This document shows, one piece after another, positions 1-64,000 of a stretch of 64,000 nt of DNA (its first letter is position 1; each line of letters opens with the position of its first letter). This DNA is from Narcine bancroftii (taxonomy: Eukaryota): positions 250,914,001 through 250,978,000 of the forward strand of contig NC_091473.1 of the NCBI RefSeq assembly GCF_036971445.1. Reading direction: 5' to 3'. A program made the translations under genes and the position numbers. The notes under the pieces were generated by a model. The model was given only the letters and a program-made list of their open reading frames with translations. It made no database searches and had not been told where the DNA came from.

Positions 1-500
1 CAAATTACCAGAAAGAAATTACTAATTGGAAAAAAGCATTGAATAATGGTTCTTTGGCAAAATAATGGTGACAAATAGATATGTTTAAGACCACTTTAAA
101 TTCAGTAGATCAACAAGACAGGGATGCGCATTATCACCATACCAGTTTCCTTTGGCTATTGAACCACTGGCAGAGCTGATAAGAAAAGAACTTACAACAA
201 AGAGAATTAAAGTAAAAGTGGAAGAATTTAAAATTAACATTTTCAGATGATATTAAAGTATATTTAACAGACCCAGACACATCAATAAAAAGGTTATATG
301 CAAAATTGAAAGAATATGGGGCAATCGTTGATAAAAGTGAAGTGATGACAATAAAAAAAGTGGATTATACAAAATGTAAAAAGGAAATCCCTTTAAAATG
401 GCAATCACAGGCTATACCTTACCTAGGTATCATGATAGATGATAATTTAAATCATTTGTATAAATTAAATTAGCAACCATTAATAAGGAAATACAGGAAG
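1..500 (+). mobile_element. L1-clade LINE ORF2 (RT) fragment, degenerate
   Basis: Paralog of 54390-54910, which reads GCPLSPYEFALAIEPL...LFADDIKVYLTDP...YGAISGYKMNIDKSEVM. Confidence 0.8.
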
Positions 501-2060
501 ATTCGACAATGGCTGAAAGGGAGAAGCCAGAGAGTAGTGGTGGATGATTGCTTCTCAGTCTGGATGACTGTGACTAGTGGTGTGCCTCAGGCATCGGTGC
601 TGGGATCATTGTTGTTTGTCATCTATATCAATGATCTGGTTGACAAAGTGATAAATTGGATAAACAAGTTTGCAGATGACACTAAGATTGGAGGTGTTGT
701 GGACAGTGAAGAAGGATTTCAAATCTTGCAGAGGGAACTGGACCAGCTGGTAGAATGGACTGAAAATTGGCAGATGGAATTAAATGCAGACAAGTATGAG
801 GTGTTGTCTTTTGGAGGGACATACATAGAAAGGACATAAACAGTGAATGGTCAGACTCTGAGGATCCAGCGGAACAGAGGGATCAGGAAATACAGATAGT
901 GAATTCCCTAAAAGTGTCATCACATGACGATAGGTCTGCAAATAGAGATTTTGACATATTGGCCTTCATTAACCAAAATATTGAGTGTAGGAGTTGGGAT
1001 GTTATGTTAAAGTTGTATAAGACATTAGTGAGGCCAAATTTGGAGAATTGTGTGCAGTTTTGGTCACATAACACAAGAAAGATATCAATAAGATAGAAAG
1101 TGTGGAGATAAAATTTATAGGATGTTGCTCAAACATCACGGAATAAGATACAAAGTAAGGTGAAACAGGTTAGAACTTTATTCCCTGCAGCATAGAAGAA
1201 TGAGTCTGTTTGATAGAAGTATATAAATTATGATAGTAAATATAGAGATGCTTTTTCCACTGAGAGTAGGTGAGATACAAACCAGAGGATATACGTTTAG
1301 GATGAAAGAGGAAAGCTTTACAGGGAACATTAATGGAAACCTCTTCATACGGAAAGTGGTGGGAGCTGCTAGCTAAAGAGGTGAATGCAGGCTCATTTAT
1401 GAAGAACATGGACAGGTATATAGATGGGGGGTTCATGGAGGCCCATGGAGTGAGAGCAGGTCAGTGGGACTAGGCAAGCACAAATGGTTCAGCACAGTTT
1501 GGAAGGGCTGAAGGGGGCTGATACAGTGCTGTACTGTTCTATGGTTCTAAGGTTTTATGGGAGGTTGAGGCCTTATAAGGCACTGGTGAGACCTCCCCTG
1601 GAGTATTGGGAGCTCTTCATGGAAGAGCTGATGTTGGGAAGGGTCCAGAGGAGGTTCTCACGGATGATTCGGGGGAATGAAAGGGTTATCATATGAGGGG
1701 TGTTTAACAGCTCTCATCCTGTACTCAATGGAATTTAGGAGAATGAGCGTTCTCATTGAAACATTTCAAATGTTGAGAGGTGTGTTCAAAGTAAATGTAG
1801 AAAGGATTTTTCCCCATGGTGGGAAAGTCCAGGACCTCACTTCAGGATTGAAGGGCCTCCACTTAGAACAGAGGTGCAGAGGAATTTCTTCAGCCAGAGT
1901 GTGATAAATCAGTGGAATTTGTTGCCACCGGCACTGGGTGTATTTAGAGCTGAGATTGGTAGGTTCTTCATTACCCATGGCAGTGGGGCTGAGTGGGAAC
2001 ATGGATCAGCTCATGATAAAATGGTGGGGAAGACTCAATGGGCTGGAGCCTATTCCTGAT
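501..2060 (+). mobile_element. CR1-clade LINE 3' fragments (two, end to end)
   Basis: SGVPQASVLGSLLFVIYINDL...KFADDTKIGG and LYKTLVRPNLENCVQFW; a second fragment from ~1560 (YKALVRPPLEY...RNFFSQ). Confidence 0.9.
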
Positions 2061-2269
2061 ACTTTGCCTCCAGTCTGTTCTCGTCTTACACAAAGGGGTG
2101 TGAGCTGAAGTGGAGATTAACCCAAGGCACTGCCCGTCACAATGCAGGGCAGAGGGGTGAATGAGACAGGGTCGAACAATGCAGGGGATAGAATGGTGTA
2201 GGCTGGCCAGGAATGGGCACAATTCTCAGCTGGGGGTGGGGGGCCTAACTCAGTCATGATGATAGATTC

Positions 2270-2490
2270 ACCAACACACTATACAGCACAGTAACAAGCC
2301 CTTCCAGCCAACAAGCCCATCCTGCCCAAATAACCCAATTCACCTACAGCCCCAGTACATTTTGAAGGGTGGAGTTCAACCAGAGGACCTGGAGGATACC
2401 CACGCAGACATGGGGAGACCATACAAGCTGCTTACAGACAGCACCGGATTCCAACCCCAGTTGCTGTAATGGTGATGTGTTAACCGTGAC
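2270..2490 (-). mobile_element. V-SINE-like element (copies ~36425-36645, ~56680-56900)
   Basis: Reverse complement resembles the V-SINE core ...tctccccatgtctgcgtgggtatcctccagg... Confidence 0.6.
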
Positions 2491-2749
2491 AATAAATGTC
2501 CCACCCTACAATTCCGGGACAAGTGGGTGCGTACACGTATGGGAGGGTACATAATGTGGTCACAGTCTGTCCGCGGTACATGAAGACAAGGCTTGGGGTG
2601 GAGAATGCAGTGCCAGTCCAGTGGACAAGCTCTCCTGAAGGACACCGATCTTGTGGAGCACCTGGGAGCTCCACTCATCCAGGAAAGAGGTGGGCACACC
2701 AGAACAATTATGACTGGGGCAATGAAATTTTTGGCGCTGTGGAGAAATG

Positions 2750-2888
2750 AGTTATCAGATAGTTCAGACAGCACAGGAAGTCCATGTCGTGTCAAGAAAG
2801 GAACTGGGCTGTGTGTCTGTTGTGTGAAAGGGGAAGTAGCCAACCTAAAGAGAAGACACGGACCCAGCTGGTGTAATACAGCTTAAAG
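2750..2888 (+). promoter_or_regulatory. Putative TATA-less leukocyte-type proximal promoter (Ets/PU.1 cluster)
   Basis: GGAAGT 2776-2781, GGAACT 2800-2805, AAAGGGGAAGT ~2827-2837, GATA-like TTATCAGATAG ~2752-2762 and E-box CAGCTG ~2866 lie just upstream of the leader ATG. Largely retained in the other two copies. Motif matches only. Confidence 0.35.
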
Positions 2889-2985
2889 ATGGAGGTAGCG
2901 TGGGCTGAATTCACCCACCAGAAACAACCCAGTTATAAGGTTACCATCGCTCTGCTGCTTCTCATCTCTGTTGACCTCTCATCAG
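2889..2985 (+). CDS. Gene 1 leader (signal peptide) exon
   Basis: ATG 2889, MEVAWAEFTHQKQPSYKVTIALLLLISVDLSS(G). Hydrophobic core, then a CAG|GTAAAT donor in phase 1 matching the V exons. Conserved at 37045 and 57301. Confidence 0.8.
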
Positions 2986-3239
2986 GTAAATCATTATATT
3001 TTCATAAACAATGTTCTGTAGCCTTATTCTTAGCTGTTGTTTAGAATCATTCATTTGGGCCATGGTTTTTTTTTAATGTCGGAAGCTGACAAAAGGTAGA
3101 AACATCTGTGTCACAGCCTGCACTGAGTACTGAGTGAAAGATAACTCAATCACAGCCTTGCAGGTTCCTGCACTGACTTCCAGCAGTCGTTGTGGCAGAT
3201 TTATGAGCAGATAATCTGCAATCTCCCTCAAAAACTACC

Positions 3240-3990
3240 CCAGAACCGGAGAAATTTGCAGAGGCCAAGAAACTCAGTTCCATCAGAGACCGGTTCAGAC
3301 AAAGAGAGAAACTGAAAGCAACGTGGAACAGCCACAGAACGAAATTCCGTGGAGAGGAAAGGCAGGATTTCTTCCAAGTCCAGTCGAAGTGGCCACAGTA
3401 CAGAAGCAGAACATTGCCGGAAATCTGCAATAAAAGCAGATCAGGAGAGAAATAGCCTGCAGAGAGAAATCATATTGAGTTTGGATTATTTCCATTAATA
3501 TTTCCATTATTAACAACTCTTTGACAGTATAATCCTTAAAACTTTGTCTCCCTTCCTGGAGACTTGGACACCCAGCCCGAATTGTCACTGGCAGATCAGT
3601 GGCTTGGGACGTTCAAGGTTCCGTGGAAATGGTGTCACTGTTGAGACGCAATCAACCACGATCGAATACCCATTATTCCAAACGCTTCACACCTGCAGAA
3701 CCCCTCCAGCGCTTGCCAAGCCAACTATTTTCATGGTGAGACAGAATAGTCCCAGTTGCAGTCACTCTCCATTAAACCGTGAAAGGTCACACCTCCCCTT
3801 TCCCTCCATCTCCACCGTGGCGAGTCTCCTGTTGTACTCACCTGTGTAAGGAAAAAAGTGGGATGCTGGGAATTACATTTCAGAGGGTTGTCCTTTCCTG
3901 CCATATGGGAGGGGGATGTTTTTAATCCCTATTGGTCCACCAGTCCAGAAATGCAATGGGAGGCCAACGCACGAAGCCCCTTCATCGCCA
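3240..3990. repeat. Locus-specific intronic module X (copies ~7310-8060, 14215-14965, 18025-18635, 37390-38130, 44320-45070, 57655-58262)
   Basis: Shared core gagagaaactgaaagcaacgtggaa...gaaatagcctgcagagagaaat in 7 copies of three sequence classes. I do not recognise it as a known TE. Confidence 0.75.
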
Positions 3991-4069
3991 CCAGCCTTGT
4001 AGTTACACAGTTGAAAATTAAATGAACTAGAATTGTAGAGAGCAGAGAGTGTTGTGAGGAAATCTTGTG

Positions 4070-4990
4070 CAACTCTCGTAAAGAGTGAATACCTGTTATT
4101 TCAATCCATTCCGATTTATATACCACAACATTTTTAAAAAAATATTAAATAACAGCATAAGAAGTTTCTTGTGGATCGCAAAGTCTCCAGTGTTTCTGTG
4201 GAAAAATTAACATGGGATTACAAATTTTTGGGGGGTGGTTGGGGTGGCTACGATTACCTGATTTTAGGGAATATTCCTTAGCCGCCCACTCGAGGCTCCT
4301 CGCATCTTTATTTGAGAGAGTGAACCATCATCATGGGTTAATATAGGATGACACAGCATGATGGAGGGGAAGGCAAAAGATTTCATTTACAAAACAAATA
4401 CCAAATGAATAAATAAAAGAACAGATAACCCCATCCTAAAACATCTGGTAAAGATATGGAAGGAAATTAATGATAAGAGATTGTAATCTCACCAAAAGCA
4501 CCTAAATAAGGAGGGAGTCGGACTTGGTCAGATTTATGTAGGGAAATGGTAACATTGGTGATCATTGTCAGACTAAGATTGGTACAGTATAATTTCTTAC
4601 ACCCATTGTATCTCTATATAATAAAAATTATATAAAGGAAAATCAGAGATATCGGAAATGTGCTTCAAGTGTGGGTGAGAAATGGGTACCTTTATACACG
4701 CCACATGGACCAGCACGAAGGTGAGGCCCTTTTGGTTGGAATTATCTCATATATTAACTATAGAATACACTTCCTGCTGGATCGGGAGCTGTATTTATTG
4801 GGAAACTTAGAGGTCGTGAGCAGATCATTAACTAAATTCCAAATTAAATCTGTAGATATTGCCCTGTCAGGAGTAAAAAAAAGCTCAGCGATCACCTGGA
4901 ACTCTGAATCTCCCTTGCTCATCACTCGGTGGTCCACGGAGATGCACAACTGCCTGTCCATGGAGAAAATAACATATAAGAAATAAATAC
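4070..4990 (+). mobile_element. L1-clade ORF2 C-terminal remnant, duplicated with the V-exon unit (copies ~8100-9020, 11655-11920, 15000-15925, 38200-39125, 41757-42025, 45110-46030)
   Basis: GG-LRLPDF motif and degenerate zinc knuckle (CFKCG...GTFIHATW...VRPFW), with frameshifts and stops. Confidence 0.7.
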
Positions 4991-6492
4991 CATGCTTTTG
5001 CAACCTTATCTCAAGCCCTTTGGTGCACAGCTTTAGCACCAGCCCACAGTTCTAAAAAGCTAACAAAATGCTGAAAGGCTAACAAAATTCACAGCAGTGA
5101 AGCTCCCCGAGGAGTGGAAGTCGGGTACCTGAGGTTCTCTTTTCTTTTTCCCATTTCTCTGTTTGCCACTTTAATTGTTTTAGTTGTGGTTTAGATTTCA
5201 AAGTTCTGGGGCATGAAAGGAAGTTACAAACAAGCAGCATAATGTTGGTATCAGAGAAGTGAATTATACTAAACAAAATTGTAAATACATTAAAAATGGA
5301 TTGTTTCTTCGATGTGATATTATATTTGTTTTGGAAAAATTGAAAAATAAAATTTTCAAGAAAGACTGAGTACCTGGTGATCAGAAACTAATTGTAGCAG
5401 GTAAAATGGAATGAATAACATTCTTCAACTAGATAAACTTCAAATTAAGTATTTGTGCTTCTCGCCTGGTTGAAGGGCAGAGCTCACTTGTAGTTGAGTT
5501 TAGTTTCCCCTGCCAACGTTACTCTCTTTTCCTGGCCTTTCCCAAATAACACAATTGTGAAAACAACGACAACTTTGCTTCATCTTTGTGAAATTAAGCT
5601 TTCTTCTGACAGCAATCAAAAACTTAGGCCATCAATAATTATTGATATGCGTCGTTTCACCATTTTAATGTGCTCGATCCCCCTAACTTTCTAACCTTGC
5701 TACGCCCCAGGGGATAGTGGATGCCTGGTGCTCCCTCTAACTATATTCAACCCAATTCAAATAAATAGCCTGGATGTTTCCCTTATCCTGTAGTGTAGGG
5801 TAATTGTCGGAATGGGGTTGAACATGGTTAGAGGAATGACCAGGCCACCACTCCCTACCTACTCCTTACACTCAGAACCCACTCTTCCTGATGGAGATTG
5901 TCTGGCTCTGTGAGTGTGTCAGGGTCACAGGGATCAGGGGGATAAATAACTCTCATGGTCTTCTTGCACAAGCCCCTTTCCAGCCTGGAACTGGGCCTCA
6001 GGGAAAAAGAGGATCTGACTTAGTGTGGGAGAGACATGTGGGGAGAGAGGAGGCAAATCATTTTTTTTCATTCATTGTGATTCTCTGAGTCAGTGAGGAA
6101 TATCCAGCTGCAGATTTTCTAACTGAACTTTTTTTGGGGGGAAATGGTCTCAAGGAGCAAGTCCACCATTTGTTGCCCATCTCTGCTTGCCGCAAGAGGC
6201 TCGTGCTGAGGTCCCTGTGGAACCCCTGCAGAGATCGCATCCCTAGAACTCACCACAAGAAACAACAGACAAACATGTTGGAAAATCAGGCTGAGGCATT
6301 CTGCTTTCACTCAAACCTGAGGAACAGCTTCGATGAAATGAGAATTCACACCAGGATTAGAATATGGAAGTGCAACATGACGTGGACAAAATCATGAATC
6401 TCCATGAACGGTAGAAATGTCACAATTCTATTGCTAAATTCAGCGTGTGTGGATGCAGTGTGGGTAATTTTTCATCTTTTATGTTCCAACAG

Positions 6493-6807
6493 GTTCAACT
6501 GCAATAACTGGTCCCAAACACGTTAAGGGAGAAGAAGGACAGTCGGTCACTGTGGAATGTCGGTATGATCGGAAATACAGGGACTACAAGAAACAATGGT
6601 GTAGTGGTTATTATAATCTATCAAGTGCTGTTGTTGTTTCAACTGATCGCCCACAAAATGGAAGATCATCGATGACAGATAACAAGGCAGAGGCGATAAT
6701 GTCAGTCACCATAGACAACCTACAGAAGGAAGATGAAGGATTGTACTGGTGTGTGATCGAAAAGATAATCGATGAAAAGTTTTTGATTCACTTGCAAGTT
6801 TCTGAAG
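6493..6807 (+). CDS. Ig V-set exon, type A (gene 1 domain 1)
   Basis: ttccaacAG acceptor and G|GTATGT donor. GSTAITGPKHVKGEEGQSVTVECRYDRKYRDYKKQWC...TIDNLQKEDEGLYWC...IHLQVSE shows the GxSVTxxCxY, KxWC and DxGxYWC motifs of CD300/pIgR-type V domains. Confidence 0.93.
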
Positions 6808-9800
6808 GTATGTTGACAATTCCTCCCCATTTGGCCCAAATTTGAACATTGCACCAGTCACACCCTCCACAATCACACCCATTCCAGTCACAAACACTGG
6901 TGACATCAGCTTTTTGATCACTCCAAATCCAATTATAATTCCCTCGATGGGAAAAGTGATCATTACAGAGTGACTCCCAGGAGCATATCGAGGGAGGTCC
7001 ACATACTGCTAGAAGAGGTGGGATGGTGGGTGGAACAGGTCCGGGTGGAGGGGGGGGGTGCTTAAGTGTTTCCACGAAAGCTTATCCTGTGGTGTCATAG
7101 GATCTGCTTCCCATTCTCGCTTGAGAGGAGGAGAGGAATAGACAGTGGCAAAGCTAGGGTGGGGTGTTGGTTGCAGGAGGGAAATAATGCATTCTACAAG
7201 AGTGGTGCATTTTCAACCATTTTTTAATTCTTTAGTTCCCAAATGCAATAAAAGTCGAATCTCTTTTTCACTATTGGTTCCTTTTACTTGGAATCAATGT
7301 GGAAATAGGGTAGAACTGGAGCGATTTGCAGAGGTTGAGAAACCCAGTTCCAACAGAGACCTGCTCAGACAAAGAGAGAAACTGAAAGCAACGTGGAAGA
7401 GCAACAGAACGAAATTCCGTGGAGAGGAAAGGCAGGATTTCTTCCAGGCGCAGTCGAAGTGGCCAGAGTACAGAAGCAGAACATTGCTGGAAATTTCCAA
7501 TAAGAGCAGATCAGGAAAGAAATAGCCTGCAGAGAGAAATGTATTGAGTTCAAATTTTGTTTCCAATATTAACAACTCTTTGATAGTGTCATCCTTAAAA
7601 CATTTTCTCCTTTCCTGGAGACTTGGTGGACACCCACCCCTACTTCTCATTGGCAGATCAGTGGTTGGGGTCATTCGAGGTTCCATGGAAATGGCCTCAT
7701 ACTTGGAATGGAATCGACCACGATCGAATACCCGTTATTCCAAATACTACAGACCAGCAGAGCAGAACTGTTCCAGCGCTTGCCGAGCCAACCACTTTCA
7801 TGGCCACGCAGAATGGTCCCAATTGCAGTCACTCTCCTCTAAACCATTAAAGGTCACAACTCCCCTCTCCCTCTATCTCCACCGTGGTGAGCCCTCAGTT
7901 GCTCTCACCTGTGCATAGAAAAAATTGGGAATTGCATTTCATAGGCTGTCATTTCCTGCCATATGGGAGGGGGATTATTTTCTAATCCTTATCGACCACT
8001 AGTTCTGAAATGGAATGGGAGACCAATGCCTGAAACCCCTTCATCGCTACCAGCCTTGTGGTTATACAGTTGTAGATAAAATAAACGAGAATTGTAGAGA
8101 GGAGAAAATGTGAGGAAAACATGTGCAACTCTTGTAAAGAGTGAGTACCTGTTATTTCAATCAATTCCGATTTATGAACAACATTTTTAAAATATTAAAT
8201 GACAGCATAAGAACTTTCCTGTAGATCTCTGCGGAAAAATTGACGTGGGATTATAAATTTTGGAGGGGGGGAGCGGAAACTACGATTACCTGATTTTAGG
8301 GTAAATTCCTGAGCCGTCCAGTCGAGGTTCCTTCCATCTTTATTTGAGAGAGTGAACCACCATCATGGGTTAACATAGGACGACCTAGCACGGGAGAGGG
8401 GGAGGTGAAAGATTTCATTTACAAAACAAATACCAAATAAATAAAAGAACAGATAACCCCATCCTAAAACATCTGGTAAAGGTCTGGAAGGAAATTAATG
8501 ATTGGATCGGTAAAGAGATTGTAATCTCACCAATGCACCTTAATTCTGAGGGAGTTGGACTTGGTCAGATTTATGTAGGGAAAGTGTAACATTGGTGATC
8601 AACGCCACAATAAGATGGTACAATATAATTTCTTACACCCATTATATCTCTATATAATAAAAATTATATAAAGGAAAATCAGAGATATCGGAAATGTGCT
8701 TCAGGTGTGGGTGAAAAATGGGTACCTTTATACACTCCACATGGACCTGCCGAAGGTGAGGCCCTTTTGGTTGGAATTATCTCATATATTAACTAAAGAA
8801 CAGACTTCCCGCTGGATCGGGAGCTGTAATTATTGGGAAACCTCAAGGTCGTGGGCAGATTATTAACTAAATTCCAAATTAAATCTGTAGATATTGCCCT
8901 GTCAGGAGTAAAAAAAGCTCAGCGATCACCTGGAACTCTGAATCTCCCTTGCTCATCACTCGGTGGTCCACGGAGATGCACAACTGCCTGTCCATGGAGA
9001 AAATAACATATAAGAAATAAATACCATGCTTTTGCAACCTTATCTCAAGCCCTTTGGTGCACAGCTTTAGCACCAGCCCACAGTTCTAAAAAGCTAACAA
9101 AATGCTGAAAGGCTAACAAAATTCACAGCAGTGAAGCTCCCCGAGGAGTGGAAGTCGGGTACCTGAGGTTCTCTTTTCTTTTTCCCATTTCTCTGTTTGC
9201 CACTTTAATTGTTTTAGTTGTGGTTTAGATTTCAAAGTTCTGGGGCATGAAAGGAAGTTACAAGCAAGCAGCATAATGTTGGTATCAGAGAAGTGATTTA
9301 TACTAAACAAAATTGTAAATACATTAAAAATGGATTGTTTCTTCGATGTGATATTATATTTGTTTTGGAAAAATTGAAAAATAAAATTTTCAAGAAAGAC
9401 TGAGTACCTGGTGATCAGAAACTAATTGTAGCAGGTAAAATGGAATGAATAACATTCTTCAACTAGATAAACTTCAAATTAAGTATTTGTGCTTCTCGCC
9501 TGGTTGAAGGGCAGAGCTCACTTGTAGTTGAGTTTAGTTTCCCCTGCCAACGTTACTCTCTTTTCCTGGCCTTTCCCAAATAACACAATTGTGAAAACAA
9601 CGACAACTTTGCTTCATCTTTGTGAAATTAAGCTTTCTTCTGACAGCAATCAAAAACTTAGGCCATCAATAATTATTGATATGCGTCGTTTCACCATTTT
9701 AATGTGCTCGATCCCCCTAACTTTCTAACCTTGCTACGCCCCAGGGGATAGTGGATGCCTGGTGCTCCCTCTAACTATATTCAACCCAATTCAAATAAAT

Positions 9801-10526
9801 AGCCTGGATGTTTCCCTTATCCTGTAGTGTAGGGTAATTGTCGGAATGGGGTTGAACATGGTTAGAGGAATGACCAGGCCACCACTCCCTACCTACTCCT
9901 TACACTCAGAACCCACTCTTCCTGATGGAGATTGTCTGGCTCTGTGAGTGTGTCAGGGTCACAGGGATCAGGGGGATAAATAACTCTCATGGTCTTCTTG
10001 CACAAGCCCCTTTCCAGCCTGGAACTGGGCCTCAGGGAAAAAGAGGATCTGACTTAGTGTGGGAGAGACATGTGGGGAGAGAGGAGGCAAATCATTTTTT
10101 TTCATTCATTGTGATTCTCTGAGTCAGTGAGGAATATCCAGCTGCAGATTTTCTAACTGAACTTTTTTTGGGGGGAAATGGTCTCAAGGAGCAAGTCCAC
10201 CATTTGTTGCCCATCTCTGCTTGCCGCAAGAGGCTCGTGCTGAGGTCCCTGTGGAACCCCTGCAGAGATCGCATCCCTAGAACTCACCACAAGAAACAAC
10301 AGACAAACATGTTGGAAAATCAGGCTGAGGCATTCTGCTTTCACTCAAACCTGAGGAACAGCTTCGATGAAATGAAAATTCACACCAGGATTAGAATATT
10401 GAAGTGCAACATGACGTGAACAAAATCATGAATCTCCATGAACAGTAAAAATGCCACAGTTCTATTGCTAATTTCAGCGTGTGTGGATGCAGTGTGGGTA
10501 ATCTTTCATCTTTTACGTTCAAACAG

Positions 10527-10841
10527 GTTCAACTGCAATAACTGGTCCCAAACAAGTTAAGGGAGAAGAAGGACAGTCGGTCACTATGGAATGTCGGTAT
10601 AATCGGAAATACAGGGACTACAAGAAACAATGGTGTAGGGGTCATTATTATGTATTTAGTTCTCCTTTGGTTTCAACTGAACGCCCACAACATGGAAGAT
10701 TATCAATGACTGATAACATGGCAAAAGGGATACTGTCATTCACCATAGACAACCTACAGAAGAAAGATAAAGGAAGGTACTGGTGTGGGATCGATAAGTA
10801 TATCGATGAAAAGTTTCCCATTGATTTGGAAGTTTATGAAG
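10527..10841 (+). CDS. Ig V-set exon, type B (gene 1 domain 2)
   Basis: aaacAG acceptor, G|GTACAT donor, 315 nt open. ...ECRYNRKYRDYKKQWCRGHYYVFSSPLVST...DKGRYWCGIDKYIDEKFPIDLEVYE. Confidence 0.92.
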
Positions 10842-13397
10842 GTACATTGACAATTTCTCCTCACTCAGTCAAAATTTGAAAATTCCACCCTTGCCCCTCC
10901 CACCCTCAGCTCTGATGGTGACTCAGTCCCACATTTCCATGGCATCAAAGGGGTGGGGACTCATCAACTAGGTTTTTTGTCTCTTGGGGGGAGACAACAA
11001 CACCCCCTCGGCAGGACAGTCCCGACAGCCAACTGTTCTGCTCTTGGGTCATTCCCCCACAGCCAATTGCTCCGAGGTCAGAACCTTGCCCACACCCACT
11101 GGAACAGGTGGGACAGCAGACCTCCACCACACTACCCACCTCTGCAGTCCCACCCAGCCCAGTCCCACCCATTGGTGATATCAGCCGAGTTCTGTTCACT
11201 TCCTCAGTTATTCTCCTGATGGAAAGGCTGATCCTGAGAGAGTGAATTAGATAATCTGGGATATATTTAGCGGGTTGGGCAGCATCTTTTGTGAGAGAAA
11301 CTGGTTTAATATTTAAGAGAGATATCCTTCGTCCGATTTGGGCAAGTTTCAAGATCCAGGTGTGGGAGGAGTCATGGAGGGAAAAGAAAGGAAGCCCATT
11401 GATAATGTCATGGAGCCACTGCGTCTAACAGCATAGAACAGACCCATCAAATCCCCAGCTGTGCTCAACCCACTTCATCTGTCGCATCCTATATGAATGG
11501 TTCTAGGGCCATCTCGATATCCATTCAAGGTAAGAGTCTCTGCCATCACATTCTCAGGCAGTGCTTAAGATCCCAACCATGTTCTGGGTGAGCAAAATCT
11601 TCTCTATATCTCCTATAAAATTTTTTAATTGAACCAAAGAGCTTTGCGCTCTGGTGAGGCCCTTTTGGTTGGAATTATCTCATATATTAACTAAAGAACA
11701 GACTTCCCGCTGGATCGGGAGCTGTATTTATTGGGAAACCTCAAGGTCGTGGGCAGATTATTAACTAAATTCCAAATTAAATCTGTAGATATTGCCCTGT
11801 CAGGAGTAAAAAAAAGCTCAGCGATCACCTGGAACTCTGAATCTCCCTTGCTCATCACTCGGTGGTCCACGGAGATGCACAACTGCCTGTCCATGGAGAA
11901 AATAACATATAAGAAATAAATACCATACATTTGCAACCTTATCTCAAGCCCTTTGGTGCACAGCTTTAGCGAAAGCCCACAGTTCTAAAAAGCTAACAAA
12001 ATGCTGAAAGGCTAACAAAATTCACAGCAGTGAAGCACCTCGAGGAGTGGAAGTCGGGTACCTGAGGTTCTCTTTTCTTTTTCCCATTTCTCTGTTTGCC
12101 ACTTTAATTGTTTTAGTTGTGGTTTAGATTTCAAAGTTCTGGGGCATGAAAGGAAGTTACAAGCAAGCAGCATAGTGATGGTATCAGAGAAGTGAATTAT
12201 ACTAAACAAAATTGTAAATACATTAAAAATGGATTGTTTCTTCAGATGTGATATTACATTTATTTTGGAAAAATTGAAAAATAAAATTTTCAAGAAAAAG
12301 AATGAGTACCTGATGATCAGAAACTAATTGTAGCAGGTAAAATGGAATGAATAACATTCTTCAACTAGATAAACCGAATTAAGTATTTGTCCTTCTTGCC
12401 TGGTTGAAGGGCAGAGCTCACTTGTAGTTCAGTTTAGTTTCCCCTGCCAACGTTACTCTCCTTTCCTGGCCTTTCCCAAATAATAAAATCATGAAATCAA
12501 CGACAATTTTACTTCATCTTTGTAAAATGAAGCTTTTATCTTCCAGCAATCAAAAACTTAGGTCATCAATAATTATTGATATACGTCGTGCTCGATCCCA
12601 CAACTTTCGAACCTTGCTACGCCCCAGGGGATAGTGGATGCCTGGTGCTCCCTCTAACCATGTTCCACCCAATTACAACAAATAGTCTGGACATTGCCCA
12701 CATCCTGTAGCCAAGGATAATTGTCGGTATGGTGTTGAACATGGTAGAAGAACAACCAAGACCCCATTCCATGCCTGTTCCTTACACGCAGAACCCACAC
12801 TTCCTGTTGGAGATCGGCTGGCTCTGTGAGTGAGTCAAGGTCGGGGGAGAAAAAACTCCCATGGTCTTCTTGCACAAGCCCCATTCCAGCATGGAACTGG
12901 GCCTCAGGGAAAAAGAGGATCTGACTTAGTGTGAGAAAGACATGTGGGGAGAGAGGAGGCAAACCATTATTTTCCTTCATTGTGATTATCTGAGTCGGTG
13001 AGGAATATCCAGCTGCAGATTTTCTAACTGAAGTTTCTGGGGGAGTAAGTGGTCTCAAGGAGCAAGTCCACCATTTGTTGCCCATCTCTGCTTGCCTCAA
13101 GGGGCTCGTGCTGAGGTCCCTGTGGAACCCCTGCAGAGATCGCATCCCTAGAACTCACCACAAGAAACAACAGACAAACATGTTGGAAAATCAGGCTGAG
13201 GCATTCTGCTTTCACTCAAACTTGAGGAACAGCTTCGATGAAATGAGAATTCACACCAGGATTAGAATATGGAAGTGCAACATGACGTGGACAAAATCAT
13301 GAATCTCCATGAACGGTAGAAATGTCACAATTCTATTGCTAAATTCAGCGTGTGTGGATGCAGTGTGGGTAATTTTTCATCTTTTATGTTCCAACAG

Positions 13398-13712
13398 GTT
13401 CAACTGCAATAACTGGTCCCAAGCACGTTAAGGGAGAAGAAGGACAGTCGGTCACTGTGGAATGTCGGTATGATCGGAAATACAGGGACTACAAGAAACA
13501 ATGGTGTAGTGGTTATTATAATCTATCAAGTGCTGTTGTTGTTTCAACTGATCGCCCACAAAATGGAAGATCATCGATGACAGATAACAAGGCAGAGGCG
13601 ATAATGTCAGTCACCATAGACAACCTACAGAAGGAAGATGAAGGATTGTACTGGTGTGTGATCGAAAAGATAATCGATGAAAAGTTTTTGATTCACTTGC
13701 AAGTTTCTGAAG
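13398..13712 (+). CDS. Ig V-set exon, type A (gene 1 domain 3)
   Basis: Copy of 6493-6807 at +6905; one synonymous AAA/AAG difference seen; splice sites intact. Confidence 0.92.
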
Positions 13713-16700
13713 GTATGTTGACAATTCCTCCCCATTTGGCCCAAATTTGAACATTGCACCAGTCACACCCTCCACAATCACACCCATTCCAGTCACAAAC
13801 ACTGGTGACATCAGCTTTTTGATCACTCCAAATCCAATTATAATTCCCTCGATGGGAAAAGTGATCATTACAGAGTGACTCCCAGGAGCATATCGAGGGA
13901 GGTCCACATACTGCTAGAAGAGGTGGGATGGTGGGTGGAACAGGTCCGGGTGGAGGGGGGGGGTGCTTAAGTGTTTCCACGAAAGCTTATCCTGTGGTGT
14001 CATAGGATCTGCTTCCCATTCTCGCTTGAGAGGAGGAGAGGAATAGACAGTGGCAAAGCTAGGGTGGGGTGTTGGTTGCAGGAGGGAAATAATGCATTCT
14101 ACAAGAGTGGTGCATTTTCAACCATTTTTTAATTCTTTAGTTCCCAAATGCAATAAAAGTCGAATCTCTTTTTCACTATTGGTTCCTTTTACTTGGAATC
14201 AATGTGGAAATAGGGTAGAACTGGAGCGATTTGCAGAGGTTGAGAAACCCAGTTCCAACAGAGACCTGCTCAGACAAAGAGAGAAACTGAAAGCAACGTG
14301 GAAGAGCAACAGAACGAAATTCCGTGGAGAGGAAAGGCAGGATTTCTTCCAGGCGCAGTCGAAGTGGCCAGAGTACAGAAGCAGAACATTGCTGGAAATT
14401 TCCAATAAGAGCAGATCAGGAAAGAAATAGCCTGCAGAGAGAAATGTATTGAGTTCAAATTTTGTTTCCAATATTAACAACTCTTTGATAGTGTCATCCT
14501 TAAAACATTTTCTCCTTTCCTGGAGACTTGGTGGACACCCACCCCTACTTCTCATTGGCAGATCAGTGGTTGGGGTCATTCGAGGTTCCATGGAAATGGC
14601 CTCATACTTGGAATGGAATCGACCACGATCGAATACCCGTTATTCCAAATACTACAGACCAGCAGAGCAGAACTGTTCCAGCGCTTGCCGAGCCAACCAC
14701 TTTCATGGCCACGCAGAATGGTCCCAATTGCAGTCACTCTCCTCTAAACCATTAAAGGTCACAACTCCCCTCTCCCTCTATCTCCACCGTGGTGAGCCCT
14801 CAGTTGCTCTCACCTGTGCATAGAAAAAATTGGGAATTGCATTTCATAGGCTGTCATTTCCTGCCATATGGGAGGGGGATTATTTTCTAATCCTTATCGA
14901 CCACTAGTTCTGAAATGGAATGGGAGACCAATGCCTGAAACCCCTTCATCGCTACCAGCCTTGTGGTTATACAGTTGTAGATAAAATAAACGAGAATTGT
15001 AGAGAGGAGAAAATGTGAGGAAAACATGTGCAACTCTTGTAAAGAGTGAGTACCTGTTATTTCAATCAATTCCGATTTATGAACAACATTTTTAAAATAT
15101 TAAATGACAGCATAAGAACTTTCCTGTAGATCTCTGCGGAAAAATTGACGTGGGATTATAAATTTTGGAGGGGGGGAGCGGAAACTACGATTACCTGATT
15201 TTAGGGTAAATTCCTGAGCCGTCCAGTCGAGGTTCCTTCCATCTTTATTTGAGAGAGTGAACCACCATCATGGGTTAACATAGGACGACCTAGCACGGGA
15301 GAGGGGGAGGTGAAAGATTTCATTTACAAAACAAATACCAAATAAATAAAAGAACAGATAACCCCATCCTAAAACATCTGGTAAAGGTCTGGAAGGAAAT
15401 TAATGATTGGATCGGTAAAGAGATTGTAATCTCACCAATGCACCTTAATTCTGAGGGAGTTGGACTTGGTCAGATTTATGTAGGGAAAGTGTAACATTGG
15501 TGATCAACGCCACAATAAGATGGTACAATATAATTTCTTACACCCATTATATCTCTATATAATAAAAATTATATAAAGGAAAATCAGAGATATCGGAAAT
15601 GTGCTTCAGGTGTGGGTGAAAAATGGGTACCTTTATACACTCCACATGGACCTGCCGAAGGTGAGGCCCTTTTGGTTGGAATTATCTCATATATTAACTA
15701 AAGAACAGACTTCCCGCTGGATCGGGAGCTGTAATTATTGGGAAACCTCAAGGTCGTGGGCAGATTATTAACTAAATTCCAAATTAAATCTGTAGATATT
15801 GCCCTGTCAGGAGTAAAAAAAGCTCAGCGATCACCTGGAACTCTGAATCTCCCTTGCTCATCACTCGGTGGTCCACGGAGATGCACAACTGCCTGTCCAT
15901 GGAGAAAATAACATATAAGAAATAAATACCATGCTTTTGCAACCTTATCTCAAGCCCTTTGGTGCACAGCTTTAGCACCAGCCCACAGTTCTAAAAAGCT
16001 AACAAAATGCTGAAAGGCTAACAAAATTCACAGCAGTGAAGCTCCCCGAGGAGTGGAAGTCGGGTACCTGAGGTTCTCTTTTCTTTTTCCCATTTCTCTG
16101 TTTGCCACTTTAATTGTTTTAGTTGTGGTTTAGATTTCAAAGTTCTGGGGCATGAAAGGAAGTTACAAGCAAGCAGCATAATGTTGGTATCAGAGAAGTG
16201 ATTTATACTAAACAAAATTGTAAATACATTAAAAATGGATTGTTTCTTCGATGTGATATTATATTTGTTTTGGAAAAATTGAAAAATAAAATTTTCAAGA
16301 AAGACTGAGTACCTGGTGATCAGAAACTAATTGTAGCAGGTAAAATGGAATGAATAACATTCTTCAACTAGATAAACTTCAAATTAAGTATTTGTGCTTC
16401 TCGCCTGGTTGAAGGGCAGAGCTCACTTGTAGTTGAGTTTAGTTTCCCCTGCCAACGTTACTCTCTTTTCCTGGCCTTTCCCAAATAACACAATTGTGAA
16501 AACAACGACAACTTTGCTTCATCTTTGTGAAATTAAGCTTTCTTCTGACAGCAATCAAAAACTTAGGCCATCAATAATTATTGATATGCGTCGTTTCACC
16601 ATTTTAATGTGCTCGATCCCCCTAACTTTCTAACCTTGCTACGCCCCAGGGGATAGTGGATGCCTGGTGCTCCCTCTAACTATATTCAACCCAATTCAAA

Positions 16701-17431
16701 TAAATAGCCTGGATGTTTCCCTTATCCTGTAGTGTAGGGTAATTGTCGGAATGGGGTTGAACATGGTTAGAGGAATGACCAGGCCACCACTCCCTACCTA
16801 CTCCTTACACTCAGAACCCACTCTTCCTGATGGAGATTGTCTGGCTCTGTGAGTGTGTCAGGGTCACAGGGATCAGGGGGATAAATAACTCTCATGGTCT
16901 TCTTGCACAAGCCCCTTTCCAGCCTGGAACTGGGCCTCAGGGAAAAAGAGGATCTGACTTAGTGTGGGAGAGACATGTGGGGAGAGAGGAGGCAAATCAT
17001 TTTTTTTCATTCATTGTGATTCTCTGAGTCAGTGAGGAATATCCAGCTGCAGATTTTCTAACTGAACTTTTTTTGGGGGGAAATGGTCTCAAGGAGCAAG
17101 TCCACCATTTGTTGCCCATCTCTGCTTGCCGCAAGAGGCTCGTGCTGAGGTCCCTGTGGAACCCCTGCAGAGATCGCATCCCTAGAACTCACCACAAGAA
17201 ACAACAGACAAACATGTTGGAAAATCAGGCTGAGGCATTCTGCTTTCACTCAAACCTGAGGAACAGCTTCGATGAAATGAAAATTCACACCAGGATTAGA
17301 ATATTGAAGTGCAACATGACGTGAACAAAATCATGAATCTCCATGAACAGTAAAAATGCCACAGTTCTATTGCTAATTTCAGCGTGTGTGGATGCAGTGT
17401 GGGTAATCTTTCATCTTTTACGTTCAAACAG

Positions 17432-17746
17432 GTTCAACTGCAATAACTGGTCCCAAACAAGTTAAGGGAGAAGAAGGACAGTCGGTCACTATGGAATGTC
17501 GGTATAATCGGAAATACAGGGACTACAAGAAACAATGGTGTAGGGGTCATTATTATGTATTTAGTTCTCCTTTGGTTTCAACTGAACGCCCACAACATGG
17601 AAGATTATCAATGACTGATAACATGGCAAAAGGGATACTGTCATTCACCATAGACAACCTACAGAAGAAAGATAAAGGAAGGTACTGGTGTGGGATCGAT
17701 AAGTATATCGATGAAAAGTTTCCCATTGATTTGGAAGTTTATGAAG
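17432..17746 (+). CDS. Ig V-set exon, type B (gene 1 domain 4)
   Basis: Copy of 10527-10841 at +6905; splice sites intact. Confidence 0.92.
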
Positions 17747-19422
17747 GTACATTGACAATTTCTCCTCACTCAGTCAAAATTTGAAAATTTGAAAGCTTAT
17801 CCTGTGGTGTCATAGGATCTGCTTCCCATTCTCGCTTGAGAGGAGGAGAGGAATAGACAGTGGCAAAGCTAGGGTGGGGTGTTGGTTGCAGGAGGGAAAT
17901 AATGCATTCTACAAGAGTGGTGCATTTTCAACCATTTTTTAATTCTTTAGTTCCCAAATGCAATAAAAGTCGAATCTCTTTTTCACTATTGGTTCCTTTT
18001 ACTTGGAATCAATGTGGAAATAGGGTAGAACTGGAGCGATTTGCAGAGGTTGAGAAACCCAGTTCCAACAGAGACCTGCTCAGACAAAGAGAGAAACTGA
18101 AAGCAACGTGGAAGAGCAACAGAACGAAATTTCGTGGAGAGGAAAGGCAGGATTTCTTTCAAGCCCAGTCGAAGTGGCCACAGTACAGAAGCAGAACATT
18201 GCTGGAAATCTGCAATAAGAGCAGATCAGGAAAGAAATAGCCTGCAGAGAGAAATCGTATTGAGTTCGGATTTTGTTTCCATTGTTAACAACTCTTTGAC
18301 AGTATAATCCTTAAAACTTTGTCTCCCTTCCTGGAGAAGTGGTGGACACCCTCCCCTAGTTGCCATTGGCAGATGAGTGGGATGGGGACTTTCAAGGTTT
18401 CCATGGAAACAGCCAAACTATTGGGACGGAATCGTCCACGATCGAAAACCCAGTATTACAAACGCTTCACACCGGCAGAGCAGAACCCTACCAACGATTG
18501 CCAAGCTGCCCACTTTCATAGCCAGGCACAATAGTCCCAACCTTTAAAGTTCAGAACTCCCCTTTCTCTCCATCTCCACTGCGGCAAGTCTCCAGTTGCT
18601 CTCACCTGCACAGAGAAAAACGTGGGATGCTGGGAACTTTGCTAGGACCCAGGGGATAGTGGATGCCTGCTGCTCCCTCTAACCACGTTCCATCCAATTA
18701 CAACAAATAGCCTGGACGTTGCCCACATCCTGTAGCCAAGGATAATTGTCAGTATGGGGTTGAACATGGTAGAGGAACGACCAAGACCCCATTCCTTGCC
18801 TGTTCCTGACACGCAGAACCCACACTTCCTGTTGGAGATCGGCTGGCTCTGTGAGTGAGTCAAGGTCAGGGGGAGAAAAATCTCCCATGGTCTTCTTGTA
18901 CAAGCCCCATTCCAGCATGGAACTGGGCCTCAGGGAAAAAGAGGATCTGACTTAGTGTGAGAGAGACATGTTGGGAGAGAGGAGGCAAACCATTATTTTC
19001 CTTCATTGTGATTATCTGAGTTGGTGAGGAATATCCAGCTGCAGATTTTCTAACTGAAGTTTCTGGGGGGGAAGTGGTCTCAAGGAGCAAGTCCACCATT
19101 TGTTGCCCATCTCTGCTTGCCGCAAGGGGCTCGTGCTGAGGTCCCTGTGGAAACCCTGCAGAGATCGCATCCCTAGAACTCACCACAAGAAACAACAGAC
19201 AAACATGTTGGAAAATCAGGCTGAGGCATTCTGCTTTCACTCAAACTTGAGGAACAGCTTCGATGAAATGAGAATTCACACCAGGATTAGAATATTGAAG
19301 TGCAACATGACGTGGACAAAATCATGAATCTCCATGAACGGTAGAAATGCCACAGTTCTATTGCTAAATTCAGCTTGTGTGGATGCAGTGTGGGTAATCT
19401 TTCATCTTTTATGTTCCAACAG

Positions 19423-19737
19423 GTTCAATTGCAATAACTGGTCCCAAACACGTTAAGGGAGAAGAAGGACAGTCGATCACTATGGAATGTCGGTATGATC
19501 GGAAATACAGGGACTACAAGAAACAATGGTGTAGTGGTTATTTATATCTATCAAGGGCTGTTGTGGTTTCTTCTGATCGACCACAACATGGAAGATCATC
19601 GATGACTGATAACAAGACAGAGGCGATAATGTCATTCACCATAGACAACCTACAGAAGGAAGATGAAGGATGGTACTGGTGTGTGATCGAAAAAATGATA
19701 AATGAAAAGATTTCATTTTACTTACAAGTTTCTGAAG
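19423..19737 (+). CDS. Ig V-set exon, type C (gene 1 domain 5)
   Basis: AG acceptor, G|GTACGT donor. GSIAITGPKHVKGEEGQSITMECRY...WCSGYLYLSRAVVVSS...DEGWYWCVIEKMINEKISFYLQVSE. Confidence 0.92.
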
Positions 19738-21689
19738 GTACGTTGACAAGTTCTCCACACTTGGCCAAAATTTGAAAATTCCACCCTTGCCCCTCCCACC
19801 CTCAGCTCTGATGGTGACTCAGTCCCACATTTCCATGGCATCAAAGGGGTGGGGACTCATCAACTAGGTTTTTTGTCTCTTGGGGGGAAACAACAACACC
19901 CCCTCGGCAGGACAGTCCCGACAGCCAACTGTTCTGCTCTTGAGTTATTCCCCCACAGCCAATTGCTCCGAGATCAGAATCTTGCCCACACCCACTGGAA
20001 CAGGTGGGACTGCAGACCTCCACCAGCTCACACTACCCACCTCTGCAGTCCCACCCAGCCCATTCCCACCCATTGGTGATATCAGCCGAGTTCTGTTCAC
20101 TTCCTCAGTTATTCTCCTGATGGAAAGGCTGATCCTGAGAGAGTGAAGTAGATAATCTGGGATATATTTAGCGGGTTGGGCAGCATCTTTAGTGGGAGAA
20201 ACTGGGTTAATATTTAAGAGAGATATCCTTCGTCCGATTTGGGCAAGTTTCAAGATCCAGGTGTGGGAGGAGTCATGGAGGGAAAAGAAAGGAAGCCCAT
20301 TGATAATGTCATGGAGCCACTGCCTCTAACAGCATAGAACAGACCCATCAGATCACCAGCTGTGCTCAACCCATTTCATCTGTCACATCCTATATGAATG
20401 GTTCCAGGCCCATCTCGATATCCATTCAAGGTAAGAGTCTCTGCCATCACCTTCTCAGGCAGTGCTTAAGATCCCAACCATGTTCTGGGTGAGCAAAATC
20501 TTCTCTATATCTCCTGGAAACATTTTACATCGAAACAAAAGGCTTTGCGCTCTGGTTATAATGACCTCTGCTGCATAGAACATTTTTACTGCTATCAATC
20601 CTACCTCTCCCCCATGTAATGTTGCACATCCCATTCAGATCAGCTCTGAGTTTTCACCTCCACAAGGAAGACAACCCAGCCTCTCCATCCTATCCTCACA
20701 ATGGAAATGTTCCTATGCATGCTGTGTGACCTGCTGATTCCTCCATCATTTTGGTCATTACTACATTCACACATCTGCAGTGTTCCACTGTTATCACTCT
20801 ACGCCTACTTCCCCACTGTCTTATTCTCTCAGCCCCTTTACAATGACCATCCACTCCCCCTCCCTCAGCCTTGTTCTTTTTCTACCCCTCTCCCACACTC
20901 TCCATTTCTATCTCTCCCCCTTCAGGTGCTCCAGCTTCCCAAAAGGTGGAATTGGAGCCCCAGACCTGTTCCTTTCAGTACTGGCAGTGGACACTTCAGG
21001 CTTCCTCCCTCATCTTGGGTCATTGAGCCAGTGGGAGCTGAGGTGGGGACCAGCAGCAAGAATCCAGTCTGCGGGCTGAGGAATGTCCCAGCAGTGGGCA
21101 GCCTTTGGTGGAGAGGCTAATCGTAGCCTTGACTGCTTCATGGATGTCCCCAGATCTAGGATGCTTTCAAGGACTCCTTCACCAGATGCACAGTTGCTCA
21201 TCCAGGGAGGTTTCCCTGGACAAAAACTTGACTCACAATAGGAAACTACACAAACAGTGGTCTCTTTGTGGAAAGTTTCCAGAAATTATTTCCCAGAAAT
21301 CTCCAGAATATGCACCCCCCAATCAACCCCAACCTCTGAAACACATCCATCTACTGTTCAATCATTCCCTGATCCACCCTGGGCCTCAACACTTCTGGGT
21401 CAGTTCTCCAGAATCCTCCATTCCTTGAACTTTAAAACATTTAACTCTACTCTAAATATCTCTCATCAGCTTTTCTCCTGCACTCTCAGGCAGTGAGAAT
21501 TCCAATTGTTCACTGCCCTCCAAAGGAAGAAAGGTCAGCCTCAGCACACCTCAAATTTAAATTACCTGCTCCTAACTTTGTTTGCCTTTACTGGCTCCTT
21601 TTATTCCGGTCTCATTTGAATCACCTCCCATTCTTCTGAATTCAAAGGAATTCAGCCCCATCTAATTCGTCTCTCTGAATGGAACAACC

Positions 21690-22520
21690 ATTACAGGAAG
21701 GATGTGGAAGATATGGAGAAGGTGCAGAGGAGATTTACCAGGATGTTGCCTGGATTGGGAAACGAGTCTGATGAGGCGAGCTTAGTGGAACTGGGACTTT
21801 CCTCTTTGGAGCGTACAACGTCGAGAGGAGACTTGATTGAGGTCTACAAGAATATGAGAAGAATAGATAGGGTGGATGGCCAGCGCCTTTTCTCCAGGGC
21901 AGAAATAGCAAACACCAGATGACATATGTACAAAGTGAAGGGAGGGTAGCAAACACCAGATGACATATGTACAAAGTGAAGGGAGGGATGTTTAGGGGAG
22001 ACATCAGAGGCATTTGAAAGATGCTTAGACAGGTACATGGATGGAAGAAAAATAGAGGGAACGGGGTAGCGTGGGTTTAGTTTTTTCAAAGGAATATATG
22101 AATCGGCACAACATCAAGGTCCAAAGGGCCTGTACTGTTCTATGTAGCTCTCTCCCATCCCAGCAGTTGGCCTGTTGAACTTCCTTTGGGCTACCTCCAA
22201 TGCTACTCTGTCTTTTTGGTGAAGGGTTCCAACACTGTACACACAGTTCCTGGTGAGGTTTCACCAGTACCATGTGCAATTGCGACAAACCCTCCCTACA
22301 CTTAAACTCCATCCCCTTTCCAATGACTGTGGCCTTCCCAGCTTCAGGTTGGACCAGCCTGTTAGCCTTTGGCGAGTCGTGCACTAGGACACTGCGATCT
22401 CTCTGTAACTCACTCACTCATGAGCAGCCTCACTCTGTTAAGACAATAATCTGCCATATTTTCGCCACAATCATTCCATTCACATCAACGTTCTCGTCTT
22501 GATGTGCTCTTCCATCCACC
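21690..22520. mobile_element. CR1 3' fragment (+, ~21690-22145) followed by CR1 fragment (-, ~22150-22520); copies ~49820-50660 and ~61305-62135
   Basis: EKVQRRFTRMLPGL...RGDLIEVYKNMR on +; LVKPHQELCVQCW on -. Contains a 41-bp tandem duplication at 21906-21987. Confidence 0.85.
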
Positions 22521-22583
22521 CTCACCTCATTGGCACACTTAGGTTGTAAACAATTTAGGGCCAAGGAGCAATTCCTTGGATAT

Positions 22584-22910
22584 TCCAAAACTTGCATCCT
22601 CTCAGCCGGAAATGGTATCCTTCATTCTAGCTCCATATTTTCCATGTGACGGCCACTCTTCATTCTCCAAAACTTGCATCCTCTCAGCCAGAAAACGTCC
22701 CCTTCATTCTAGCTCCATATTTTCCATGTGACGGCCAGTCTTCAATCTCCAAAACTTGCATCCTCTCAGCCGGGAAGGTCTCCTTCATTCTAGCTCCATA
22801 TTTTCCATGTGACAGCCAGTCTTCAATCTCCAAAACTTGCATCCTCTCAGCCGGAAAAGGTCTCCTTCATTCTCACTCCATATTTTCCATGTTACGGCCA
22901 GTCTTCAATC
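22584..22910 (+). repeat. ~82-bp minisatellite, 4 units
   Basis: Unit tccaaaacttgcatcctctcagcc...ccatattttccatgtgacggcca starts at 22584, 22666, 22748 and 22829. Confidence 0.92.
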
Positions 22911-23299
22911 CGTGCCGGGACACTTGCTCAGTATCTCAAGATTCAAGCTTCCTTTTGTCGTCATAGTAACACATAAAAATATAATTGACAGGATATGTTT
23001 CCATTTTTGTTGGCTGCAAGGTAAACAAATAGTTGCCATGAGCCTTGCCCAGCTCCCCTAAAGAGAAGCAAAAGAGAATTCCTTCAGACACACCGAGTGG
23101 CCGTGGATTCGCCTCCAGTGCTCCCACAACTTCTGCCATCACACAGGACTCCTGCCTGATTCATCAACAACCCGAGCCCAGATCCAAACCTCCAATACGA
23201 TCAGGAAGCTGTAAGTGCCTCAGGCCCTTCTATCCTCAGCACCATCTCAAATCCCGGTTCGAATACCTGGTGCCCCTGAGCCGGTGTCCAGCAGCCCAC

Positions 23300-23790
23300 A
23301 GCCTATGTGGATCTCCCAGTGGTCAACCACTTCAATTCTGCATCCCATCCCCATGCTGACATGACCATGGTCTCGTGCTGTCAAACAAGTCCATCAGTCA
23401 ACTGGTGAAACAACACTCAATTTTCCATCTCCAACCAGATGGCATTAACGACTTCTCCAGTTTCCGCTTGCCCACTCCCCGCTCTCCCTCCCTTCCTTTT
23501 CACCTCATCTTCTTTCCTCCATTTCCCCACCCTTCCCTCTCTATTCACAGACCCATCCCTCCTCCCCACGTTAGCTGCTCTGCCCTCCCTCCCTTATATC
23601 TTATGCCTGTGGGGCTGTGCTCCTCCCATTGCCCCTGCCCTTCCCCCATCACTTTATTGAGGCGCCTGCTTACATTTTGTCATCTCTTGATGCTGGGCTC
23701 AAGCCCGAAACATTGGCGATGTATCTTTATCCTTACTCTAAAAGGGATCTATTTGACCTTTTGAGTTTCTCCAGCTTTGTGTTTTGACCT
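23300..23790 (+). mobile_element. Penelope-like element 3' fragment/tail (copy ~62750-63243)
   Basis: Degenerate QHSIFHLQPDGINDFSSFR (end of the GIY-YIG region) followed by a C/T-rich tail ending gagtttctccagctttgtgtttt; similar to 26320-26740. Confidence 0.6.
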
Positions 23791-23793
23791 TAG

Positions 23794-23899
23794 ATACTTC
23801 ATCCATTGTAACCTCTGGGCCGAGCACATTCAGCATGAAAACAGCAGGTGCTGAGACCTCCACAGCAGCCTTGCAGACCTCTTCATCGCCTCAAACCTG
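23794..23899 (+). CDS. Ser/Thr-rich stalk exon (gene 1)
   Basis: ttttgaccttAG acceptor (phase 1) and TG|GTCAGT donor (phase 2). DTSSIVTSGPSTFSMKTAGAETSTAALQTSSSPQT(W). Conserved at 63246. Confidence 0.7.
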
Positions 23900-23970
23900 G
23901 TCAGTCACTCTAAGCCACAACTCTTCATTGCACAGGTTAATCACTGAATTAGGGCCATCTGAAAATGACT

Positions 23971-24045
23971 CAGAAGAAAGATAAGGCATGATGATCAAAA
24001 ATAAATTCAATGAAAAGTTTTTCATTCACTTGGAACTTTCTGAAG
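23971..24045 (+). pseudogene. Truncated 3' remnant of a V exon
   Basis: cagaagaaagataag...aatgaaaagtttttcattcacttggaactttctgaag|gtacattgacaatttctcctcactc matches the end of the V exons and their donor and intron. The 5' part and the YWC motif are missing. Confidence 0.8.
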
Positions 24046-24269
24046 GTACATTGACAATTTCTCCTCACTCGGCCCAAATTTGAAAATCCCACCCTGGGAC
24101 CTCCCACCCTCGACTCCAATGGTGACTCATACCCTCATCTCCATGGCATCAAAGGACTCATCAACAGGATTTCCTGTCCTTTGAGGGAAGACACCAATAC
24201 CTTCTCCCCTTGGACACGAGTGAATGGATGTTCAACCACTGACCCGACAGAACGGTCCCGACTCCGAGA

Positions 24270-24650
24270 TCAGAACCTTGCCATACCCACTGGAACAGGA
24301 GTGACGGCAGCCCCGCATCAGCTCCCCGACCAACCACTGCAGTCACACCCAATTCTGCCATCCCACCCCCCCAGTCACACCCACCTCAATAAAGCCCACA
24401 CAGTCCCAGCCATTGCAGTGAAACCCCCCCAGCAGTTAAACCCACCACAGTTGCACACCCCGCAGTGATAACCAACGCAATGACACCCACCACAGTCTCA
24501 CCCACACATTTCAAAGGTGACACCCGCTGCAGTGACCCCCACCACAGTACCACCCATAGAAGTCTCACAGTTAAACCCCCCCCCACAGACCTGCCCACCG
24601 CAGTCCCGCCCTCCGCAGTTCCAATCCCTGCAGTGACACCCATGAGTCAG
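24270..24650 (+). repeat. Degenerate short C/A-rich repeats (gcagtgacaccc/cacagtc motifs)
   Basis: Recurring ctgcagtcacaccc, gcagtgaaaccc, gcagtgaccccc and gcagtgacaccc motifs. Confidence 0.5.
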
Positions 24651-24724
24651 AAACACAATCGAATTCATCGTTGGCCACAGCCCACAAACAACACTAATTC
24701 TCCGATGGAAAGAGTGATCAAGCA

Positions 24725-25090
24725 GAGAGACCATAAACCATTAGAGCAGAATTGGACTGTTCAGCCCATCGAGTCTGCCCCACCACTTAATCACGAGCTG
24801 ATCCATTTTCCCACTCAGCCCCATTGCCCGGCCTTCTCCCCATAACCTTTGATGCCCTGGCTAACCAAGAACCTATCAATTTCTGCCTTAAATACACCCA
24901 ATAACCTTGCCTCCACAATCGCCTGTGGGAATAAATTCCATAGATTTACCACCCCTTTGGCTAAAGAAAATCTTTTGCAACTTGGTTCCAAGCGGATGCC
25001 CTGCAATCCTGAAGTTGTGCCTCTTCTCCTACACTCTCCCATCATGGGAAACAACCTTTCTACATCAACTCTGTCCACATCTTCCAACAT
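24725..25090 (-). mobile_element. CR1 3' end
   Basis: VDRVDVERLFPM...VVNLWNLFPQAIVEARLLGVFKAEIDRFL...GIKGYGEKAG. Confidence 0.9.
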
Positions 25091-25119
25091 TAGAATTGAT
25101 TCTATTAACTCTATTAATT

Positions 25120-26310
25120 GGTAGAGGGGAAGCTACGTTTTGGAAGAAGGCAGACGTTTCGGAATCTCCAGACTGGAAGACTTCATCTTGGGAACAGGTG
25201 CGGTGGAGATGGAGGAATTGAGAGAAGGGGATGGAATTCTTGCAAGGCACAGGGTGTGAGGAAGTGTAGTCAAGGTAGTTGAGGAAATTGGAAGGTTTAT
25301 TATGAAGGGAATAGATAGACTAGATGCAAGTAGACTCTTCCCCCTGAGAGCAGGGGAGATTGAAACAAGAAGAAACAAATTGAGTACAAGGGGGCAAAAT
25401 TTTAGGAAAAACATTAGAGGATGTTTCTTCACTCAGAGAGTGGTGGCTGGATGGAATAATTTTCCGGAGGAAACAGTTGAGGCAGTGTCAATTTTTTCAT
25501 ATAAGAGAAGGCTGGATATATACATGGATAAGAGGGGGTTAGAGGATTATGGGCGGAGAATAGGTGAGGGGAGTTAGCAGAGTTGTTAAGTGAACTGGCG
25601 TAGACTTGTAGGGCCGAGATGGCCTGTTTCCATGCCATAAATTCTCTTATATATGTTATAGTATATGTCGGTGGAAAGCTTGTCTCCTGAGATGGAGACC
25701 AAGAGGTCCAGGAAGGGGAGAGTGATATTGGAGATGAGGCTGGGAATTTGAGATTTGGGGTGGAACTTGGCCATAAAGTGAATGAAGTTGACAAGCTCAT
25801 CGCAGGTACATAAGGCACCAGCAATGTAGTCGTTGATATACTGGAGGATGAGTTTGGGGCTCTTGCCTGTGTAGGCTTGCAGCATGGATTGCTCCACAAA
25901 GCCCACAAACAGGCAGGCATAGCTGGGACCCATGCGGGTTCCCATGGCTACTCCTTTGATTTGGAGGAAGTGAGTGGAGTTAAAGGAGAAGTTGTTTAAA
26001 GTGAGGACAAGTTCCGCCAGGTGGAGGAGGATGGTGGTGGAGAGTGACTGGTCAGGTCTCTGGCCCAGGAAGAAGAGAAGTACTTTCAGACCTTCTGTGT
26101 GGGGAATGGAGTTATAAAGGAATTGGTCATCCATCGTGGAGATGAGGTGGTCCAGTTCGGGGCATCTGAAGTCACTGAGGAGATGGAGGGCAAGTGAGGC
26201 ATTGTGGATGAAGGTGGGGAGAATTGGACCAGGGGAGTAAAGATAGAATGAAGTTAAGATGAAACTAGTTTGTTGAGGAAAGAGGAGGCAGAAATAATAG
26301 GTCTACCTGG
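25120..26310 (-). mobile_element. Penelope-like element RT fragment, interrupted by a CR1 3' end (+, ~25290-25655)
   Basis: LAELVLTLNNFSFNSTHFLQIKGVAMGTRMGPSYACLFVGFVEQ...YINDY...LPFLDL...LSTDIYY. The inserted CR1 reads MKGIDRLDASRLFP...FFTQRVV. Confidence 0.88.
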
Positions 26311-26319
26311 ATGGTTGGG

Positions 26320-26740
26320 TTTTGAGCACCATGACCACCTGCAGATTGGAGGAACACCACCTTATTTTCTGTTTGGGTTCTCTCCAACATCAACATCGAC
26401 TTCTCTGCTTTCTGCTAACTTGTTCGCATTTTATTTACATTCCCCATTTCCAGTTTTTCCAGTTCTCCCCTCCACCCACCCAGCCATCCCTCCTCCCCCT
26501 GATTGCTGCTGTCTCCTCCCTCCCTTCTCCACCTATATTCTCCTGCCTTGCAAATCCGCCCCCCAATCCATTCGGACATCCTCCGACACTCTCATGCCTT
26601 GATGAAGGGCTCAAGCCTAGAACATTGTTTATGAATTTTTACCTTTGCTACATAAAGGACACTGTTTGACCAGCTGCGAGTTTCTCCAGCATTTTGTCTT
26701 TTTACTTCAAGCACGGTGTCTACAGATTTTCGCTGTCGAA
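26320..26740 (+). mobile_element. Penelope-like 3' fragment/tail
   Basis: RLEEHHLIFCLGSLQ plus tail cttgatgaagggctcaagcc...gagtttctccagcattttg. Confidence 0.7.
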
Positions 26741-28419
26741 CCATTGTAAGTAAAAGAGTACCTGTAGTGAACATCTAACCATTTACATGATTTCTTCCTT
26801 AGATATTCAATGAAAGGAAGTATTCCATTGATTTCCACACCCCTGCCAGAATATCGCAATGTAGCTTATAGTCCCTCTTCACCCACTTCCCGCTGATCTC
26901 TCCTTCTCTCCTGTTCTCCATCCTTTCCTCTCCCTCAGCCTCATTGGTCCTTCCCTGCCCTACACAATCTGCACATTTCCATCCCTCAGGTACTCCAGCT
27001 TGCCAAGTGTTGGACACAGGACCTGTTCCCTGTAATACTGACAATGGATAGTTCAGGCTCAGGTTGCCTCCAACTTCACTTGTGGTGCAACACAGGATGT
27101 TGAGCCCGTGAAAGCTGGGATGGTGACCAGCAGCGAGAATTCAGTCAGAGATGTCCCAGCAGTGGACACCCATGGGTGACAGAGAAGATGTGGTTCCAAC
27201 TACTCTGTTAATTTCCATGAATCCAGGACATTCTTTGTTCAGGGACACAGGAGCTACTCTGGGCAGTGACCCAGAAATCGGAGACACATGGTTACCCTAC
27301 TTTCCTGAGAATGAAAAGAACACAAAGGCTGCGCATAGATTGTCACCAGAAAGAGCTTCAGCAAAAGCAAAAACACATTTATGCGATCTCTTCAAGAACA
27401 TTTCCAGCAGAGACTTTGCGTAACCTTCTGAATTTACACCCAATTAATCTCCAGCCTCTGTATCTACACACTTACCTGTGGTCTTCCAAACTCCCATTTC
27501 CTCACCTCCAAGCTGTCCATAATCGAGCTGCATCTCGTTCAGCATTGTCAATTCAGAACATGCCAGGCTGAACATGAGAAACTAGAGGAAGGACCCCAGG
27601 ACTCTCGATCCTGCTCCACCATTCAACGTGTATGTGGCCAATCTATGCTGGTCTCAACTCCTCTTCTGCGCCAGGTCCCCATGACCCACAATTGCTTCCA
27701 GGCATCCAGGGCTCAGGTCATTCATCCACTTTATCGCCAGATCTGAATGTAAACACCATAGAATCCTCCACTGCAACCTTTCAGACCACTTTGTATTACA
27801 ATGGAACACCCACCAGATAAGCAGAAACAACCTCATCACCTCAAACCAGGTCATCATTCAAAGCAAGTCCTCAGCCTTGTGCAGGATCTTCACAATGGTC
27901 AGGTTGTGAGAACAACCACTGATGAACGATTGAAGCAAGGTTGTCAGCACCTTCACTGATGGTCACAGTGGGTTATTATTGCATCAGTTACTCTTCATTA
28001 AACACAGATTATCTCTCCTTTTAGATATTGTTCAAAACTAATTTTCTTTCTGACAATCCGAGCCCAATCCAGGAGTAATTCTACCAGGTCATGGTCATGG
28101 TCCACAATGCCAATTATTCCATTCATAAAGCTTCACGAGAGGGTAAAATGGCCATGGGTGTGTGTAACTCAGTCCCAGTCACGTGCAGACAATATGATTC
28201 ACCCAAATCCTCTCCATTCTCTTCAATGGTACTGAAATCGAGGGAAATACTATTTCCCAATATCCCATGTCTTGCTTTATAACAACCCATATTATTTAAA
28301 TCTTTCAAAACAGACAACTTTGCACTTCTAGAACATTACAGAACATGTTAACTTTTACAAACAGATAACTTGGCACTTATTTTTTTTATTTTAATTTTAA
28401 AACTAAACATACAGTACAG

Positions 28420-28660
28420 TAACAATGACGTACATGCTGCCCAATTATCCCCAAATGTCCAACAACAACAACCCCCCCCCATCCCCCCCACTATCCTAGT
28501 ATGTTTAGAATGGAGGGAGGAAACCAAAGCCCCCGGGGAAAATCCATGCAGACACAGGGAGAGCATACGAACTCCATACAGACAGCATGGGATTTGTACC
28601 CCAGACCTGATTACTGGCGTTGTAAGCAGGGTTGCTTTAACTGCTACGTTAACCATGTCA
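28420..28660 (-). mobile_element. V-SINE-like element
   Basis: Reverse strand gagttcgtatgctctccctgtgtctgcatggattttccccgggggctttggtttcctccc matches the V-SINE core. Confidence 0.65.
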
Positions 28661-28834
28661 CCCAGTTGTTGCATCATCTGAAAATTACACGTCATGTCTC
28701 TTACATTTATTTGCATGTCGTTGGAGTATGTACCCGTGAACAGTTCCAAGGGATGAATATCAGTGTCCCACTCCCAGTCCGCTCGATATTCCCCGGACAA
28801 CCTTGAATCAGATTGAACAATTTCAATGTGTTGA

Positions 28835-29195
28835 AGTAGAGAGGTAAAACTCAAAAGTTTGCAAACACAGTGGTTGAAGTAAAAAAAACCCAATGTCAGC
28901 AGGTCAGTGTACATTATGCAGCAGGGTAAAGATATATAACCAACGTTTCGGGCTTCAGACTTCATCAAGGTGTGAAAAATGTAGGGAAAGGCCAGAATAA
29001 AATGTGGGGGGTGGGGGTGGGGAATGGGCAGGGGGAGGTGCCTAGTCCCAAAGACAAGAGGTAATAGGTGGATAAGGGAAGGAGGGCAGAGCTGCAAGCA
29101 GGGGCAGGAGGGACACCTGTGAAGGGAGAGGAAAGGGGGTGAAGGAAAGAATACAAAGAGAAAGAGAGCGGAGAGTAGGCTGGCAGAAACCGGAA
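28835..29195 (-). mobile_element. Penelope-like/SINE tail
   Basis: Reverse complement of the same tail type (cttgatgaagtctgaagcccgaaacgttgg...). Confidence 0.55.
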
Positions 29196-29271
29196 CATTG
29201 ATGTTAATGATAAGAGTACAATTGCCTGTGTTGGTTATTGATTACATCAGTATATTTCCTTGTTTTATCAG

Positions 29272-29379
29272 GAACTCTGGACTGAATTTTCATAATCTCT
29301 GGGCTGTGTTGCGCTGGCTACTCTTTAAAGCTCTACTTTTCTGCACAGTTTCAATAAAGTGCATGACAAGTTTGCAAAG
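29272..29379 (+). CDS. Transmembrane exon (gene 1) with charged residues
   Basis: tttccttgttttatcAG acceptor completes the stalk's TG+G = Trp. NSGLNFHNLWAVLRWLLFKALLFCTVSIKCMTSLQ, then AG|GTAAAT donor (phase 2). Confidence 0.72.
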
Positions 29380-29539
29380 GTAAATTGTTTCCAATCTCTT
29401 CATTTCGATGTTGCCATTAATGTCTACAAAGAGATCAAGAGTTGCTGCAAGCTCCCTTGGGTCACGATAACCTGCCCCTCAAACATTATTCTCAAAGAGA
29501 ATCATCAATGGGGCTCAGATGGTCAATGGCTGAAAATAA

Positions 29540-30285
29540 TCATACATTACAGCATAGTACAGGCCCTTCAGTCCATGACATTCTGCTGACCTATCTCAAC
29601 CATCCTGACCTCACCCACAAGCTTCTATATTTTTTGCATCCATGTGCCGGTGTGAGAGTCTGTTAGATGTCCCTATTATGCTAGACCACCCCTGGCAATG
29701 CATTCCAGCCACTGTGCTGAGAACAATGTACCCTCGACAGATCCCATTAACTTCCCCCCCCCCCCCACACCTTGTGAAGACGTGTTCTGTTGTTTGCTAC
29801 TCTCACCCAAGGGAAAAGTTGCTGGCTGTCCACCCTATCGATGCCCCTCATAATCCTATAGACATCAATTAAGTCATCCCTTCATCCATCTTCACACCAA
29901 AGATAAAAGCCCTAGCTCTGTAAACCATGCCTCATAAGACATGTTCTCCATCCAGGGAACATCCTGGTCAATCTCCTCTACATCCTCTCCATAGCTTCCA
30001 CATCCTTCCTGTTTGAGGAGACCAACCTGAACACAATATTCCAAGTGTGCTCTCACCAGACTTCATAGAACTGCAACATTACCTTGTGATTAATCAAGCC
30101 CAACATACCACAAGCCTATCAACTTGTCTGGCAACCCTGAGAAATCCATGGATTTGGACCTCAAGGTCCCTCTGTTCTACCACACTGTTAAATATCTGGC
30201 CATTGACCATGTACTCCTCATTCAAGTTGACCTTCAAAATACATAACTTTACACTTATTCGGATTGAACTCCATCTGCAACTTTA
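29540..30285 (-). mobile_element. CR1 3' fragment
   Basis: QMEFNPNKCKVMYF on the minus strand, followed by CR1 3' sequence. Confidence 0.8.
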
Positions 30286-30806
30286 CAACACACATTAGAA
30301 GAGTAACATATACATTTAGGATAATCACTGCATAAAGGTTATTATTCTGATGGAAGGACATGTTTAGCTTTTCAAGGCCAGCGAATTTCTCACCAATTAG
30401 AGGTGCACAACCCTCATCACTTACACCAGGAGGCTCCTGGCATTCTCCACACTTCCACTTCACCAACCTCATCTTCATCCTATTCCCTCCTCCCAACTCT
30501 TTGTGGCATCCTGTACCCAAATCCTGGAGCAAACAATTATAGTCCTCCACTCCACTCCCCATCACCCTACACATTGACCAATACAAGCGCTCCTCTTGCT
30601 CGACAGTTCATGACAATCCTAGACATAGGCAACCAAAGACTTAATCTCACACCATCCTAATAACGAACCCTCCGCCACATAATTCCATCCATTCCTGATA
30701 CCCCCACCTGGGAATTATTGCAATGATTTCTTGACGACAAATATCATCAACCCAAACACCTATTTACACCTCTCAATCCCTGACCTGAGATTTTCTGCTT
30801 TATTAG

Positions 30807-30909
30807 ATGGACTAATGAGACATTCCATGGAAGAGCAGATCCTACCACACGGATTGGAAAAGTGTTTGCCGACTCATCTAATGACCTCGAAATTCAACCA
30901 AAGGATTAA
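30807..30909 (+). CDS. Candidate terminal cytoplasmic exon (gene 1)
   Basis: ttttctgctttattAG acceptor, phase-2 compatible. (R)WTNETFHGRADPTTRIGKVFADSSNDLEIQPKD*; ATTAAA at 31005-31010 downstream. No second copy in the window to confirm. Confidence 0.45.
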
Positions 30910-31409
30910 AAGCATTTCGACTCGATTTGACAAGCTGCTCTCAGTAGTGGGAAATACTTCACATTTGTTATCAACGTTGCAAGCCTTGATGTAAAACATC
31001 AGTGATTAAAATAATACAGCGTGAATAATGATGCCTGAATTTCATACTTTAATGAGCAACTCTTTGCAATTAAGCAACAGCTTTGCTTTGCTCAAGCACC
31101 ATGACCTGGTGGGAAAGTGCCAGGATAATTCACTCCAGCCTTTTCAGACAGAATTTGCAATGAGTATAAATGAACACCTGTAACCAACAGATCAGGAACA
31201 TTATAAACATGACCTGAGAGATAGAGATTCAGTGAGACTTCAGCTGAGATTTCCACAGCTCAGGGCCTGGACCATTGAAGCCTGGGCAGCAGAGATGAGG
31301 CAATGGATGTCAGGGATGATTAAGAGCCCAGAAACAGAGCTCTCAGACCCAACTGTTCCACCTGATGGAGAAAATACCTGGCATCAGATTGGAATTTTGT
31401 CTGTCCCAC

Positions 31410-32000
31410 ATGATGCTGATGCCAGATTCCAATTTGCCATGAGGGGCTGGATAGAGTGGACATGGAAAGGGGTTTCCAGTAGTGGCAGATTCTCAGACCA
31501 GAGAACATAGCCTCAGAAAAAAGGGACATCCCTTTAGAATGGAGTTGAGAAGACATTCCTTCAGCCAGAGGCTGGTGAATAAGTGGAATCCCTTGACACA
31601 GATGCCATGCAGCTCGTCATTGGTTGATTTAAAGTGGAGGTTGACAAGTTCTTGATTGGTAAAGGTGTCTAAATCTGAATTAGAATTTATGGTCATGAAC
31701 ATGTCAGGAATTTTGTGTTTCCAGCATCATTGCAGATGGAAATATTGCCTTGAATTTCATTTTAAAATAAATAAATTAGTGTGAAAAGAAGAGAAAGTGA
31801 GGTAGAGTCTGTGTTTCATTGTCCATTCTGCAATCTGACGGTGGAGGGGTAAAGGCTGTTTTTGTACCACAGGTGTCAAAGGTCATGGTGAGAGACTGTA
31901 GAAAGGGGATGAGAGGAAAAATATAAGAGCCATGATTTGATTAGTGGAGCAGACTCAATGGGCCAAATGGCCTCACTTTGCTCCAATGTTATGGTTTTTA
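31410..32000 (+). mobile_element. CR1 3' end with nested ~200-bp insertion (31670-31870)
   Basis: CR1 tail split by an insert flanked by AGGTGTC at 31663-31669 and 31871-31877. Confidence 0.75.
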
Positions 32001-32449
32001 TGGAAACCAGCAGGATGTGGTCAGGTCCAGGAATTGCCAGCACGGCTGCAACTCCCTAGAACGTGCAACCAGTGATGTCTGGACGAGTTAACCCTGACAT
32101 CCAGGGGTTGTGTTTGGGAGGCAGATGCTCATAGCCAACATGAAGACATAGTATACTACCTTTTCAATAGAGCCCAGCGACAGGCACACATACCCTAACG
32201 TAGCCCGGACCAGATCACACCAGACCACTGACCCAGGTCCCACCCAATGCAGAGCACAGAGTCCAAATCTGTTCCAGTCATCAGGAAGAAGGTTGTGCCT
32301 GGTCACAGGGGAGAATCTGGGATGACCTAGTCTCTTGATGGGACTACCTGCCATTCCCACGAGCTCCCTTAAAGAGCTGCGAAAGGTCCAATAGGCTGTG
32401 AGATTGTCTGCCCTGCCCTGGGTCTCACACACACACATTCTACATTGGT

Positions 32450-32970
32450 GATGCCAAATTGGGAGGATCGTGTACAGTTTTGGTAACCACAGTATAGAAA
32501 AAGTATCAACAAATTGGAGAGAGTGCAGAGAAAATTTACTAGAATTTTACTGGGGTTACAATGACTAAGTTATAGTGAAAGGTTAAATAAGTTAGGTCTT
32601 TATTCTTTGGAGCGTAGAAGGTTGAGAGGGGATTTGATTGAGCTATTTAAAATTATTAGGGGTATATATTGAGTTGACGCGGAGAGGACTTTTCCTTTAA
32701 GTGAGAGAGAGATGCAAATGGGAGGACATGAGCTGAGAGTTCAGGTGCAAAAGTTTAGAGGAATTACGAGGGCGACCTTCTTTACTCCAAGAGTGGTGGA
32801 CTGATATCACTTCCAACCGTGCATCTTGGTGCCTCACAGTTCAGCGGGCAGCAACCTCCTTTGAAGAAGACCGCAGATCCCACCTCACTGTCAAAAGACA
32901 AAGGAGGAAAAACGCAACACCCAACCCCAACCCACCAATTTTCCCTTGCAACCGCTGCAACCATGCCTGT
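32450..32970 (+). mobile_element. CR1 fragment (~32450-32800) joined to RTE-clade 3' fragment (~32815-32970)
   Basis: LERVQRKFTRIL...LYSLERRRLRGDLIE, then AATSFEEDRRSHL...KRQRRK...PIFPCNRCN. Confidence 0.7.
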
Positions 32971-32974
32971 CAAA

Positions 32975-33845
32975 GGTGACGGTGGACGGTAGCCTTGTCC
33001 ACTTCAGCTATTGCACCTTCCTGACAAGTGTGGAGATGTTGAGTGTACACAATGGGTCACTAGTTATGTGAACTCCAAGGAATTTAGTACACTCCACTCT
33101 CACTACTAAAGTTATTGATGGGGAGTGAAGGGCGATCGTTCCTGTTCTTCCTTTCGTCTGGTCCACTACAAGACTCAGGGTGATATTCTCGCTCCATATC
33201 ACGAGATTTAAGACCTCTTCTCTGTAGTGTGACTCATCGAAGTTACTAATGATGCCAACGACTGTGTTGTCATCTAAGAACTTGATGACACCATTGGAGC
33301 TGGATCTAGCGATAAAGTCATGGGTCAGTAAGGGGAACAGGACTAGGATGAGCACACAAACAGTTATCAGCATGACGGTGCTCGACGTTGAACATTCTGT
33401 TAGGAAAGTTGTAGAGAACTGTGTGAACTCCCAGTGAGGATAGCTTCTCCACCAGCCTCTGGAGAATGATCGTATTAAATGCTGAGCTAAAGTTGAGGCA
33501 CTGCGGCCTGGCATATGATGTGTCATTCTCCAAATGGGTCAGGACAGAATGAAGGGACCAAGCTCGAGCATCGTCTGTAGAACGATTTCTTCTATGAGTG
33601 CATTAAAATGGGTCTGGCCTCTCTGGGAGGTTTGCATCGACACATTCAAACACCAATAGTGGTGGAGGTCAGTGCCGCTGAGCAGCAGTCATTAAGGCCA
33701 TTTATTGTCATCCTCTTGGTTACCGGATGGTTGTCTTGAACCCTACGGGAATGATGGACTGCTGTAGTGAGGTGTTGAAGATGTCTGTAAAAACCTCCAC
33801 CAATTGGTCTGCACGATCCTTCAGTAACCGACCACAGATGTTCAA
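32975..33845 (-). mobile_element. Rex1/Babar-clade LINE RT fragment
   Basis: [26 protein letters not shown]; IKFLDDNTVVGIISNFDESHYREEV; KFLGVHIT; DQLVEVFTDIFNTSLQQSIIP. Confidence 0.85.
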
Positions 33846-33849
33846 ATAG

Positions 33850-34350
33850 AGGATTGGATATAATGGATTGGGTGCTGTGTCTTGCACAAGAGGAGAGTTT
33901 AGGGTAAAGGAACCATTAGGGGGCAGTGACCACAATAGAACTGAGTTCAATTTGAGATTAAACAAGGACACAACAAATAAAATCACCTCCGAACAATATT
34001 TTATCATATGATGGTTCAAATTATAAAAGGAACCCACCATGAATTGTTCACCGTCATAAACATACATTAAAGTCCAAGATTCTGAAAAAATGTTGCAATT
34101 AACAATCAAAAAAGCCTTCCAACAGCTTCAAAAACTGAATCCAATGTAACAGATAACTTCTTATGAATTAAAATAGCAAGACCCTTTGCTTTGGAATTAA
34201 AAGAAGATGCTATAACTTGTCCAACCCAATCTCTTTTTAACTTTTGATGTTCCTTTTCAGTCAAATGAGTCTCTTGCTTAATATAAGCTAGTACCCTCTT
34301 TCTCTTAATCGGATTTTTAGTCTGCTGAAATTAAAAGAAGCAAAATTTAA
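33850..34350 (-). mobile_element. L1-clade APE endonuclease fragment
   Basis: Minus strand carries degenerate WVGQVIASSFNSKAKGLAILI and IVNCNIFSESWTLM. Confidence 0.6.
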
Positions 34351-34414
34351 GTTAGCCATAATAAGCTACATTTACCACCCACAGTGGCGAAGCACCCCAA
34401 TGGCTCCAGTACAA

Positions 34415-36215
34415 ACATAAACAAAGATTGGATGTACAATTACCTGGAGAGTCAGGGACTGATTGGGGATAGACAACATGGCTTTGTGCATGGTAGATAA
34501 TATTTAACCAATCTCAGAATTTTTTGAGGAGGTTACCAGGAAGGTCGATAAAAGAAAAGCTATGGATGTTGTCTACGTGGACTTTTGTAAGGCCCTTGTC
34601 CAGGTCCTGCATGGGAGGTTGGTCAGGAAGGTTCAGATGCTAGGAATTCATGGTGAGGTAGTGAACTAGATTCGACAATGGCTGAATGGGAGAAGCCAGA
34701 GTGTAGTGGTGGATGATTGTTTCTCTGTCTGGAGGCCTATGACTAATGGTGTGCCTCAGGGATTTGTGCTGGGACTATTGTTGTTTGACATCTATATCAA
34801 TAATCTGGATGTCAATGTGATAAATTGGATCCCCAAGTATGCAGATGACACTAAGATTGGAGGTGTTGTGGGCAGTAAAAAATGTTTTCAAAGCTTGCAG
34901 AGGGATCTGGACCAGCTGGAACAATGGACTGAAAATTGGCAGATGGAATTAAATGCAGACAAGTATGAGGTGTTGCTGTTTGGAGGGACATACATAGAAA
35001 GAACATAAACAGTGAGGAGTCCAGCAGAACAGAGGGGTCTGGAAATACAGATACTAGATTCCCTAAAAGTGGCATCACACGAGGATAGGGCTGCAAATAG
35101 AGCTTTTGGCATAATGGCCTTCATAAATCAAGTGTAGGAGTTGGGATGTTATGTAAATGTTTTATAAGGCATAAGTGAGGCCAAATTTGGAGAATTGCAT
35201 GCAGATTTGGTCACCGAACAACAGGAAAGATATCAATAAGATAGAAAGTGTGGGGATAAAATTCACTAGGATGTGGCTCAGACTTCAGGGACTGAGTTAC
35301 AAGGAAAGGTGAAACAGGTTAGAACTTTATTCCCTGCAGCATAGAAGAATGAGGAGAGGTTTGATAGAAGTATATAAATTATGATAGTAAATATAGAGAA
35401 GCTTTTTCCACTGAGGGTAGGTGAGATACAAACCAGAGGAAATAGGTTTAGGGTGAAAAAGGAAAGGTTTACAGGGAACGTTAGTGGAAACGTCTTCATG
35501 CGGAAAGTGCTGGGAGCTACTAGGTGAATGCAGGCTCATTTATGAAGAACGTGGACAGATACATAGATGGGGGGTTTGTGGAAGCCCATGGAGTGAGAGC
35601 AGGTCAGTGGGATTAGGCAAACAAAACTGGTTCAGCACAGACTAAAAAGGCCAAAGGGGCCTGTTTCAGTGCAGTAATGTTCTATGGTTCTAAGGTTTTG
35701 GGAGGTTGAGGCTTTATAAACGGACAGGGGCTGTACAGGGTGACACCTCCCCTGGAGAATTGAGAGCTCTTCATTGAAGAAAGGGTGTTCTGATGTTGGG
35801 AACGGTTCAGAGGAGGTTCTCACGGGGAATGAAAGGGTTATCATATGAGTGTTTGACAGCTCATGTCCTGTACTCATTGGAATTTAGGAGAATGAGTTCT
35901 CATTGAAACATTACAAATGTTGAGAAGGGTGATCAGAGTAGACGTAGATAGGATTTTTCCCCATGGTGGGAGGGTCCAGGACAAGAGGCAACAATTTCTG
36001 GATTGAATGGCCTCCTCTTAGAACAGAGATGCACAGGAACAACTTCAGCCAGAGGGTGATAAATCAGTGGAATTTGTTGCCACTGGCACTGGGTGTATTT
36101 AGAGCCGAGATTGGTAGGTTCTTCATTACCCATGGCAGTGGGGCTGAGTGGGAACATGGATCAGCTCATGATAAAATGGTGGGGAAGACTCAATGGGCTG
36201 GAGCCTATTCCTGAT
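34415..36215 (+). mobile_element. CR1 LINE RT/3' fragments (paralog of 501-2060)
   Basis: QHGFVHGR, MDVVYVDFCKA, GVPQGFVLGLLLFDIYINNL, KYADDTKIGG. Confidence 0.9.
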
Positions 36216-37044
36216 ACTTTGCCTCCAGTCTGTTCTCGTCTTACACAAAGGGGTGTGAGCTGAAGTGGAGATTAACCCAAGGCACTCCCCGTCACAATGC
36301 AGGGCAGAGGGGTGAATGAGACAGGGTCGAACAATGCAGGGGATAGAATGGTGTAGGCTGGCCAGGAATGGGCACAATTCTCAGCTGGGGGTGGGGGGCC
36401 TAACTCAGTCATGATGATAGATTTACAAACACACTATACAGCACAGTAACAAGCCCTTCCAGCCAACAAGCCCATCCTGCCCAAATAACCCAATTCACCT
36501 ATAGCCCCAGTACATTTTGAAGGGTGGAGTTAAACCAGAGGACCTGGAGGATACCCATGCAGACATGGGGAGACCATACAAGCTGCTTACAGACAGTACC
36601 GGATTCCAACCCCAGTTGCTGTAATGGTGATGTGTTAACCGTGACAATAAATGTCCCACCCTACAATTCCGGGACAAGTGGGTGCGTACACGTTTGGGAG
36701 GGTACATAATGTGGTCACAGTCTGTCCGCGCTACATGAAGACAAGGCTTGGGGTGGAGAATGCAGTGCCAGTCCAGTGGACAAGCTCCTCCTGAAGGACA
36801 CCGGTCTTGTGGAGCACCTGGGAGCTCCACTCATCCAGGAAAGAGGTGGGCACACCAGAACAATTATGACTGGGGCAATGAAATTTTTGGCGCTGTGGAG
36901 AAATGAGTTATCAGATAGTTCAGACAGCACAGGAAGTCCATGTCGTGTTAAGAAAGGAACTGGGCTGTGTGTCTGTTGTGTGAAAGGGGAAGTAGCCAAC
37001 CTAAAGAGAAGACACGGACCCAGCTGGTGTAATACAGCTTAAAG

Positions 37045-37141
37045 ATGGAGGTAGGGTGGGCTCAATTCACCCACCAGAAACGATCCAGTTATAAGGTTAC
37101 CATCGCTCTGCTGCTTCTCATCTCTGTTGACCTCTCATCAG
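37045..37141 (+). CDS. Gene 2 leader exon
   Basis: MEVGWAQFTHQKRSSYKVTIALLLLISVDLSS(G), phase-1 GTAAAT donor; paralog of 2889-2985. Confidence 0.78.
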
Positions 37142-40100
37142 GTAAATCATTATATTTTCATAAACAAGGTTCTGTAGCCTTATTCTTAGCTGTTGTTTAG
37201 AATCATTCATTTGGGCCATGGTTTTTTTTTAATGTCGGAAGCTGACAAAACATCTGTGTCACAGCCTGCACTGAGTACTGAGTGAAAGATAACTCACTCA
37301 CAGCCTTGCAGGTTCCTGCACTGACTTCCAGCAGTCGTTGTGGCAGATTTATGAGCAGATAATCTGCAATCTCCCTCAATAACTACCCCAGAACCGGAGA
37401 AATTTGCAGAGGCCAAGAAACTCAGTTCCATCAGAGACCGGTTCAGACAAAGAGAGAAACTGAAAGCAACGTGGAACAGCCACAGAACGAAATTCCGTGG
37501 AGAGGAAAGGCAGGATTTCTTTCAAGCCCAGTCGAAGTGGCCACAGTACAGAAGCAGAACATTGCTGGAAATCTGCAATAAGAGCAGATCAGGAAAGAAA
37601 TAGCCTGCAGAGAGAAATCGTATTGAGTTCGGATTTTGTTTCCATTATTAACAACTCTTTGACAGTATAATCCTTAAAACTTTGTCTCCCTTCCTGGAGA
37701 CTTGGACACCCAGCCCGAATTGTCACTGGCAGATCAGTGGCTTGGGACGTTCAAGGTTCCGTGGAAATGGTGTCACTGTTGGGACGCAATCAACCACGAT
37801 CGAATACCCGTTATTCCAAATGCTTCACACCTGCAGAACCCCTCCAGCGCTTGCCAAGCCAACTATTTTCATGGTGAGACAGAATAGTCCCAGTTGCAGT
37901 CACTCTCCATTAAACCGTGAAAGGTCACACCTCCCCTTTCCCTCCATCTCCACCGTGGCGAGTCTCCTGTTGTACTCACCTGTGTAAGGAAAAAAGTGGG
38001 ATGCTGGGAATTACATTTCAGAGGGTTGTCCTTTCCTGCCATATGGGAGGGGGATGTTTTTAATCCCTATTGGTCCACCAGTCCAGAAATGCAATGGGAG
38101 GCCAACGCACGAAGCCCCTTCATCGCCACCAGCCTTGTAGTTACACAGTTGAAAATTAAATGAACTAGAATTGTAGAGAGCAGAGAGTGTTGTGAGGAAA
38201 TCTTGTGCAACTCTCGTAAAGAGTGAATACCTGTTATTTCAATCCATTCCGATTTATATACCACAACATTTTTAAAAAAATATTAAATAACAGCATAAGA
38301 AGTTTCTTGTGGATCGCAAAGTCTCCAGTGTTTCTGTGGAAAAATTAACATGGGATTACAAATTTTTGGGGAGCGGTTGGGGTGGCTACGATTACCTGAT
38401 TTTAGGGAATATTCCTTAGCCGCCCACTCGAGGCTCCTCGCATCTTTATTTGAGAGAGTGAACCATCATCATGGGTTAATATAGGATGACACAGCATGAT
38501 GGAGGGGAAGGCAAAAGATTTCATTTACAAAACAAATACCAAATGAATAAATAAAAGAACAGATAACCCCATCCTAAAACATCTGGTAAAGATATGGAAG
38601 GAAATTAATGATAAGAGATTGTAATCTCACCAAAAGCACCTAAATAAGGAGGGAGTCGGACTTGGTCAGATTTATGTAGGGAAATGGTAACATTGGTGAT
38701 CATTGTCAGACTAAGATTGGTACAGTATAATTTCTTACACCCATTGTATCTCTATATAATAAAAATTATATAAAGGAAAATCAGAGATATCGGAAATGTG
38801 CTTCAAGTGTGGGTGAGAAATGGGTACCTTTATACACGCCACATGGACCATCACGAAGGTGAGGCCCTTTTGGTTGGAATTATCTCATATATTAACTATA
38901 GAATACACTTCCTGCTGGATCGGGAGCTGTATTTATTGGGAAACTTAGAGGTCGTGAGCAGATCATTAACTAAATTCCAAATTAAATCTGTAGATATTGC
39001 CCTGTCAGGAGTAAAAAAAGCTCAGCGATCACCTGGAACTCTGAATCTCCCTTGCTCATCACTCGGTGGTCCACGGAGATGCACAACTGCCTGTCCATGG
39101 AGAAAATAACATATAAGAAATAAATACCATGCTTTTGCAACCTTATCTCAAGCCCTTTGGTGCACAGCTTTAGCACCAGCCCACAGTTCTAAAAAGCTAA
39201 CAAAATGCTGAAAGGCTAACAAAATTCACAGAAGTGAAGCACCTCGAGGAGTGGAAGTCGGGTACCTGAGGTTCTCTTTTCTTTTTCCCATTTCTCTGTT
39301 TGCCACTTTAATTGTTTTAGTTGTGGTTTAGATTTCAAAGTTCTGGGGCATGAAAGGAAGTTACAAGCAAGCAGCATAATGTTGGTATCAGAGAAGTGAT
39401 TTATACTAAACAAAATTGTAAATACATTAAAAATGGATTGTTTCTTCGATGTGATATTATATTTGTTTTGGAAAAATTGAAAAATAAAATTTTCAAGAAA
39501 GACTGAGTACCTGGTGATCAGAAACTAATTGTAGCAGGTAAAATGGAATGAATAACATTCTTCAACTAGATAAACTTCAAATTAAGTATTTGTGCTTCTC
39601 GCCTGGTTGAAGGGCAGAGCTCACTTGTAGTTGAGTTTAGTTTCCCCTGCCAACGTTACTCTCTTTTCCTGGCCTTTCCCAAATAACACAATTGTGAAAA
39701 CAACGACAACTTTGCTTCATCTTTGTGAAATTAAGCTTTCTTCTGACAGCAATCAAAAAGTTAGGCCATCAATAATTATTGATATGCGTCGTTTCACCAT
39801 TTTAATGTGCTCGATCCCCCTAACTTTCTAACCTTGCTACGCCCCAGGGGATAGTGGATGCCTGGTGCTCCCTCTAACTATATTCAACCCAATTCAAATA
39901 AATAGCCTGGATGTTTCCCTTATCCTGTAGTGTAGGGTAATTGTCGGAATGGGGTTGAACATGGTTAGAGGAATGACCAGGCCACCACTCCCTACCTACT
40001 CCTTACACTCAGAACCCACTCTTCCTGATGGAGATTGTCTGGCTCTGTGAGTGTGTCAGGGTCACAGGGATCAGGGGGATAAATAACTCTCATGGTCTTC

Positions 40101-40629
40101 TTGCACAAGCCCCTTTCCAGCCTGGAACTTGGCCTAAGGGAAAAAGAGGATCTGACTTAGTGTGGGAGAGACATGTGGGGAGAGAGGAAGCAAATCATTT
40201 TTTTTCATTCATTGTGATTCTCTGAGTCAGTGAGGAATATCCAGCTGCAGATTTTCTAACTGAACTTTTTTTGGGGGGAAATGGTCTCAAGGAGCAAGTC
40301 CACCATTTGTTGCCCATCTCTGCTTGCCGCAAGAGGCTCGTGCTGAGGTCCCTGTGGAACCCCTGCAGAGATCGCATCCCTAGAACTCACCACAAGAAAC
40401 AACAGACAAACATGTTGGAAAATCAGGCTGAGGCATTCTGCTTTCACTCAAACCTGAGGAACAGCTTCGATGAAATGAAAATTCACACCAGGATTAGAAT
40501 ATTGAAGTGCAACATGACGTGAACAAAATCATGAATCTCCATGAACAGTAAAAATGCCACAGTTCTATTGCTAATTTCAGCGTGTGTGGATGCAGTGTGG
40601 GTAATCTTTCATCTTTTACGTTCAAACAG

Positions 40630-40944
40630 GTTCAACTGCAATAACTGGTCCCAAACAAGTTAAGGGAGAAGAAGGACAGTCGGTCACTATGGAATGTCGG
40701 TATAATCGGAAATACAGGGACTACAAGAAACAATGGTGTAGGGGTCATTATTATGTATTTAGTTCTCCTTTGGTTTCAACTGAACGCCCACAACATGGAA
40801 GATTATCAATGACTGATAACATGGCAAAAGGGATACTGTCATTCACCATAGACAACCTACAGAAGAAAGATAAAGGAAGGTACTGGTGTGGGATCGATAA
40901 GTATATCGATGAAAAGTTTCCCATTGATTTGGAAGTTTATGAAG
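40630..40944 (+). CDS. Ig V-set exon, type B (gene 2 domain 1)
   Basis: Same protein as 10527-10841; splice sites intact. Confidence 0.9.
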
Positions 40945-43501
40945 GTACATTGACAATTTCTCCTCACTCAGTCAAAATTTGAAAATTCCACCCTTGCCCC
41001 TCCCACCCTCAGCTCTGATGGTGACTCAGTCCCACATTTCCATGGCATCAAAGGGGTGGGGACTCATCAACTAGGTTTTTTGTCTCTTGGGGGGAGACAA
41101 CAACACCCCCTCGGCAGGACAGTCCCGACAGCCAACTGTTCTGCTCTTGGGTCATTCCCCCACAGCCAATTGCTCCGAGGTCAGAACCTTGCCCACACCC
41201 ACTGGAACAGGTGGGACAGCAGACCTCCACCACACTACCCACCTCTGCAGTCCCACCCAGCCCAGTCCCACCCATTGGTGATATCAGCCGAGTTCTGTTC
41301 ACTTCCTCAGTTATTCTCCTGATGGAAAGGCTGATCCTGAGAGAGTGAAGTAGATAATCTGGGATATATTTAGCGGGTTGGGCAGCATCTTTTGTGAGAG
41401 AAACTGGTTTAATATTTAAGAGAGATATCCTTCGTCCGATTTGGGCAAGTTTCAAGATCCAGGTGTGGGAGGAGTCATGGAGGGAAAAGAAAGGAAGCCC
41501 ATTGATAATGTCATGGAGCCACTGCGTCTAACAGCATAGAACAGACCCATCAAATCCCCAGCTGTGCTCAACCCACTTCATCTGTCGCATCCTATATGAA
41601 TGGTTCTAGGGCCATCTCGATATCCATTCAAGGTAAGAGTCTCTGCCATCACCTTCTCAGGCAGTGCTTAAGATCCCAACCATGTTCTGGGTGAGCAAAA
41701 TCTTCTCTATATCTCCTATAAAATTTTTTAATTGAACCAAAGAGCTTTGCGCTCTGGTGAGGCCCTTTTGGTTGGAATTATCTCATATATTAACTAAAGA
41801 ACAGACTTCCCGCTGGATCGGGAGCTGTATTTATTGGGAAACCTCAAGGTCGTGGGCAGATTATTAACTAAATTCCAAATTAAATCTGTAGATATTGCCC
41901 TGTCAGGAGTAAAAAAAAGCTCAGCGATCACCTGGAACTCTGAATCTCCCTTGCTCATCACTCGGTGGTCCACGGAGATGCACAACTGCCTGTCCATGGA
42001 GAAAATAACATATAAGAAATAAATACCATACATTTGCAACCTTATCTCAAGCCCTTTGGTGCACAGCTTTAGCGAAAACCCACAGTTCTAAAAAGCTAAC
42101 AAAATGCTGAAAGGCTAACAAAATTCACAGAAGTGAAGCACCTCGAGGAGTGGAAGTCGGGTACCTGAGGTTCTCTTTTCTTTTTCCCATTTCTCTGTTT
42201 GCCACTTTAATTGTTTTAGTTGTGGTTTAGATTTCAAAGTTCTGGGGCATGAAAGGAAGTTACAAGCAAGCAGCATAGTGATGGTATCAGAGAAGTGAAT
42301 TATACTAAACAAAATTGTAAATACATTAAAAATGGATTGTTTCTTCAGATGTGATATTACATTTATTTTGGAAAAATTGAAAAATAAAATTTTCAAGAAA
42401 AAGAATGAGTACCTGATGATCAGAAACTAATTGTAGCAGGTAAAATGGAATGAATAACATTCTTCAACTAGATAAACCGAATTAAGTATTTGTCCTTCTT
42501 GCCTGGTTGAAGGGCAGAGCTCACTTGTAGTTCAGTTTAGTTTCCCCTGCCAACGTTACTCTCCTTTCCTGGCCTTTCCCAAATAATAAAATCATGAAAT
42601 CAACGACAATTTTACTTCATCTTTGTAAAATGAAGCTTTTATCTTCCAGCAATCAAAAACTTAGGTCATCAATAATTATTGATATACGTCGTGCTCGATC
42701 CCACAACTTTCGAACCTTGCTACGCCCCAGGGGATAGTGGATGCCTGGTGCTCCCTCTAACCATGTTCCACCCAATTACAACAAATAGTCTGGACATTGC
42801 CCACATCCTGTAGCCAAGGATAATTGTCGGTATGGTGTTGAACATGGTAGAAGAACAACCAAGACCCCATTCCATGCCTGTTCCTTACACGCAGAACCCA
42901 CACTTCCTGTTGGAGATCGGCTGGCTCTGTGAGTGAGTCAAGGTCAGGGGGAGAAAAAACTCCCATGGTCTTCTTGCACAAGCCCCATTCCAGCATGGAA
43001 CTGGGCCTCAGGGAAAAAGAGGATCTGACTTAGTGTGAGAAAGACATGTGGGGAGAGAGGAGGCAAACCATTATTTTCCTTCATTGTGATTATCTGAGTC
43101 GGTGAGGAATATCCAGCTGCAGATTTTCTAACTGAAGTTTCTGGGGGAGTAAGTGGTCTCAAGGAGCAAGTCCACCATTTGTTGCCCATCTCTGCTTGCC
43201 TCAAGGGGCTCGTGCTGAGGTCCCTGTGGAACCCCTGCAGAGATCGCATCCCTAGAACTCACCACAAGAAACAACAGACAAACATGTTGGAAAATCAGGC
43301 TGAGGCATTCTGCTTTCACTCAAACTTGAGGAACAGCTTCGATGAAATGAGAATTCACACCAGGATTAGAATATGGAAGTGCAACATGACGTGGACAAAA
43401 TCATGAATCTCCATGAACGGTAGAAATGTCACAATTCTATTGCTAAATTCAGCGTGTGTGGATGCAGTGTGGGTAATTTTTCATCTTTTATGTTCCAACA
43501 G

Positions 43502-43816
43502 GTTCAACTGCAATAACTGGTCCCAAACACGTTAAGGGAGAAGAAGGACAGTCGGTCACTGTGGAATGTCGGTATGATCGGAAATACAGGGACTACAAGA
43601 AACAATGGTGTAGTGGTTATTATAATCTATCAAGTGCTGTTGTTGTTTCAACTGATCGCCCACAAAATGGAAGATCATCGATGACAGATAACAAGGCAGA
43701 GGCGATAATGTCAGTCACCATAGACAACCTACAGAAGGAAGATGAAGGATTGTACTGGTGTGTGATCGAAAAGATAATCGATGAAAAGTTTTTGATTCAC
43801 TTGCAAGTTTCTGAAG
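43502..43816 (+). CDS. Ig V-set exon, type A (gene 2 domain 2)
   Basis: Same protein as 6493-6807; splice sites intact. Confidence 0.9.
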
Positions 43817-46800
43817 GTATGTTGACAATTCCTCCCCATTTGGCCCAAATTTGAACATTGCACCAGTCACACCCTCCACAATCACACCCATTCCAGTCAC
43901 AAACACTGGTGACATCAGCTTTTTGATCACTCCAAATCCAATTATAATTCCCTCGATGGGAAAAGTGATCATTACAGAGTGACTCCCAGGAGCATATCGA
44001 GGGAGGTCCACATACTGCTAGAAGAGGTGGGATGGTGGGTGGAACAGGTCCGGGTGGAGGGGGGGGGTGCTTAAGTGTTTCCACGAAAGCTTATCCTGTG
44101 GTGTCATAGGATCTGCTTCCCATTCTCGCTTGAGAGGAGGAGAGGAATAGACAGTGGCAAAGCTAGGGTGGGGTGTTGGTTGCAGGAGGGAAATAATGCA
44201 TTCTACAAGAGTGGTGCATTTTCAACCATTTTTTAATTCTTTAGTTCCCAAATGCAATAAAAGTCGAATCTCTTTTTCTCTATTGGTTCCTTTTACTTGG
44301 AATCAATGTGGAAATAGGGTAGAACTGGAGCGATTTGCAGAGGTTGAGAAACCCAGTTCCAACAGAGACCTGCTCAGACAAAGAGAGAAACTGAAAGCAA
44401 CGTGGAAGAGCAACAGAACGAAATTCCGTGGAGAGGAAAGGCAGGATTTCTTCCAGGCGCAGTCGAAGTGGCCAGAGTACAGAAGCAGAACATTGCTGGA
44501 AATTTCCAATAAGAGCAGATCAGGAAAGAAATAGCCTGCAGAGAGAAATCGTATTGAGTTCAAATTTTGTTTCCAATATTAACAACTCTTTGATAGTGTC
44601 ATCCTTAAAACATTTTCTCCTTTCCTGGAGACTTGGTGGACACCCACCCCTACTTCTCATTGGCAGATCAGTGGTTGGGGTCATTCGAGGTTCCATGGAA
44701 ATGGCCTCATACTTGGAATGGAATCGACCACGATCGAATACCCGTTATTCCAAATACTACAGACCAGCAGAGCAGAACTGTTCCAGCGCTTGCCGAGCCA
44801 ACCACTTTCATGGCCACGCAGAATGGTCCCAATTGCAGTCACTCTCCTCTAAACCATTAAAGGTCACAACTCCCCTCTCCCTCTATCTCCACCGTGGTGA
44901 GCCCTCAGTTGCTCTCACCTGTGCATAGAAAAAATTGGGAATTGCATTTCATAGGCTGTCATTTCCTGCCATATGGGAGGGGGATTATTTTCTAATCCTT
45001 ATCGACCACTAGTTCTGAAATGGAATGGGAGACCAATGCCTGAAACCCCTTCATCGCTACCAGCCTTGTGGTTATACAGTTGTAGATAAAATAAACGAGA
45101 ATTGTAGAGAGGAGAAAATGTGAGGAAAACATGTGCAACTCTTGTAAAGAGTGAGTACCTGTTATTTCAATCAATTCCGATTTATGAACAACATTTTTAA
45201 AATATTAAATGACAGCATAAGAACTTTCCTGTAGATCTCTGCGGAAAAATTGACGTGGGATTATAAATTTTGGAGGGGGGGAGCGGAAACTACGATTACC
45301 TGATTTTAGGGTAAATTCCTTAGCCGTCCAGTCGAGGTTCCTTCCATCTTTATTTGAGAGAGTGAACCACCATCATGGGTTAACATAGGACGACCTAGCA
45401 CGGGAGAGGGGGAGGTGAAAGATTTCATTTACAAAACAAATACCAAATAAATAAAAGAACAGATAACCCCATCCTAAAACATCTGGTAAAGGTCTGGAAG
45501 GAAATTAATGATTGGATCGGTAAAGAGATTGTAATCTCACCAATGCACCTTAATTCTGAGGGAGTTGGACTTGGTCAGATTTATGTAGGGAAAGTGTAAC
45601 ATTTGTGATCAACGCCACAATAAGATGGTACAATATAATTTCTTACACCCATTATATCTCTATATAATAAAAATTATATAAAGGAAAATCAGAGATATCG
45701 GAAATGTGCTTCAGGTGTGGGTGAAAAATGGGTACCTTTATACACTCCACATGGACCTGCCGAAGGTGAGGCCCTTTTGGTTGGAATTATCTCATATATT
45801 AACTAAAGAACAGACTTCCCGCTGGATCGGGAGCTGTAATTATTGGGAAACCTCAAGGTCGTGGGCAGATTATTAACTAAATTCCAAATTAAATCTGTAG
45901 ATATTGCCCTGTCAGGAGTAAAAAAAGCTCAGCGATCACCTGGAACTCTGAATCTCCCTTGCTCATCACTCGGTGGTCCACGGAGATGCACAACTGCCTG
46001 TCCATGGAGAAAATAACATATAAGAAATAAATACCATACATTTGCAACCTTATCTCAAGCCCTTTGGTGCACAGCTTTAGCGAAAGCCCACAGTTCTAAA
46101 AAGCTAACAAAATGCTGAAAGGCTAACAAAATTCACAGAAGTGAAGCACCTCGAGGAGTGGAAGTCGGGTACCTGAGGTTCTCTTTTCTTTTTCCCATTT
46201 CTCTGTTTGCCAATTTAATTGTTTTAGTTGTGGTTTAGACTTCAAAGTTCTGAGGCATGAAAGGAAATGACAAGCAAGCAGCATAATGTTGGTATCAGAG
46301 AAGTGAATTATACTAAACAAAATTGTAAATACATTAAAAATGGATTGTTTCTTCAGATGTGATATTACATTTATTTTGGAAAAATTGAAAAATAAAATTT
46401 TCAAGAAAAAGAATGAGTACCTGATGATCAGAAACTAATTGTAGCAGGTAAAATGGAATGAATAACATTCTTCAACTAGATAAACCGAATTAAGTATTTG
46501 TCCTTCTTGCCTGGTTGAAGGGCAGTGCTCACTTGCAGTTGAGTTTAGTTTACCCTGCCAACGTTACTCTCCTTTCCTGGCCATTCCCAAATAATACAAT
46601 CATGAAATCAACGACAATTTTGCTTCATCTTTGTAAAATGAAGCTTTCTTCTTCCAGCAATCAAAAACTTAGGCCGTCAATAATTATTGATGTACGTCTT
46701 GGCACCATTTTAATGTGCTCGATCCCCCTAACATTCGAACTTTGCTATGCCCCAGGGGATAGTTGATGCCTGGTGGTCCCTCCTACCATGTTCCACCCAA

Positions 46801-47525
46801 TTCCAACAAATAGTCTGGACGTTGCCCACATCCTGTAGCCAAGGATAATTGTCAGTATGGGGTTGAACATGGTAGAGGAACGACCAAGACCCCATTCCCT
46901 GCCTGTTCCTGTCACGCAGAACCCACACTTCCTGTTGGAGATCGGCTGGCTCTGTGAGTGAGTTAAGGTCAGGGGGAGAAAAAACTCCCATGGTCTTCTT
47001 GCACAAGCCCCATTCCAGCATGGAACTGGGCCTCAGGGAAAAAGAGGATCTGACTTAGTGTGAGAGAGATATATGGGGAGAGAGGAGGCAAACCATTATT
47101 TTCCTTCATTGTGATTATCTGAGTCGGTGAGGAATATCCAGCTGCAGATTTTCTAACTGAAGTTTCTGGGGGGGAAGTGGTCTCAAGGAGCAAGTCCACC
47201 ATTTGTTACCCATCTCTGCTTGCCGCAAGGGGCTCGTGCTGAGGTCCCTGTGGAAACCCTGCAGAGATCGCATCCCTAGAACTCACCACAAGAAACAACA
47301 GACAAACATGTTGGAAAATCAGGCTGAGGCATTCTGCTTTCACTCAAACTTGAGGAACAGCTTCGATGAAATGAGAATTCACACCAGGATTAGAATATTG
47401 AAGTGCAACATGACGTGGACAAAATCATGAATCTCCATGAACAGTAGAAATGTCACAATTCTATTGCTAAATTCAGCGTGTGTGGATGCAGTGTGGGTAA
47501 TCTTTCATCTTTTATGTTCCAACAG

Positions 47526-47840
47526 GTTTAACTGCAATAACTGGTCCCGAACATGTTAAGGGAGAAGAAGGACAGTCGGTCACTATAGAATGTCGGTATG
47601 ATCAGAAATACAGGGACTACAAGAAACAATGGTGTAGTGGTTATTATAATCTATCAAGTGCTGTTGTTGTTTCAACTGATCGCCTACAAAATGGAAGATC
47701 ATCGATGACAGATAACAAGGCAGAGGCGATAATGTCAGTCACCATAGACAACCTACAGAAGGAAGATGAAGGATTTTACTGGTGTGTGATCGAAAAGATA
47801 ATGAATGAAAAATTTTTGATTCACTTGCAAGTTTCTGAAG
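47526..47840 (+). CDS. Ig V-set exon, type A' (gene 2 domain 3); missed by ORF track
   Basis: ccaacAG acceptor, G|GTACGT donor. GLTAITGPEHVKGEEGQSVTIECRYDQKYRDYKKQWCSGYYNLSSAVVVSTDRLQNG...DEGFYWCVIEKIMNEKFLIHLQVSE, open frame. Confidence 0.9.
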
Positions 47841-50800
47841 GTACGTTAACAATTTCTCCTCACTCGGCCTAAATTTGAAAATTCCACCCTTGCCCCTTGC
47901 ATTTTCGGCTCTGATGGTATCTCAGTCCTAAATCTCTATGACATTAAAGGGATGGGGACACATCAACTGGGTTTTCTGTCACTTGGGGGGGATATAAAAA
48001 CACACCCTCACCTTGGACAGGAATGAATTAACGTTGAACAATCGACCCGATAGAACGGTCCTGACGCTCAACTGTTCTGCTCTTGAGTTATTCATGCAAA
48101 ACCAATTGATCCAAGATCAGAACCGTGCCCACACCCACTGGAACAGGTGGGACTGCAGACCTCCACCAGCTCGCTCTACCCACCTCTGCAGTCCCACCCA
48201 GCCCAATCCAACCCATTGGTGATATCATCCGAGTTCTGTTCACTTCCTCAGTTATTCTCCTGATGGAAAGGCTGATCCTGAGAGAGTGAAGTAGATAATC
48301 TGGGAAATATTTAACGGGTTGGGCAGCATCTTTAGTGGGAGAAACTGGGTTAATATTTCAGAGAGCTATCCTTCGTCCGATTTGGGCAAGTTTCAAGGTG
48401 CAGATGTGGGAGGAGTCATGGAGGGAAAAGAAAGGAAGCCCACTGATAATGTCATGGAGCCACTGCCTCTAACAGCATAGAACAGACCCATCAGATCACC
48501 AGCTGTGCTCAACCCATTTCATCTGTCACATCCTATATGAATGGTTCCAGGCCCATCTCGATATCCATTCAAGGTAAGAGTCTCTGCCATCACCTTCTCA
48601 GGCAGTGTTTAAGATCCTAACCACATTCTGGTGAGCAAAATCTTCTCTATATCTCCTGTAAACATTTTACATCGAAACAAAAGGCTTTGCGCTCTGGTTA
48701 TAATGACCTCTGCTGCTTAGAACATTTTTACTGCTATCAATCCTACCTCTCCCCCATATAATGTTGCACATGCCATTCAGATAAGTTCTCAGCTTTCACA
48801 TCTGCAAGGAAGACAACCCGGCCTCTCCATCCTCTCCTCACAATGGAAATGCTCCTATGCATGCTGTGTGACCTGCTGATTCCTCCATCATTTTGGTCAT
48901 TATTATATTCACACATCTGCAGACTTTTGTGTTCAACTGTAATCACTCTACGCCAACTTCCCCGCTGTCATGCTCTTTCAGCCCCTTTACAATGACCATC
49001 CACTCCCCCTCCCTCAGCCTTGTTCTTTTTGTTCCCCTCTCCCACATTCTCCACTTCTATCTCTCCTCTCTCACGTGCTCTAGCTTCCCAGAAGGAGAAG
49101 TTGGGGCTGCGGACCTGTTCCTTGCAGTACCGGCAGTGGACCCTTCAGGCTTCCTCCTTCACCTTGGGTCATTGAACCGATGGCAGCTGGGTGGGGACCA
49201 GCAGCAAGAATCCAGTCTGAGGGCTAAGGAATATTCCAGCAGTGGGCAGACTTTTGTGGAGAGGCTAATCGTAGCCTTGGCTGCTTCGTGGATGTCCCCA
49301 GATCTAGGATGCTTTCAGGGACACTCCTTCACCAGGTGCACATTTGCTCATTCAGGGAGGGTTTCCTGGACAAAAACTTGACTCACAATAGAAAACTACA
49401 CAAAAAGTGGTCTCCTTGTGGAAAGTTTCCAGAAATCTCCAGAATATACACCCACCAATCAACCCCAACTTCTGGAACGCACACATCTACTGCTCAAGCA
49501 TTCCCTGATCCATCATGGGCTTCAACTCTTCTAGGCCACTTCTACAGAATCCTCCACTTCTTGAAATTTAATACATTTAACTCTACTATAAATATCTTTC
49601 ATCAGCTTGTCTCCTTCACTCTCGGCCACTGAGTATTCTAGAGGTTCACTGCCCTCCAAAGGAAGAAAGGTTGACACACCACAGTTTTAATTACCTGCTC
49701 CTAACTTTGTTTGCTTTTACTGGCTCCTTTTATTCCGGTCTCATTTGAATCACCTCCCATTCTTCTGAATTCAAAGGAATTCAGCCCCATCTAATTAGTC
49801 TCTCTGAATGGAACAACCATTACAGGGAGGATGTGGAAGATATGGAGAAGGTGCAGAGGAGATTTACCAGGATGTTGCCTGGAATGGGAAACTAGTTTGA
49901 TGAGGCAAGGTTAGTGGAACTGGGACTTTCCTCTTTTGAGTGTACAATGAATAGAGGAGACTTGATTGAGGTCTTCAAGAATATGAGAAGAATAGATAGG
50001 GTGGACGGCCAGCGCCTTTTCTCCATGGCAGAAATAGCAAACAACAGATGACATATATGCAAAGTGAAGGGAGAGATGTTTAGCGGAGACATCAGGGATA
50101 AGTATTTTTTTAAACATAGCTATGGTTTCCTGGATTCCCCTGACAGGATGGTGGTGTAGGCTGACATATTTGGGCATTTAAAAGATGTTTAGACAAGTAC
50201 ATGGATGGAAGAAAAATAGAGGGTACAGGGTAGCGTGGGTTTAGTTTTTTCAAGGGAATTTATGAATCGGCAAAACATCAAGGGCCAAAGGGCCTGTACA
50301 GTTCTATACAGCTCTCTCCCATCCCAGCGGTTGGCCTGTTGAACTTTCTTTGGGCTACCTCCAATGCAACTCTGTCTTTTTGGAGAAGGGTTCCAACACT
50401 GTGCACACAGTTCCTGGTAAGGTCTCAGCACTACCCTGCGCAATTGCGACAAACCCTCCCTACACTTAAACTCCATCCTTTCCAATGACTGTGGCCTTCC
50501 CAGCTTCAGGTTGGACCGGTCTGTTAGCCTTTGGTGAGTCGTGCACTAGGACACTGCGATCTCTCTGTAACTCACTCACTCATGAGCAGCCTCTCTCTGT
50601 TAAGACAATAATCTGCCACGTTTTCGCCACAATCATTCCATCCTCATCAACGTTGTCGTCTTGATGTGCTCTTCCATCCACCCTCACCTCATTGGCATGC
50701 TTAGGTTGTAAACAATTTAGGGCCAAAGAGCAATTCCTAGGATACTCCAAAACTTGCATCCTCTCAGCCGGAAAAGGTCTCCTTCATTCTAGCTCCATAT

Positions 50801-51364
50801 TTTCCATGTGACGGCCAGTCTTCAATACGTGCCGGGACACTTTCTCCAGTATCTCAAGGTTCAAGCTTCCTTTTATCGTCGTAGTAACACATAAAAATGT
50901 AATTGACAGGATATGTTTCCATTTTTGTTGGCTGCAAGGTAAACAAATAGTTGCCATGAGCATCATCCAGCTCCCCTAAAGAGAAGCAAAAGAGAATCCC
51001 TTCAGAGATACAGAGTGTCCGTCGATTCGCCTCCAGCGCTCCCGCAACTTCTGCAGTTCCACAGGACTCCAGTTCAATTCACTGATAGCCCGAGCTCCAG
51101 ATCCAAACCTCCAATACGATCAGGAAGCTGTCAGTGCCTCAGGCTCTTCTGCCGTCTGCACCATCTTAAATCCCAGTTCTAATACCTGGTTCCCCTGAGC
51201 CGGTCTCCATCAGCACTTGGCCATTGTGGGTCCTTTGACCACAGGTCTCCAGCAGCCTTCAGGTCGTGGGCATCCTTCAGCTAGTGAGTCTCTTGCTGGT
51301 CCGTGGCTGTAGGCATAGCCCTGTGGGAACCATTATGGGGCAGTGGTCACAATAGGACCGAGTT

Positions 51365-53860
51365 TAATTTGTGATTTCACAAGGAGAAACTCAAGTCAGA
51401 AGTGTTGGTATTTTGGTGGAATAGACAAGGGAACTGGCCATAGGGGGCACTGGAAGGGAATATTGTAGTGTAGCAATGGGTGGAGTTTCAGCAAGAAATG
51501 GAGAAGGTGCAAGATAAATACACACCAAAATAAAACTATTCAAATGGAAAAATGTCACAGCTGTAGCTGACGAAGAAAGTTAAAGCCAACATCAAACCAA
51601 AAGAGATTAAGTAAAAATTAGTGGGAAGGTAAAGGATTGAGAAGTATTTTAAAACTTGCAGAAGGAACTGCTAACTAAAAAACTCATGAGGAGGGAAAAC
51701 GTGAAGTATGAAGTGGGCAAGCCAACAAAACAAAAAGATTCTTCAAGTATATACAGAGTAAAAGAGAAGCAAGAGTTGATAAAGGAACATTAGGAAATAA
51801 CACTGGAGAAATAATAACGGTAGATAAGGAGATGGCAATGGAACTAAATGAGTTTTTTTGCATCGATCCACTGTGGAAGACATGAGCAGAATGCAAGATG
51901 TTGAAGGGTATTGGGGAGGGGAAGAGAGGGCAGTTACTATTTCAAGGGAGAAAGTGACCAGAAAGCTGAATTGCCTAAGGGTAGATAAGTCCTCTGGACC
52001 AGATGGATTACACCCTTGCGTTCTAAAAGAAGTATTGGTAGAGATTGTGGAGACATTGGTAATAATCTTTCACAAATCAATGGATTGTCACATGGTCCTG
52101 GGGGACTTGAAAATCACAAAGTCATCCTACTGTTCAAGAAGTGATGTTGGCAAAATCCAACTTTGGCTGAGGTGGTAACGTAATGGAGTAGTGGCTCATT
52201 GGGAAAACCAGCCCTGCACAGTAAAAGTTGGAAAAAAAGGTAGAAAAGCAAGGCAAAGAAGTAAAATTTTAAGAAGTTGCAAGATTAAAAAGCATACGAA
52301 GAACTTGAGGATGGCTGCAAAGAAGGAAAAGAATCCAACGACAAGCAAAAAAGAGGTGAGGAAATCACCAGAATAAATAGAGGAGCTCTCGTAAATAGGA
52401 TGGACTAAGCAGTAAAGTCGGTAAGTGGCTGCAACGTCTCCCGGGGCGGTCTGGAACATTGGATTGCGGAGACTGTAAAAGAAATGCCAGCCCACATGTT
52501 CAGTATGCATAATAAAGAGGACACTGAAGGGAACAGATGCCGACAAGAAAACACTGACTCTATAATGGGAGAAGCCGCGGAGTAGGCAACGAAAGAAACA
52601 GGATCAACACGGAGCCAAGGAATGGAGCAAGATAAAGAAGATCGAGAGGAAGATCCTGCCTGACCAGGCTGTGGATGTTGAAAATCTAAATAGATAAGGC
52701 TTTCGATAAGGTGCCTCATATTAGGCTGCTAAATAAGATGAGGGCCTATGCAATTACAGAGAAGTTATTAAACTGGATAGATAAGTGGCTGATAGGTACC
52801 AAGCAAAGGGTTGAAATTAAGGGTTCTATCTCTGGATGGCTGCCTGTAACGAGTGGTGTTCTGCAGGGGTCGGTATTGGGGCCGCTGCTGTTTACAATTT
52901 ATATTGTTGATTTGGATTGTGGTATGAATGGTTTTGTGGCCAAATTTTCGGATGGCACCAAGATAGGTGGCGGAGTAGAAAGTGTAGTAGAAACCGTAAA
53001 GTTGCAGAAGGATATAGACAGATTTGGAGGCTGGGCAAAATTATGGCAGATGAGATTTAACATAGAGAAATGTACAGTTGTACATTTTGGCAGTGGAAAT
53101 AAACAGGCAGAATATTATTTGGATGGGGTGAAAATACAGACCTCGGATGTACAAAGGGACCTGGGGGTCCTTGTGCAAGGAAACCGAAAAGTTAATGACC
53201 AGGTGAAATTGGTAGTGAAGAAAGCGAGTGCTATGTTGGCCTTCATTTCAAGAGGAATAGTGTACAAGAGTAAAGAGGTGTTGATGAGGCTCAATGGGGC
53301 ACTGGTGAGACCTCATTTGGAGAACTGTGTGCAGTGTTAGGCCCTCTGTCATAGAAAGGATGTGATGTTGTTGGAGAGGGTGCAGAGGAGATTTACTAGG
53401 ATGATTCCTGGAATTGACGGGCTAATGTATGAGGAGCGTTTGGCAGTTCTTGGGTTGTATTCATTGGAGTATAGGAGAATGAGAGGAAGTCTCAGAGGCT
53501 TTTCGTATTCTGAAAGGTTTAGATAGGGTGGATGTGGGTAAGATGTTTCCCTTGGTGGGTGAATCGAGGACAAGGGGTCATAGTCTGAAAATTAGAGGTT
53601 ATCCATGTAAAACAGAGATTAGGAAGAACTTCTTTAGCCATAGGGTTGTGGGTCGGTGGAACTCACTGTTCCATACAGCGGTGGAAGCTAGATCACTGGG
53701 AGTATTGAAACAAGAAATAGACAAGTGTCTCATTAGTGAGGGCATCAAGGGATATGGGAAAACGGCCAGAAATTGGAACTAGCGTAGAGTAGCTTAGTGT
53801 AGATTTACGAAACAGACTCGATGGGCCTAGTGGCCTGCTTCTGTTCCTTGGTTTTGTGAT
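51365..53860 (+). mobile_element. CR1 LINE ORF2 (degenerate) interrupted at ~52145-52690 by an unrelated, possibly L1 5'/ORF1-like, segment
   Basis: KSSGPDGLHPCVLKEV; ORF 52711-53340 SGVLQGSVLGPLLFTIYIVDL...KFSDGTKIGG...LVRPHLENCVQ; 3' RKNFFSHRVVGRWNSL. Confidence 0.88.
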
Positions 53861-53879
53861 CCCAATTATAATTGGAAGA

Positions 53880-54910
53880 GCAAGATATATTACTAAAGCC
53901 CCTGACAATTGCAGAAATACATGATACACTAATGACATTACCAAATAATAAAGCGCAGATGGATTTCCTACAGAGTTTTCTAAGGTATTCAATAATCTAT
54001 AAATTCTGCCACTCTTAGAGGTAAAGAAACAGGTGGAAGAGACCCAGAATTTGCCTGACTCATGTAAAATGACAATAATTGCAGTCATTAGGAAAACCAG
54101 AAAAGAGCCATTGTCACCGGCTTCATGGAGACCAATATCTTTACTAAATACAGTTTATAAATAAATAGCAAAATTACCAGCAAATAGATAAATAGACTGT
54201 GTACTGAAATTAATGACACGAGATCAGACAAGATTTGTTAAAAATAAAAAAGTGGCAAACAATGTCTGTAAATTTATTAATTTAATCCATTCAGCATAAT
54301 AAATAAAACAGCTGTGGCAGGGGCTCTTGATGCAGAGAAAGCTTTTAATAATGTGGAATGGAATTATCTGTTTAAAATACTAGGAAATTCAAATTACCAG
54401 AAATAAATTATTAATTGGATAAAAGCACTGTATAATGGTTCTTTGGTAAAATAATGGTGACAAATAGATATGTTTAAGACCACTTTAAATTCAATAGATC
54501 AACAAGACATGGATGCCCATTATCACCATACGAGTTTGCTTTGGCTATTGAACCACTGACAGAGCTGATAAGAAAATAACTTACAACAAAGGGAATAAAA
54601 GTAAAAGAGGAAGAATTTAAAATTAACTTATTTGCAGATGATATTAAAGTATATTTAACAGACCCAGATACATCAATAAAAAGGTTATATACAAAATTGA
54701 AAGAATATGGGGCAATATCAGGATACAAGATGAATATCGATAAAAGTGAAGTGATGCCAATAAAAAAAGTGGATTATACAAAATGTAAAAAGGAATCCCC
54801 TTTAAAATGGCAATCACAGGCTATACATTACTTAGGTATCAGGATAGATGATAATTTAAATCATTTGTATAAATTAAATTAGCAACCATTAATAAGAAAA
54901 TACAGGAAGA
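53880..54910 (+). mobile_element. L1-clade ORF2 RT fragment
   Basis: WRPISLLNT, LDAEKAFNNVEWNYLF, GCPLSP, LFADDIKVYL. Confidence 0.85.
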
Positions 54911-56470
54911 TTTGACAATGGCTGAAAGGGAGAAGCCAGAGAGTAGTGGTGGATGATTGCTTCTCAGTCTGGATGACTGTGACTAGTGGTGTGCCTCAGG
55001 CATCGGTGCTGGGATCATTGTTGTTTGTCATCTATATCAATGATCTGGTTGACAAAGTGATAAATTGGATAAACAAGTTTGCAGATGACACTAAGATTGG
55101 AGGTGTTGTGGACAGCGAAGAAGGTTTTCAAATCTTGCAGAGGGATCTGGACCAGCTGGTAGAATGGACTGAAAATTGGCAGATGAAATTAAATGCAGAC
55201 AGGTATGAGGTGTTGTCTTTTGGAGGGACATACATAGAAAGGACATAAACAGTGAATGGTCGGTCTCTGAGGAATCCAGCAGAACAGAGGGATCTGGAAA
55301 TGCAGATACTGAATTCCCTAAAAGTGTCATCACATGAGAATAGGTCTGCAAATAGAGATTTTGGCATATTGGCCTTCATTAATCAAAGTATTGAGTGCAG
55401 GAGTTGGGATGTTGCATTAAATTTGTATAAGACATTAGTGAGGCCAAATTTGGAGAATTGTGTGCAGCTTTGGTCACATATCACAGGAAGGATATCAATA
55501 AGATAGAAAGTGTGGAGATAAAATTTATAGGATGTTGCTCAGACATCACGGACTAAGATACAAAGTAAGGTGAAACAGGTTAGAACTTTATTCCCTGCAG
55601 CATAGAAGAATGAGGAGAGGTTTGATAGAAGTATATAAATTATGATAGTAAATATAGAGAAGCTTTTTCCACTGAGAGTAGGTGAGATACAAACCAGAGG
55701 ATATAGGTTTAGGGTGAAAGAGGAAAGCTTTACAGGGAACATTAGTGGAAACCTCTTCATACAGAAAGTGGTGGGAGGTGCTAGTTAAAGAGGTGAATGC
55801 AGGCTCATTTATGAAGAACGTGGACAGGTACATAGGTGGGGGGTTTGTGGAGGCCCATTGAGTGAGAGCAGGTCAGTGGAACTAGACAAACACAAATGGT
55901 TCGGCACAGACTGGAATGGCTGAAGGGGGCTGATACAGTGCTGTAATGTTCTATGGTTCTAAGGTTTTATGGGAGGTTGAGGCTTTATAAGGCACAGTTG
56001 AGACCTCCCCTGGAGTATTGGGAGCTCTTCACTGAAAAGCTGATGTTGGGAAGGGTTCAGGGGAAGTTCTCATGGATGATTCGGGGAATGAAAGGGTTAT
56101 CATATGAGGAGTGTTTAACAGCTCTCATCCTGTACTCATTGGAATTTAGGAGAATAAGCGTTCTCATTGAAACATTTCAAATGTTGTGAGGTGTGGTCAA
56201 AGTAAATGTAGAAAGGATTTTTCCCCATGGTGGGAAAGTCCAGGACCTCACTTCAGGATTGAAGGGCCTCCACTTAGAACAGAGGTGCAGAGGAATTTCT
56301 TCAGCCAGAGGGTGATAAATCAGTGGAATTTGTTGCCACCGGCACTGGGTGTATTTAGAGCTGAGATTGGTAGGTTCTTCATTACCCATGGCAGTGGGGC
56401 TGAGTGGGAACATGGATCAGCTCATGATAAAATGGTGGGGAAGACTCAATGGGCTGGAGCCTATTCCTGA
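54911..56470 (+). mobile_element. CR1 fragments (paralog of 501-2060)
   Basis: ORF 54946-55248 is nearly identical to ORF 537-839. Confidence 0.9.
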
Positions 56471-57300
56471 TACTTTGCCTCCAGTCTGTTCTCGTCTTAC
56501 ACAAAGGGGTGTGAGCTGAAGTGGAGATTAACCCAAGGCACACCCCGTCACAATGCAGGGCAGAGGGGTGAATGAGACAGGGTCGAACAATGCAGGGGAT
56601 AGAATGGTGTAGGCTGGCCAGGAATGGGCACAATTCTCAGCTGGGGGTGGGGGGCCTAACTCAGTCATGATGATAGATTCACCAACACACTATACAGCAC
56701 AGTAACAAGCCCTTCCAGCCAACAAGCCCATCCTGCCCAAATAACCCAATTCACCTACAGCCCCAGTACATTTTGAAGGGTGGAGTTCAACCAGAGGACC
56801 TGGAGGATACCCACGCAGAGATGGGGAGACCATACAAGCTGCTTACAGACAGCACCGGATTCCAACCCCAGTTGCTGTAATGGTGATGTGTTAACCATGA
56901 CAATAAATGTCCCACCCTAGAATTCCGGGACAAGTGGGTGAGTATGCGTTTGGGAGGGTACATAATGTGGTCACAGTCTGTCCGCGGTACATGAAGACAA
57001 GGCTTGGGGTGGAGAATGCAGTGCCAGTCCAGTGGACAAGCTCCTCCTGAAGGACACCGGTCTTGTGGAGCACCTGGGAGCTCCACTCATCCAGGAAAGA
57101 GGTGGGAAAACCAGAACAATTATGACTGGGGCAATGAAATTTCTGGTGCTGTGTAGAAGTGAGTTACCAGATAGTTCAGACAGCACAGGAAGTCCATGAC
57201 ATGTCAAGAAAGGAACTGGGCTATGTGTCTGCTGTGTGAAAAGGGAAGTAGCCAACCTAAAGAGAAGTCACGGACCCAGCTGGTGTAATACAGCTGAAAG

Positions 57301-57397
57301 ATGGAGGTAGCGTGGGCTGAATTCACCCACCAGAAACAACCCAGTTATAAGGTTACCATCGCTCTGCTGCTTCTCATCTCTGTTGACCTCTCATCAG
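57301..57397 (+). CDS. Gene 3 leader exon
   Basis: Same peptide as the gene 1 leader; CAG|GTAAAT donor. Confidence 0.8.
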
Positions 57398-59049
57398 GTA
57401 AATCATTATATTTTCATAAACAAGGTTCTGTAGCCTTATTCTTAGCTGTTGTTTAGAATCATTCATTTGGGCCATGGTTTTTTTTTAATGTCGGAAGCTG
57501 ACAAATGGTAGAAACATCTGTGTCACAGCCTGCACTGAGCACTGAGTGAAAGATAACTCAATCACAGCCTTGCAGGTTCCTGCACTGACTTCCAGCAGTC
57601 GTTGTGGCAGATTTATGAGCAGATAATCTGCAATCTCCCTCAATAACTACCCCAGAACCGGAGAAATTTGCAGAGGCCAAGAAACTCAGTTCCATCAGAG
57701 ACCGGTTCAGACAAAGAGAGAAACTGAAAGCAACGTGGAACAGCCACAGAACGAAATTTCGTGGAGAGGAAAGGCAGGATTTCTTTCAAGCCCAGTCGAA
57801 GTGGCCACAGTACAGAAGCAGAACATTGCTGGAAATCTGCAATAAGAGCAGATCAGGAAAGAAATAGCCTGCAGAGAGAAATCGTATTGAGTTCGGATTT
57901 TGTTTCCATTGTTAACAACTCTTTGACAGTATAATCCTTAAAACTTTGTCTCCCTTCCTGGAGAAGTGGTGGACACCCTCCCCTAGTTGCCATTGGCAGA
58001 TGAGTGGGATGGGGACTTTCAAGGTTTCCATGGAAACAGCCAAACTATTGGGACGGAATCGTCCACGATCGAAAACCCAGTATTACAAACGCTTCACACC
58101 GGCAGAGCAGAACCCTACCAACGATTGCCAAGCTGCCCACTTTCATAGCCAGGCACAATAGTCCCAACCTTTAAAGTTCAGAACTCCCCTTTCTCTCCAT
58201 CTCCACTGCGGCAAGTCTCCAGTTGCTCTCACCTGCACAGAGAAAAACGTGGGATGCTGGGAACTTTGCTAGGACCCAGGGGATAGTGGATGCCTGCTGC
58301 TCCCTCTAACCACGTTCCATCCAATTACAACAAATAGCCTGGACGTTGCCCACATCCTGTAGCCAAGGATAATTGTCAGTATGGGGTTGAACATGGTAGA
58401 GGAACGACCAAGACCCCATTCCTTGCCTGTTCCTGACACGCAGAACCCACACTTCCTGTTGGAGATCGGCTGGCTCTGTGAGTGAGTCAAGGTCAGGGGG
58501 AGAAAAATCTCCCATGGTCTTCTTGTACAAGCCCCATTCCAGCATGGAACTGGGCCTCAGGGAAAAAGAGGATCTGACTTAGTGTGAGAGAGACATGTTG
58601 GGAGAGAGGAGGCAAACCATTATTTTCCTTCATTGTGATTATCTGAGTTGGTGAGGAATATCCAGCTGCAGATTTTCTAACTGAAGTTTCTGGGGGGGAA
58701 GTGGTCTCAAGGAGCAAGTCCACCATTTGTTGCCCATCTCTGCTTGCCGCAAGGGGCTCGTGCTGAGGTCCCTGTGGAAACCCTGCAGAGATCGCATCCC
58801 TAGAACTCACCACAAGAAACAACAGACAAACATGTTGGAAAATCAGGCTGAGGCATTCTGCTTTCACTCAAACTTGAGGAACAGCTTCGATGAAATGAGA
58901 ATTCACACCAGGATTAGAATATTGAAGTGCAACATGACGTGGACAAAATCATGAATCTCCATGAACGGTAGAAATGCCACAGTTCTATTGCTAAATTCAG
59001 CTTGTGTGGATGCAGTGTGGGTAATCTTTCATCTTTTATGTTCCAACAG

Positions 59050-59364
59050 GTTCAATTGCAATAACTGGTCCCAAACACGTTAAGGGAGAAGAAGGACAGT
59101 CGATCACTATGGAATGTCGGTATGATCGGAAATACAGGGACTACAAGAAACAATGGTGTAGTGGTTATTTATATCTATCAAGGGCTGTTGTGGTTTCTTC
59201 TGATCGACCACAACATGGAAGATCATCGATGACTGATAACAAGACAGAGGCGATAATGTCATTCACCATAGACAACCTACAGAAGGAAGATGAAGGATGG
59301 TACTGGTGTGTGATCGAAAAAATGATAAATGAAAAGATTTCATTTTACTTACAAGTTTCTGAAG
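59050..59364 (+). CDS. Ig V-set exon, type C (gene 3 single domain)
   Basis: Same protein as 19423-19737; splice sites intact. Confidence 0.92.
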
Positions 59365-62200
59365 GTACGTTGACAAGTTCTCCTCACTTGGCCAAAATTT
59401 GAAAATTCCACCCTTGCCCCTCCCACCCTCAGCTCTGATGGTGACTCAGTCCCACATTTCCATGGCATCAAAGGGGTGGGGACTCATCAACTAGGTTTTT
59501 TGTCTCTTGGGGGGAGACAACAACACCCCCTCGGCAGGACAGTCCCGACAGCCAACTGTTCTGCTCTTGAGTTATTCCCCCACAGCCAATTGCTCCGAGA
59601 TCAGAATCTTGCCCACACCCACTGGAACAGGTGGGACTGCAGACCTCCACCAGCTCACACTACCCACCTCTGCAGTCCCACCCAGCCCATTCCCACCCAT
59701 TGGTGATATCAGCCGAGTTCTGTTCACTTCCTCAGTTATTCTCCTGATGGAAAGGCTGATCCTGAGAGAGTGAAGTAGATAATCTGGGATATATTTAGCG
59801 GGTTGGGCAGCATCTTTAGTGGGAGAAACTGGGTTAATATTTAAGAGAGATATCCTTCGTCCGATTTGGGCAAGTTTCAAGATCCAGGTGTGGGAGGAGT
59901 CATGGAGGGAAAAGAAAGGAAGCCCATTGATAATGTCATGGAGCCACTGCCTCTAACAGCATAGAACAGACCCATCAGATCACCAGCTGTGCTCAACCCA
60001 TTTCATCTGTCACATCCTATATGAATGGTTCCAGGCCCATTTCGATATCCATTCAAGGTAAGAGTCTCTGCCATCACCTTCTCAGGCAGTGCTTAAGATC
60101 CCAACCATGTTCTGGGTGAGCAAAATCTTCTCTATATCTCCTGGAAACATTTTACATCGAAACAAAAGGCTTTGCGCTCTGGTTATAATGACCTCTGCTG
60201 CATAGAACATTTTTACTGCTATCAATCCTACCTCTCCCCCATGTAATGTTGCACATCCCATTCAGATCAGCTCTGAGTTTTCACCTCCACAAGGAAGACA
60301 ACCCAGCCTCTCCATCCTATCCTCACAATGGAAATGTTCCTATGCATGCTGTGTGACCTCCATCATTTTGGTCATTACTACATTCACACATCTGCAGTGT
60401 TCCACTGTTATCACTCTACGCCTACTTCCCCACTGTCTTATTCTCTCAGCCCCTTTACAATGACCATCCACTCCCCCTCCCTCAGCCTTGTTCTTTTTCT
60501 ACCCCTCTCCCACACTCTCCATTTCTATCTCTCCCCCTTCAGGTGCTCCAGCTTCCCAAAAGGTGGAATTGGAGCCCCAGACCTGTTCCTTTCAGTACTG
60601 GCAGTGGACACTTCAGGCTTCCTCCCTCATCTTGGGTCATTGAGCCAGTGGGAGCTGAGGTGGGGACCAGCAGCAAGAATCCAGTCTGCGGGCTGAGGAA
60701 TGTCCCAGCAGTGGGCAGCCTTTGGTGGAGAGGCTAATCGTAGCCTTGACTGCTTCATGGATGTCCCCAGATCTAGGATGCTTTCAAGGACTCCTTCACC
60801 AGATGCACAGTTGCTCATCCAGGGAGGTTTCCCTGGACAAAAACTTGACTCACAATAGGAAACTACACAAACAGTGGTCTCTTTGTGGAAAGTTTCCAGA
60901 AATTATTTCCCAGAAATCTCCAGAATATGCACCCCCCAATCAACCCCAACCTCTGAAACACATCCATCTACTGTTCAATCATTCCCTGATCCACCCTGGG
61001 CCTCAACACTTCTGGGTCAGTTCTCCAGAATCCTCCATTCCTTGAACTTTAAAACATTTAACTCTACTCTAAATATCTCTCATCAGCTTTTCTCCTGCAC
61101 TCTCAGGCAGTGAGAATTCCAATTGTTCACTGCCCTCCAAAGGAAGAAAGGTCAGCCTCAGCACACCTCAAATTTAAATTACCTGCTCCTAACTTTGTTT
61201 GCCTTTACTGGCTCCTTTTATTCCGGTCTCATTTGAATCACCTCCCATTCTTCTGAATTCAAAGGAATTCAGCCCCATCTAATTCGTCTCTCTGAATGGA
61301 ACAACCATTACAGGAAGGATGTGGAAGATATGGAGAAGGTGCAGAGGAGATTTACCAGGATGTTGCCTGGATTGGGAAACGAGTCTGATGAGGCGAGCTT
61401 AGTGGAACTGGGACTTTCCTCTTTGGAGCGTACAACGTCGAGAGGAGACTTGATTGAGGTCTACAAGAATATGAGAAGAATAGATAGGGTGGATGGCCAG
61501 CGCCTTTTCTCCAGGGCAGAAATAGCAAACACCAGATGACATATGTACAAAGTGAAGGGAGGGTAGCAAACACCAGATGACATATGTACAAAGTGAAGGG
61601 AGGGATGTTTAGGGGAGACATCAGGGGCATTTGAAAGATGCTTAGACAGGTACATGGATGGAAGAAAAATAGAGGGAACGGGGTAGCGTGGGTTTAGTTT
61701 TTTCAAAGGAATATATGAATCGGCACAACATCAAGGTCCAAAGGGCCTGTACTGTTCTATGTAGCTCTCTCCCATCCCAGCAGTTGGCCTGTTGAACTTC
61801 CTTTGGGCTACCTCCAATGCTACTCTGTCTTTTTGGTGAAGGGTTCCAACACTGTACACACAGTTCCTGGTGAGGTTTCACCAGTACCATGTGCAATTGC
61901 GACAAACCCTCCCTACACTTAAACTCCATCCCCTTTCCAATGACTGTGGCCTTCCCAGCTTCAGGTTGGACCAGCCTGTTAGACTTTGGCGAGTCGTGCA
62001 CTAGGACACTGCGATCTCTCTGTAACTCACTCACTCATGAGCAGCCTCACTCTGTTAAGACAATAATCTGCCATATTTTCGCCACAATCATTCCATTCAC
62101 ATCAACGTTCTCGTCTTGATGTGCTCTTCCATCCACCCTCACCTCATTGGCACACTTAGGTTGTAAACAATTTAGGGCCAAGGAGCAATTCCTTGGATAT

Positions 62201-62364
62201 TCCAAAACTTGCATCCTCTCAGCCGGAAATGGTATCCTTCATTCTAGCTCCATATTTTCCATGTGACGGCCACTCTTCATTCTCCAAAACTTGCATCCTC
62301 TCAGCCAGAAAACGTCCCCTTCATTCTAGCTCCATATTTTCCATGTGACGGCCAGTCTTCAATC
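62201..62364 (+). repeat. ~82-bp minisatellite, 2 units
   Basis: Unit starts at 62201 and 62283; same unit as 22584-22910. Confidence 0.9.
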
Positions 62365-63245
62365 CGTGCCGGGACACTTGCTCAGTATCTCAAGGTTCAA
62401 GCTTCCTTTTGTCGTCATAGTAACACATAAAAATATAATTGACAGGATATGTTTCCATTTTTGTTGGCTGCAAGGTAAACAAATAGTTGCCACGAGCCTT
62501 GCCCAGCTCCCCTAAAGAGAAGCAAAAGAGAATTCCTTCAGACACACCGAGTGGCCGTGGATTCGCCTCCCGTGCTCCCACAACTTCTGCCATCACACAG
62601 GACTCCTGCCTGATTCATCAACAACCCGAGCCCAGATCCAAACCTCCAATACGATCAGGAAGCTGTAAGTGCCTCAGGCCCTTCTATCCTCAGCACCATC
62701 TCAAATCCCGGTTCGAATACCTGGTGCCCCTGAGCCGGTGTCCAGCAGCCCACAGCCTATGTGGATCTCCCAGTGGTCAACCACTTCAATTCTGCATCCC
62801 ATCCCCATGCTGACATGACCATGGTCTCGTGCTGTCAAACAAGTCCATCAGTCAACTGGTGAAACAACACTCAATTTTCCATCTCCAACCAGATGGCATT
62901 AACGACTTCTCCAGTTTCCGCTTGCCCACTCCCCGCTCTCCCTCCCTTCCTTTTCACCTCATCTTCTTTCCTCCATTTCCCCACCCTTCCCTCTCTATTC
63001 ACAGACCCATCCCTCCTCCCCACGTTAGCTGCTCTGCCCTCCCTCCCTTATATCTTATGCCTGTGGGGCTGTGCTCCTCCCATTGCCCCTGCCCTTCCCC
63101 CATCACTTTATTGAGGCGCCTGCTTACATTTTGTCATCTCTTGATGCTGGGCTCAAGAGATACATTGGCGATGTATCTTTATCCTTACTCTAAAAGGGAT
63201 CTATTTGACCTTTTGAGTTTCTCCAGCTTTGTGTTTTGACCTTAG

Positions 63246-63351
63246 ATTCTTCATCCATTGTAACCTCTGGGCCGAGCACATTCAGCATGAAAACAGCAGG
63301 TGCTGAGACCTCCACAGCAGCCTTGCAGACCTCTTCATCGCCTCAAACCTG
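63246..63351 (+). CDS. Ser/Thr-rich stalk exon (gene 3)
   Basis: Paralog of 23794-23899 (DSSSIVTSGPST...PQT) with the same acceptor and donor. Confidence 0.68.
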
Positions 63352-63427
63352 GTCAGTCACTCTAAGCCACAACTCTTCATTGCACAGGTTAATCACTGAA
63401 TTAGGGCCATCTGAAAATGACTCAGAA

Positions 63428-63910
63428 TCCGAATTCATTGACATGAAATTTGTTGTTTTACTGCAGAGTCACAGGGCAAAATAAATAAAAATAGTGCAGG
63501 AAAAAGCCAGTCAGGCAGTATCTGTGGTTCATTGTTTATTCAGGAATCTGATGGCAGAGGGGAAGAAGCTGAGTGCTTGTCTTCAGGCTCCTGTGCCTTT
63601 TATTTCCAATGTTCAGAGCATGATCTTCCAATTCTGGAAGGTTTGACACTCAAAGGAATGGCCAATTGGAGTCCTTCTTCCAAAACTGCTCTTTGCCTAT
63701 ATCTGCAGACACTCGGGTCTGATCCTGACTTCCGATACTGACTCAGACAGACTGTGGTCTTTCCTTCAGGAAGTCCAGAATCCATTTACCAAGAGGGGTG
63801 CTGAGTCCCAGCGAGGACAGCTTCTCTACCAGCCACTGGGGAATGACTGTGTAAAACGCTGAGCTGAAATCAATGAACAGCAGCCTGGCATATGAAGAGT
63901 CGTTCTGCAG
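63428..63910 (-). mobile_element. Rex1/Babar-clade LINE fragments (tail and RT)
   Basis: Minus strand ~63905-63745 reads [42 protein letters not shown]; 63428-63600 resembles the 31670-31870 insert. Confidence 0.75.
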
Positions 63911-64000
63911 GCATATAGCCTACTAACCAGAGGACCCAGAGGAAATTCAGTCACTGAGAGAATGTGCAAACACCACGCAAACAGTATCGGAGGTCAGGAT

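Follow-up and report, generated by a model that had tools for sequence, protein, structure and literature searches.

The 64,000-nucleotide window analysed here, from Narcine bancroftii (contig NC_091473.1, positions 250,914,001 to 250,978,000), contains at 2889-30909 of the forward strand a receptor gene with five V exons. With good confidence, it is a spliced member of the shark/ray CD300-like (CMRF35-like) family and likely the activating half of a leukocyte receptor pair, with a domain count that is not derived from pIgR. Besides this receptor cluster, no other genes were found in the window.

The gene comprises nine exons, all with AG/GT ends, which join to 1989 nt encoding 662 aa with one terminal stop. 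From the N-terminus, the predicted protein consists of a signal peptide, V domains in the order A-B-A-B-C, a stalk, an Arg/Lys membrane helix and a tyrosine-free tail, and it is letter-for-letter identical to RefSeq XP_069798179.1 (Narcine bancroftii), which is named ‘pIgR-like’. The exons are as follows:

2889..2985, forward strand: signal peptide (exon 1); same protein sequence as the leader exon at 57301, with a leader-to-V loose end in run X7
6493..6807, forward strand: V1, type A; exon model, Pfam V-set
10527..10841, forward strand: V2, type B; an internal donor truncating V2 is also used by RefSeq isoforms
13398..13712, forward strand: V3, type A; one private silent base at 13423
17432..17746, forward strand: V4, type B; same sequence as V2 and 40630-40944
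19423..19737, forward strand: V5, type C; identical to 59050-59364
23794..23899, forward strand: Ser/Thr-rich stalk exon; one base differs from 63246-63351, joints in all four RNA-like runs
29272..29379, forward strand: activating-type membrane exon with Arg607 and Lys612; occurs once in the window, spliced joints
30807..30909, forward strand: final coding exon, encoding a tyrosine-free tail; polyA-like hexamer at 31005

An earlier note had read from the letters alone nine phase-compatible exons encoding a protein of ~662 aa with five V domains, an A-B-A-B series identical at the protein level and an activating-type membrane anchor, and all of this is upheld by the gene model: V1 and V3 differ by one silent base and V2 and V4 by none (A versus B, 41 of 315; A versus C, 26), and the charged helix precedes a tail devoid of tyrosine. 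Phase compatibility is weak evidence on its own, because every V exon is of phase 1-1, so that the frame is kept whichever of them are joined. The four distinct V types that were submitted all passed the Pfam V-set cut-off.

The domains are V-set domains of the CD300/TREM/pIgR subfamily and are nearest to CD300 by PDB sequence and fold. The model of domain B (pLDDT 93) fits CD300lf (Z 19.9, rmsd 1.2, 104 aligned) better than human pIgR D1 (Z 16.4, rmsd 2.0, 102 aligned), Foldseek likewise gives CD300lf the top rank, and the best single-domain PDB sequence match is CD300lf as well, with 70.9 bits compared with 31.9 bits for the best pIgR domain (four alignments shown). The PDB sequence ranking was not accepted as evidence for pIgR, which leads that list only through summed domains. 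In the full-length model (pLDDT 68.7, pTM 0.29, 11 sequences), the five domains are folded separately and their mutual arrangement is uninformative. Human CD300 has one V domain with two disulfides, and the helix of CD300C carries Glu. The Narcine gene has five V exons instead of one (two-domain bat CD300LF models also exist), and its domains are only 28-37% identical to those of bat CD300LF. Each of the nine Narcine V domains has three cysteines; the C-strand cysteine is kept, the C' cysteine is replaced by Ser or Arg, and the second, C-C' disulfide of CD300 (Cx6-8C) is absent, leaving one unpaired Cys per domain. Judged from its sequence, the receptor would work like CD300, but it is not classed with CD300 in the strict sense because the C-C' disulfide is absent, and for the same reason lipid binding cannot be assumed. 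A lead concerning the metal-site residues of CD300lf was dropped after a literature search gave no pertinent paper.

Phylogenetic analysis confines the repeats to the Narcine lineage. In a 63-domain tree (13 of 76 extracted domains omitted, namely five Narcine duplicates and eight from two further bird pIgRs), the four distinct Narcine domains form one clade (100/99) within a skate-sawfish-Narcine clade (99/88). In a 25-row tree, the 14 shark/ray domains cluster at 95/95 and a clade of Narcine and bird pIgR domains is rejected (p-AU 0.0197), pIgR being represented in the trees by bird domains only; in both trees, the deep branches that link the shark/ray family to CD300 rather than to pIgR are poorly supported and long branches meet. 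Placement in the CD300/pIgR group, as proposed in the earlier note, is thus corroborated by trees, fold and sequence. The very recent internal duplication that it assumed agrees with the near-zero differences between V1 and V3 and between V2 and V4 and with the Narcine-only domain clade, and its view that the resemblance to pIgR in domain number is convergent is in keeping with that clade and the rejected bird-pIgR grouping. Its contrast between one domain in CD300s and five in mammalian pIgR is weakened, since two to four tandem V domains recur in skates and rays. Together with the two to six domains of zebrafish PIGR-like genes (PMC13337447), these near-identical tandem domains mean that a count of five is not a pIgR-like signal.

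Mammalian and bird pIgR share the V subfamily of the Narcine receptor, but their domains are old and divergent, with an identity within the protein of 21-30% in all four bird pIgRs compared with 68-100% here and 64-97% in batoid multi-V models; orthology to D1-D5 was not found with the bird domains in the trees. The CDR1 insertion of D1, present in three full-length bird pIgR D1 and in mammalian D1, is absent from the Narcine domains in the alignments; according to PMC7709107, this region of pIgR binds polymeric Ig. The uncharged helix and long sorting tail of pIgR (114 residues in birds) are likewise lacking, the Narcine receptor having a charged helix and a tyrosine-free tail of about 40 residues. 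A true pIgR orthologue, moving polymeric Ig across epithelium, is barely conceivable: the five V domains and the RefSeq name would agree with it, but the domains arose in the Narcine lineage, the AU test rejects their grouping with bird pIgR domains, the membrane and tail regions differ as described, and a 2014 screen of sharks yielded no PIGR homolog (PMC4016189).

The closest known relatives are shark and ray CMRF35-like or ‘pIgR-like’ RefSeq models, with a best domain identity of 59-67%, the same leader and the same two membrane types, and the Narcine domains nest in this elasmobranch clade. Predicted relatives in other rays and skates have two to four near-identical V domains, for example, Leucoraja XP_055510911.1 (three V, activating helix) and Rhinoraja P0017 (four V, inhibitory); Pristis XP_051890308.1 has one. 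Skates, sawfish and some sharks have likewise lost the C' cysteine, the W-x-x-x-R-W membrane motif is found again in models from skate, stingray, devil ray and bamboo shark, and the alternative, an uncharged helix, goes with ITIM-like tails. Unlike these models, the Narcine receptor has five V domains (the most among the models retrieved), exact repeats, a C-strand cysteine in every domain and an extra Lys in the helix, Lys612 not being common to the relatives. P0020 and P0044 were discounted as true four- and two-domain receptors, their internal activating helix indicating that they are likely merged models; model P0018 contains both helix types. The modular domain immune-type receptors (MDIR) of clearnose skate, likewise a cartilaginous-fish multigene family with activating and inhibitory members, have been likened to CD300, TREM and pIgR (Cannon et al. 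2006, PMID 16738934, as relayed by PMC3031540). MDIR-named records did not appear in the homology searches, which were word-based and may miss them, and the comparison with MDIR is by description only.

Downstream of the five-V gene lie further exons of the same kind:

37045..47840, forward strand: 5' part of the partner gene, with leader 37045-37141, V-B 40630-40944, V-A 43502-43816 and V-A' 47526-47840
57301..63351, forward strand: 3' part of the partner gene or a third gene, with leader 57301-57397, V-C 59050-59364 and stalk 63246-63351

Up to 57301, the 5' part has neither a stalk nor a membrane exon of its own. In RefSeq model XP_069798184.1, the gene at 57301 runs on past the window, where it encodes an uncharged membrane helix and two ITIM-like motifs. 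The adjoining gene is predicted to be an inhibitory partner that shares identical V exons with the five-V gene, so that the cluster holds both an activating member (charged helix, short tail) and an inhibitory one (ITIM), the ITIM tail being taken from the RefSeq model beyond the window. The earlier reading mentioned neither the partner gene with its shared V exons nor the fusion origin nor the lost C-C' disulfide.

Three segments between the exons retain traces of how the five-V gene may have been assembled:

17790..18131, forward strand: rearrangement junction; 43 bases after V4, a jump to a copy of 7076-7416, then a copy of the intron following leader 57301
23976..24368, forward strand: fusion breakpoint; inhibitory-gene homology stops at 23975, and what comes next is left over from the 3' end of an older V exon, including its donor site and intron
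27737..27850, forward strand: decayed stalk-like segment with an in-frame stop, resembling a sawfish stalk (tblastn E 0.001)

The segment 18119-23975 differs from 57746-63427 at only 14 positions in about 5.9 kb, and it looks as if the five-V gene had formed recently, when the 5' module of the inhibitory gene was fused to an activating gene of greater age. In the presumable course of events, a leader-V(C)-stalk module was copied out of the inhibitory gene and landed within an old V exon of the activating gene, thereby capturing the membrane and tail exons of that gene; from the other neighbour, A and B exons may then have been placed ahead of C and multiplied via unequal crossing-over of a 6905-base B-A unit. 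Four alleles common to the three pre-B segments in the five-V gene set them apart from the neighbour, which is what copying inside this gene would produce. The domain count of five is most likely a by-product of recombination, reflecting neither descent from nor mimicry of pIgR. Between A and B, dN/dS is 1.41 (34.5 versus 6.5 changes), a value that carries no significance test and is not taken as proof of selection.

Over 4366 bases, the two A-B units show no difference, which would also fit an assembly artefact, the true gene having three V exons (A-B-C) or another count. Both units have a one-base gap where contigs of X1 and X5 carry an extra base, the DNA run X1 does not list the junction at 17790 but only the V2-type continuation at 17789, and copy number is not obtainable from contigs. 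Nevertheless, an artefact is quite unlikely: the private base of V3 accounts for the X8 contig boundary at 13424, the joint from the end of A to the start of A/B is present in X8, where most of B is without cover, and the V2-V3 intron differs from the neighbour's copy at five sites, about the same divergence as in other segments of the five-V gene. A contig of X5 starting at 17760 reads through the junction at 17790, its left 30 letters being one short of the bridging rule.

Splicing was assessed in four RNA-like runs, all from one study and with the run type guessed by the tool; contig depths were not used for exon ranking or copy counts, and the low cover of B in X8 was used only alongside contig boundaries. 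The joints C-stalk, stalk-membrane and membrane-tail occur in all four. The A-to-A/B joint, which by forward splicing only the five-V gene can yield, occurs in two and the A-to-C joint, which may derive from the partner gene, in all four; neither is present in DNA run X1. A joint out of a B exon was not listed in any of the three RNA-like runs on 13300-19800, and A' pieces were not listed in the RNA-like contigs, neither being proof of absence; the full five-domain chain hence rests on the RefSeq prediction. The clearest graph, X8, has pieces at 13424-13487 and 13488-13640 and a 102-letter piece from 13617, matching one of eight simulated transcript sets, which contains V1, V3 and C without B or A'. 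The X8 transcripts fit A-A-C, skipping both B exons. Exon skipping likely yields forms with fewer than five domains, whose reach and valency would vary.

This raises the tentative alternative, rated somewhat below an even chance, that the V exons of a real gene form a cassette array, most mRNAs containing between one and three of them and the protein with all five domains being rare or only a prediction. In line with it, beside the X8 pieces and the missing B-exit joint, four of the five RefSeq isoforms seen for the gene skip or truncate an exon; on the other hand, X5 and X7 contain pieces of B exons, all five V exons have intact frames and splice sites, and contigs lose variants and cannot phase repeats. 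A cassette array is compatible with a CD300-like activating receptor and alters the main isoform only.

Signalling would likely proceed via an ITAM adaptor that the arginine of the membrane helix recruits; the 2014 screen detected no FcR-gamma homolog in sharks (PMC4016189). The string of V domains would bind a repetitive surface ligand, for which the earlier note supposed that identical repeats could give avidity, turning recognition by the ectodomain of the inhibitory twin into activation. By analogy with CD300A/C, the ligand may be exposed lipid on dying cells or microbes, a proposal not far from an even chance; a pathogen protein targeting the inhibitory twin is possible but less probable. 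That the repeats are instead leukocyte triggers that hold pentameric IgM or IgW through avidity, as a convergent polymeric-Ig receptor replacing the Fc receptors reported to be missing in cartilaginous fish, is very unlikely. The V subfamily is that of pIgR, FcmR and Fc-alpha/mu R, and J chain and polymeric IgM exist in cartilaginous fish (PMC10801876), in which Ig sensing and moving is stated as open in PMC13337447; yet the D1 CDR1 insertion is missing, and fast turnover and an inhibitory twin would fit a pathogen-driven pair better than a conserved self ligand. A slimmer chance still attaches to the elaborated version, in which rays independently built a five-domain polymeric-Ig sensor with an ectodomain captured from the inhibitory twin, exon skipping tuning avidity for pentameric IgM and the unpaired Cys locking the ligand as secretory component does; such a sensor would provide the Fc-receptor function missing from cartilaginous fish.

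As a CD300-like activating receptor, the Narcine protein shares its paired design and homogenised ectodomains with CD300A and CD300C, a paired system with common lipid ligands and ectodomain gene conversion (PMC12447643). Lineage-specific shifts in Ig-domain number in paired receptors are also found in the zebrafish PIGR-like genes, in NILTs (1-6 Ig domains; bioRxiv 2022.04.21.489081) and in Xenopus FcR-like receptors (1-11; PMC2413239); these belong to separate lineages or families and are analogies, not orthologues. Literature on this Narcine gene was not found, the best 15 of 928 matches lacking the word ‘Narcine’ and subscription journals being mostly missing.

The receptor is an additional member of an already known kind of paired receptor, multi-V repeats being recurrent in skates and rays, and it cautions that ‘pIgR-like’ names in shark and ray annotation reflect summed domain scores, not orthology. 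Should the ectodomain bind polymeric IgM, the finding would gain much greater weight, given the question of how antibodies are sensed and moved in cartilaginous fish (PMC13337447). As it stands, the gene offers a clean and very young case of paired-receptor rebuilding, in which an activating gene appears to have captured the ectodomain of its inhibitory neighbour and to have changed in domain number through unequal crossing-over, with breakpoints still legible to the base.

Gene 1 has canonical ends at all of its nine exons, and its conceptual product of 662 residues equals RefSeq XP_069798179.1 (the electric ray Narcine bancroftii; automatic name 'pIgR-like'); the nine-exon, ~662-residue, five-V model of the earlier note thus stands, and it was already annotated. 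The predicted protein comprises a leader, five V domains of 105 residues with nearly no linkers (V1-V5, exon types A-B-A-B-C), a Ser/Thr stalk of 35 residues, a membrane helix carrying Arg607 and Lys612, and a tail that has no tyrosine. A second set of parts follows in the window:

2889-30909, forward strand: gene 1, nine exons, activating-type membrane exon at 29272
37045-47840, forward strand: leader (37045) and V exons B, A and A'
57301-63351, forward strand: leader (57301), V exon C and stalk

RefSeq merges the second set into a predicted protein that has four V domains, an uncharged helix and a pair of ITIM-like motifs; the final exons of this model lie outside the window. The B, A and C exons of this partner are identical to their gene 1 counterparts, the 600 bases upstream of the three start codons are 95-98% similar to one another, and the predicted layout is that of an activating/inhibitory pair. 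No stalk exon and no membrane exon lies in the B-A-A' block or in 47841-57300; to reach exon C, as RefSeq predicts, the block must be spliced past the leader at 57301, and otherwise it must terminate early. The early end (read-through stop 10 codons on, polyA-like hexamer at 47942) would give a secreted form. Because of its duplicated promoter and own leader, 57301-63351 may stand as a separate inhibitory gene with a single V, joined by RefSeq to the upstream block. Contig boundaries of two RNA-like runs, X7 and X8, are compatible with A' being absent.

The pair retains traces of its history. The segment 57746-63427 matches 18119-23975 with 14 differences; homology to the partner ends at 23975, where the sequence continues into what is left of an older V exon, its 3' part, and at 27737-27850 there is a decayed segment resembling a stalk. 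Read from these breakpoints, the most likely history is that the activating membrane exon formerly belonged with a V exon and stalk of its own and now uses, in their place, a module copied from the inhibitory partner. Upstream of this module, A and B recur with a 6905-base period; the units show 4 differences over 4740 bases, and alleles absent from the neighbour are common to three pre-B segments, which points to multiplication of A/B units by copying inside gene 1. V1 and V3 are a single silent base apart and V2 and V4 are identical, in support of the recent internal duplication proposed earlier. Exon A (6493) and exon B (10527) are 13% divergent in base sequence (dS 0.11, dN 0.15), with the changes concentrated in the C-C' loop and F-G region, but the 400 bases preceding them diverge by only ~3%, which suggests introns homogenised around older exon variants. 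Both gene 1 units lack one intronic C (14445, 7540) present in contigs of X5 (RNA-like) and X1 (DNA), possibly an assembly slip within a short run. An 82-base tandem repeat has four copies in gene 1 (22584-22910) and two in the partner (62201-62361), and decayed reverse-transcriptase-like fragments, putatively LINE-type as judged by translation, lie at 474-1096, 21620-21922, 24815-26302, 33008-33602 and 52690-54882.

Splicing was followed in four RNA-like runs, all from one study and of guessed RNA type. GT..AG joints C-stalk, stalk-membrane, membrane-tail and A-C occur in all four, and a joint from A to an A/B start, which forward splicing yields from gene 1 alone, in two; neither V-V joint is present in the DNA run across 13300-19800. 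Piece boundaries in X8 agree with one of eight simulated transcript sets, A-A-C carrying a V3-private base, which argues, from the contig graph rather than from a read, that V3 is genuine and that splicing can bring together three V exons or more. No joint exiting a B exon is listed in three of three RNA-like runs across 13300-19800. Judging by the contigs, some transcripts appear to hold more than two V exons, contrary to the outcome that the earlier note named as refuting; five V exons in one mRNA are a prediction of the gene model. In RefSeq isoforms an internal donor in the B exons (10527-10841, 17432-17746, 40630-40944) leaves a stub of 36 residues between domains; this donor may be genuine or a multi-mapping artefact.

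For a single domain, CD300lf is the best solved relative both by sequence (70.9 bits; pIgR domain at most 31.9 bits among the alignments shown) and by predicted fold (Z 19.9, rmsd 1.2, 104 aligned; human pIgR D1 at Z 16.4, rmsd 2.0, 102 aligned). A constraint uniting Narcine with bird pIgR domains was rejected (p 0.02, subject to a long-branch warning); the tree does not settle the deep CD300-versus-pIgR order. Gene 1 differs from pIgR in its membrane helix, its tail and the D1 site, and its domains are not orthologous to those of pIgR (judged by trees with bird pIgR domains); it likewise has neither the one domain nor the two disulfides of a strict CD300. Searches returned many shark and ray relatives, and gene 1 is, on sequence, a member of the shark/ray CMRF35-like family, probably of the kind described as skate MDIRs (a likeness drawn from the description in PMC3031540). 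Skate and stingray models, which are predictions and in part merged genes, have two to four V domains (64-97% within-protein identity) and a membrane helix of one or the other type present in the Narcine pair. Three RefSeq models (P0020, P0044, P0018; Hypanus, Mobula, Rhinoraja) with a mid-protein activating helix or both helix types are likely merged activating and inhibitory genes. Since the Narcine domains and eight Rhinoraja domains form separate clades, V-domain multiplication is taken from the tree to have occurred more than once. Changes in Ig domain number are published for fish and frog paired receptors (PMC13337447, PMC2413239 and bioRxiv 2022.04.21.489081), and CD300LF models of two phyllostomid bats (P0029, P0030), with two V domains, provide a mammalian parallel. 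Further background papers are PMC10801876, PMC4279169, PMC4384117, PMC9321927 and PMC7709107.

The second disulfide is typical of CD300 and pIgR domains, whereas the Narcine V domains lack it, the C-strand cysteine being its sole survivor in all nine. Both cysteines are lost in most skate and sawfish domains and kept in stingrays; some sharks have lost one or both. In each of the nine V exons one unpaired cysteine is encoded between the core tryptophan and a loop rich in aromatic residues; this cysteine is a possible inter-chain disulfide or redox site.

As predicted, the product of gene 1 would serve leukocytes as a receptor that carries no signalling motif itself and would work like a CD300 paired activating receptor. 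Arg607 would recruit an ITAM adaptor; a 2014 screen reported no FcR-gamma in sharks (PMC4016189). By analogy with CD300A and CD300C, which share a ligand (PMC12447643), the receptor and its inhibitory twin would recognise one ligand, at best guess a repetitive lipid or microbial surface; additional V domains would increase reach or valency, and exon skipping would vary their number. Gene 1 is a real, already annotated gene of a known kind of receptor, and its specialist interest lies in the still readable fusion and the unpaired cysteines.

Follow-up and report, generated by a model that had tools for sequence, protein, structure and literature searches.

The window, a stretch of 64,000 nt from the lesser electric ray Narcine bancroftii, was searched for V-type exons using six-frame ORFs coupled with tblastn. 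Nine were found, all intact and all on the + strand, and in the assembly they represent four types: A (three copies), B (three), C (two) and A' (one). With their leaders (L) they run on the + strand in the order L-A-B-A-B-C-stalk ... L-B-A-A' ... L-C-stalk, so that the counts and order given in a preliminary description of this DNA were reproduced. Each V exon is 315 nt in length, has AG/GT splice sites and is of phase 1-1; a cassette can consequently be gained, lost, reordered or skipped with the reading frame kept. There is one type of leader exon (97 nt, phase 1), three copies of which start at 2889, 37045 and 57301. The two stalk exons are located at 23794-23899 and 63246-63351, and the end of the second coincides exactly with the end coordinate (63351) claimed earlier for the array. 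The membrane and tail exons of gene I (29272-29379 and 30807-30909) occur in one copy each in the window. Taken together, the window probably contains two neighbouring expressed genes of a batoid receptor family of the CD300/pIgR-like (skate MDIR-type) kind which form an activating/inhibitory pair. Its features are:

2889..2985, +, gene I leader exon with ATG and signal peptide, phase 1; 100% identical to residues 1-33 of XP_069798179.1
6493..6807, +, gene I V exon A1, 315 nt, phase 1-1; recombinant unit
10527..10841, +, gene I V exon B1; Pfam V-set, exon identity
13398..13712, +, gene I V exon A2; differs from A1 and A3 at a single nucleotide
17432..17746, +, gene I V exon B2; nucleotide-identical to B1 and B3
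19423..19737, +, gene I V exon C1; Pfam V-set, nucleotide-identical to C3
23794..23899, +, gene I stalk exon, Ser/Thr-rich, phase 1 to 2; RefSeq mapping
29272..29379, +, gene I membrane exon, hydrophobic segment with Arg and Lys (predicted activating type); single copy
30807..30909, +, gene I short cytoplasmic tail exon with stop codon, lacking a Tyr motif; RefSeq mapping
37045..37141, +, gene II leader exon (MEVGWAQ...); 100% identical to residues 1-33 of XP_069798184.1
40630..40944, +, gene II V exon B3; matches the RefSeq model
43502..43816, +, gene II V exon A3; matches the RefSeq model
47526..47840, +, gene II V exon A', an A-like exon with the flanks of a C-position unit; exon and flank comparison
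51700..54390, +, LINE fragment (RVT_1), at the spot expected for a stalk after A'
54390..57300, +, third copy of the upstream module (LINE relic and promoter-proximal region); 91-99% identical to 1-2888
57301..57397, +, third leader copy, within the 11-kb intron of gene II; coding sequence that of the gene I leader
59050..59364, +, gene II V exon C3; equal to C1 in nucleotides, strong RNA-like coverage
63246..63351, +, gene II stalk exon; RNA joint 59364 to 63246 (GT..AG)
6500..10884, +, block at least 99.9% identical to 13405-17789; A-B pair in tandem, period 6905
8860..15860, +, block of gene I about 99.8% identical to 38950-45950 of gene II; flanks about 10% divergent
18157..23975, +, block spanning the pre-C intron and the C and stalk exons; its counterpart at about 57780-63427 is about 99.8% identical

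The number of genes was derived from RefSeq models compared with the window exon by exon. Both genes are already predicted in RefSeq for Narcine bancroftii, as XP_069798179.1 (P0151) and XP_069798184.1 (P0161), under the name 'polymeric immunoglobulin receptor-like'. The exon translations recur exactly in these models, in the order A-B-A-B-C in P0151 and B-A-A'-C in P0161, and the leader, stalk, membrane and tail exons map to them at 100%. The predicted product of gene I (2889-30909) begins with a leader and five V-set domains in the order A-B-A-B-C; a Ser/Thr stalk and an Arg- and Lys-containing membrane segment come next, and a motif-free tail of 33 residues closes it. Gene II, from 37045, would specify a leader and B-A-A', followed by an 11-kb intron, containing the LINE and a duplicated promoter/leader module, which would be spliced out to C-stalk. 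Past the window, model P0161 adds a plain membrane segment and a putative ITIM/ITSM-like tail (IVYTTI, NTYMNL, VTYSAV). Some of the exon-skipping isoforms in RefSeq may stem from multi-mapping among exons of identical sequence. Of the three tandem paralogs with five, three and one V domains proposed previously, the five-domain gene and the three leaders stand, but RefSeq gives two genes, with five and four V domains.

Within a type the V exons show almost no nucleotide differences (B1=B2=B3, A1=A3, C1=C3, and A2 with a single difference), and between types identity falls to 84-92% for nucleotides and 66-84% for amino acids; A' and A share 96.5% of their nucleotides. Self-BLAST of the window revealed repeat units 2.1-4.0 kb long that are 88-100% identical, with E-values down to 0, in keeping with the 2-4 kb units and shared intronic modules noted before. 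The repeat and exon structure is beyond chance. Sharp-edged blocks of 4.4 kb (at least 99.9% identity), 7 kb (99.8%) and 5.8 kb (99.8%) are found both within and between the genes, and the C-stalk block common to genes I and II ends 75 nt past the stalk exon. The A1 unit is itself recombinant, its intron being B-type up to about 6170-6300 and A-type beyond. Over 5600-6299 it matches the B1 unit without a mismatch, and from about 6266 it is the same as A2, which maps the switch point to 200-320 nt ahead of exon A1. In the segment from -780 to -400 A1 is 100% identical to the B units and only 87% identical to A2 and A3; V exon type is uncoupled from intron type. A module of approximately 1.1 kb, comprising the proximal intron (95-100% identical) and the exon, is common to all nine units, and the divergence between exons of different type (13%) far exceeds that of the proximal introns (2-5%).

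Because the kilobase blocks are 99.8-100% identical and the A1 switch point could be mapped, the sequence comparison gives good support to recent unequal crossover, as postulated in the preliminary description, or gene conversion, as having altered domain number and order. Such exchange within the 1.1-kb module would have duplicated the A-B pair inside gene I, moved cassettes between gene I and gene II, and kept the ectodomain-coding parts near-identical as far as 75 nt beyond the stalk exon, with the signalling exons of the two genes remaining distinct. We do not claim positive selection between V types: the Nei-Gojobori dN/dS values of 1.46 (A vs. B) and 1.49 (A' vs. B) rest on some 6-7 synonymous changes and are not by themselves distinct from 1, and the value for A vs. 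C is 0.56.

Sequencing runs were used as Logan contigs, which lose rare forms; X5 and X6 are RNA-like and X1 and X7 are DNA. In the RNA-like runs the bins of the C exon have depths of 459-4928 compared with about 10-55 in introns. A GT..AG joint from 59364 to 63246 (C to stalk) has a depth of 895 in X5 and 154 in X6, and is absent from DNA runs X1 and X7. One RNA-like junction contig carries, ahead of C, a loose end whose 22 letters match the 3' terminus of A and of A' alike, since the last 28 nt of the two exons are identical; C1 cannot be told from C3 either, so that at read level the A'-to-C3 splice is a candidate. Searches of the window by tblastn, and by blastn at word size 7, found no stalk, membrane or tail exon 3' of A', and the similarity to the gene I sequence that follows its C exon stops at 51214, before the LINE fragment. 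The separate three-domain gene L-B-A-A' of the preliminary description, having no 3' exons of its own and faced with an RNA-like junction from A or A' to C, is not supported in that form.

With the third leader intact, and likewise the module upstream of it, a separate transcript with one V domain is possible, and the copy at 57301 is a possible alternative first exon. We consider it unlikely that there are three genes, i.e. a five-V activating gene, a three-V L-B-A-A' gene whose product is secreted or truncated, and a one-V inhibitory gene served by the third promoter and leader. This leader does have the coding sequence of leader 1 with its ATG and GT donor intact, and its 2.9-kb upstream module is 91-99% identical to those of genes I and II, yet none of the gene II isoforms X1-X6 in RefSeq (accession run 184-190) begins there. 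The leader-C layout resembles the outcome of a crossover in the 510-bp module of the leader intron (3242-3754) and the pre-C intron (18027-18539), and single-V inhibitory homologues are known (e.g. Pristis P0067); against this, no leader-to-C joint was among the joints listed for the RNA-like Logan contigs despite the deep coverage of C, an absence which proves nothing of itself since these contigs drop rare forms, and the lone junction contig at the C acceptor comes from A or A'. The sole RNA-like contig across the leader intron carries the variants of the first leader of gene II (an 8-nt deletion and two substitutions), and the middle gene would lack a stalk, membrane or tail exon of its own.

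An assembly artefact, in which near-identical blocks or haplotypes were falsely duplicated in tandem and the true domain counts are lower, is very improbable. The blocks of 4.4-5.8 kb at 99.8-100% identity are indeed as similar as alleles, but the copies are mosaics with sharp switches to flanks that are 4-17% divergent, which provide anchors for long reads, and the signalling exons of the two genes differ. The word depth in DNA run X1, 13-14 in blocks assembled twice and 15.2 for a copy-specific contig, is alike in both and would speak for an artefact; contig depth was rejected as an indicator of copy number, which word depth does not measure. Variants peculiar to the third-leader copy are present in DNA contigs with 0 differences, the B-to-A order needed in A-B-A-B occurs in gene II as well, and the RefSeq models with five and four domains are built on the same structure.

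Turning to the two-gene reading and its family placement, all four domain types match Pfam V-set (PF07686) above the gathering score, with E-values of about 1e-11 to 1e-13. V-set is the best profile at 44-49 bits, and I-set reaches 23-26 bits, about its threshold of 23.7. The top single-domain match in the PDB is CLM-1/CD300f [75 bits; 4.6e-20], the best pIgR domain having 37 bits, and weaker matches are to CD300a/c, NKp44 [33 bits] and TREM2 [31 bits]; these PDB matches uphold the earlier assignment to a CD300/pIgR/MDIR-type family. The top whole-chain E-value, 1.4e-32, comes from pIgR and is summed over its five domains. A phylogenetic tree unites the four Narcine types in a single clade (100/99) separate from tetrapod pIgR D1-D3, and places their origin within the Narcine lineage. 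That gene I is a true polymeric-Ig receptor moving polymeric IgM across epithelia would accord with the RefSeq label, the whole-chain E-value, five tandem V-type domains as in mammals, and a role left vacant by the 2014 survey which found no pIgR in sharks (PMC4016189), but is hardly credible and was rejected on the tree (no domain-by-domain orthology), the Arg and Lys in the membrane segment and the 33-residue tail in place of a long sorting tail, to which are added the preference for CD300f and an ITIM partner typical of leukocyte regulatory receptors. The database name "pIgR-like" is misleading in a lineage without a known true pIgR (PMC4016189).

The two adjacent genes possess nucleotide-identical cassettes and a C-stalk block 99.8% identical, and differ in having an Arg/Lys membrane segment and an ITIM tail, respectively. 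From their sequences gene I is predicted to be of the activating type and gene II of the inhibitory type, with opposite signalling ends; the Arg/Lys membrane exon lies inside the window and the ITIM/ITSM tail, outside it, is seen only in model P0161. The motif LRW.LF of the charged membrane segment is found again in homologues from skate, stingray and sawfish, as is the ITIM tail. The opposite ends of the two genes, functionally the chief feature of the pair, had escaped the earlier reading. The charged segment of gene I may couple to an adaptor and the ITIM tail of gene II may recruit a phosphatase, and the two receptors may bind one common ligand with opposite outcomes.

The locus offers a base-pair view of how a paired receptor keeps two ectodomains matched while domain number changes: the matching rests on frame-neutral exons, a common intron module, and exchange tracts ending just past the stalk exon. 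We put forward, tentatively and as rather doubtful, that the array is a live "accordion" in which domain number and order vary between haplotypes or individuals, the intronic third leader gives a one-V isoform, and a conserved 400-nt intron module preceding each V exon is the recombination substrate. If true, a single locus would provide both activating and inhibitory receptors, graded in length and avidity, with no somatic rearrangement. The locus is suited to testing polymorphism of germline domain number in an early-branching jawed vertebrate.

Among known systems the skate MDIRs are the closest kind described, a likeness drawn from descriptions of MDIRs. Cannon and colleagues are said to have described them in 2006, from clearnose skate cDNA, as a multigene family with ectodomains of one to six Ig domains from a few subfamilies in varied combinations. 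Some members reportedly have a charged membrane residue and others ITIMs, and their domains, said to be I- or C2-set, are reportedly akin to CD300/CMRF35, pIgR, TREM and NKp44. The reference MDIR1-5 of Raja eglanteria include ABC86796-ABC86799. The 2006 paper (Immunogenetics 58:362, PMID 16738934) is cited in PMC3031540. A protein search with the skate homologue P0003 gave no match named MDIR; skate homologues (Leucoraja, Amblyraja) are 57% (P0003 vs. P0001) and 56% (P0157 vs. P0151) identical to gene I. The Narcine genes are MDIR-like in their variable combinations (A-B-A-B-C and B-A-A'-C from four exon types), in having a charged-membrane form and, from model P0161, an ITIM form, and in the relationship of their domains to CD300/CMRF35, pIgR, TREM and NKp44. 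They differ in host order, Torpediniformes as opposed to the Rajiformes of the skate. The genomic picture is new relative to the cDNA-based MDIRs, and goes beyond them in resolving phase 1-1 cassette exons, mapped exchange blocks, a leader duplicated inside an intron, and nucleotide-identical copies in both an activating-type and an inhibitory-type gene.

As with CD300, activating and inhibitory members are paired in a cluster, with ITIM tails or charged membrane segments of the adaptor type. Unlike CD300, whose lone V domain carries an additional (C-C') disulfide, the Narcine genes have four or five tandem V domains, each with three Cys; the C' partner is absent and one Cys of the C-C' pair is left. 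This one unpaired Cys per domain might serve in covalent ligand capture or multimerisation. With pIgR they share several tandem V-type domains (five in gene I, as in mammals) and a branch of the superfamily; domain orthology is lacking, and the charged membrane segment, short tail and inhibitory partner gene set them apart. Finally, they resemble the paired-receptor families built from C2/I-type domains, in which activating and inhibitory genes have near-identical ectodomains and inter- and intragenic recombination shifts gene and domain number in a species-specific manner; here, in contrast, the domains are V-type and the exchange is very recent, with kilobase tracts 99.8-100% identical.

A self-comparison of the window with BLAST bore out the repetitive character ascribed to it in the preliminary description, giving 51 direct matches of at least 300 nt with 84-99.4% identity, the longest of 10.5 kb. 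A scan of stop-to-stop ORFs coupled with tblastn located nine V-type exons in the window, all on the + strand, and each is 315 nt long and lies between AG (acceptor) and GT (donor) sites (9/9). All are of phase 1-1, the first two bases finishing a codon and the last one opening the next. The four types (A, B, C and A') exceed the Pfam V-set gathering threshold with E values of 1e-11 to 1e-13. Copies of the same type are completely identical in nucleotide sequence, the sole exception being A2 with one difference. Between types the nucleotide (amino acid) identity is 87% (72%) for A and B, 92% (84%) for A and C, and 96.5% (92%) for A' and A. The order of leaders, V types and stalk agrees with that of the preliminary description:

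2889, first leader, followed by exons A, B, A, B and C
37045, second leader, followed by exons B, A and A'
57301, third leader, followed by exon C and a stalk exon ending at 63351

When domain A was run by phmmer against 1.84 billion representatives, a 561-residue protein with five stretches resembling this domain was matched. This is RefSeq XP_069798182.1, "polymeric immunoglobulin receptor-like isoform X4" from Narcine bancroftii (lesser electric ray). Isoform X1 of the gene beginning at the first leader (gene I; protein P0151, 662 aa) matches at 100% the five V exons of its array together with:

2889-2985, leader
23794-23899, stalk exon
29272-29379, membrane exon
30807-30909, tail exon

Its membrane segment (LWAVLRWLLFKALLFCTVSI) contains an Arg and a Lys, and the tail of 33 residues is without tyrosine motifs. 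The RefSeq model P0161 (XP_069798184.1, 594 aa) begins at the second leader and includes B, A, A' and C in exact translation, followed by the second stalk, a plain membrane segment and a tail with the motifs IVYTTI, NTYMNL and VTYSAV; this tail has no counterpart inside the window. In the isoforms P0153, P0155 and P0165, which map to exons B and A or C, the middle of B (after ...KKQW) is joined to the start of the next V exon. Such joins imply a GC donor inside the exon and would yield a broken domain; either splicing at cryptic sites or misalignment between exons of the same sequence may account for them.

The three leaders had been taken to head three tandem paralogs, the second with the V exons B, A and A' and the third with C and the stalk. 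RefSeq joins these last two into one gene (gene II). On the 3' side of A' the sequence tracks the region following C in gene I at approximately 90% identity, only as far as 51214, beyond which lie a LINE reverse transcriptase fragment (RVT_1, E 2.5e-14) and a third copy of the upstream-plus-leader module. Sensitive blastn revealed two stalk exons, one membrane exon and one tail exon in the window, and none that could serve the proposed second paralog, which is thus without a 3' end of its own. The third leader is intact, with the same coding sequence as the first, and the 2.9 kb upstream of it are conserved at 91-99%; none of the gene II isoforms X1-X6 (RefSeq run 184-190) starts there. While the order of the modules stands, two genes are therefore a better reading than three, and from their sequences gene I and gene II are predicted to form an activating/inhibitory pair.

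Four sequencing runs were compared over 57340-63339 using Logan contigs, which drop rare forms. In X5 and X6 the bins covering the C exon reached depths of 459-4928, versus approximately 10-55 in the introns, and the DNA run X1 was flat across this region; X5 and X6, whose nature had been a guess beforehand, are accordingly RNA. Exon C is linked exactly to the stalk by a GT..AG joint (59364 to 63246), which occurs at a depth of 895 in X5 and 154 in X6 and in neither of the DNA runs. Upstream of the C acceptor an X5 contig continues into TGATTCACTTGCAAGTTTCTGA, with which exons A and A' end and the leader, B and C do not, so that a splice from A or A' to C exists; no leader-to-C joint was present among the joints listed from these contigs, from which rare forms are dropped. 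Since C1 has the same sequence as C3, and A the same final 28 nt as A', the evidence fits, without proving, the splice from A' to C3 in gene II. In the leader intron the sole RNA-like contig carries an 8-nt deletion and two substitutions typical of the first leader of gene II. Transcription from the third leader may also be compatible with the RNA data.

Within the intron between C and stalk, the segments 61140-61740 and 62340-63340 gave word depths from thousands to more than 100,000 whether the run was DNA or RNA-like, and loose ends were numerous there; these are high-copy interspersed repeats. The DNA run X7, whose label names a different organism, contained 31% of the words sampled, some contigs having 0 differences and others 7-15 per approximately 220 nt; it comes from a close relative or from a different individual with the locus.

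The identity between the repeats is a mosaic with sharp edges. In gene I the A-B pair is a tandem duplicate with a period of 6905, approximately 6500-10884 matching 13405-17789 at ≥99.9%, and the 1.8 kb preceding the two copies are 83-96% identical. Between the genes, 8860-15860 corresponds to 38950-45950 with 15 mismatches in 7 kb, flanked by sequence that is approximately 10% divergent. The leader introns of the two genes (3600-6300 in gene I) are approximately 99.5% identical, and the exon that follows is A in gene I and B in gene II. Lastly, approximately 18157-23975 (pre-C intron, C exon and stalk exon) corresponds to approximately 57780-63427, from which it differs by about 8 mismatches and three indels, the identity stopping 75 nt past the stalk exon. 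Near-identical blocks of this kind could be read as false duplication in the assembly, and in X1 the word depth of contigs from blocks assembled twice is indeed no different from that of a copy-specific contig; this depth is not a measure of copy number. The mosaic structure, the different 3' ends of the two genes and the presence of copy-specific variants in DNA contigs argue against it.

Exchange between the units is most readily seen at A1. This unit has 0 mismatches with the B1 unit over 5600-6299 and equals the A2 unit from approximately 6266 on, which places a switch 200-320 nt upstream of exon A1 and, as judged from the sequence, makes the unit a clear recombinant. In the segment from -780 to -400, A1 is 100% identical to the B units and only 87% to A2 and A3, and exon A1 is the same as A3. 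The 400 nt of intron preceding the V exons are 95-100% identical across all nine units, as against 84-92% for V exons of unlike type. The mosaic tracts and the grouping of A1 indicate that exon type is uncoupled from intron type, as would be expected from repeated unequal crossover or gene conversion within a shared module while the exon types are kept apart. These observations support the earlier proposal that recent unequal crossover has changed the arrays, and the tracts are as alike as alleles, which would make the exchange very recent.

Just past the stalk exon of gene I, 23992-24095 holds a relic of the terminal ~50 nt of a V exon together with the flank that follows it, and is 87% identical to 47787-47890; the near-identity of the two genes ends immediately before it, at 23975/63427, and it is probably a recombination scar. 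An open, Pro/Thr-rich frame of 150 codons without a Pfam hit lies at 24393-24842 (+), and 24055-24465, upstream of it, resembles the module found 3' of the B, C and A' exons. It may represent a mucin-like stalk exon, either a relic or an alternative one, or may have arisen by chance. The LINE reverse transcriptase fragments (RVT_1) are as follows:

216-1093, copy duplicated along with the promoter/leader module
34670-35005, copy duplicated along with the same module
54580-55503, copy duplicated along with the same module
52690-53337, at the place expected for a stalk exon of the proposed second paralog
25589-26302 (-), further fragment

The dN/dS ratio is 1.46 between A and B, 1.02 between B and C and 0.56 between A and C, and with only 6-10 synonymous changes per pair these values do not establish positive selection. 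Alignment to pIgR D1 would place most of the differences in three parts of the domain: C-C'-C'', D-E, and the F-G loop with strand G. There is almost no variation from the first Cys to the Trp (CDR1 equivalent). Each V domain has three Cys (9/9), the canonical pair and a third, in 'QWC', that corresponds to one Cys of the extra CD300/pIgR disulfide; its C' partner is missing, leaving apparently one unpaired Cys per domain and hence five in gene I. Both extra Cys are present in the stingray homologues P0002 and P0013, and neither in the skate homologues P0003 and P0157.

The best solved single-domain relative is CLM-1/CD300f (75 bits, E 4.6e-20), followed by CD300a/c, individual pIgR domains (up to 37 bits), NKp44 and TREM2. 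In the domain tree a single clade (100/99) unites the four Narcine types, and skate, stingray and tetrapod pIgR domains each fall in their own clades, which indicates that the multi-domain ectodomains arose, or were homogenised, independently in each batoid lineage. Gene I as an orthologue of pIgR is rejected by this tree, the Narcine clade standing apart from the tetrapod pIgR domains. Among the homologues from skate, stingray and sawfish, which have 1-4 V domains, both the charged membrane motif and the ITIM tail are found again. Some ray models (P0156 from Rhinoraja, and P0011) contain both inhibitory- and activating-type membrane segments, or a V domain past the membrane segment, and appear to be neighbouring paired genes fused by automatic annotation.

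Skate MDIRs reportedly have 1-6 domains from few subfamilies, in activating and inhibitory forms, and are said to resemble CD300, pIgR and TREM (Cannon 2006). At the level of description, the Narcine locus agrees with that account. The MDIRs are described as a receptor family in PMC3031540. For FcR-like and KIR-like paired receptors, too, it is accepted that evolution proceeds by domain shuffling with birth-and-death (PMC2413239). The genes of the Narcine locus have existing RefSeq models, whose name is misleading, and the locus is a well-resolved example of an already described kind of receptor.

What the first reader, a model, noticed from the sequence alone, without database searches (positions are those of the whole stretch)
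6493..10841. Strong excess of amino-acid-changing differences between V types A and B
Seen (manual codon comparison): about 29 of 105 codons differ in amino acid, but only 2 codons differ purely synonymously (TCG/TCA, ACA/ACT). The first ~37 residues have 3 changes, while the 11 residues after WC (C-C' region) have 8, and the F-G region is also variable. An N-L-S sequon occurs in this loop only in types A and A'. Inference: positive selection on a ligand-binding face.
Basis: partly seen in the sequence, partly recalled or inferred. Interest (0 to 1): 0.72.

Follow-up and report, generated by a model that had tools for sequence, protein, structure and literature searches.

The report
Diversified face of ray immune receptor
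These are two neighbouring antibody-like domains of an electric-ray cell-surface receptor related to CD300; across the whole domain their amino-acid differences are about what chance gives, but they crowd onto one predicted binding face, likely through selection for different targets, which is a common pattern in immune receptors.

Summary
The counts are right (29 amino-acid-changing codons, 2 purely silent, 3 in codons 1-36, 8 in 37-47, N-L-S only in A and A'), but the 'strong excess' is not. Eight codons carry several changes; neutral simulation expects 27-29 changed codons; whole-domain dN/dS is 1.6-2.4 and not significant by likelihood tests (p 0.09-0.41); across all four types it is 0.96. 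The quiet first third is a conversion/recombination tract: silent sites and the adjacent intron are equally homogenised. The 8-in-11 cluster is not significant once that is allowed for (p 0.29). What survives is a face effect: on the predicted GFCC' face 13 of 22 positions differ, against 7 of 26 other exposed ones; dN/dS there is about 4-7 on the B branch (p 0.02-0.003, uncorrected, face drawn after seeing the data), about 1 between A and C. The exons belong to Narcine bancroftii CD300/pIgR-like genes already modelled in RefSeq: one activating-type, one inhibitory-type, sharing identical A, B and C domains, which appear spliced in likely-RNA runs. Verdict: likely diversifying selection on one face, held against conversion, as known for CEACAM and CD300 pairs. 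Ligand unknown. New member of a known kind.

The parts
6493..6807 (+). V exon type A (copy A1), first Ig domain of the activating-type gene
   Evidence: Open frame, AG/GT, Pfam V-set E 7e-13; 100% identical to Narcine bancroftii RefSeq isoforms; model pLDDT 95.6, nearest fold CD300lf TM 0.95
10527..10841 (+). V exon type B (copy B1), second Ig domain; the long branch
   Evidence: protein branch 0.45 against 0.02-0.13 for A, A', C
10640..10660 (+). CC' loop of B (codons 38-44; in A 6606-6626), 4 of 7 residues differ from A
   Evidence: DSSP of the model, codon table
10775..10837 (+). F strand, FG loop and G strand of B (codons 83-103; in A 6741-6803); 8 of 13 outward or loop positions differ, the strongest part of the signal
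   Evidence: omega 5.0-7.9, p 0.019/0.002 for A-B
6615..6623 (+). N-L-S sequon in the CC' loop of A (also A'); one TAT-to-AAT change, Tyr in B, C and 14 of 19 outgroup domains
8927..10326 (+). Intron block upstream of B1 nearly identical to the one upstream of A1 (about 4893-6292): 2 differences in 1400 nt
   Evidence: longest identical run of polymorphic sites p 0.0002
10227..10636 (+). Homogenised block: last 300 nt of the intron plus codons 1-36, 1-6% different between all types, with no silent difference among A, B and C
10635..10640 (+). Internal GT donor-like site in B (GGT|GTAGGG; GTAGTG in A, A', C); its +5 G is the base of the S37R change
   Evidence: three RefSeq isoform models end a B domain here (P0002, P0004, P0010); not seen among the joints shown
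2889..2985 (+). Leader exon of gene 1
   Evidence: leader-to-V GT-AG joint in run X5
13398..13712 (+). V exon A2 (one silent difference from A1)
17432..17746 (+). V exon B2 (identical to B1)
19423..19737 (+). V exon C1, membrane-proximal domain of gene 1
   Evidence: spliced to the stalk in X5, X6, X8 (loose end at 19741)
23794..23899 (+). Ser/Thr-rich stalk exon of gene 1
29272..29379 (+). Transmembrane exon of gene 1 with Arg and Lys inside the hydrophobic stretch (activating type, inferred)
30807..30909 (+). Last coding exon of gene 1, tail without tyrosine
   Evidence: window exons reproduce the 662-aa P0009 exactly
37045..37141 (+). Leader exon of gene 2
40630..40944 (+). V exon B3 (identical to B1), first domain of gene 2
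43502..43816 (+). V exon A3 (identical to A1)
47526..47840 (+). V exon A' (11 nt from A)
59050..59364 (+). V exon C2 (identical to C1); followed by a stalk exon from 63246; the ITIM-bearing tail of the RefSeq model P0012 lies beyond the window

Best explanation
A and B are tandem V-domain exons of a Narcine bancroftii CD300/pIgR-like receptor whose differences crowd onto one predicted face (GFCC'), likely because selection favoured and kept a different binding surface on B while conversion and unequal crossover likely erased differences in the neighbouring intron and the first third of the exon. Shown: exon structure, splicing, the mosaic of identical and 20%-diverged blocks, conserved core, enrichment of changes on the face. 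Inferred: (1) a leader-V-stalk gene gained extra V exons by tandem duplication; (2) exchange between repeats homogenised the block from about -300 to Cys36; (3) the 3' two-thirds kept its differences, with replacement changes on the face running 4-7 times the neutral rate on the branch between B and A/C; (4) the A-B-A-B-C (charged transmembrane, activating type) and B-A-A'-C (two ITIMs, inhibitory type) receptors therefore display the same set of surfaces, as paired receptors do when a pathogen exploits the inhibitory one. The ligand and the selective agent are not identified.
For: Face 13/22 changed vs 7/26 other exposed (p 0.025); also A-C 8/22 vs 3/26 (p 0.045) and B-C 15/22 vs 8/26 (p 0.010); outward GFC strand positions 7/11 vs ABED 0/7. 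Fixed-site omega on the face: A-B 3.8-5.8, p 0.030-0.002; three-way model, B branch 4.5 (p 0.023, kappa free) or 6.7 (p 0.003, kappa 2.4 from introns); bootstrap 0 of 280 and 1 of 294. Holds without the CC' loop (4.7-7.4, p 0.018/0.002) and for a set defined only by variability in 19 non-Narcine domains (4.2-6.2, p 0.018/0.002); 0 of 167 random 22-of-48 exposed sets reached the same likelihood ratio. Face pN 18/49 = 0.37 exceeds the most diverged intron window, 48/204 (p 0.026). Conserved framework is spared: 3/24 vs 23/44 (p 0.001). Transversion excess in the exon (14:27) against introns (155:126), p 0.018. Divergence steps from 3-4% to 18-21% at codon 36/37. A, B and C occur unchanged in likely-RNA contigs with GT-AG joints. 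In CD300lf the cleft between CC' and CDR3 loops binds both phosphocholine and norovirus (PMC6166816, passages); conversion plus replacement changes on the CC'C''FG face is reported for Xenopus CEACAM pairs (PMC5112662, passages).
Against: Whole-domain omega is not significantly above 1 in any pair; M0 over four types 0.96; M2a vs M1a p 0.09-0.41 for four types, and M8 vs M8a p 0.049/0.018 over codons 1-104 falls to 0.185/0.055 over 37-104. One shared face omega for A, B, C is 1.6-2.4 with p 0.03-0.24; C-B alone p 0.15/0.03; A-C face omega about 1. The tests rest on 6.5-9.5 silent changes per pair. The face was drawn after I had seen the differences, from DSSP strands and alternation, without coordinates or solvent accessibility; 8 sets x 3 pairs x 2 kappa settings were tried without correction. 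Off the face B also shows omega 1.1-1.4 against 0.2-0.3 for A/C, which looks like relaxation; 6 of 20 buried and 7 of 26 other exposed positions changed. Only 2 of 8 positions matched to the CD300lf pocket differ. Intron blocks reach the same 19-24% divergence as the exon, so the divergence peak alone is not diagnostic. Recombination can inflate codon-model tests (established knowledge).
Confidence: 0.52

Rival explanations
1. No positive selection: the face is simply the least constrained surface (omega about 1), B is further relaxed because it is often skipped or truncated, and A-B happens to have few silent changes, by chance or because short conversions removed them.
For: 29 changed codons equals the neutral mean; P(2 or fewer silent) 0.01-0.04 before correction for choosing among 6 pairs; A-C face omega 0.8-1.1; B off-face omega 1.1-1.4; RefSeq models skip or truncate B; B contigs have the lowest depth of the three types in X5 and X6 (contig depth is a poor measure); the same face is the most variable class in other rays too (75/175 vs 54/206 vs 28/160, non-independent pairs), which relaxed constraint also predicts.
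Against: The null needs 0.85 neutral changes per codon on the B branch alone, at or above the oldest intron blocks for a whole pair, and is rejected at p 0.023/0.003; framework spared in B; all three B copies intact and identical.
Confidence: 0.3
2. Selection is real but concerns how neighbouring domains pack or pair (A-B-A-B arrays without a linker, or receptor dimers), not an outside ligand.
For: The strongest signal is on F and G strand positions 83, 97, 99, 101, 103, running towards the C-terminal end where the next domain joins; pocket-equivalent positions mostly unchanged (2 of 8); net charge differs, A -2 and B +4; B always lies beside an A in the modelled proteins.
Against: CC' and FG loop tips (39, 41-43, 89, 91) also differ; isoform models tolerate A-A' and A-C neighbours; related receptors use this face for ligands.
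Confidence: 0.1
3. The 3' two-thirds of B was copied in from an older, more distant paralogue, so the A-B distance reflects an older split and the step at codon 37 is the edge of the imported tract.
For: Sharp step at codon 36/37; B keeps the outgroup residue at several positions such as 37, 45, 67, 101; a remnant of another V-exon type lies at 23992-24047.
Against: B groups with A, A', C (99/98 support); silent divergence of B is not larger than that of C; the nearest other Narcine paralogue found is 38% identical (P0078); the type-specific contigs listed for DNA run X1 at 80% likeness match A, B, C or known flanks (56 rows not shown).
Confidence: 0.06
4. The near-identical repeats are assembly duplications, or types A and B are alleles placed in tandem.
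For: B1 = B2 = B3 and A1 = A3 to the base; some introns are identical over 3.7 kb.
Against: A-to-B and A-to-C GT-AG joints in likely-RNA contigs; in DNA run X1 contig depths are 26.3 (A types), 16.7 (B), 20.8 (C) against 5.7 and 7.45 for single-copy pieces (weak); flanks of identical exons differ. It would not alter the A-B comparison.
Confidence: 0.02

Closest known systems
RefSeq models of this locus: Narcine bancroftii 'polymeric immunoglobulin receptor-like' XP_069798179-190 (P0001-P0004, P0009-P0015)
   Same: 100% identical; window exons reproduce the 662-aa isoform exactly.
   Different: The records carry an automatic name only; selection, conversion and pairing are not part of what the calls showed.
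Mammalian CD300 family (CD300lf/CLM-1; CD300A/CD300C pair)
   Same: Nearest fold (TM 0.95, 38% identity); activating and inhibitory genes side by side with shared ectodomain sequence; conversion between CD300A and CD300C is reported (PMC12447643, passages).
   Different: CD300 has one V domain and two disulfides (PMC3031540, passages); here 4-5 V domains, and Cys36 has no partner (Ser/Arg at 44).
Polymeric immunoglobulin receptor (pIgR)
   Same: Tandem V domains of the same family; best sequence hits among solved structures.
   Different: Domains here are recent copies, 72-100% alike; ITIM or charged-TM signalling ends; no test of immunoglobulin binding or transcytosis.
Skate modular domain immune-type receptors (MDIR; Cannon et al. 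2006, paper not held, known to me only through PMC3031540)
   Same: Cartilaginous-fish multigene family of activating/inhibitory CD300/pIgR-like receptors.
   Different: No MDIR-named record turned up among the 28 proteins looked up by name, so sequence membership was not tested.
CEACAM paired receptors (Xenopus, mammals); opsin-type divergence peaks under conversion
   Same: Conversion tracts without silent changes inside V exons, with replacement changes on the CC'C''FG face (PMC5112662, passages); divergence peak in a converted background as a mark of selection (PMC3924837, passages).
   Different: Unrelated receptor family; there the diversification is between genes, here between tandem exons within each gene and shared by both genes.

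Membership tests
CD300/pIgR-like V-set receptors (broad family) | V-set Ig domain closest to CD300/pIgR in sequence and fold | tested here: met
   Pfam V-set; PDB sequence hits pIgR, CD300lf; Foldseek top 10 all CD300lf/CD300f
CD300/pIgR-like V-set receptors (broad family) | Type I membrane protein with leader, stalk, TM and either ITIMs or a charged TM residue | tested here: met
   Gene 1: Arg and Lys in TM, no tail Tyr; P0012: IVYTTI and VTYSAV
Mammalian CD300 | Second disulfide (Cys36-Cys44) in the C-C' hairpin | tested here: not met
   Cys36 present, position 44 is Ser (A, A', B) or Arg (C); both cysteines in 10 of 19 close outgroup domains and 285 of 419 wider ones
Mammalian CD300 | Single extracellular V domain | tested here: not met
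   5 and 4 V exons in the RefSeq models; a one-domain form from the leader at 57301 is possible but not shown
Mammalian CD300 | Metal-dependent phospholipid binding between CC' and CDR3 loops | not testable with these tools
   By motif register (inferred) the Asp98 equivalent is Asp93 in A and B, Asn in A' and C
pIgR | Binds polymeric Ig and carries it across epithelia | not testable with these tools
   No binding or tissue data; signalling ends fit leukocyte receptors (inference)
Skate MDIR | Sequence clustering with MDIR2-4 | not tested
   No MDIR-named sequence obtained; source paper not held
Paired receptors under diversifying selection | Activating and inhibitory genes share ectodomain sequence | tested here: met
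   A, B and C exons identical between the two genes
Paired receptors under diversifying selection | dN/dS above 1 on the binding face | tested here: inconclusive
   Face omega 4-7 on the B branch, p 0.02-0.003 uncorrected; about 1 for A-C; whole domain not significant
Paired receptors under diversifying selection | A pathogen or foreign ligand engages the receptor | not testable with these tools
   none

The most novel reading that the evidence does not exclude
A germline cassette receptor system in rays: one activating and one inhibitory gene are assembled from the same exchangeable V exons, each type holding its own selected GFCC' surface, and alternative splicing (skipping of B, an internal donor created by B's own S37R base, a second leader before C2) deals out different domain arrays, with an unpaired Cys36 replacing the CD300 lipid-pocket disulfide, so that specificity is tuned by exon order and not by gene number.
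Probability: 0.15. Interest if true: 0.6.

Novelty: new member of a known kind. Interest (0 to 1): 0.3.

Why it matters
If right, it extends the known recipe of paired immune receptors (shared ectodomains kept alike by conversion, one face driven apart) to an electric ray and to tandem exons inside single genes, and gives a short list of 13 residues that should set A versus B specificity. It is also a clean warning: counting purely silent codons overstates selection, and a conversion edge inside an exon mimics a conserved half and a hypervariable half. The pattern itself is ordinary for this kind of receptor.

Tried and rejected
Whole-domain positive selection: rejected as unsupported. Purifying selection as the cause of the quiet first 36 codons: rejected, since silent sites (0 differences among A, B, C) and the adjacent intron (1-4%) are equally quiet and these codons differ at 53 of 264 positions in paralogue pairs of other rays. 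The CC' loop as a stand-alone hot spot: p 0.29 for the window, omega 2.4-3.6 with p 0.19/0.06. The divergence peak alone as proof of selection: intron blocks are as diverged. The three-sequence M2a result (p 0.022) was set aside because omega ran to its bound on two triple-change codons (91, 97). No whole genome is held for this window, so copies outside the window could not be counted. No run is on record as RNA (no RNA holder listed); X5, X6, X8 are guesses supported by GT-AG joints. Contigs showed no B alleles in X1, X5, X6, but contigs drop rare variants. Run X7 has many chimeric contigs and low depth, so its B-intron/A-exon contig was not used. The internal B donor was not seen among the joints shown (17 joints not shown). 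A search with the inhibitory tail for shorter relatives scored nothing. Paper searches listed no study of this Narcine locus or of selection on it; the library lacks most subscription papers, the MDIR paper was not held, and I opened no supplements. No complex prediction was run, as no partner is known.
Full report
What is there. The window holds nine intact 315-nt Ig V exons on the + strand, all AG/GT and phase 1-1: type A at 6493, 13398, 43502; B at 10527, 17432, 40630; C at 19423, 59050; A' at 47526. They match Pfam V-set and, among solved structures, pIgR and CD300lf. A is 100% identical to RefSeq 'polymeric immunoglobulin receptor-like' isoforms of Narcine bancroftii. Gene 1 is leader (2889), A-B-A-B-C, stalk (23794), TM with Arg and Lys (29272) and a tail without tyrosine; these exons reproduce the 662-aa record P0009 exactly. 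The RefSeq model of gene 2 is leader (37045), B-A-A'-C, stalk (63246), and, beyond the window, a TM and tail with IVYTTI and VTYSAV. A charged TM without tyrosines and a two-ITIM tail are the standard marks of activating and inhibitory receptors (established knowledge; adaptor binding not tested). Contigs of three runs that the tool guesses to be RNA hold A, B or C pieces without a difference and show GT-AG joints leader-to-V, A-to-B, A-to-C and C-to-stalk.

The observation. Residue 1 here is the codon at 6495. But the two exons differ at 41 bases, and 8 codons carry two or three of them; pathway counting gives 6.5 silent and 34.5 replacement changes. Scattering 41 changes neutrally gives 27-29 changed codons and 6-8 purely silent ones; the chance of 2 or fewer silent is 0.007-0.039, uncorrected, for the most extreme of six pairs. 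Codon-model omega for A-B is 1.57-1.65 (p 0.36-0.41), or 2.1-2.4 (p 0.09-0.16) with kappa fixed at 2-3 (intron counts 53:46 and 102:80 imply about 2.3-2.5). Over A, A', B, C the single omega is 0.96; M2a against M1a gives p 0.09-0.41, and M8 against M8a p 0.049/0.018 over the whole exon but 0.185/0.055 over codons 37-104. These models are my own implementation, not PAML. So the excess is mild, not strong.

The quiet first third is a homogenised block. A1 and B1 differ at 2 of 1400 bases of upstream intron, 11 of the last 300, 3 of 110 in codons 1-36, then 38 of 205 in the rest of the exon and 11 of 48 just downstream. All types are 1-6% apart from -300 to Cys36, with no silent difference among A, B, C in codons 1-36, and the groupings of informative sites change between segments (A1 with B upstream, A1 with A2 and A' in the exon; run test p 0.0002). 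That is conversion or unequal crossover, not purifying selection. Once the analysis is limited to codons 37-104, the 8-in-11 cluster has P 0.29. B versus C shows a divergence island (4% upstream, 21% in codons 37-105, about 2% a little downstream), the pattern described for selection resisting conversion (PMC3924837, passages); but intron blocks elsewhere reach 38-48 differences per 204 nt, so the island alone proves nothing and instead sets a neutral ceiling near 0.19-0.24.

Where the changes sit. The model of A has mean pLDDT 95.6 with strands C 33-37, C' 45-49, D 58-63, E 68-73, F 82-88, G 94-103 and its nearest fold is CD300lf (TM 0.95). This was done after seeing the differences. A-B changes: 13/22, 6/20, 7/26 (face vs other p 0.025); A-C 8/22 vs 3/26; B-C 15/22 vs 8/26; outward strand positions 7/11 on the GFC sheet, 0/7 on ABED. 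Positions conserved in 419 homologous domains (the 11 isoform records of this locus removed; at least one distant Narcine paralogue, P0078, remained) are spared: 3/24 vs 23/44. Fixed-site omega on the face is 3.8-5.8 for A-B (p 0.030-0.002), 1.9-2.8 for B-C (p 0.18-0.03), 0.8-1.1 for A-C, and 1.6-2.4 when shared by all three (p 0.24-0.03). Letting the B branch have its own value gives 4.5 (p 0.023) or 6.7 (p 0.003), with 0.8-1.1 on the A/C face, 1.1-1.4 off-face on B and 0.2-0.3 off-face on A/C; bootstrap 0 of 280 and 1 of 294. The result holds without the CC' loop and for a set chosen only from variability in 19 non-Narcine shark and ray domains (omega 4.2-6.2, p 0.018/0.002; 13 of its 22 positions are also in my face set); for a set from all 419 domains p is 0.060/0.009; 0 of 167 random exposed sets matched it. 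Face pN of 18/49 exceeds the most diverged intron window (p 0.026). None of these p values is corrected for the 8 sets, 3 pairs and 2 kappa settings tried, and all lean on fewer than ten silent changes per pair.

Against the simple ligand reading. The F/FG/G part carries more of the signal (8/13) than the CC' part (5/9, p 0.19/0.06), and only 2 of 8 positions matched by motif register to the CD300lf pocket differ. In CD300lf that cleft binds phosphocholine and norovirus and is floored by the Cys36-Cys44 disulfide (PMC6166816, passages); here Cys36 is present but 44 is Ser or Arg. About half of the A-B changes (16 of 29) are off the face. The four Narcine types form one clade (99/98) with B on a long branch; at several sites B keeps the outgroup residue, so 'B branch' means the whole path between B and A/C.

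Mechanism. Most likely (0.52): tandem duplication of a V exon, repeated exchange between repeats that homogenised introns and the 5' part of the exon and keeps the two genes matched, and diversifying selection on the GFCC' face that made and preserved a distinct B surface. Exon structure, splicing, mosaicism, core conservation and face enrichment are shown; omega above 1 on the face is suggestive; selection by a pathogen or ligand is inferred from relatives. Main rival (0.30): an unconstrained surface plus relaxation of B and few silent changes by chance. Lesser rivals: domain packing (0.10), an imported old tract (0.06), assembly artefact (0.02).

Comparison and novelty. It works like a CD300 or CEACAM receptor pair: conversion between CD300A and CD300C (PMC12447643, passages) and conversion plus replacement changes on the CC'C''FG face in Xenopus CEACAMs (PMC5112662, passages) are in print. 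It belongs to the broad CD300/pIgR-like family, is not a CD300 in the strict sense (several domains, no second disulfide; definition from PMC3031540, passages), is not shown to be a pIgR, and is probably of the skate MDIR kind, which I could not test. PMC6795676 (passages) had nothing on it; PMC7042247 I saw only in search listings. Searches listed no paper on this locus. Earlier unreviewed notes of this scan report similar patterns in skate and shark clusters; they are leads, not support, and they suggest the pattern is common. Verdict: observation partly confirmed, interpretation partly supported, new member of a known kind, interest 0.3.

Noticed in passing
window 10635-10640 (also 17540 and 40738 in B2, B3): The base that makes S37R in B is the +5 G of an internal GT donor; three RefSeq isoforms cut a B domain there, leaving a 35-residue stub fused to the next domain. 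Not seen in the contig joints shown.
   Followed up: partly
window 57301-57397: A third intact leader exon, same protein as the gene 1 leader, with about 3.9 kb of copied flank (93% identity to 1-3872), sits between A' and C2. It could start a one-domain inhibitory receptor (leader-C-stalk-ITIM) that the RefSeq models fetched do not show.
   Followed up: partly
codon 36 and 44 of all nine V exons (A1: 6600-6602, 6624-6626): Cys36 has lost its usual partner (Ser or Arg at 44), leaving a predicted free thiol in every domain; most skate, sawfish and catshark relatives fetched lack both cysteines, stingray and Mobula keep both.
   Followed up: partly
codons 87-97 of the V exons: The FG loop is about 3 residues shorter in all Narcine types than in most other ray domains fetched.
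   Followed up: no
codons 63-65 (C1: 19611-19619): C keeps the family's N-K-T sequon in the DE loop; A and A' (N-K-A) and B (N-M-A) lack it, while A and A' gained N-L-S in the CC' loop.
   Followed up: partly
window 23992-24093: Remnant of the 3' end of a further V-exon type with its donor and intron start, just after the gene 1 stalk exon.
   Followed up: no
P0029 (Mobula hypostoma) domains 34-140 and 266-372: The two domains are identical over positions 4-36 and differ at 17 of the 68 later ones: the same 5' homogenisation boundary in another ray lineage (protein level only).
   Followed up: no
run X1 laid on window 10440-10940: Contig depth for type C (20.8) is about three times that of single-copy pieces (5.7, 7.45), hinting at a third C exon outside the window.
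   Followed up: no
window 47526-47840 and flanks: A' is a patchwork: A-like in codons 37-104 (5 differences) but with B/C-like downstream intron and a C-like block upstream.
   Followed up: partly
window 474-1096, 34670-35008, 52690-53340, 54916-55248 and others: Decayed LINE reverse-transcriptase fragments flank the genes and are copied with the repeats; the family (CR1-like) is my recollection from the motifs, not a tool result.
   Followed up: no
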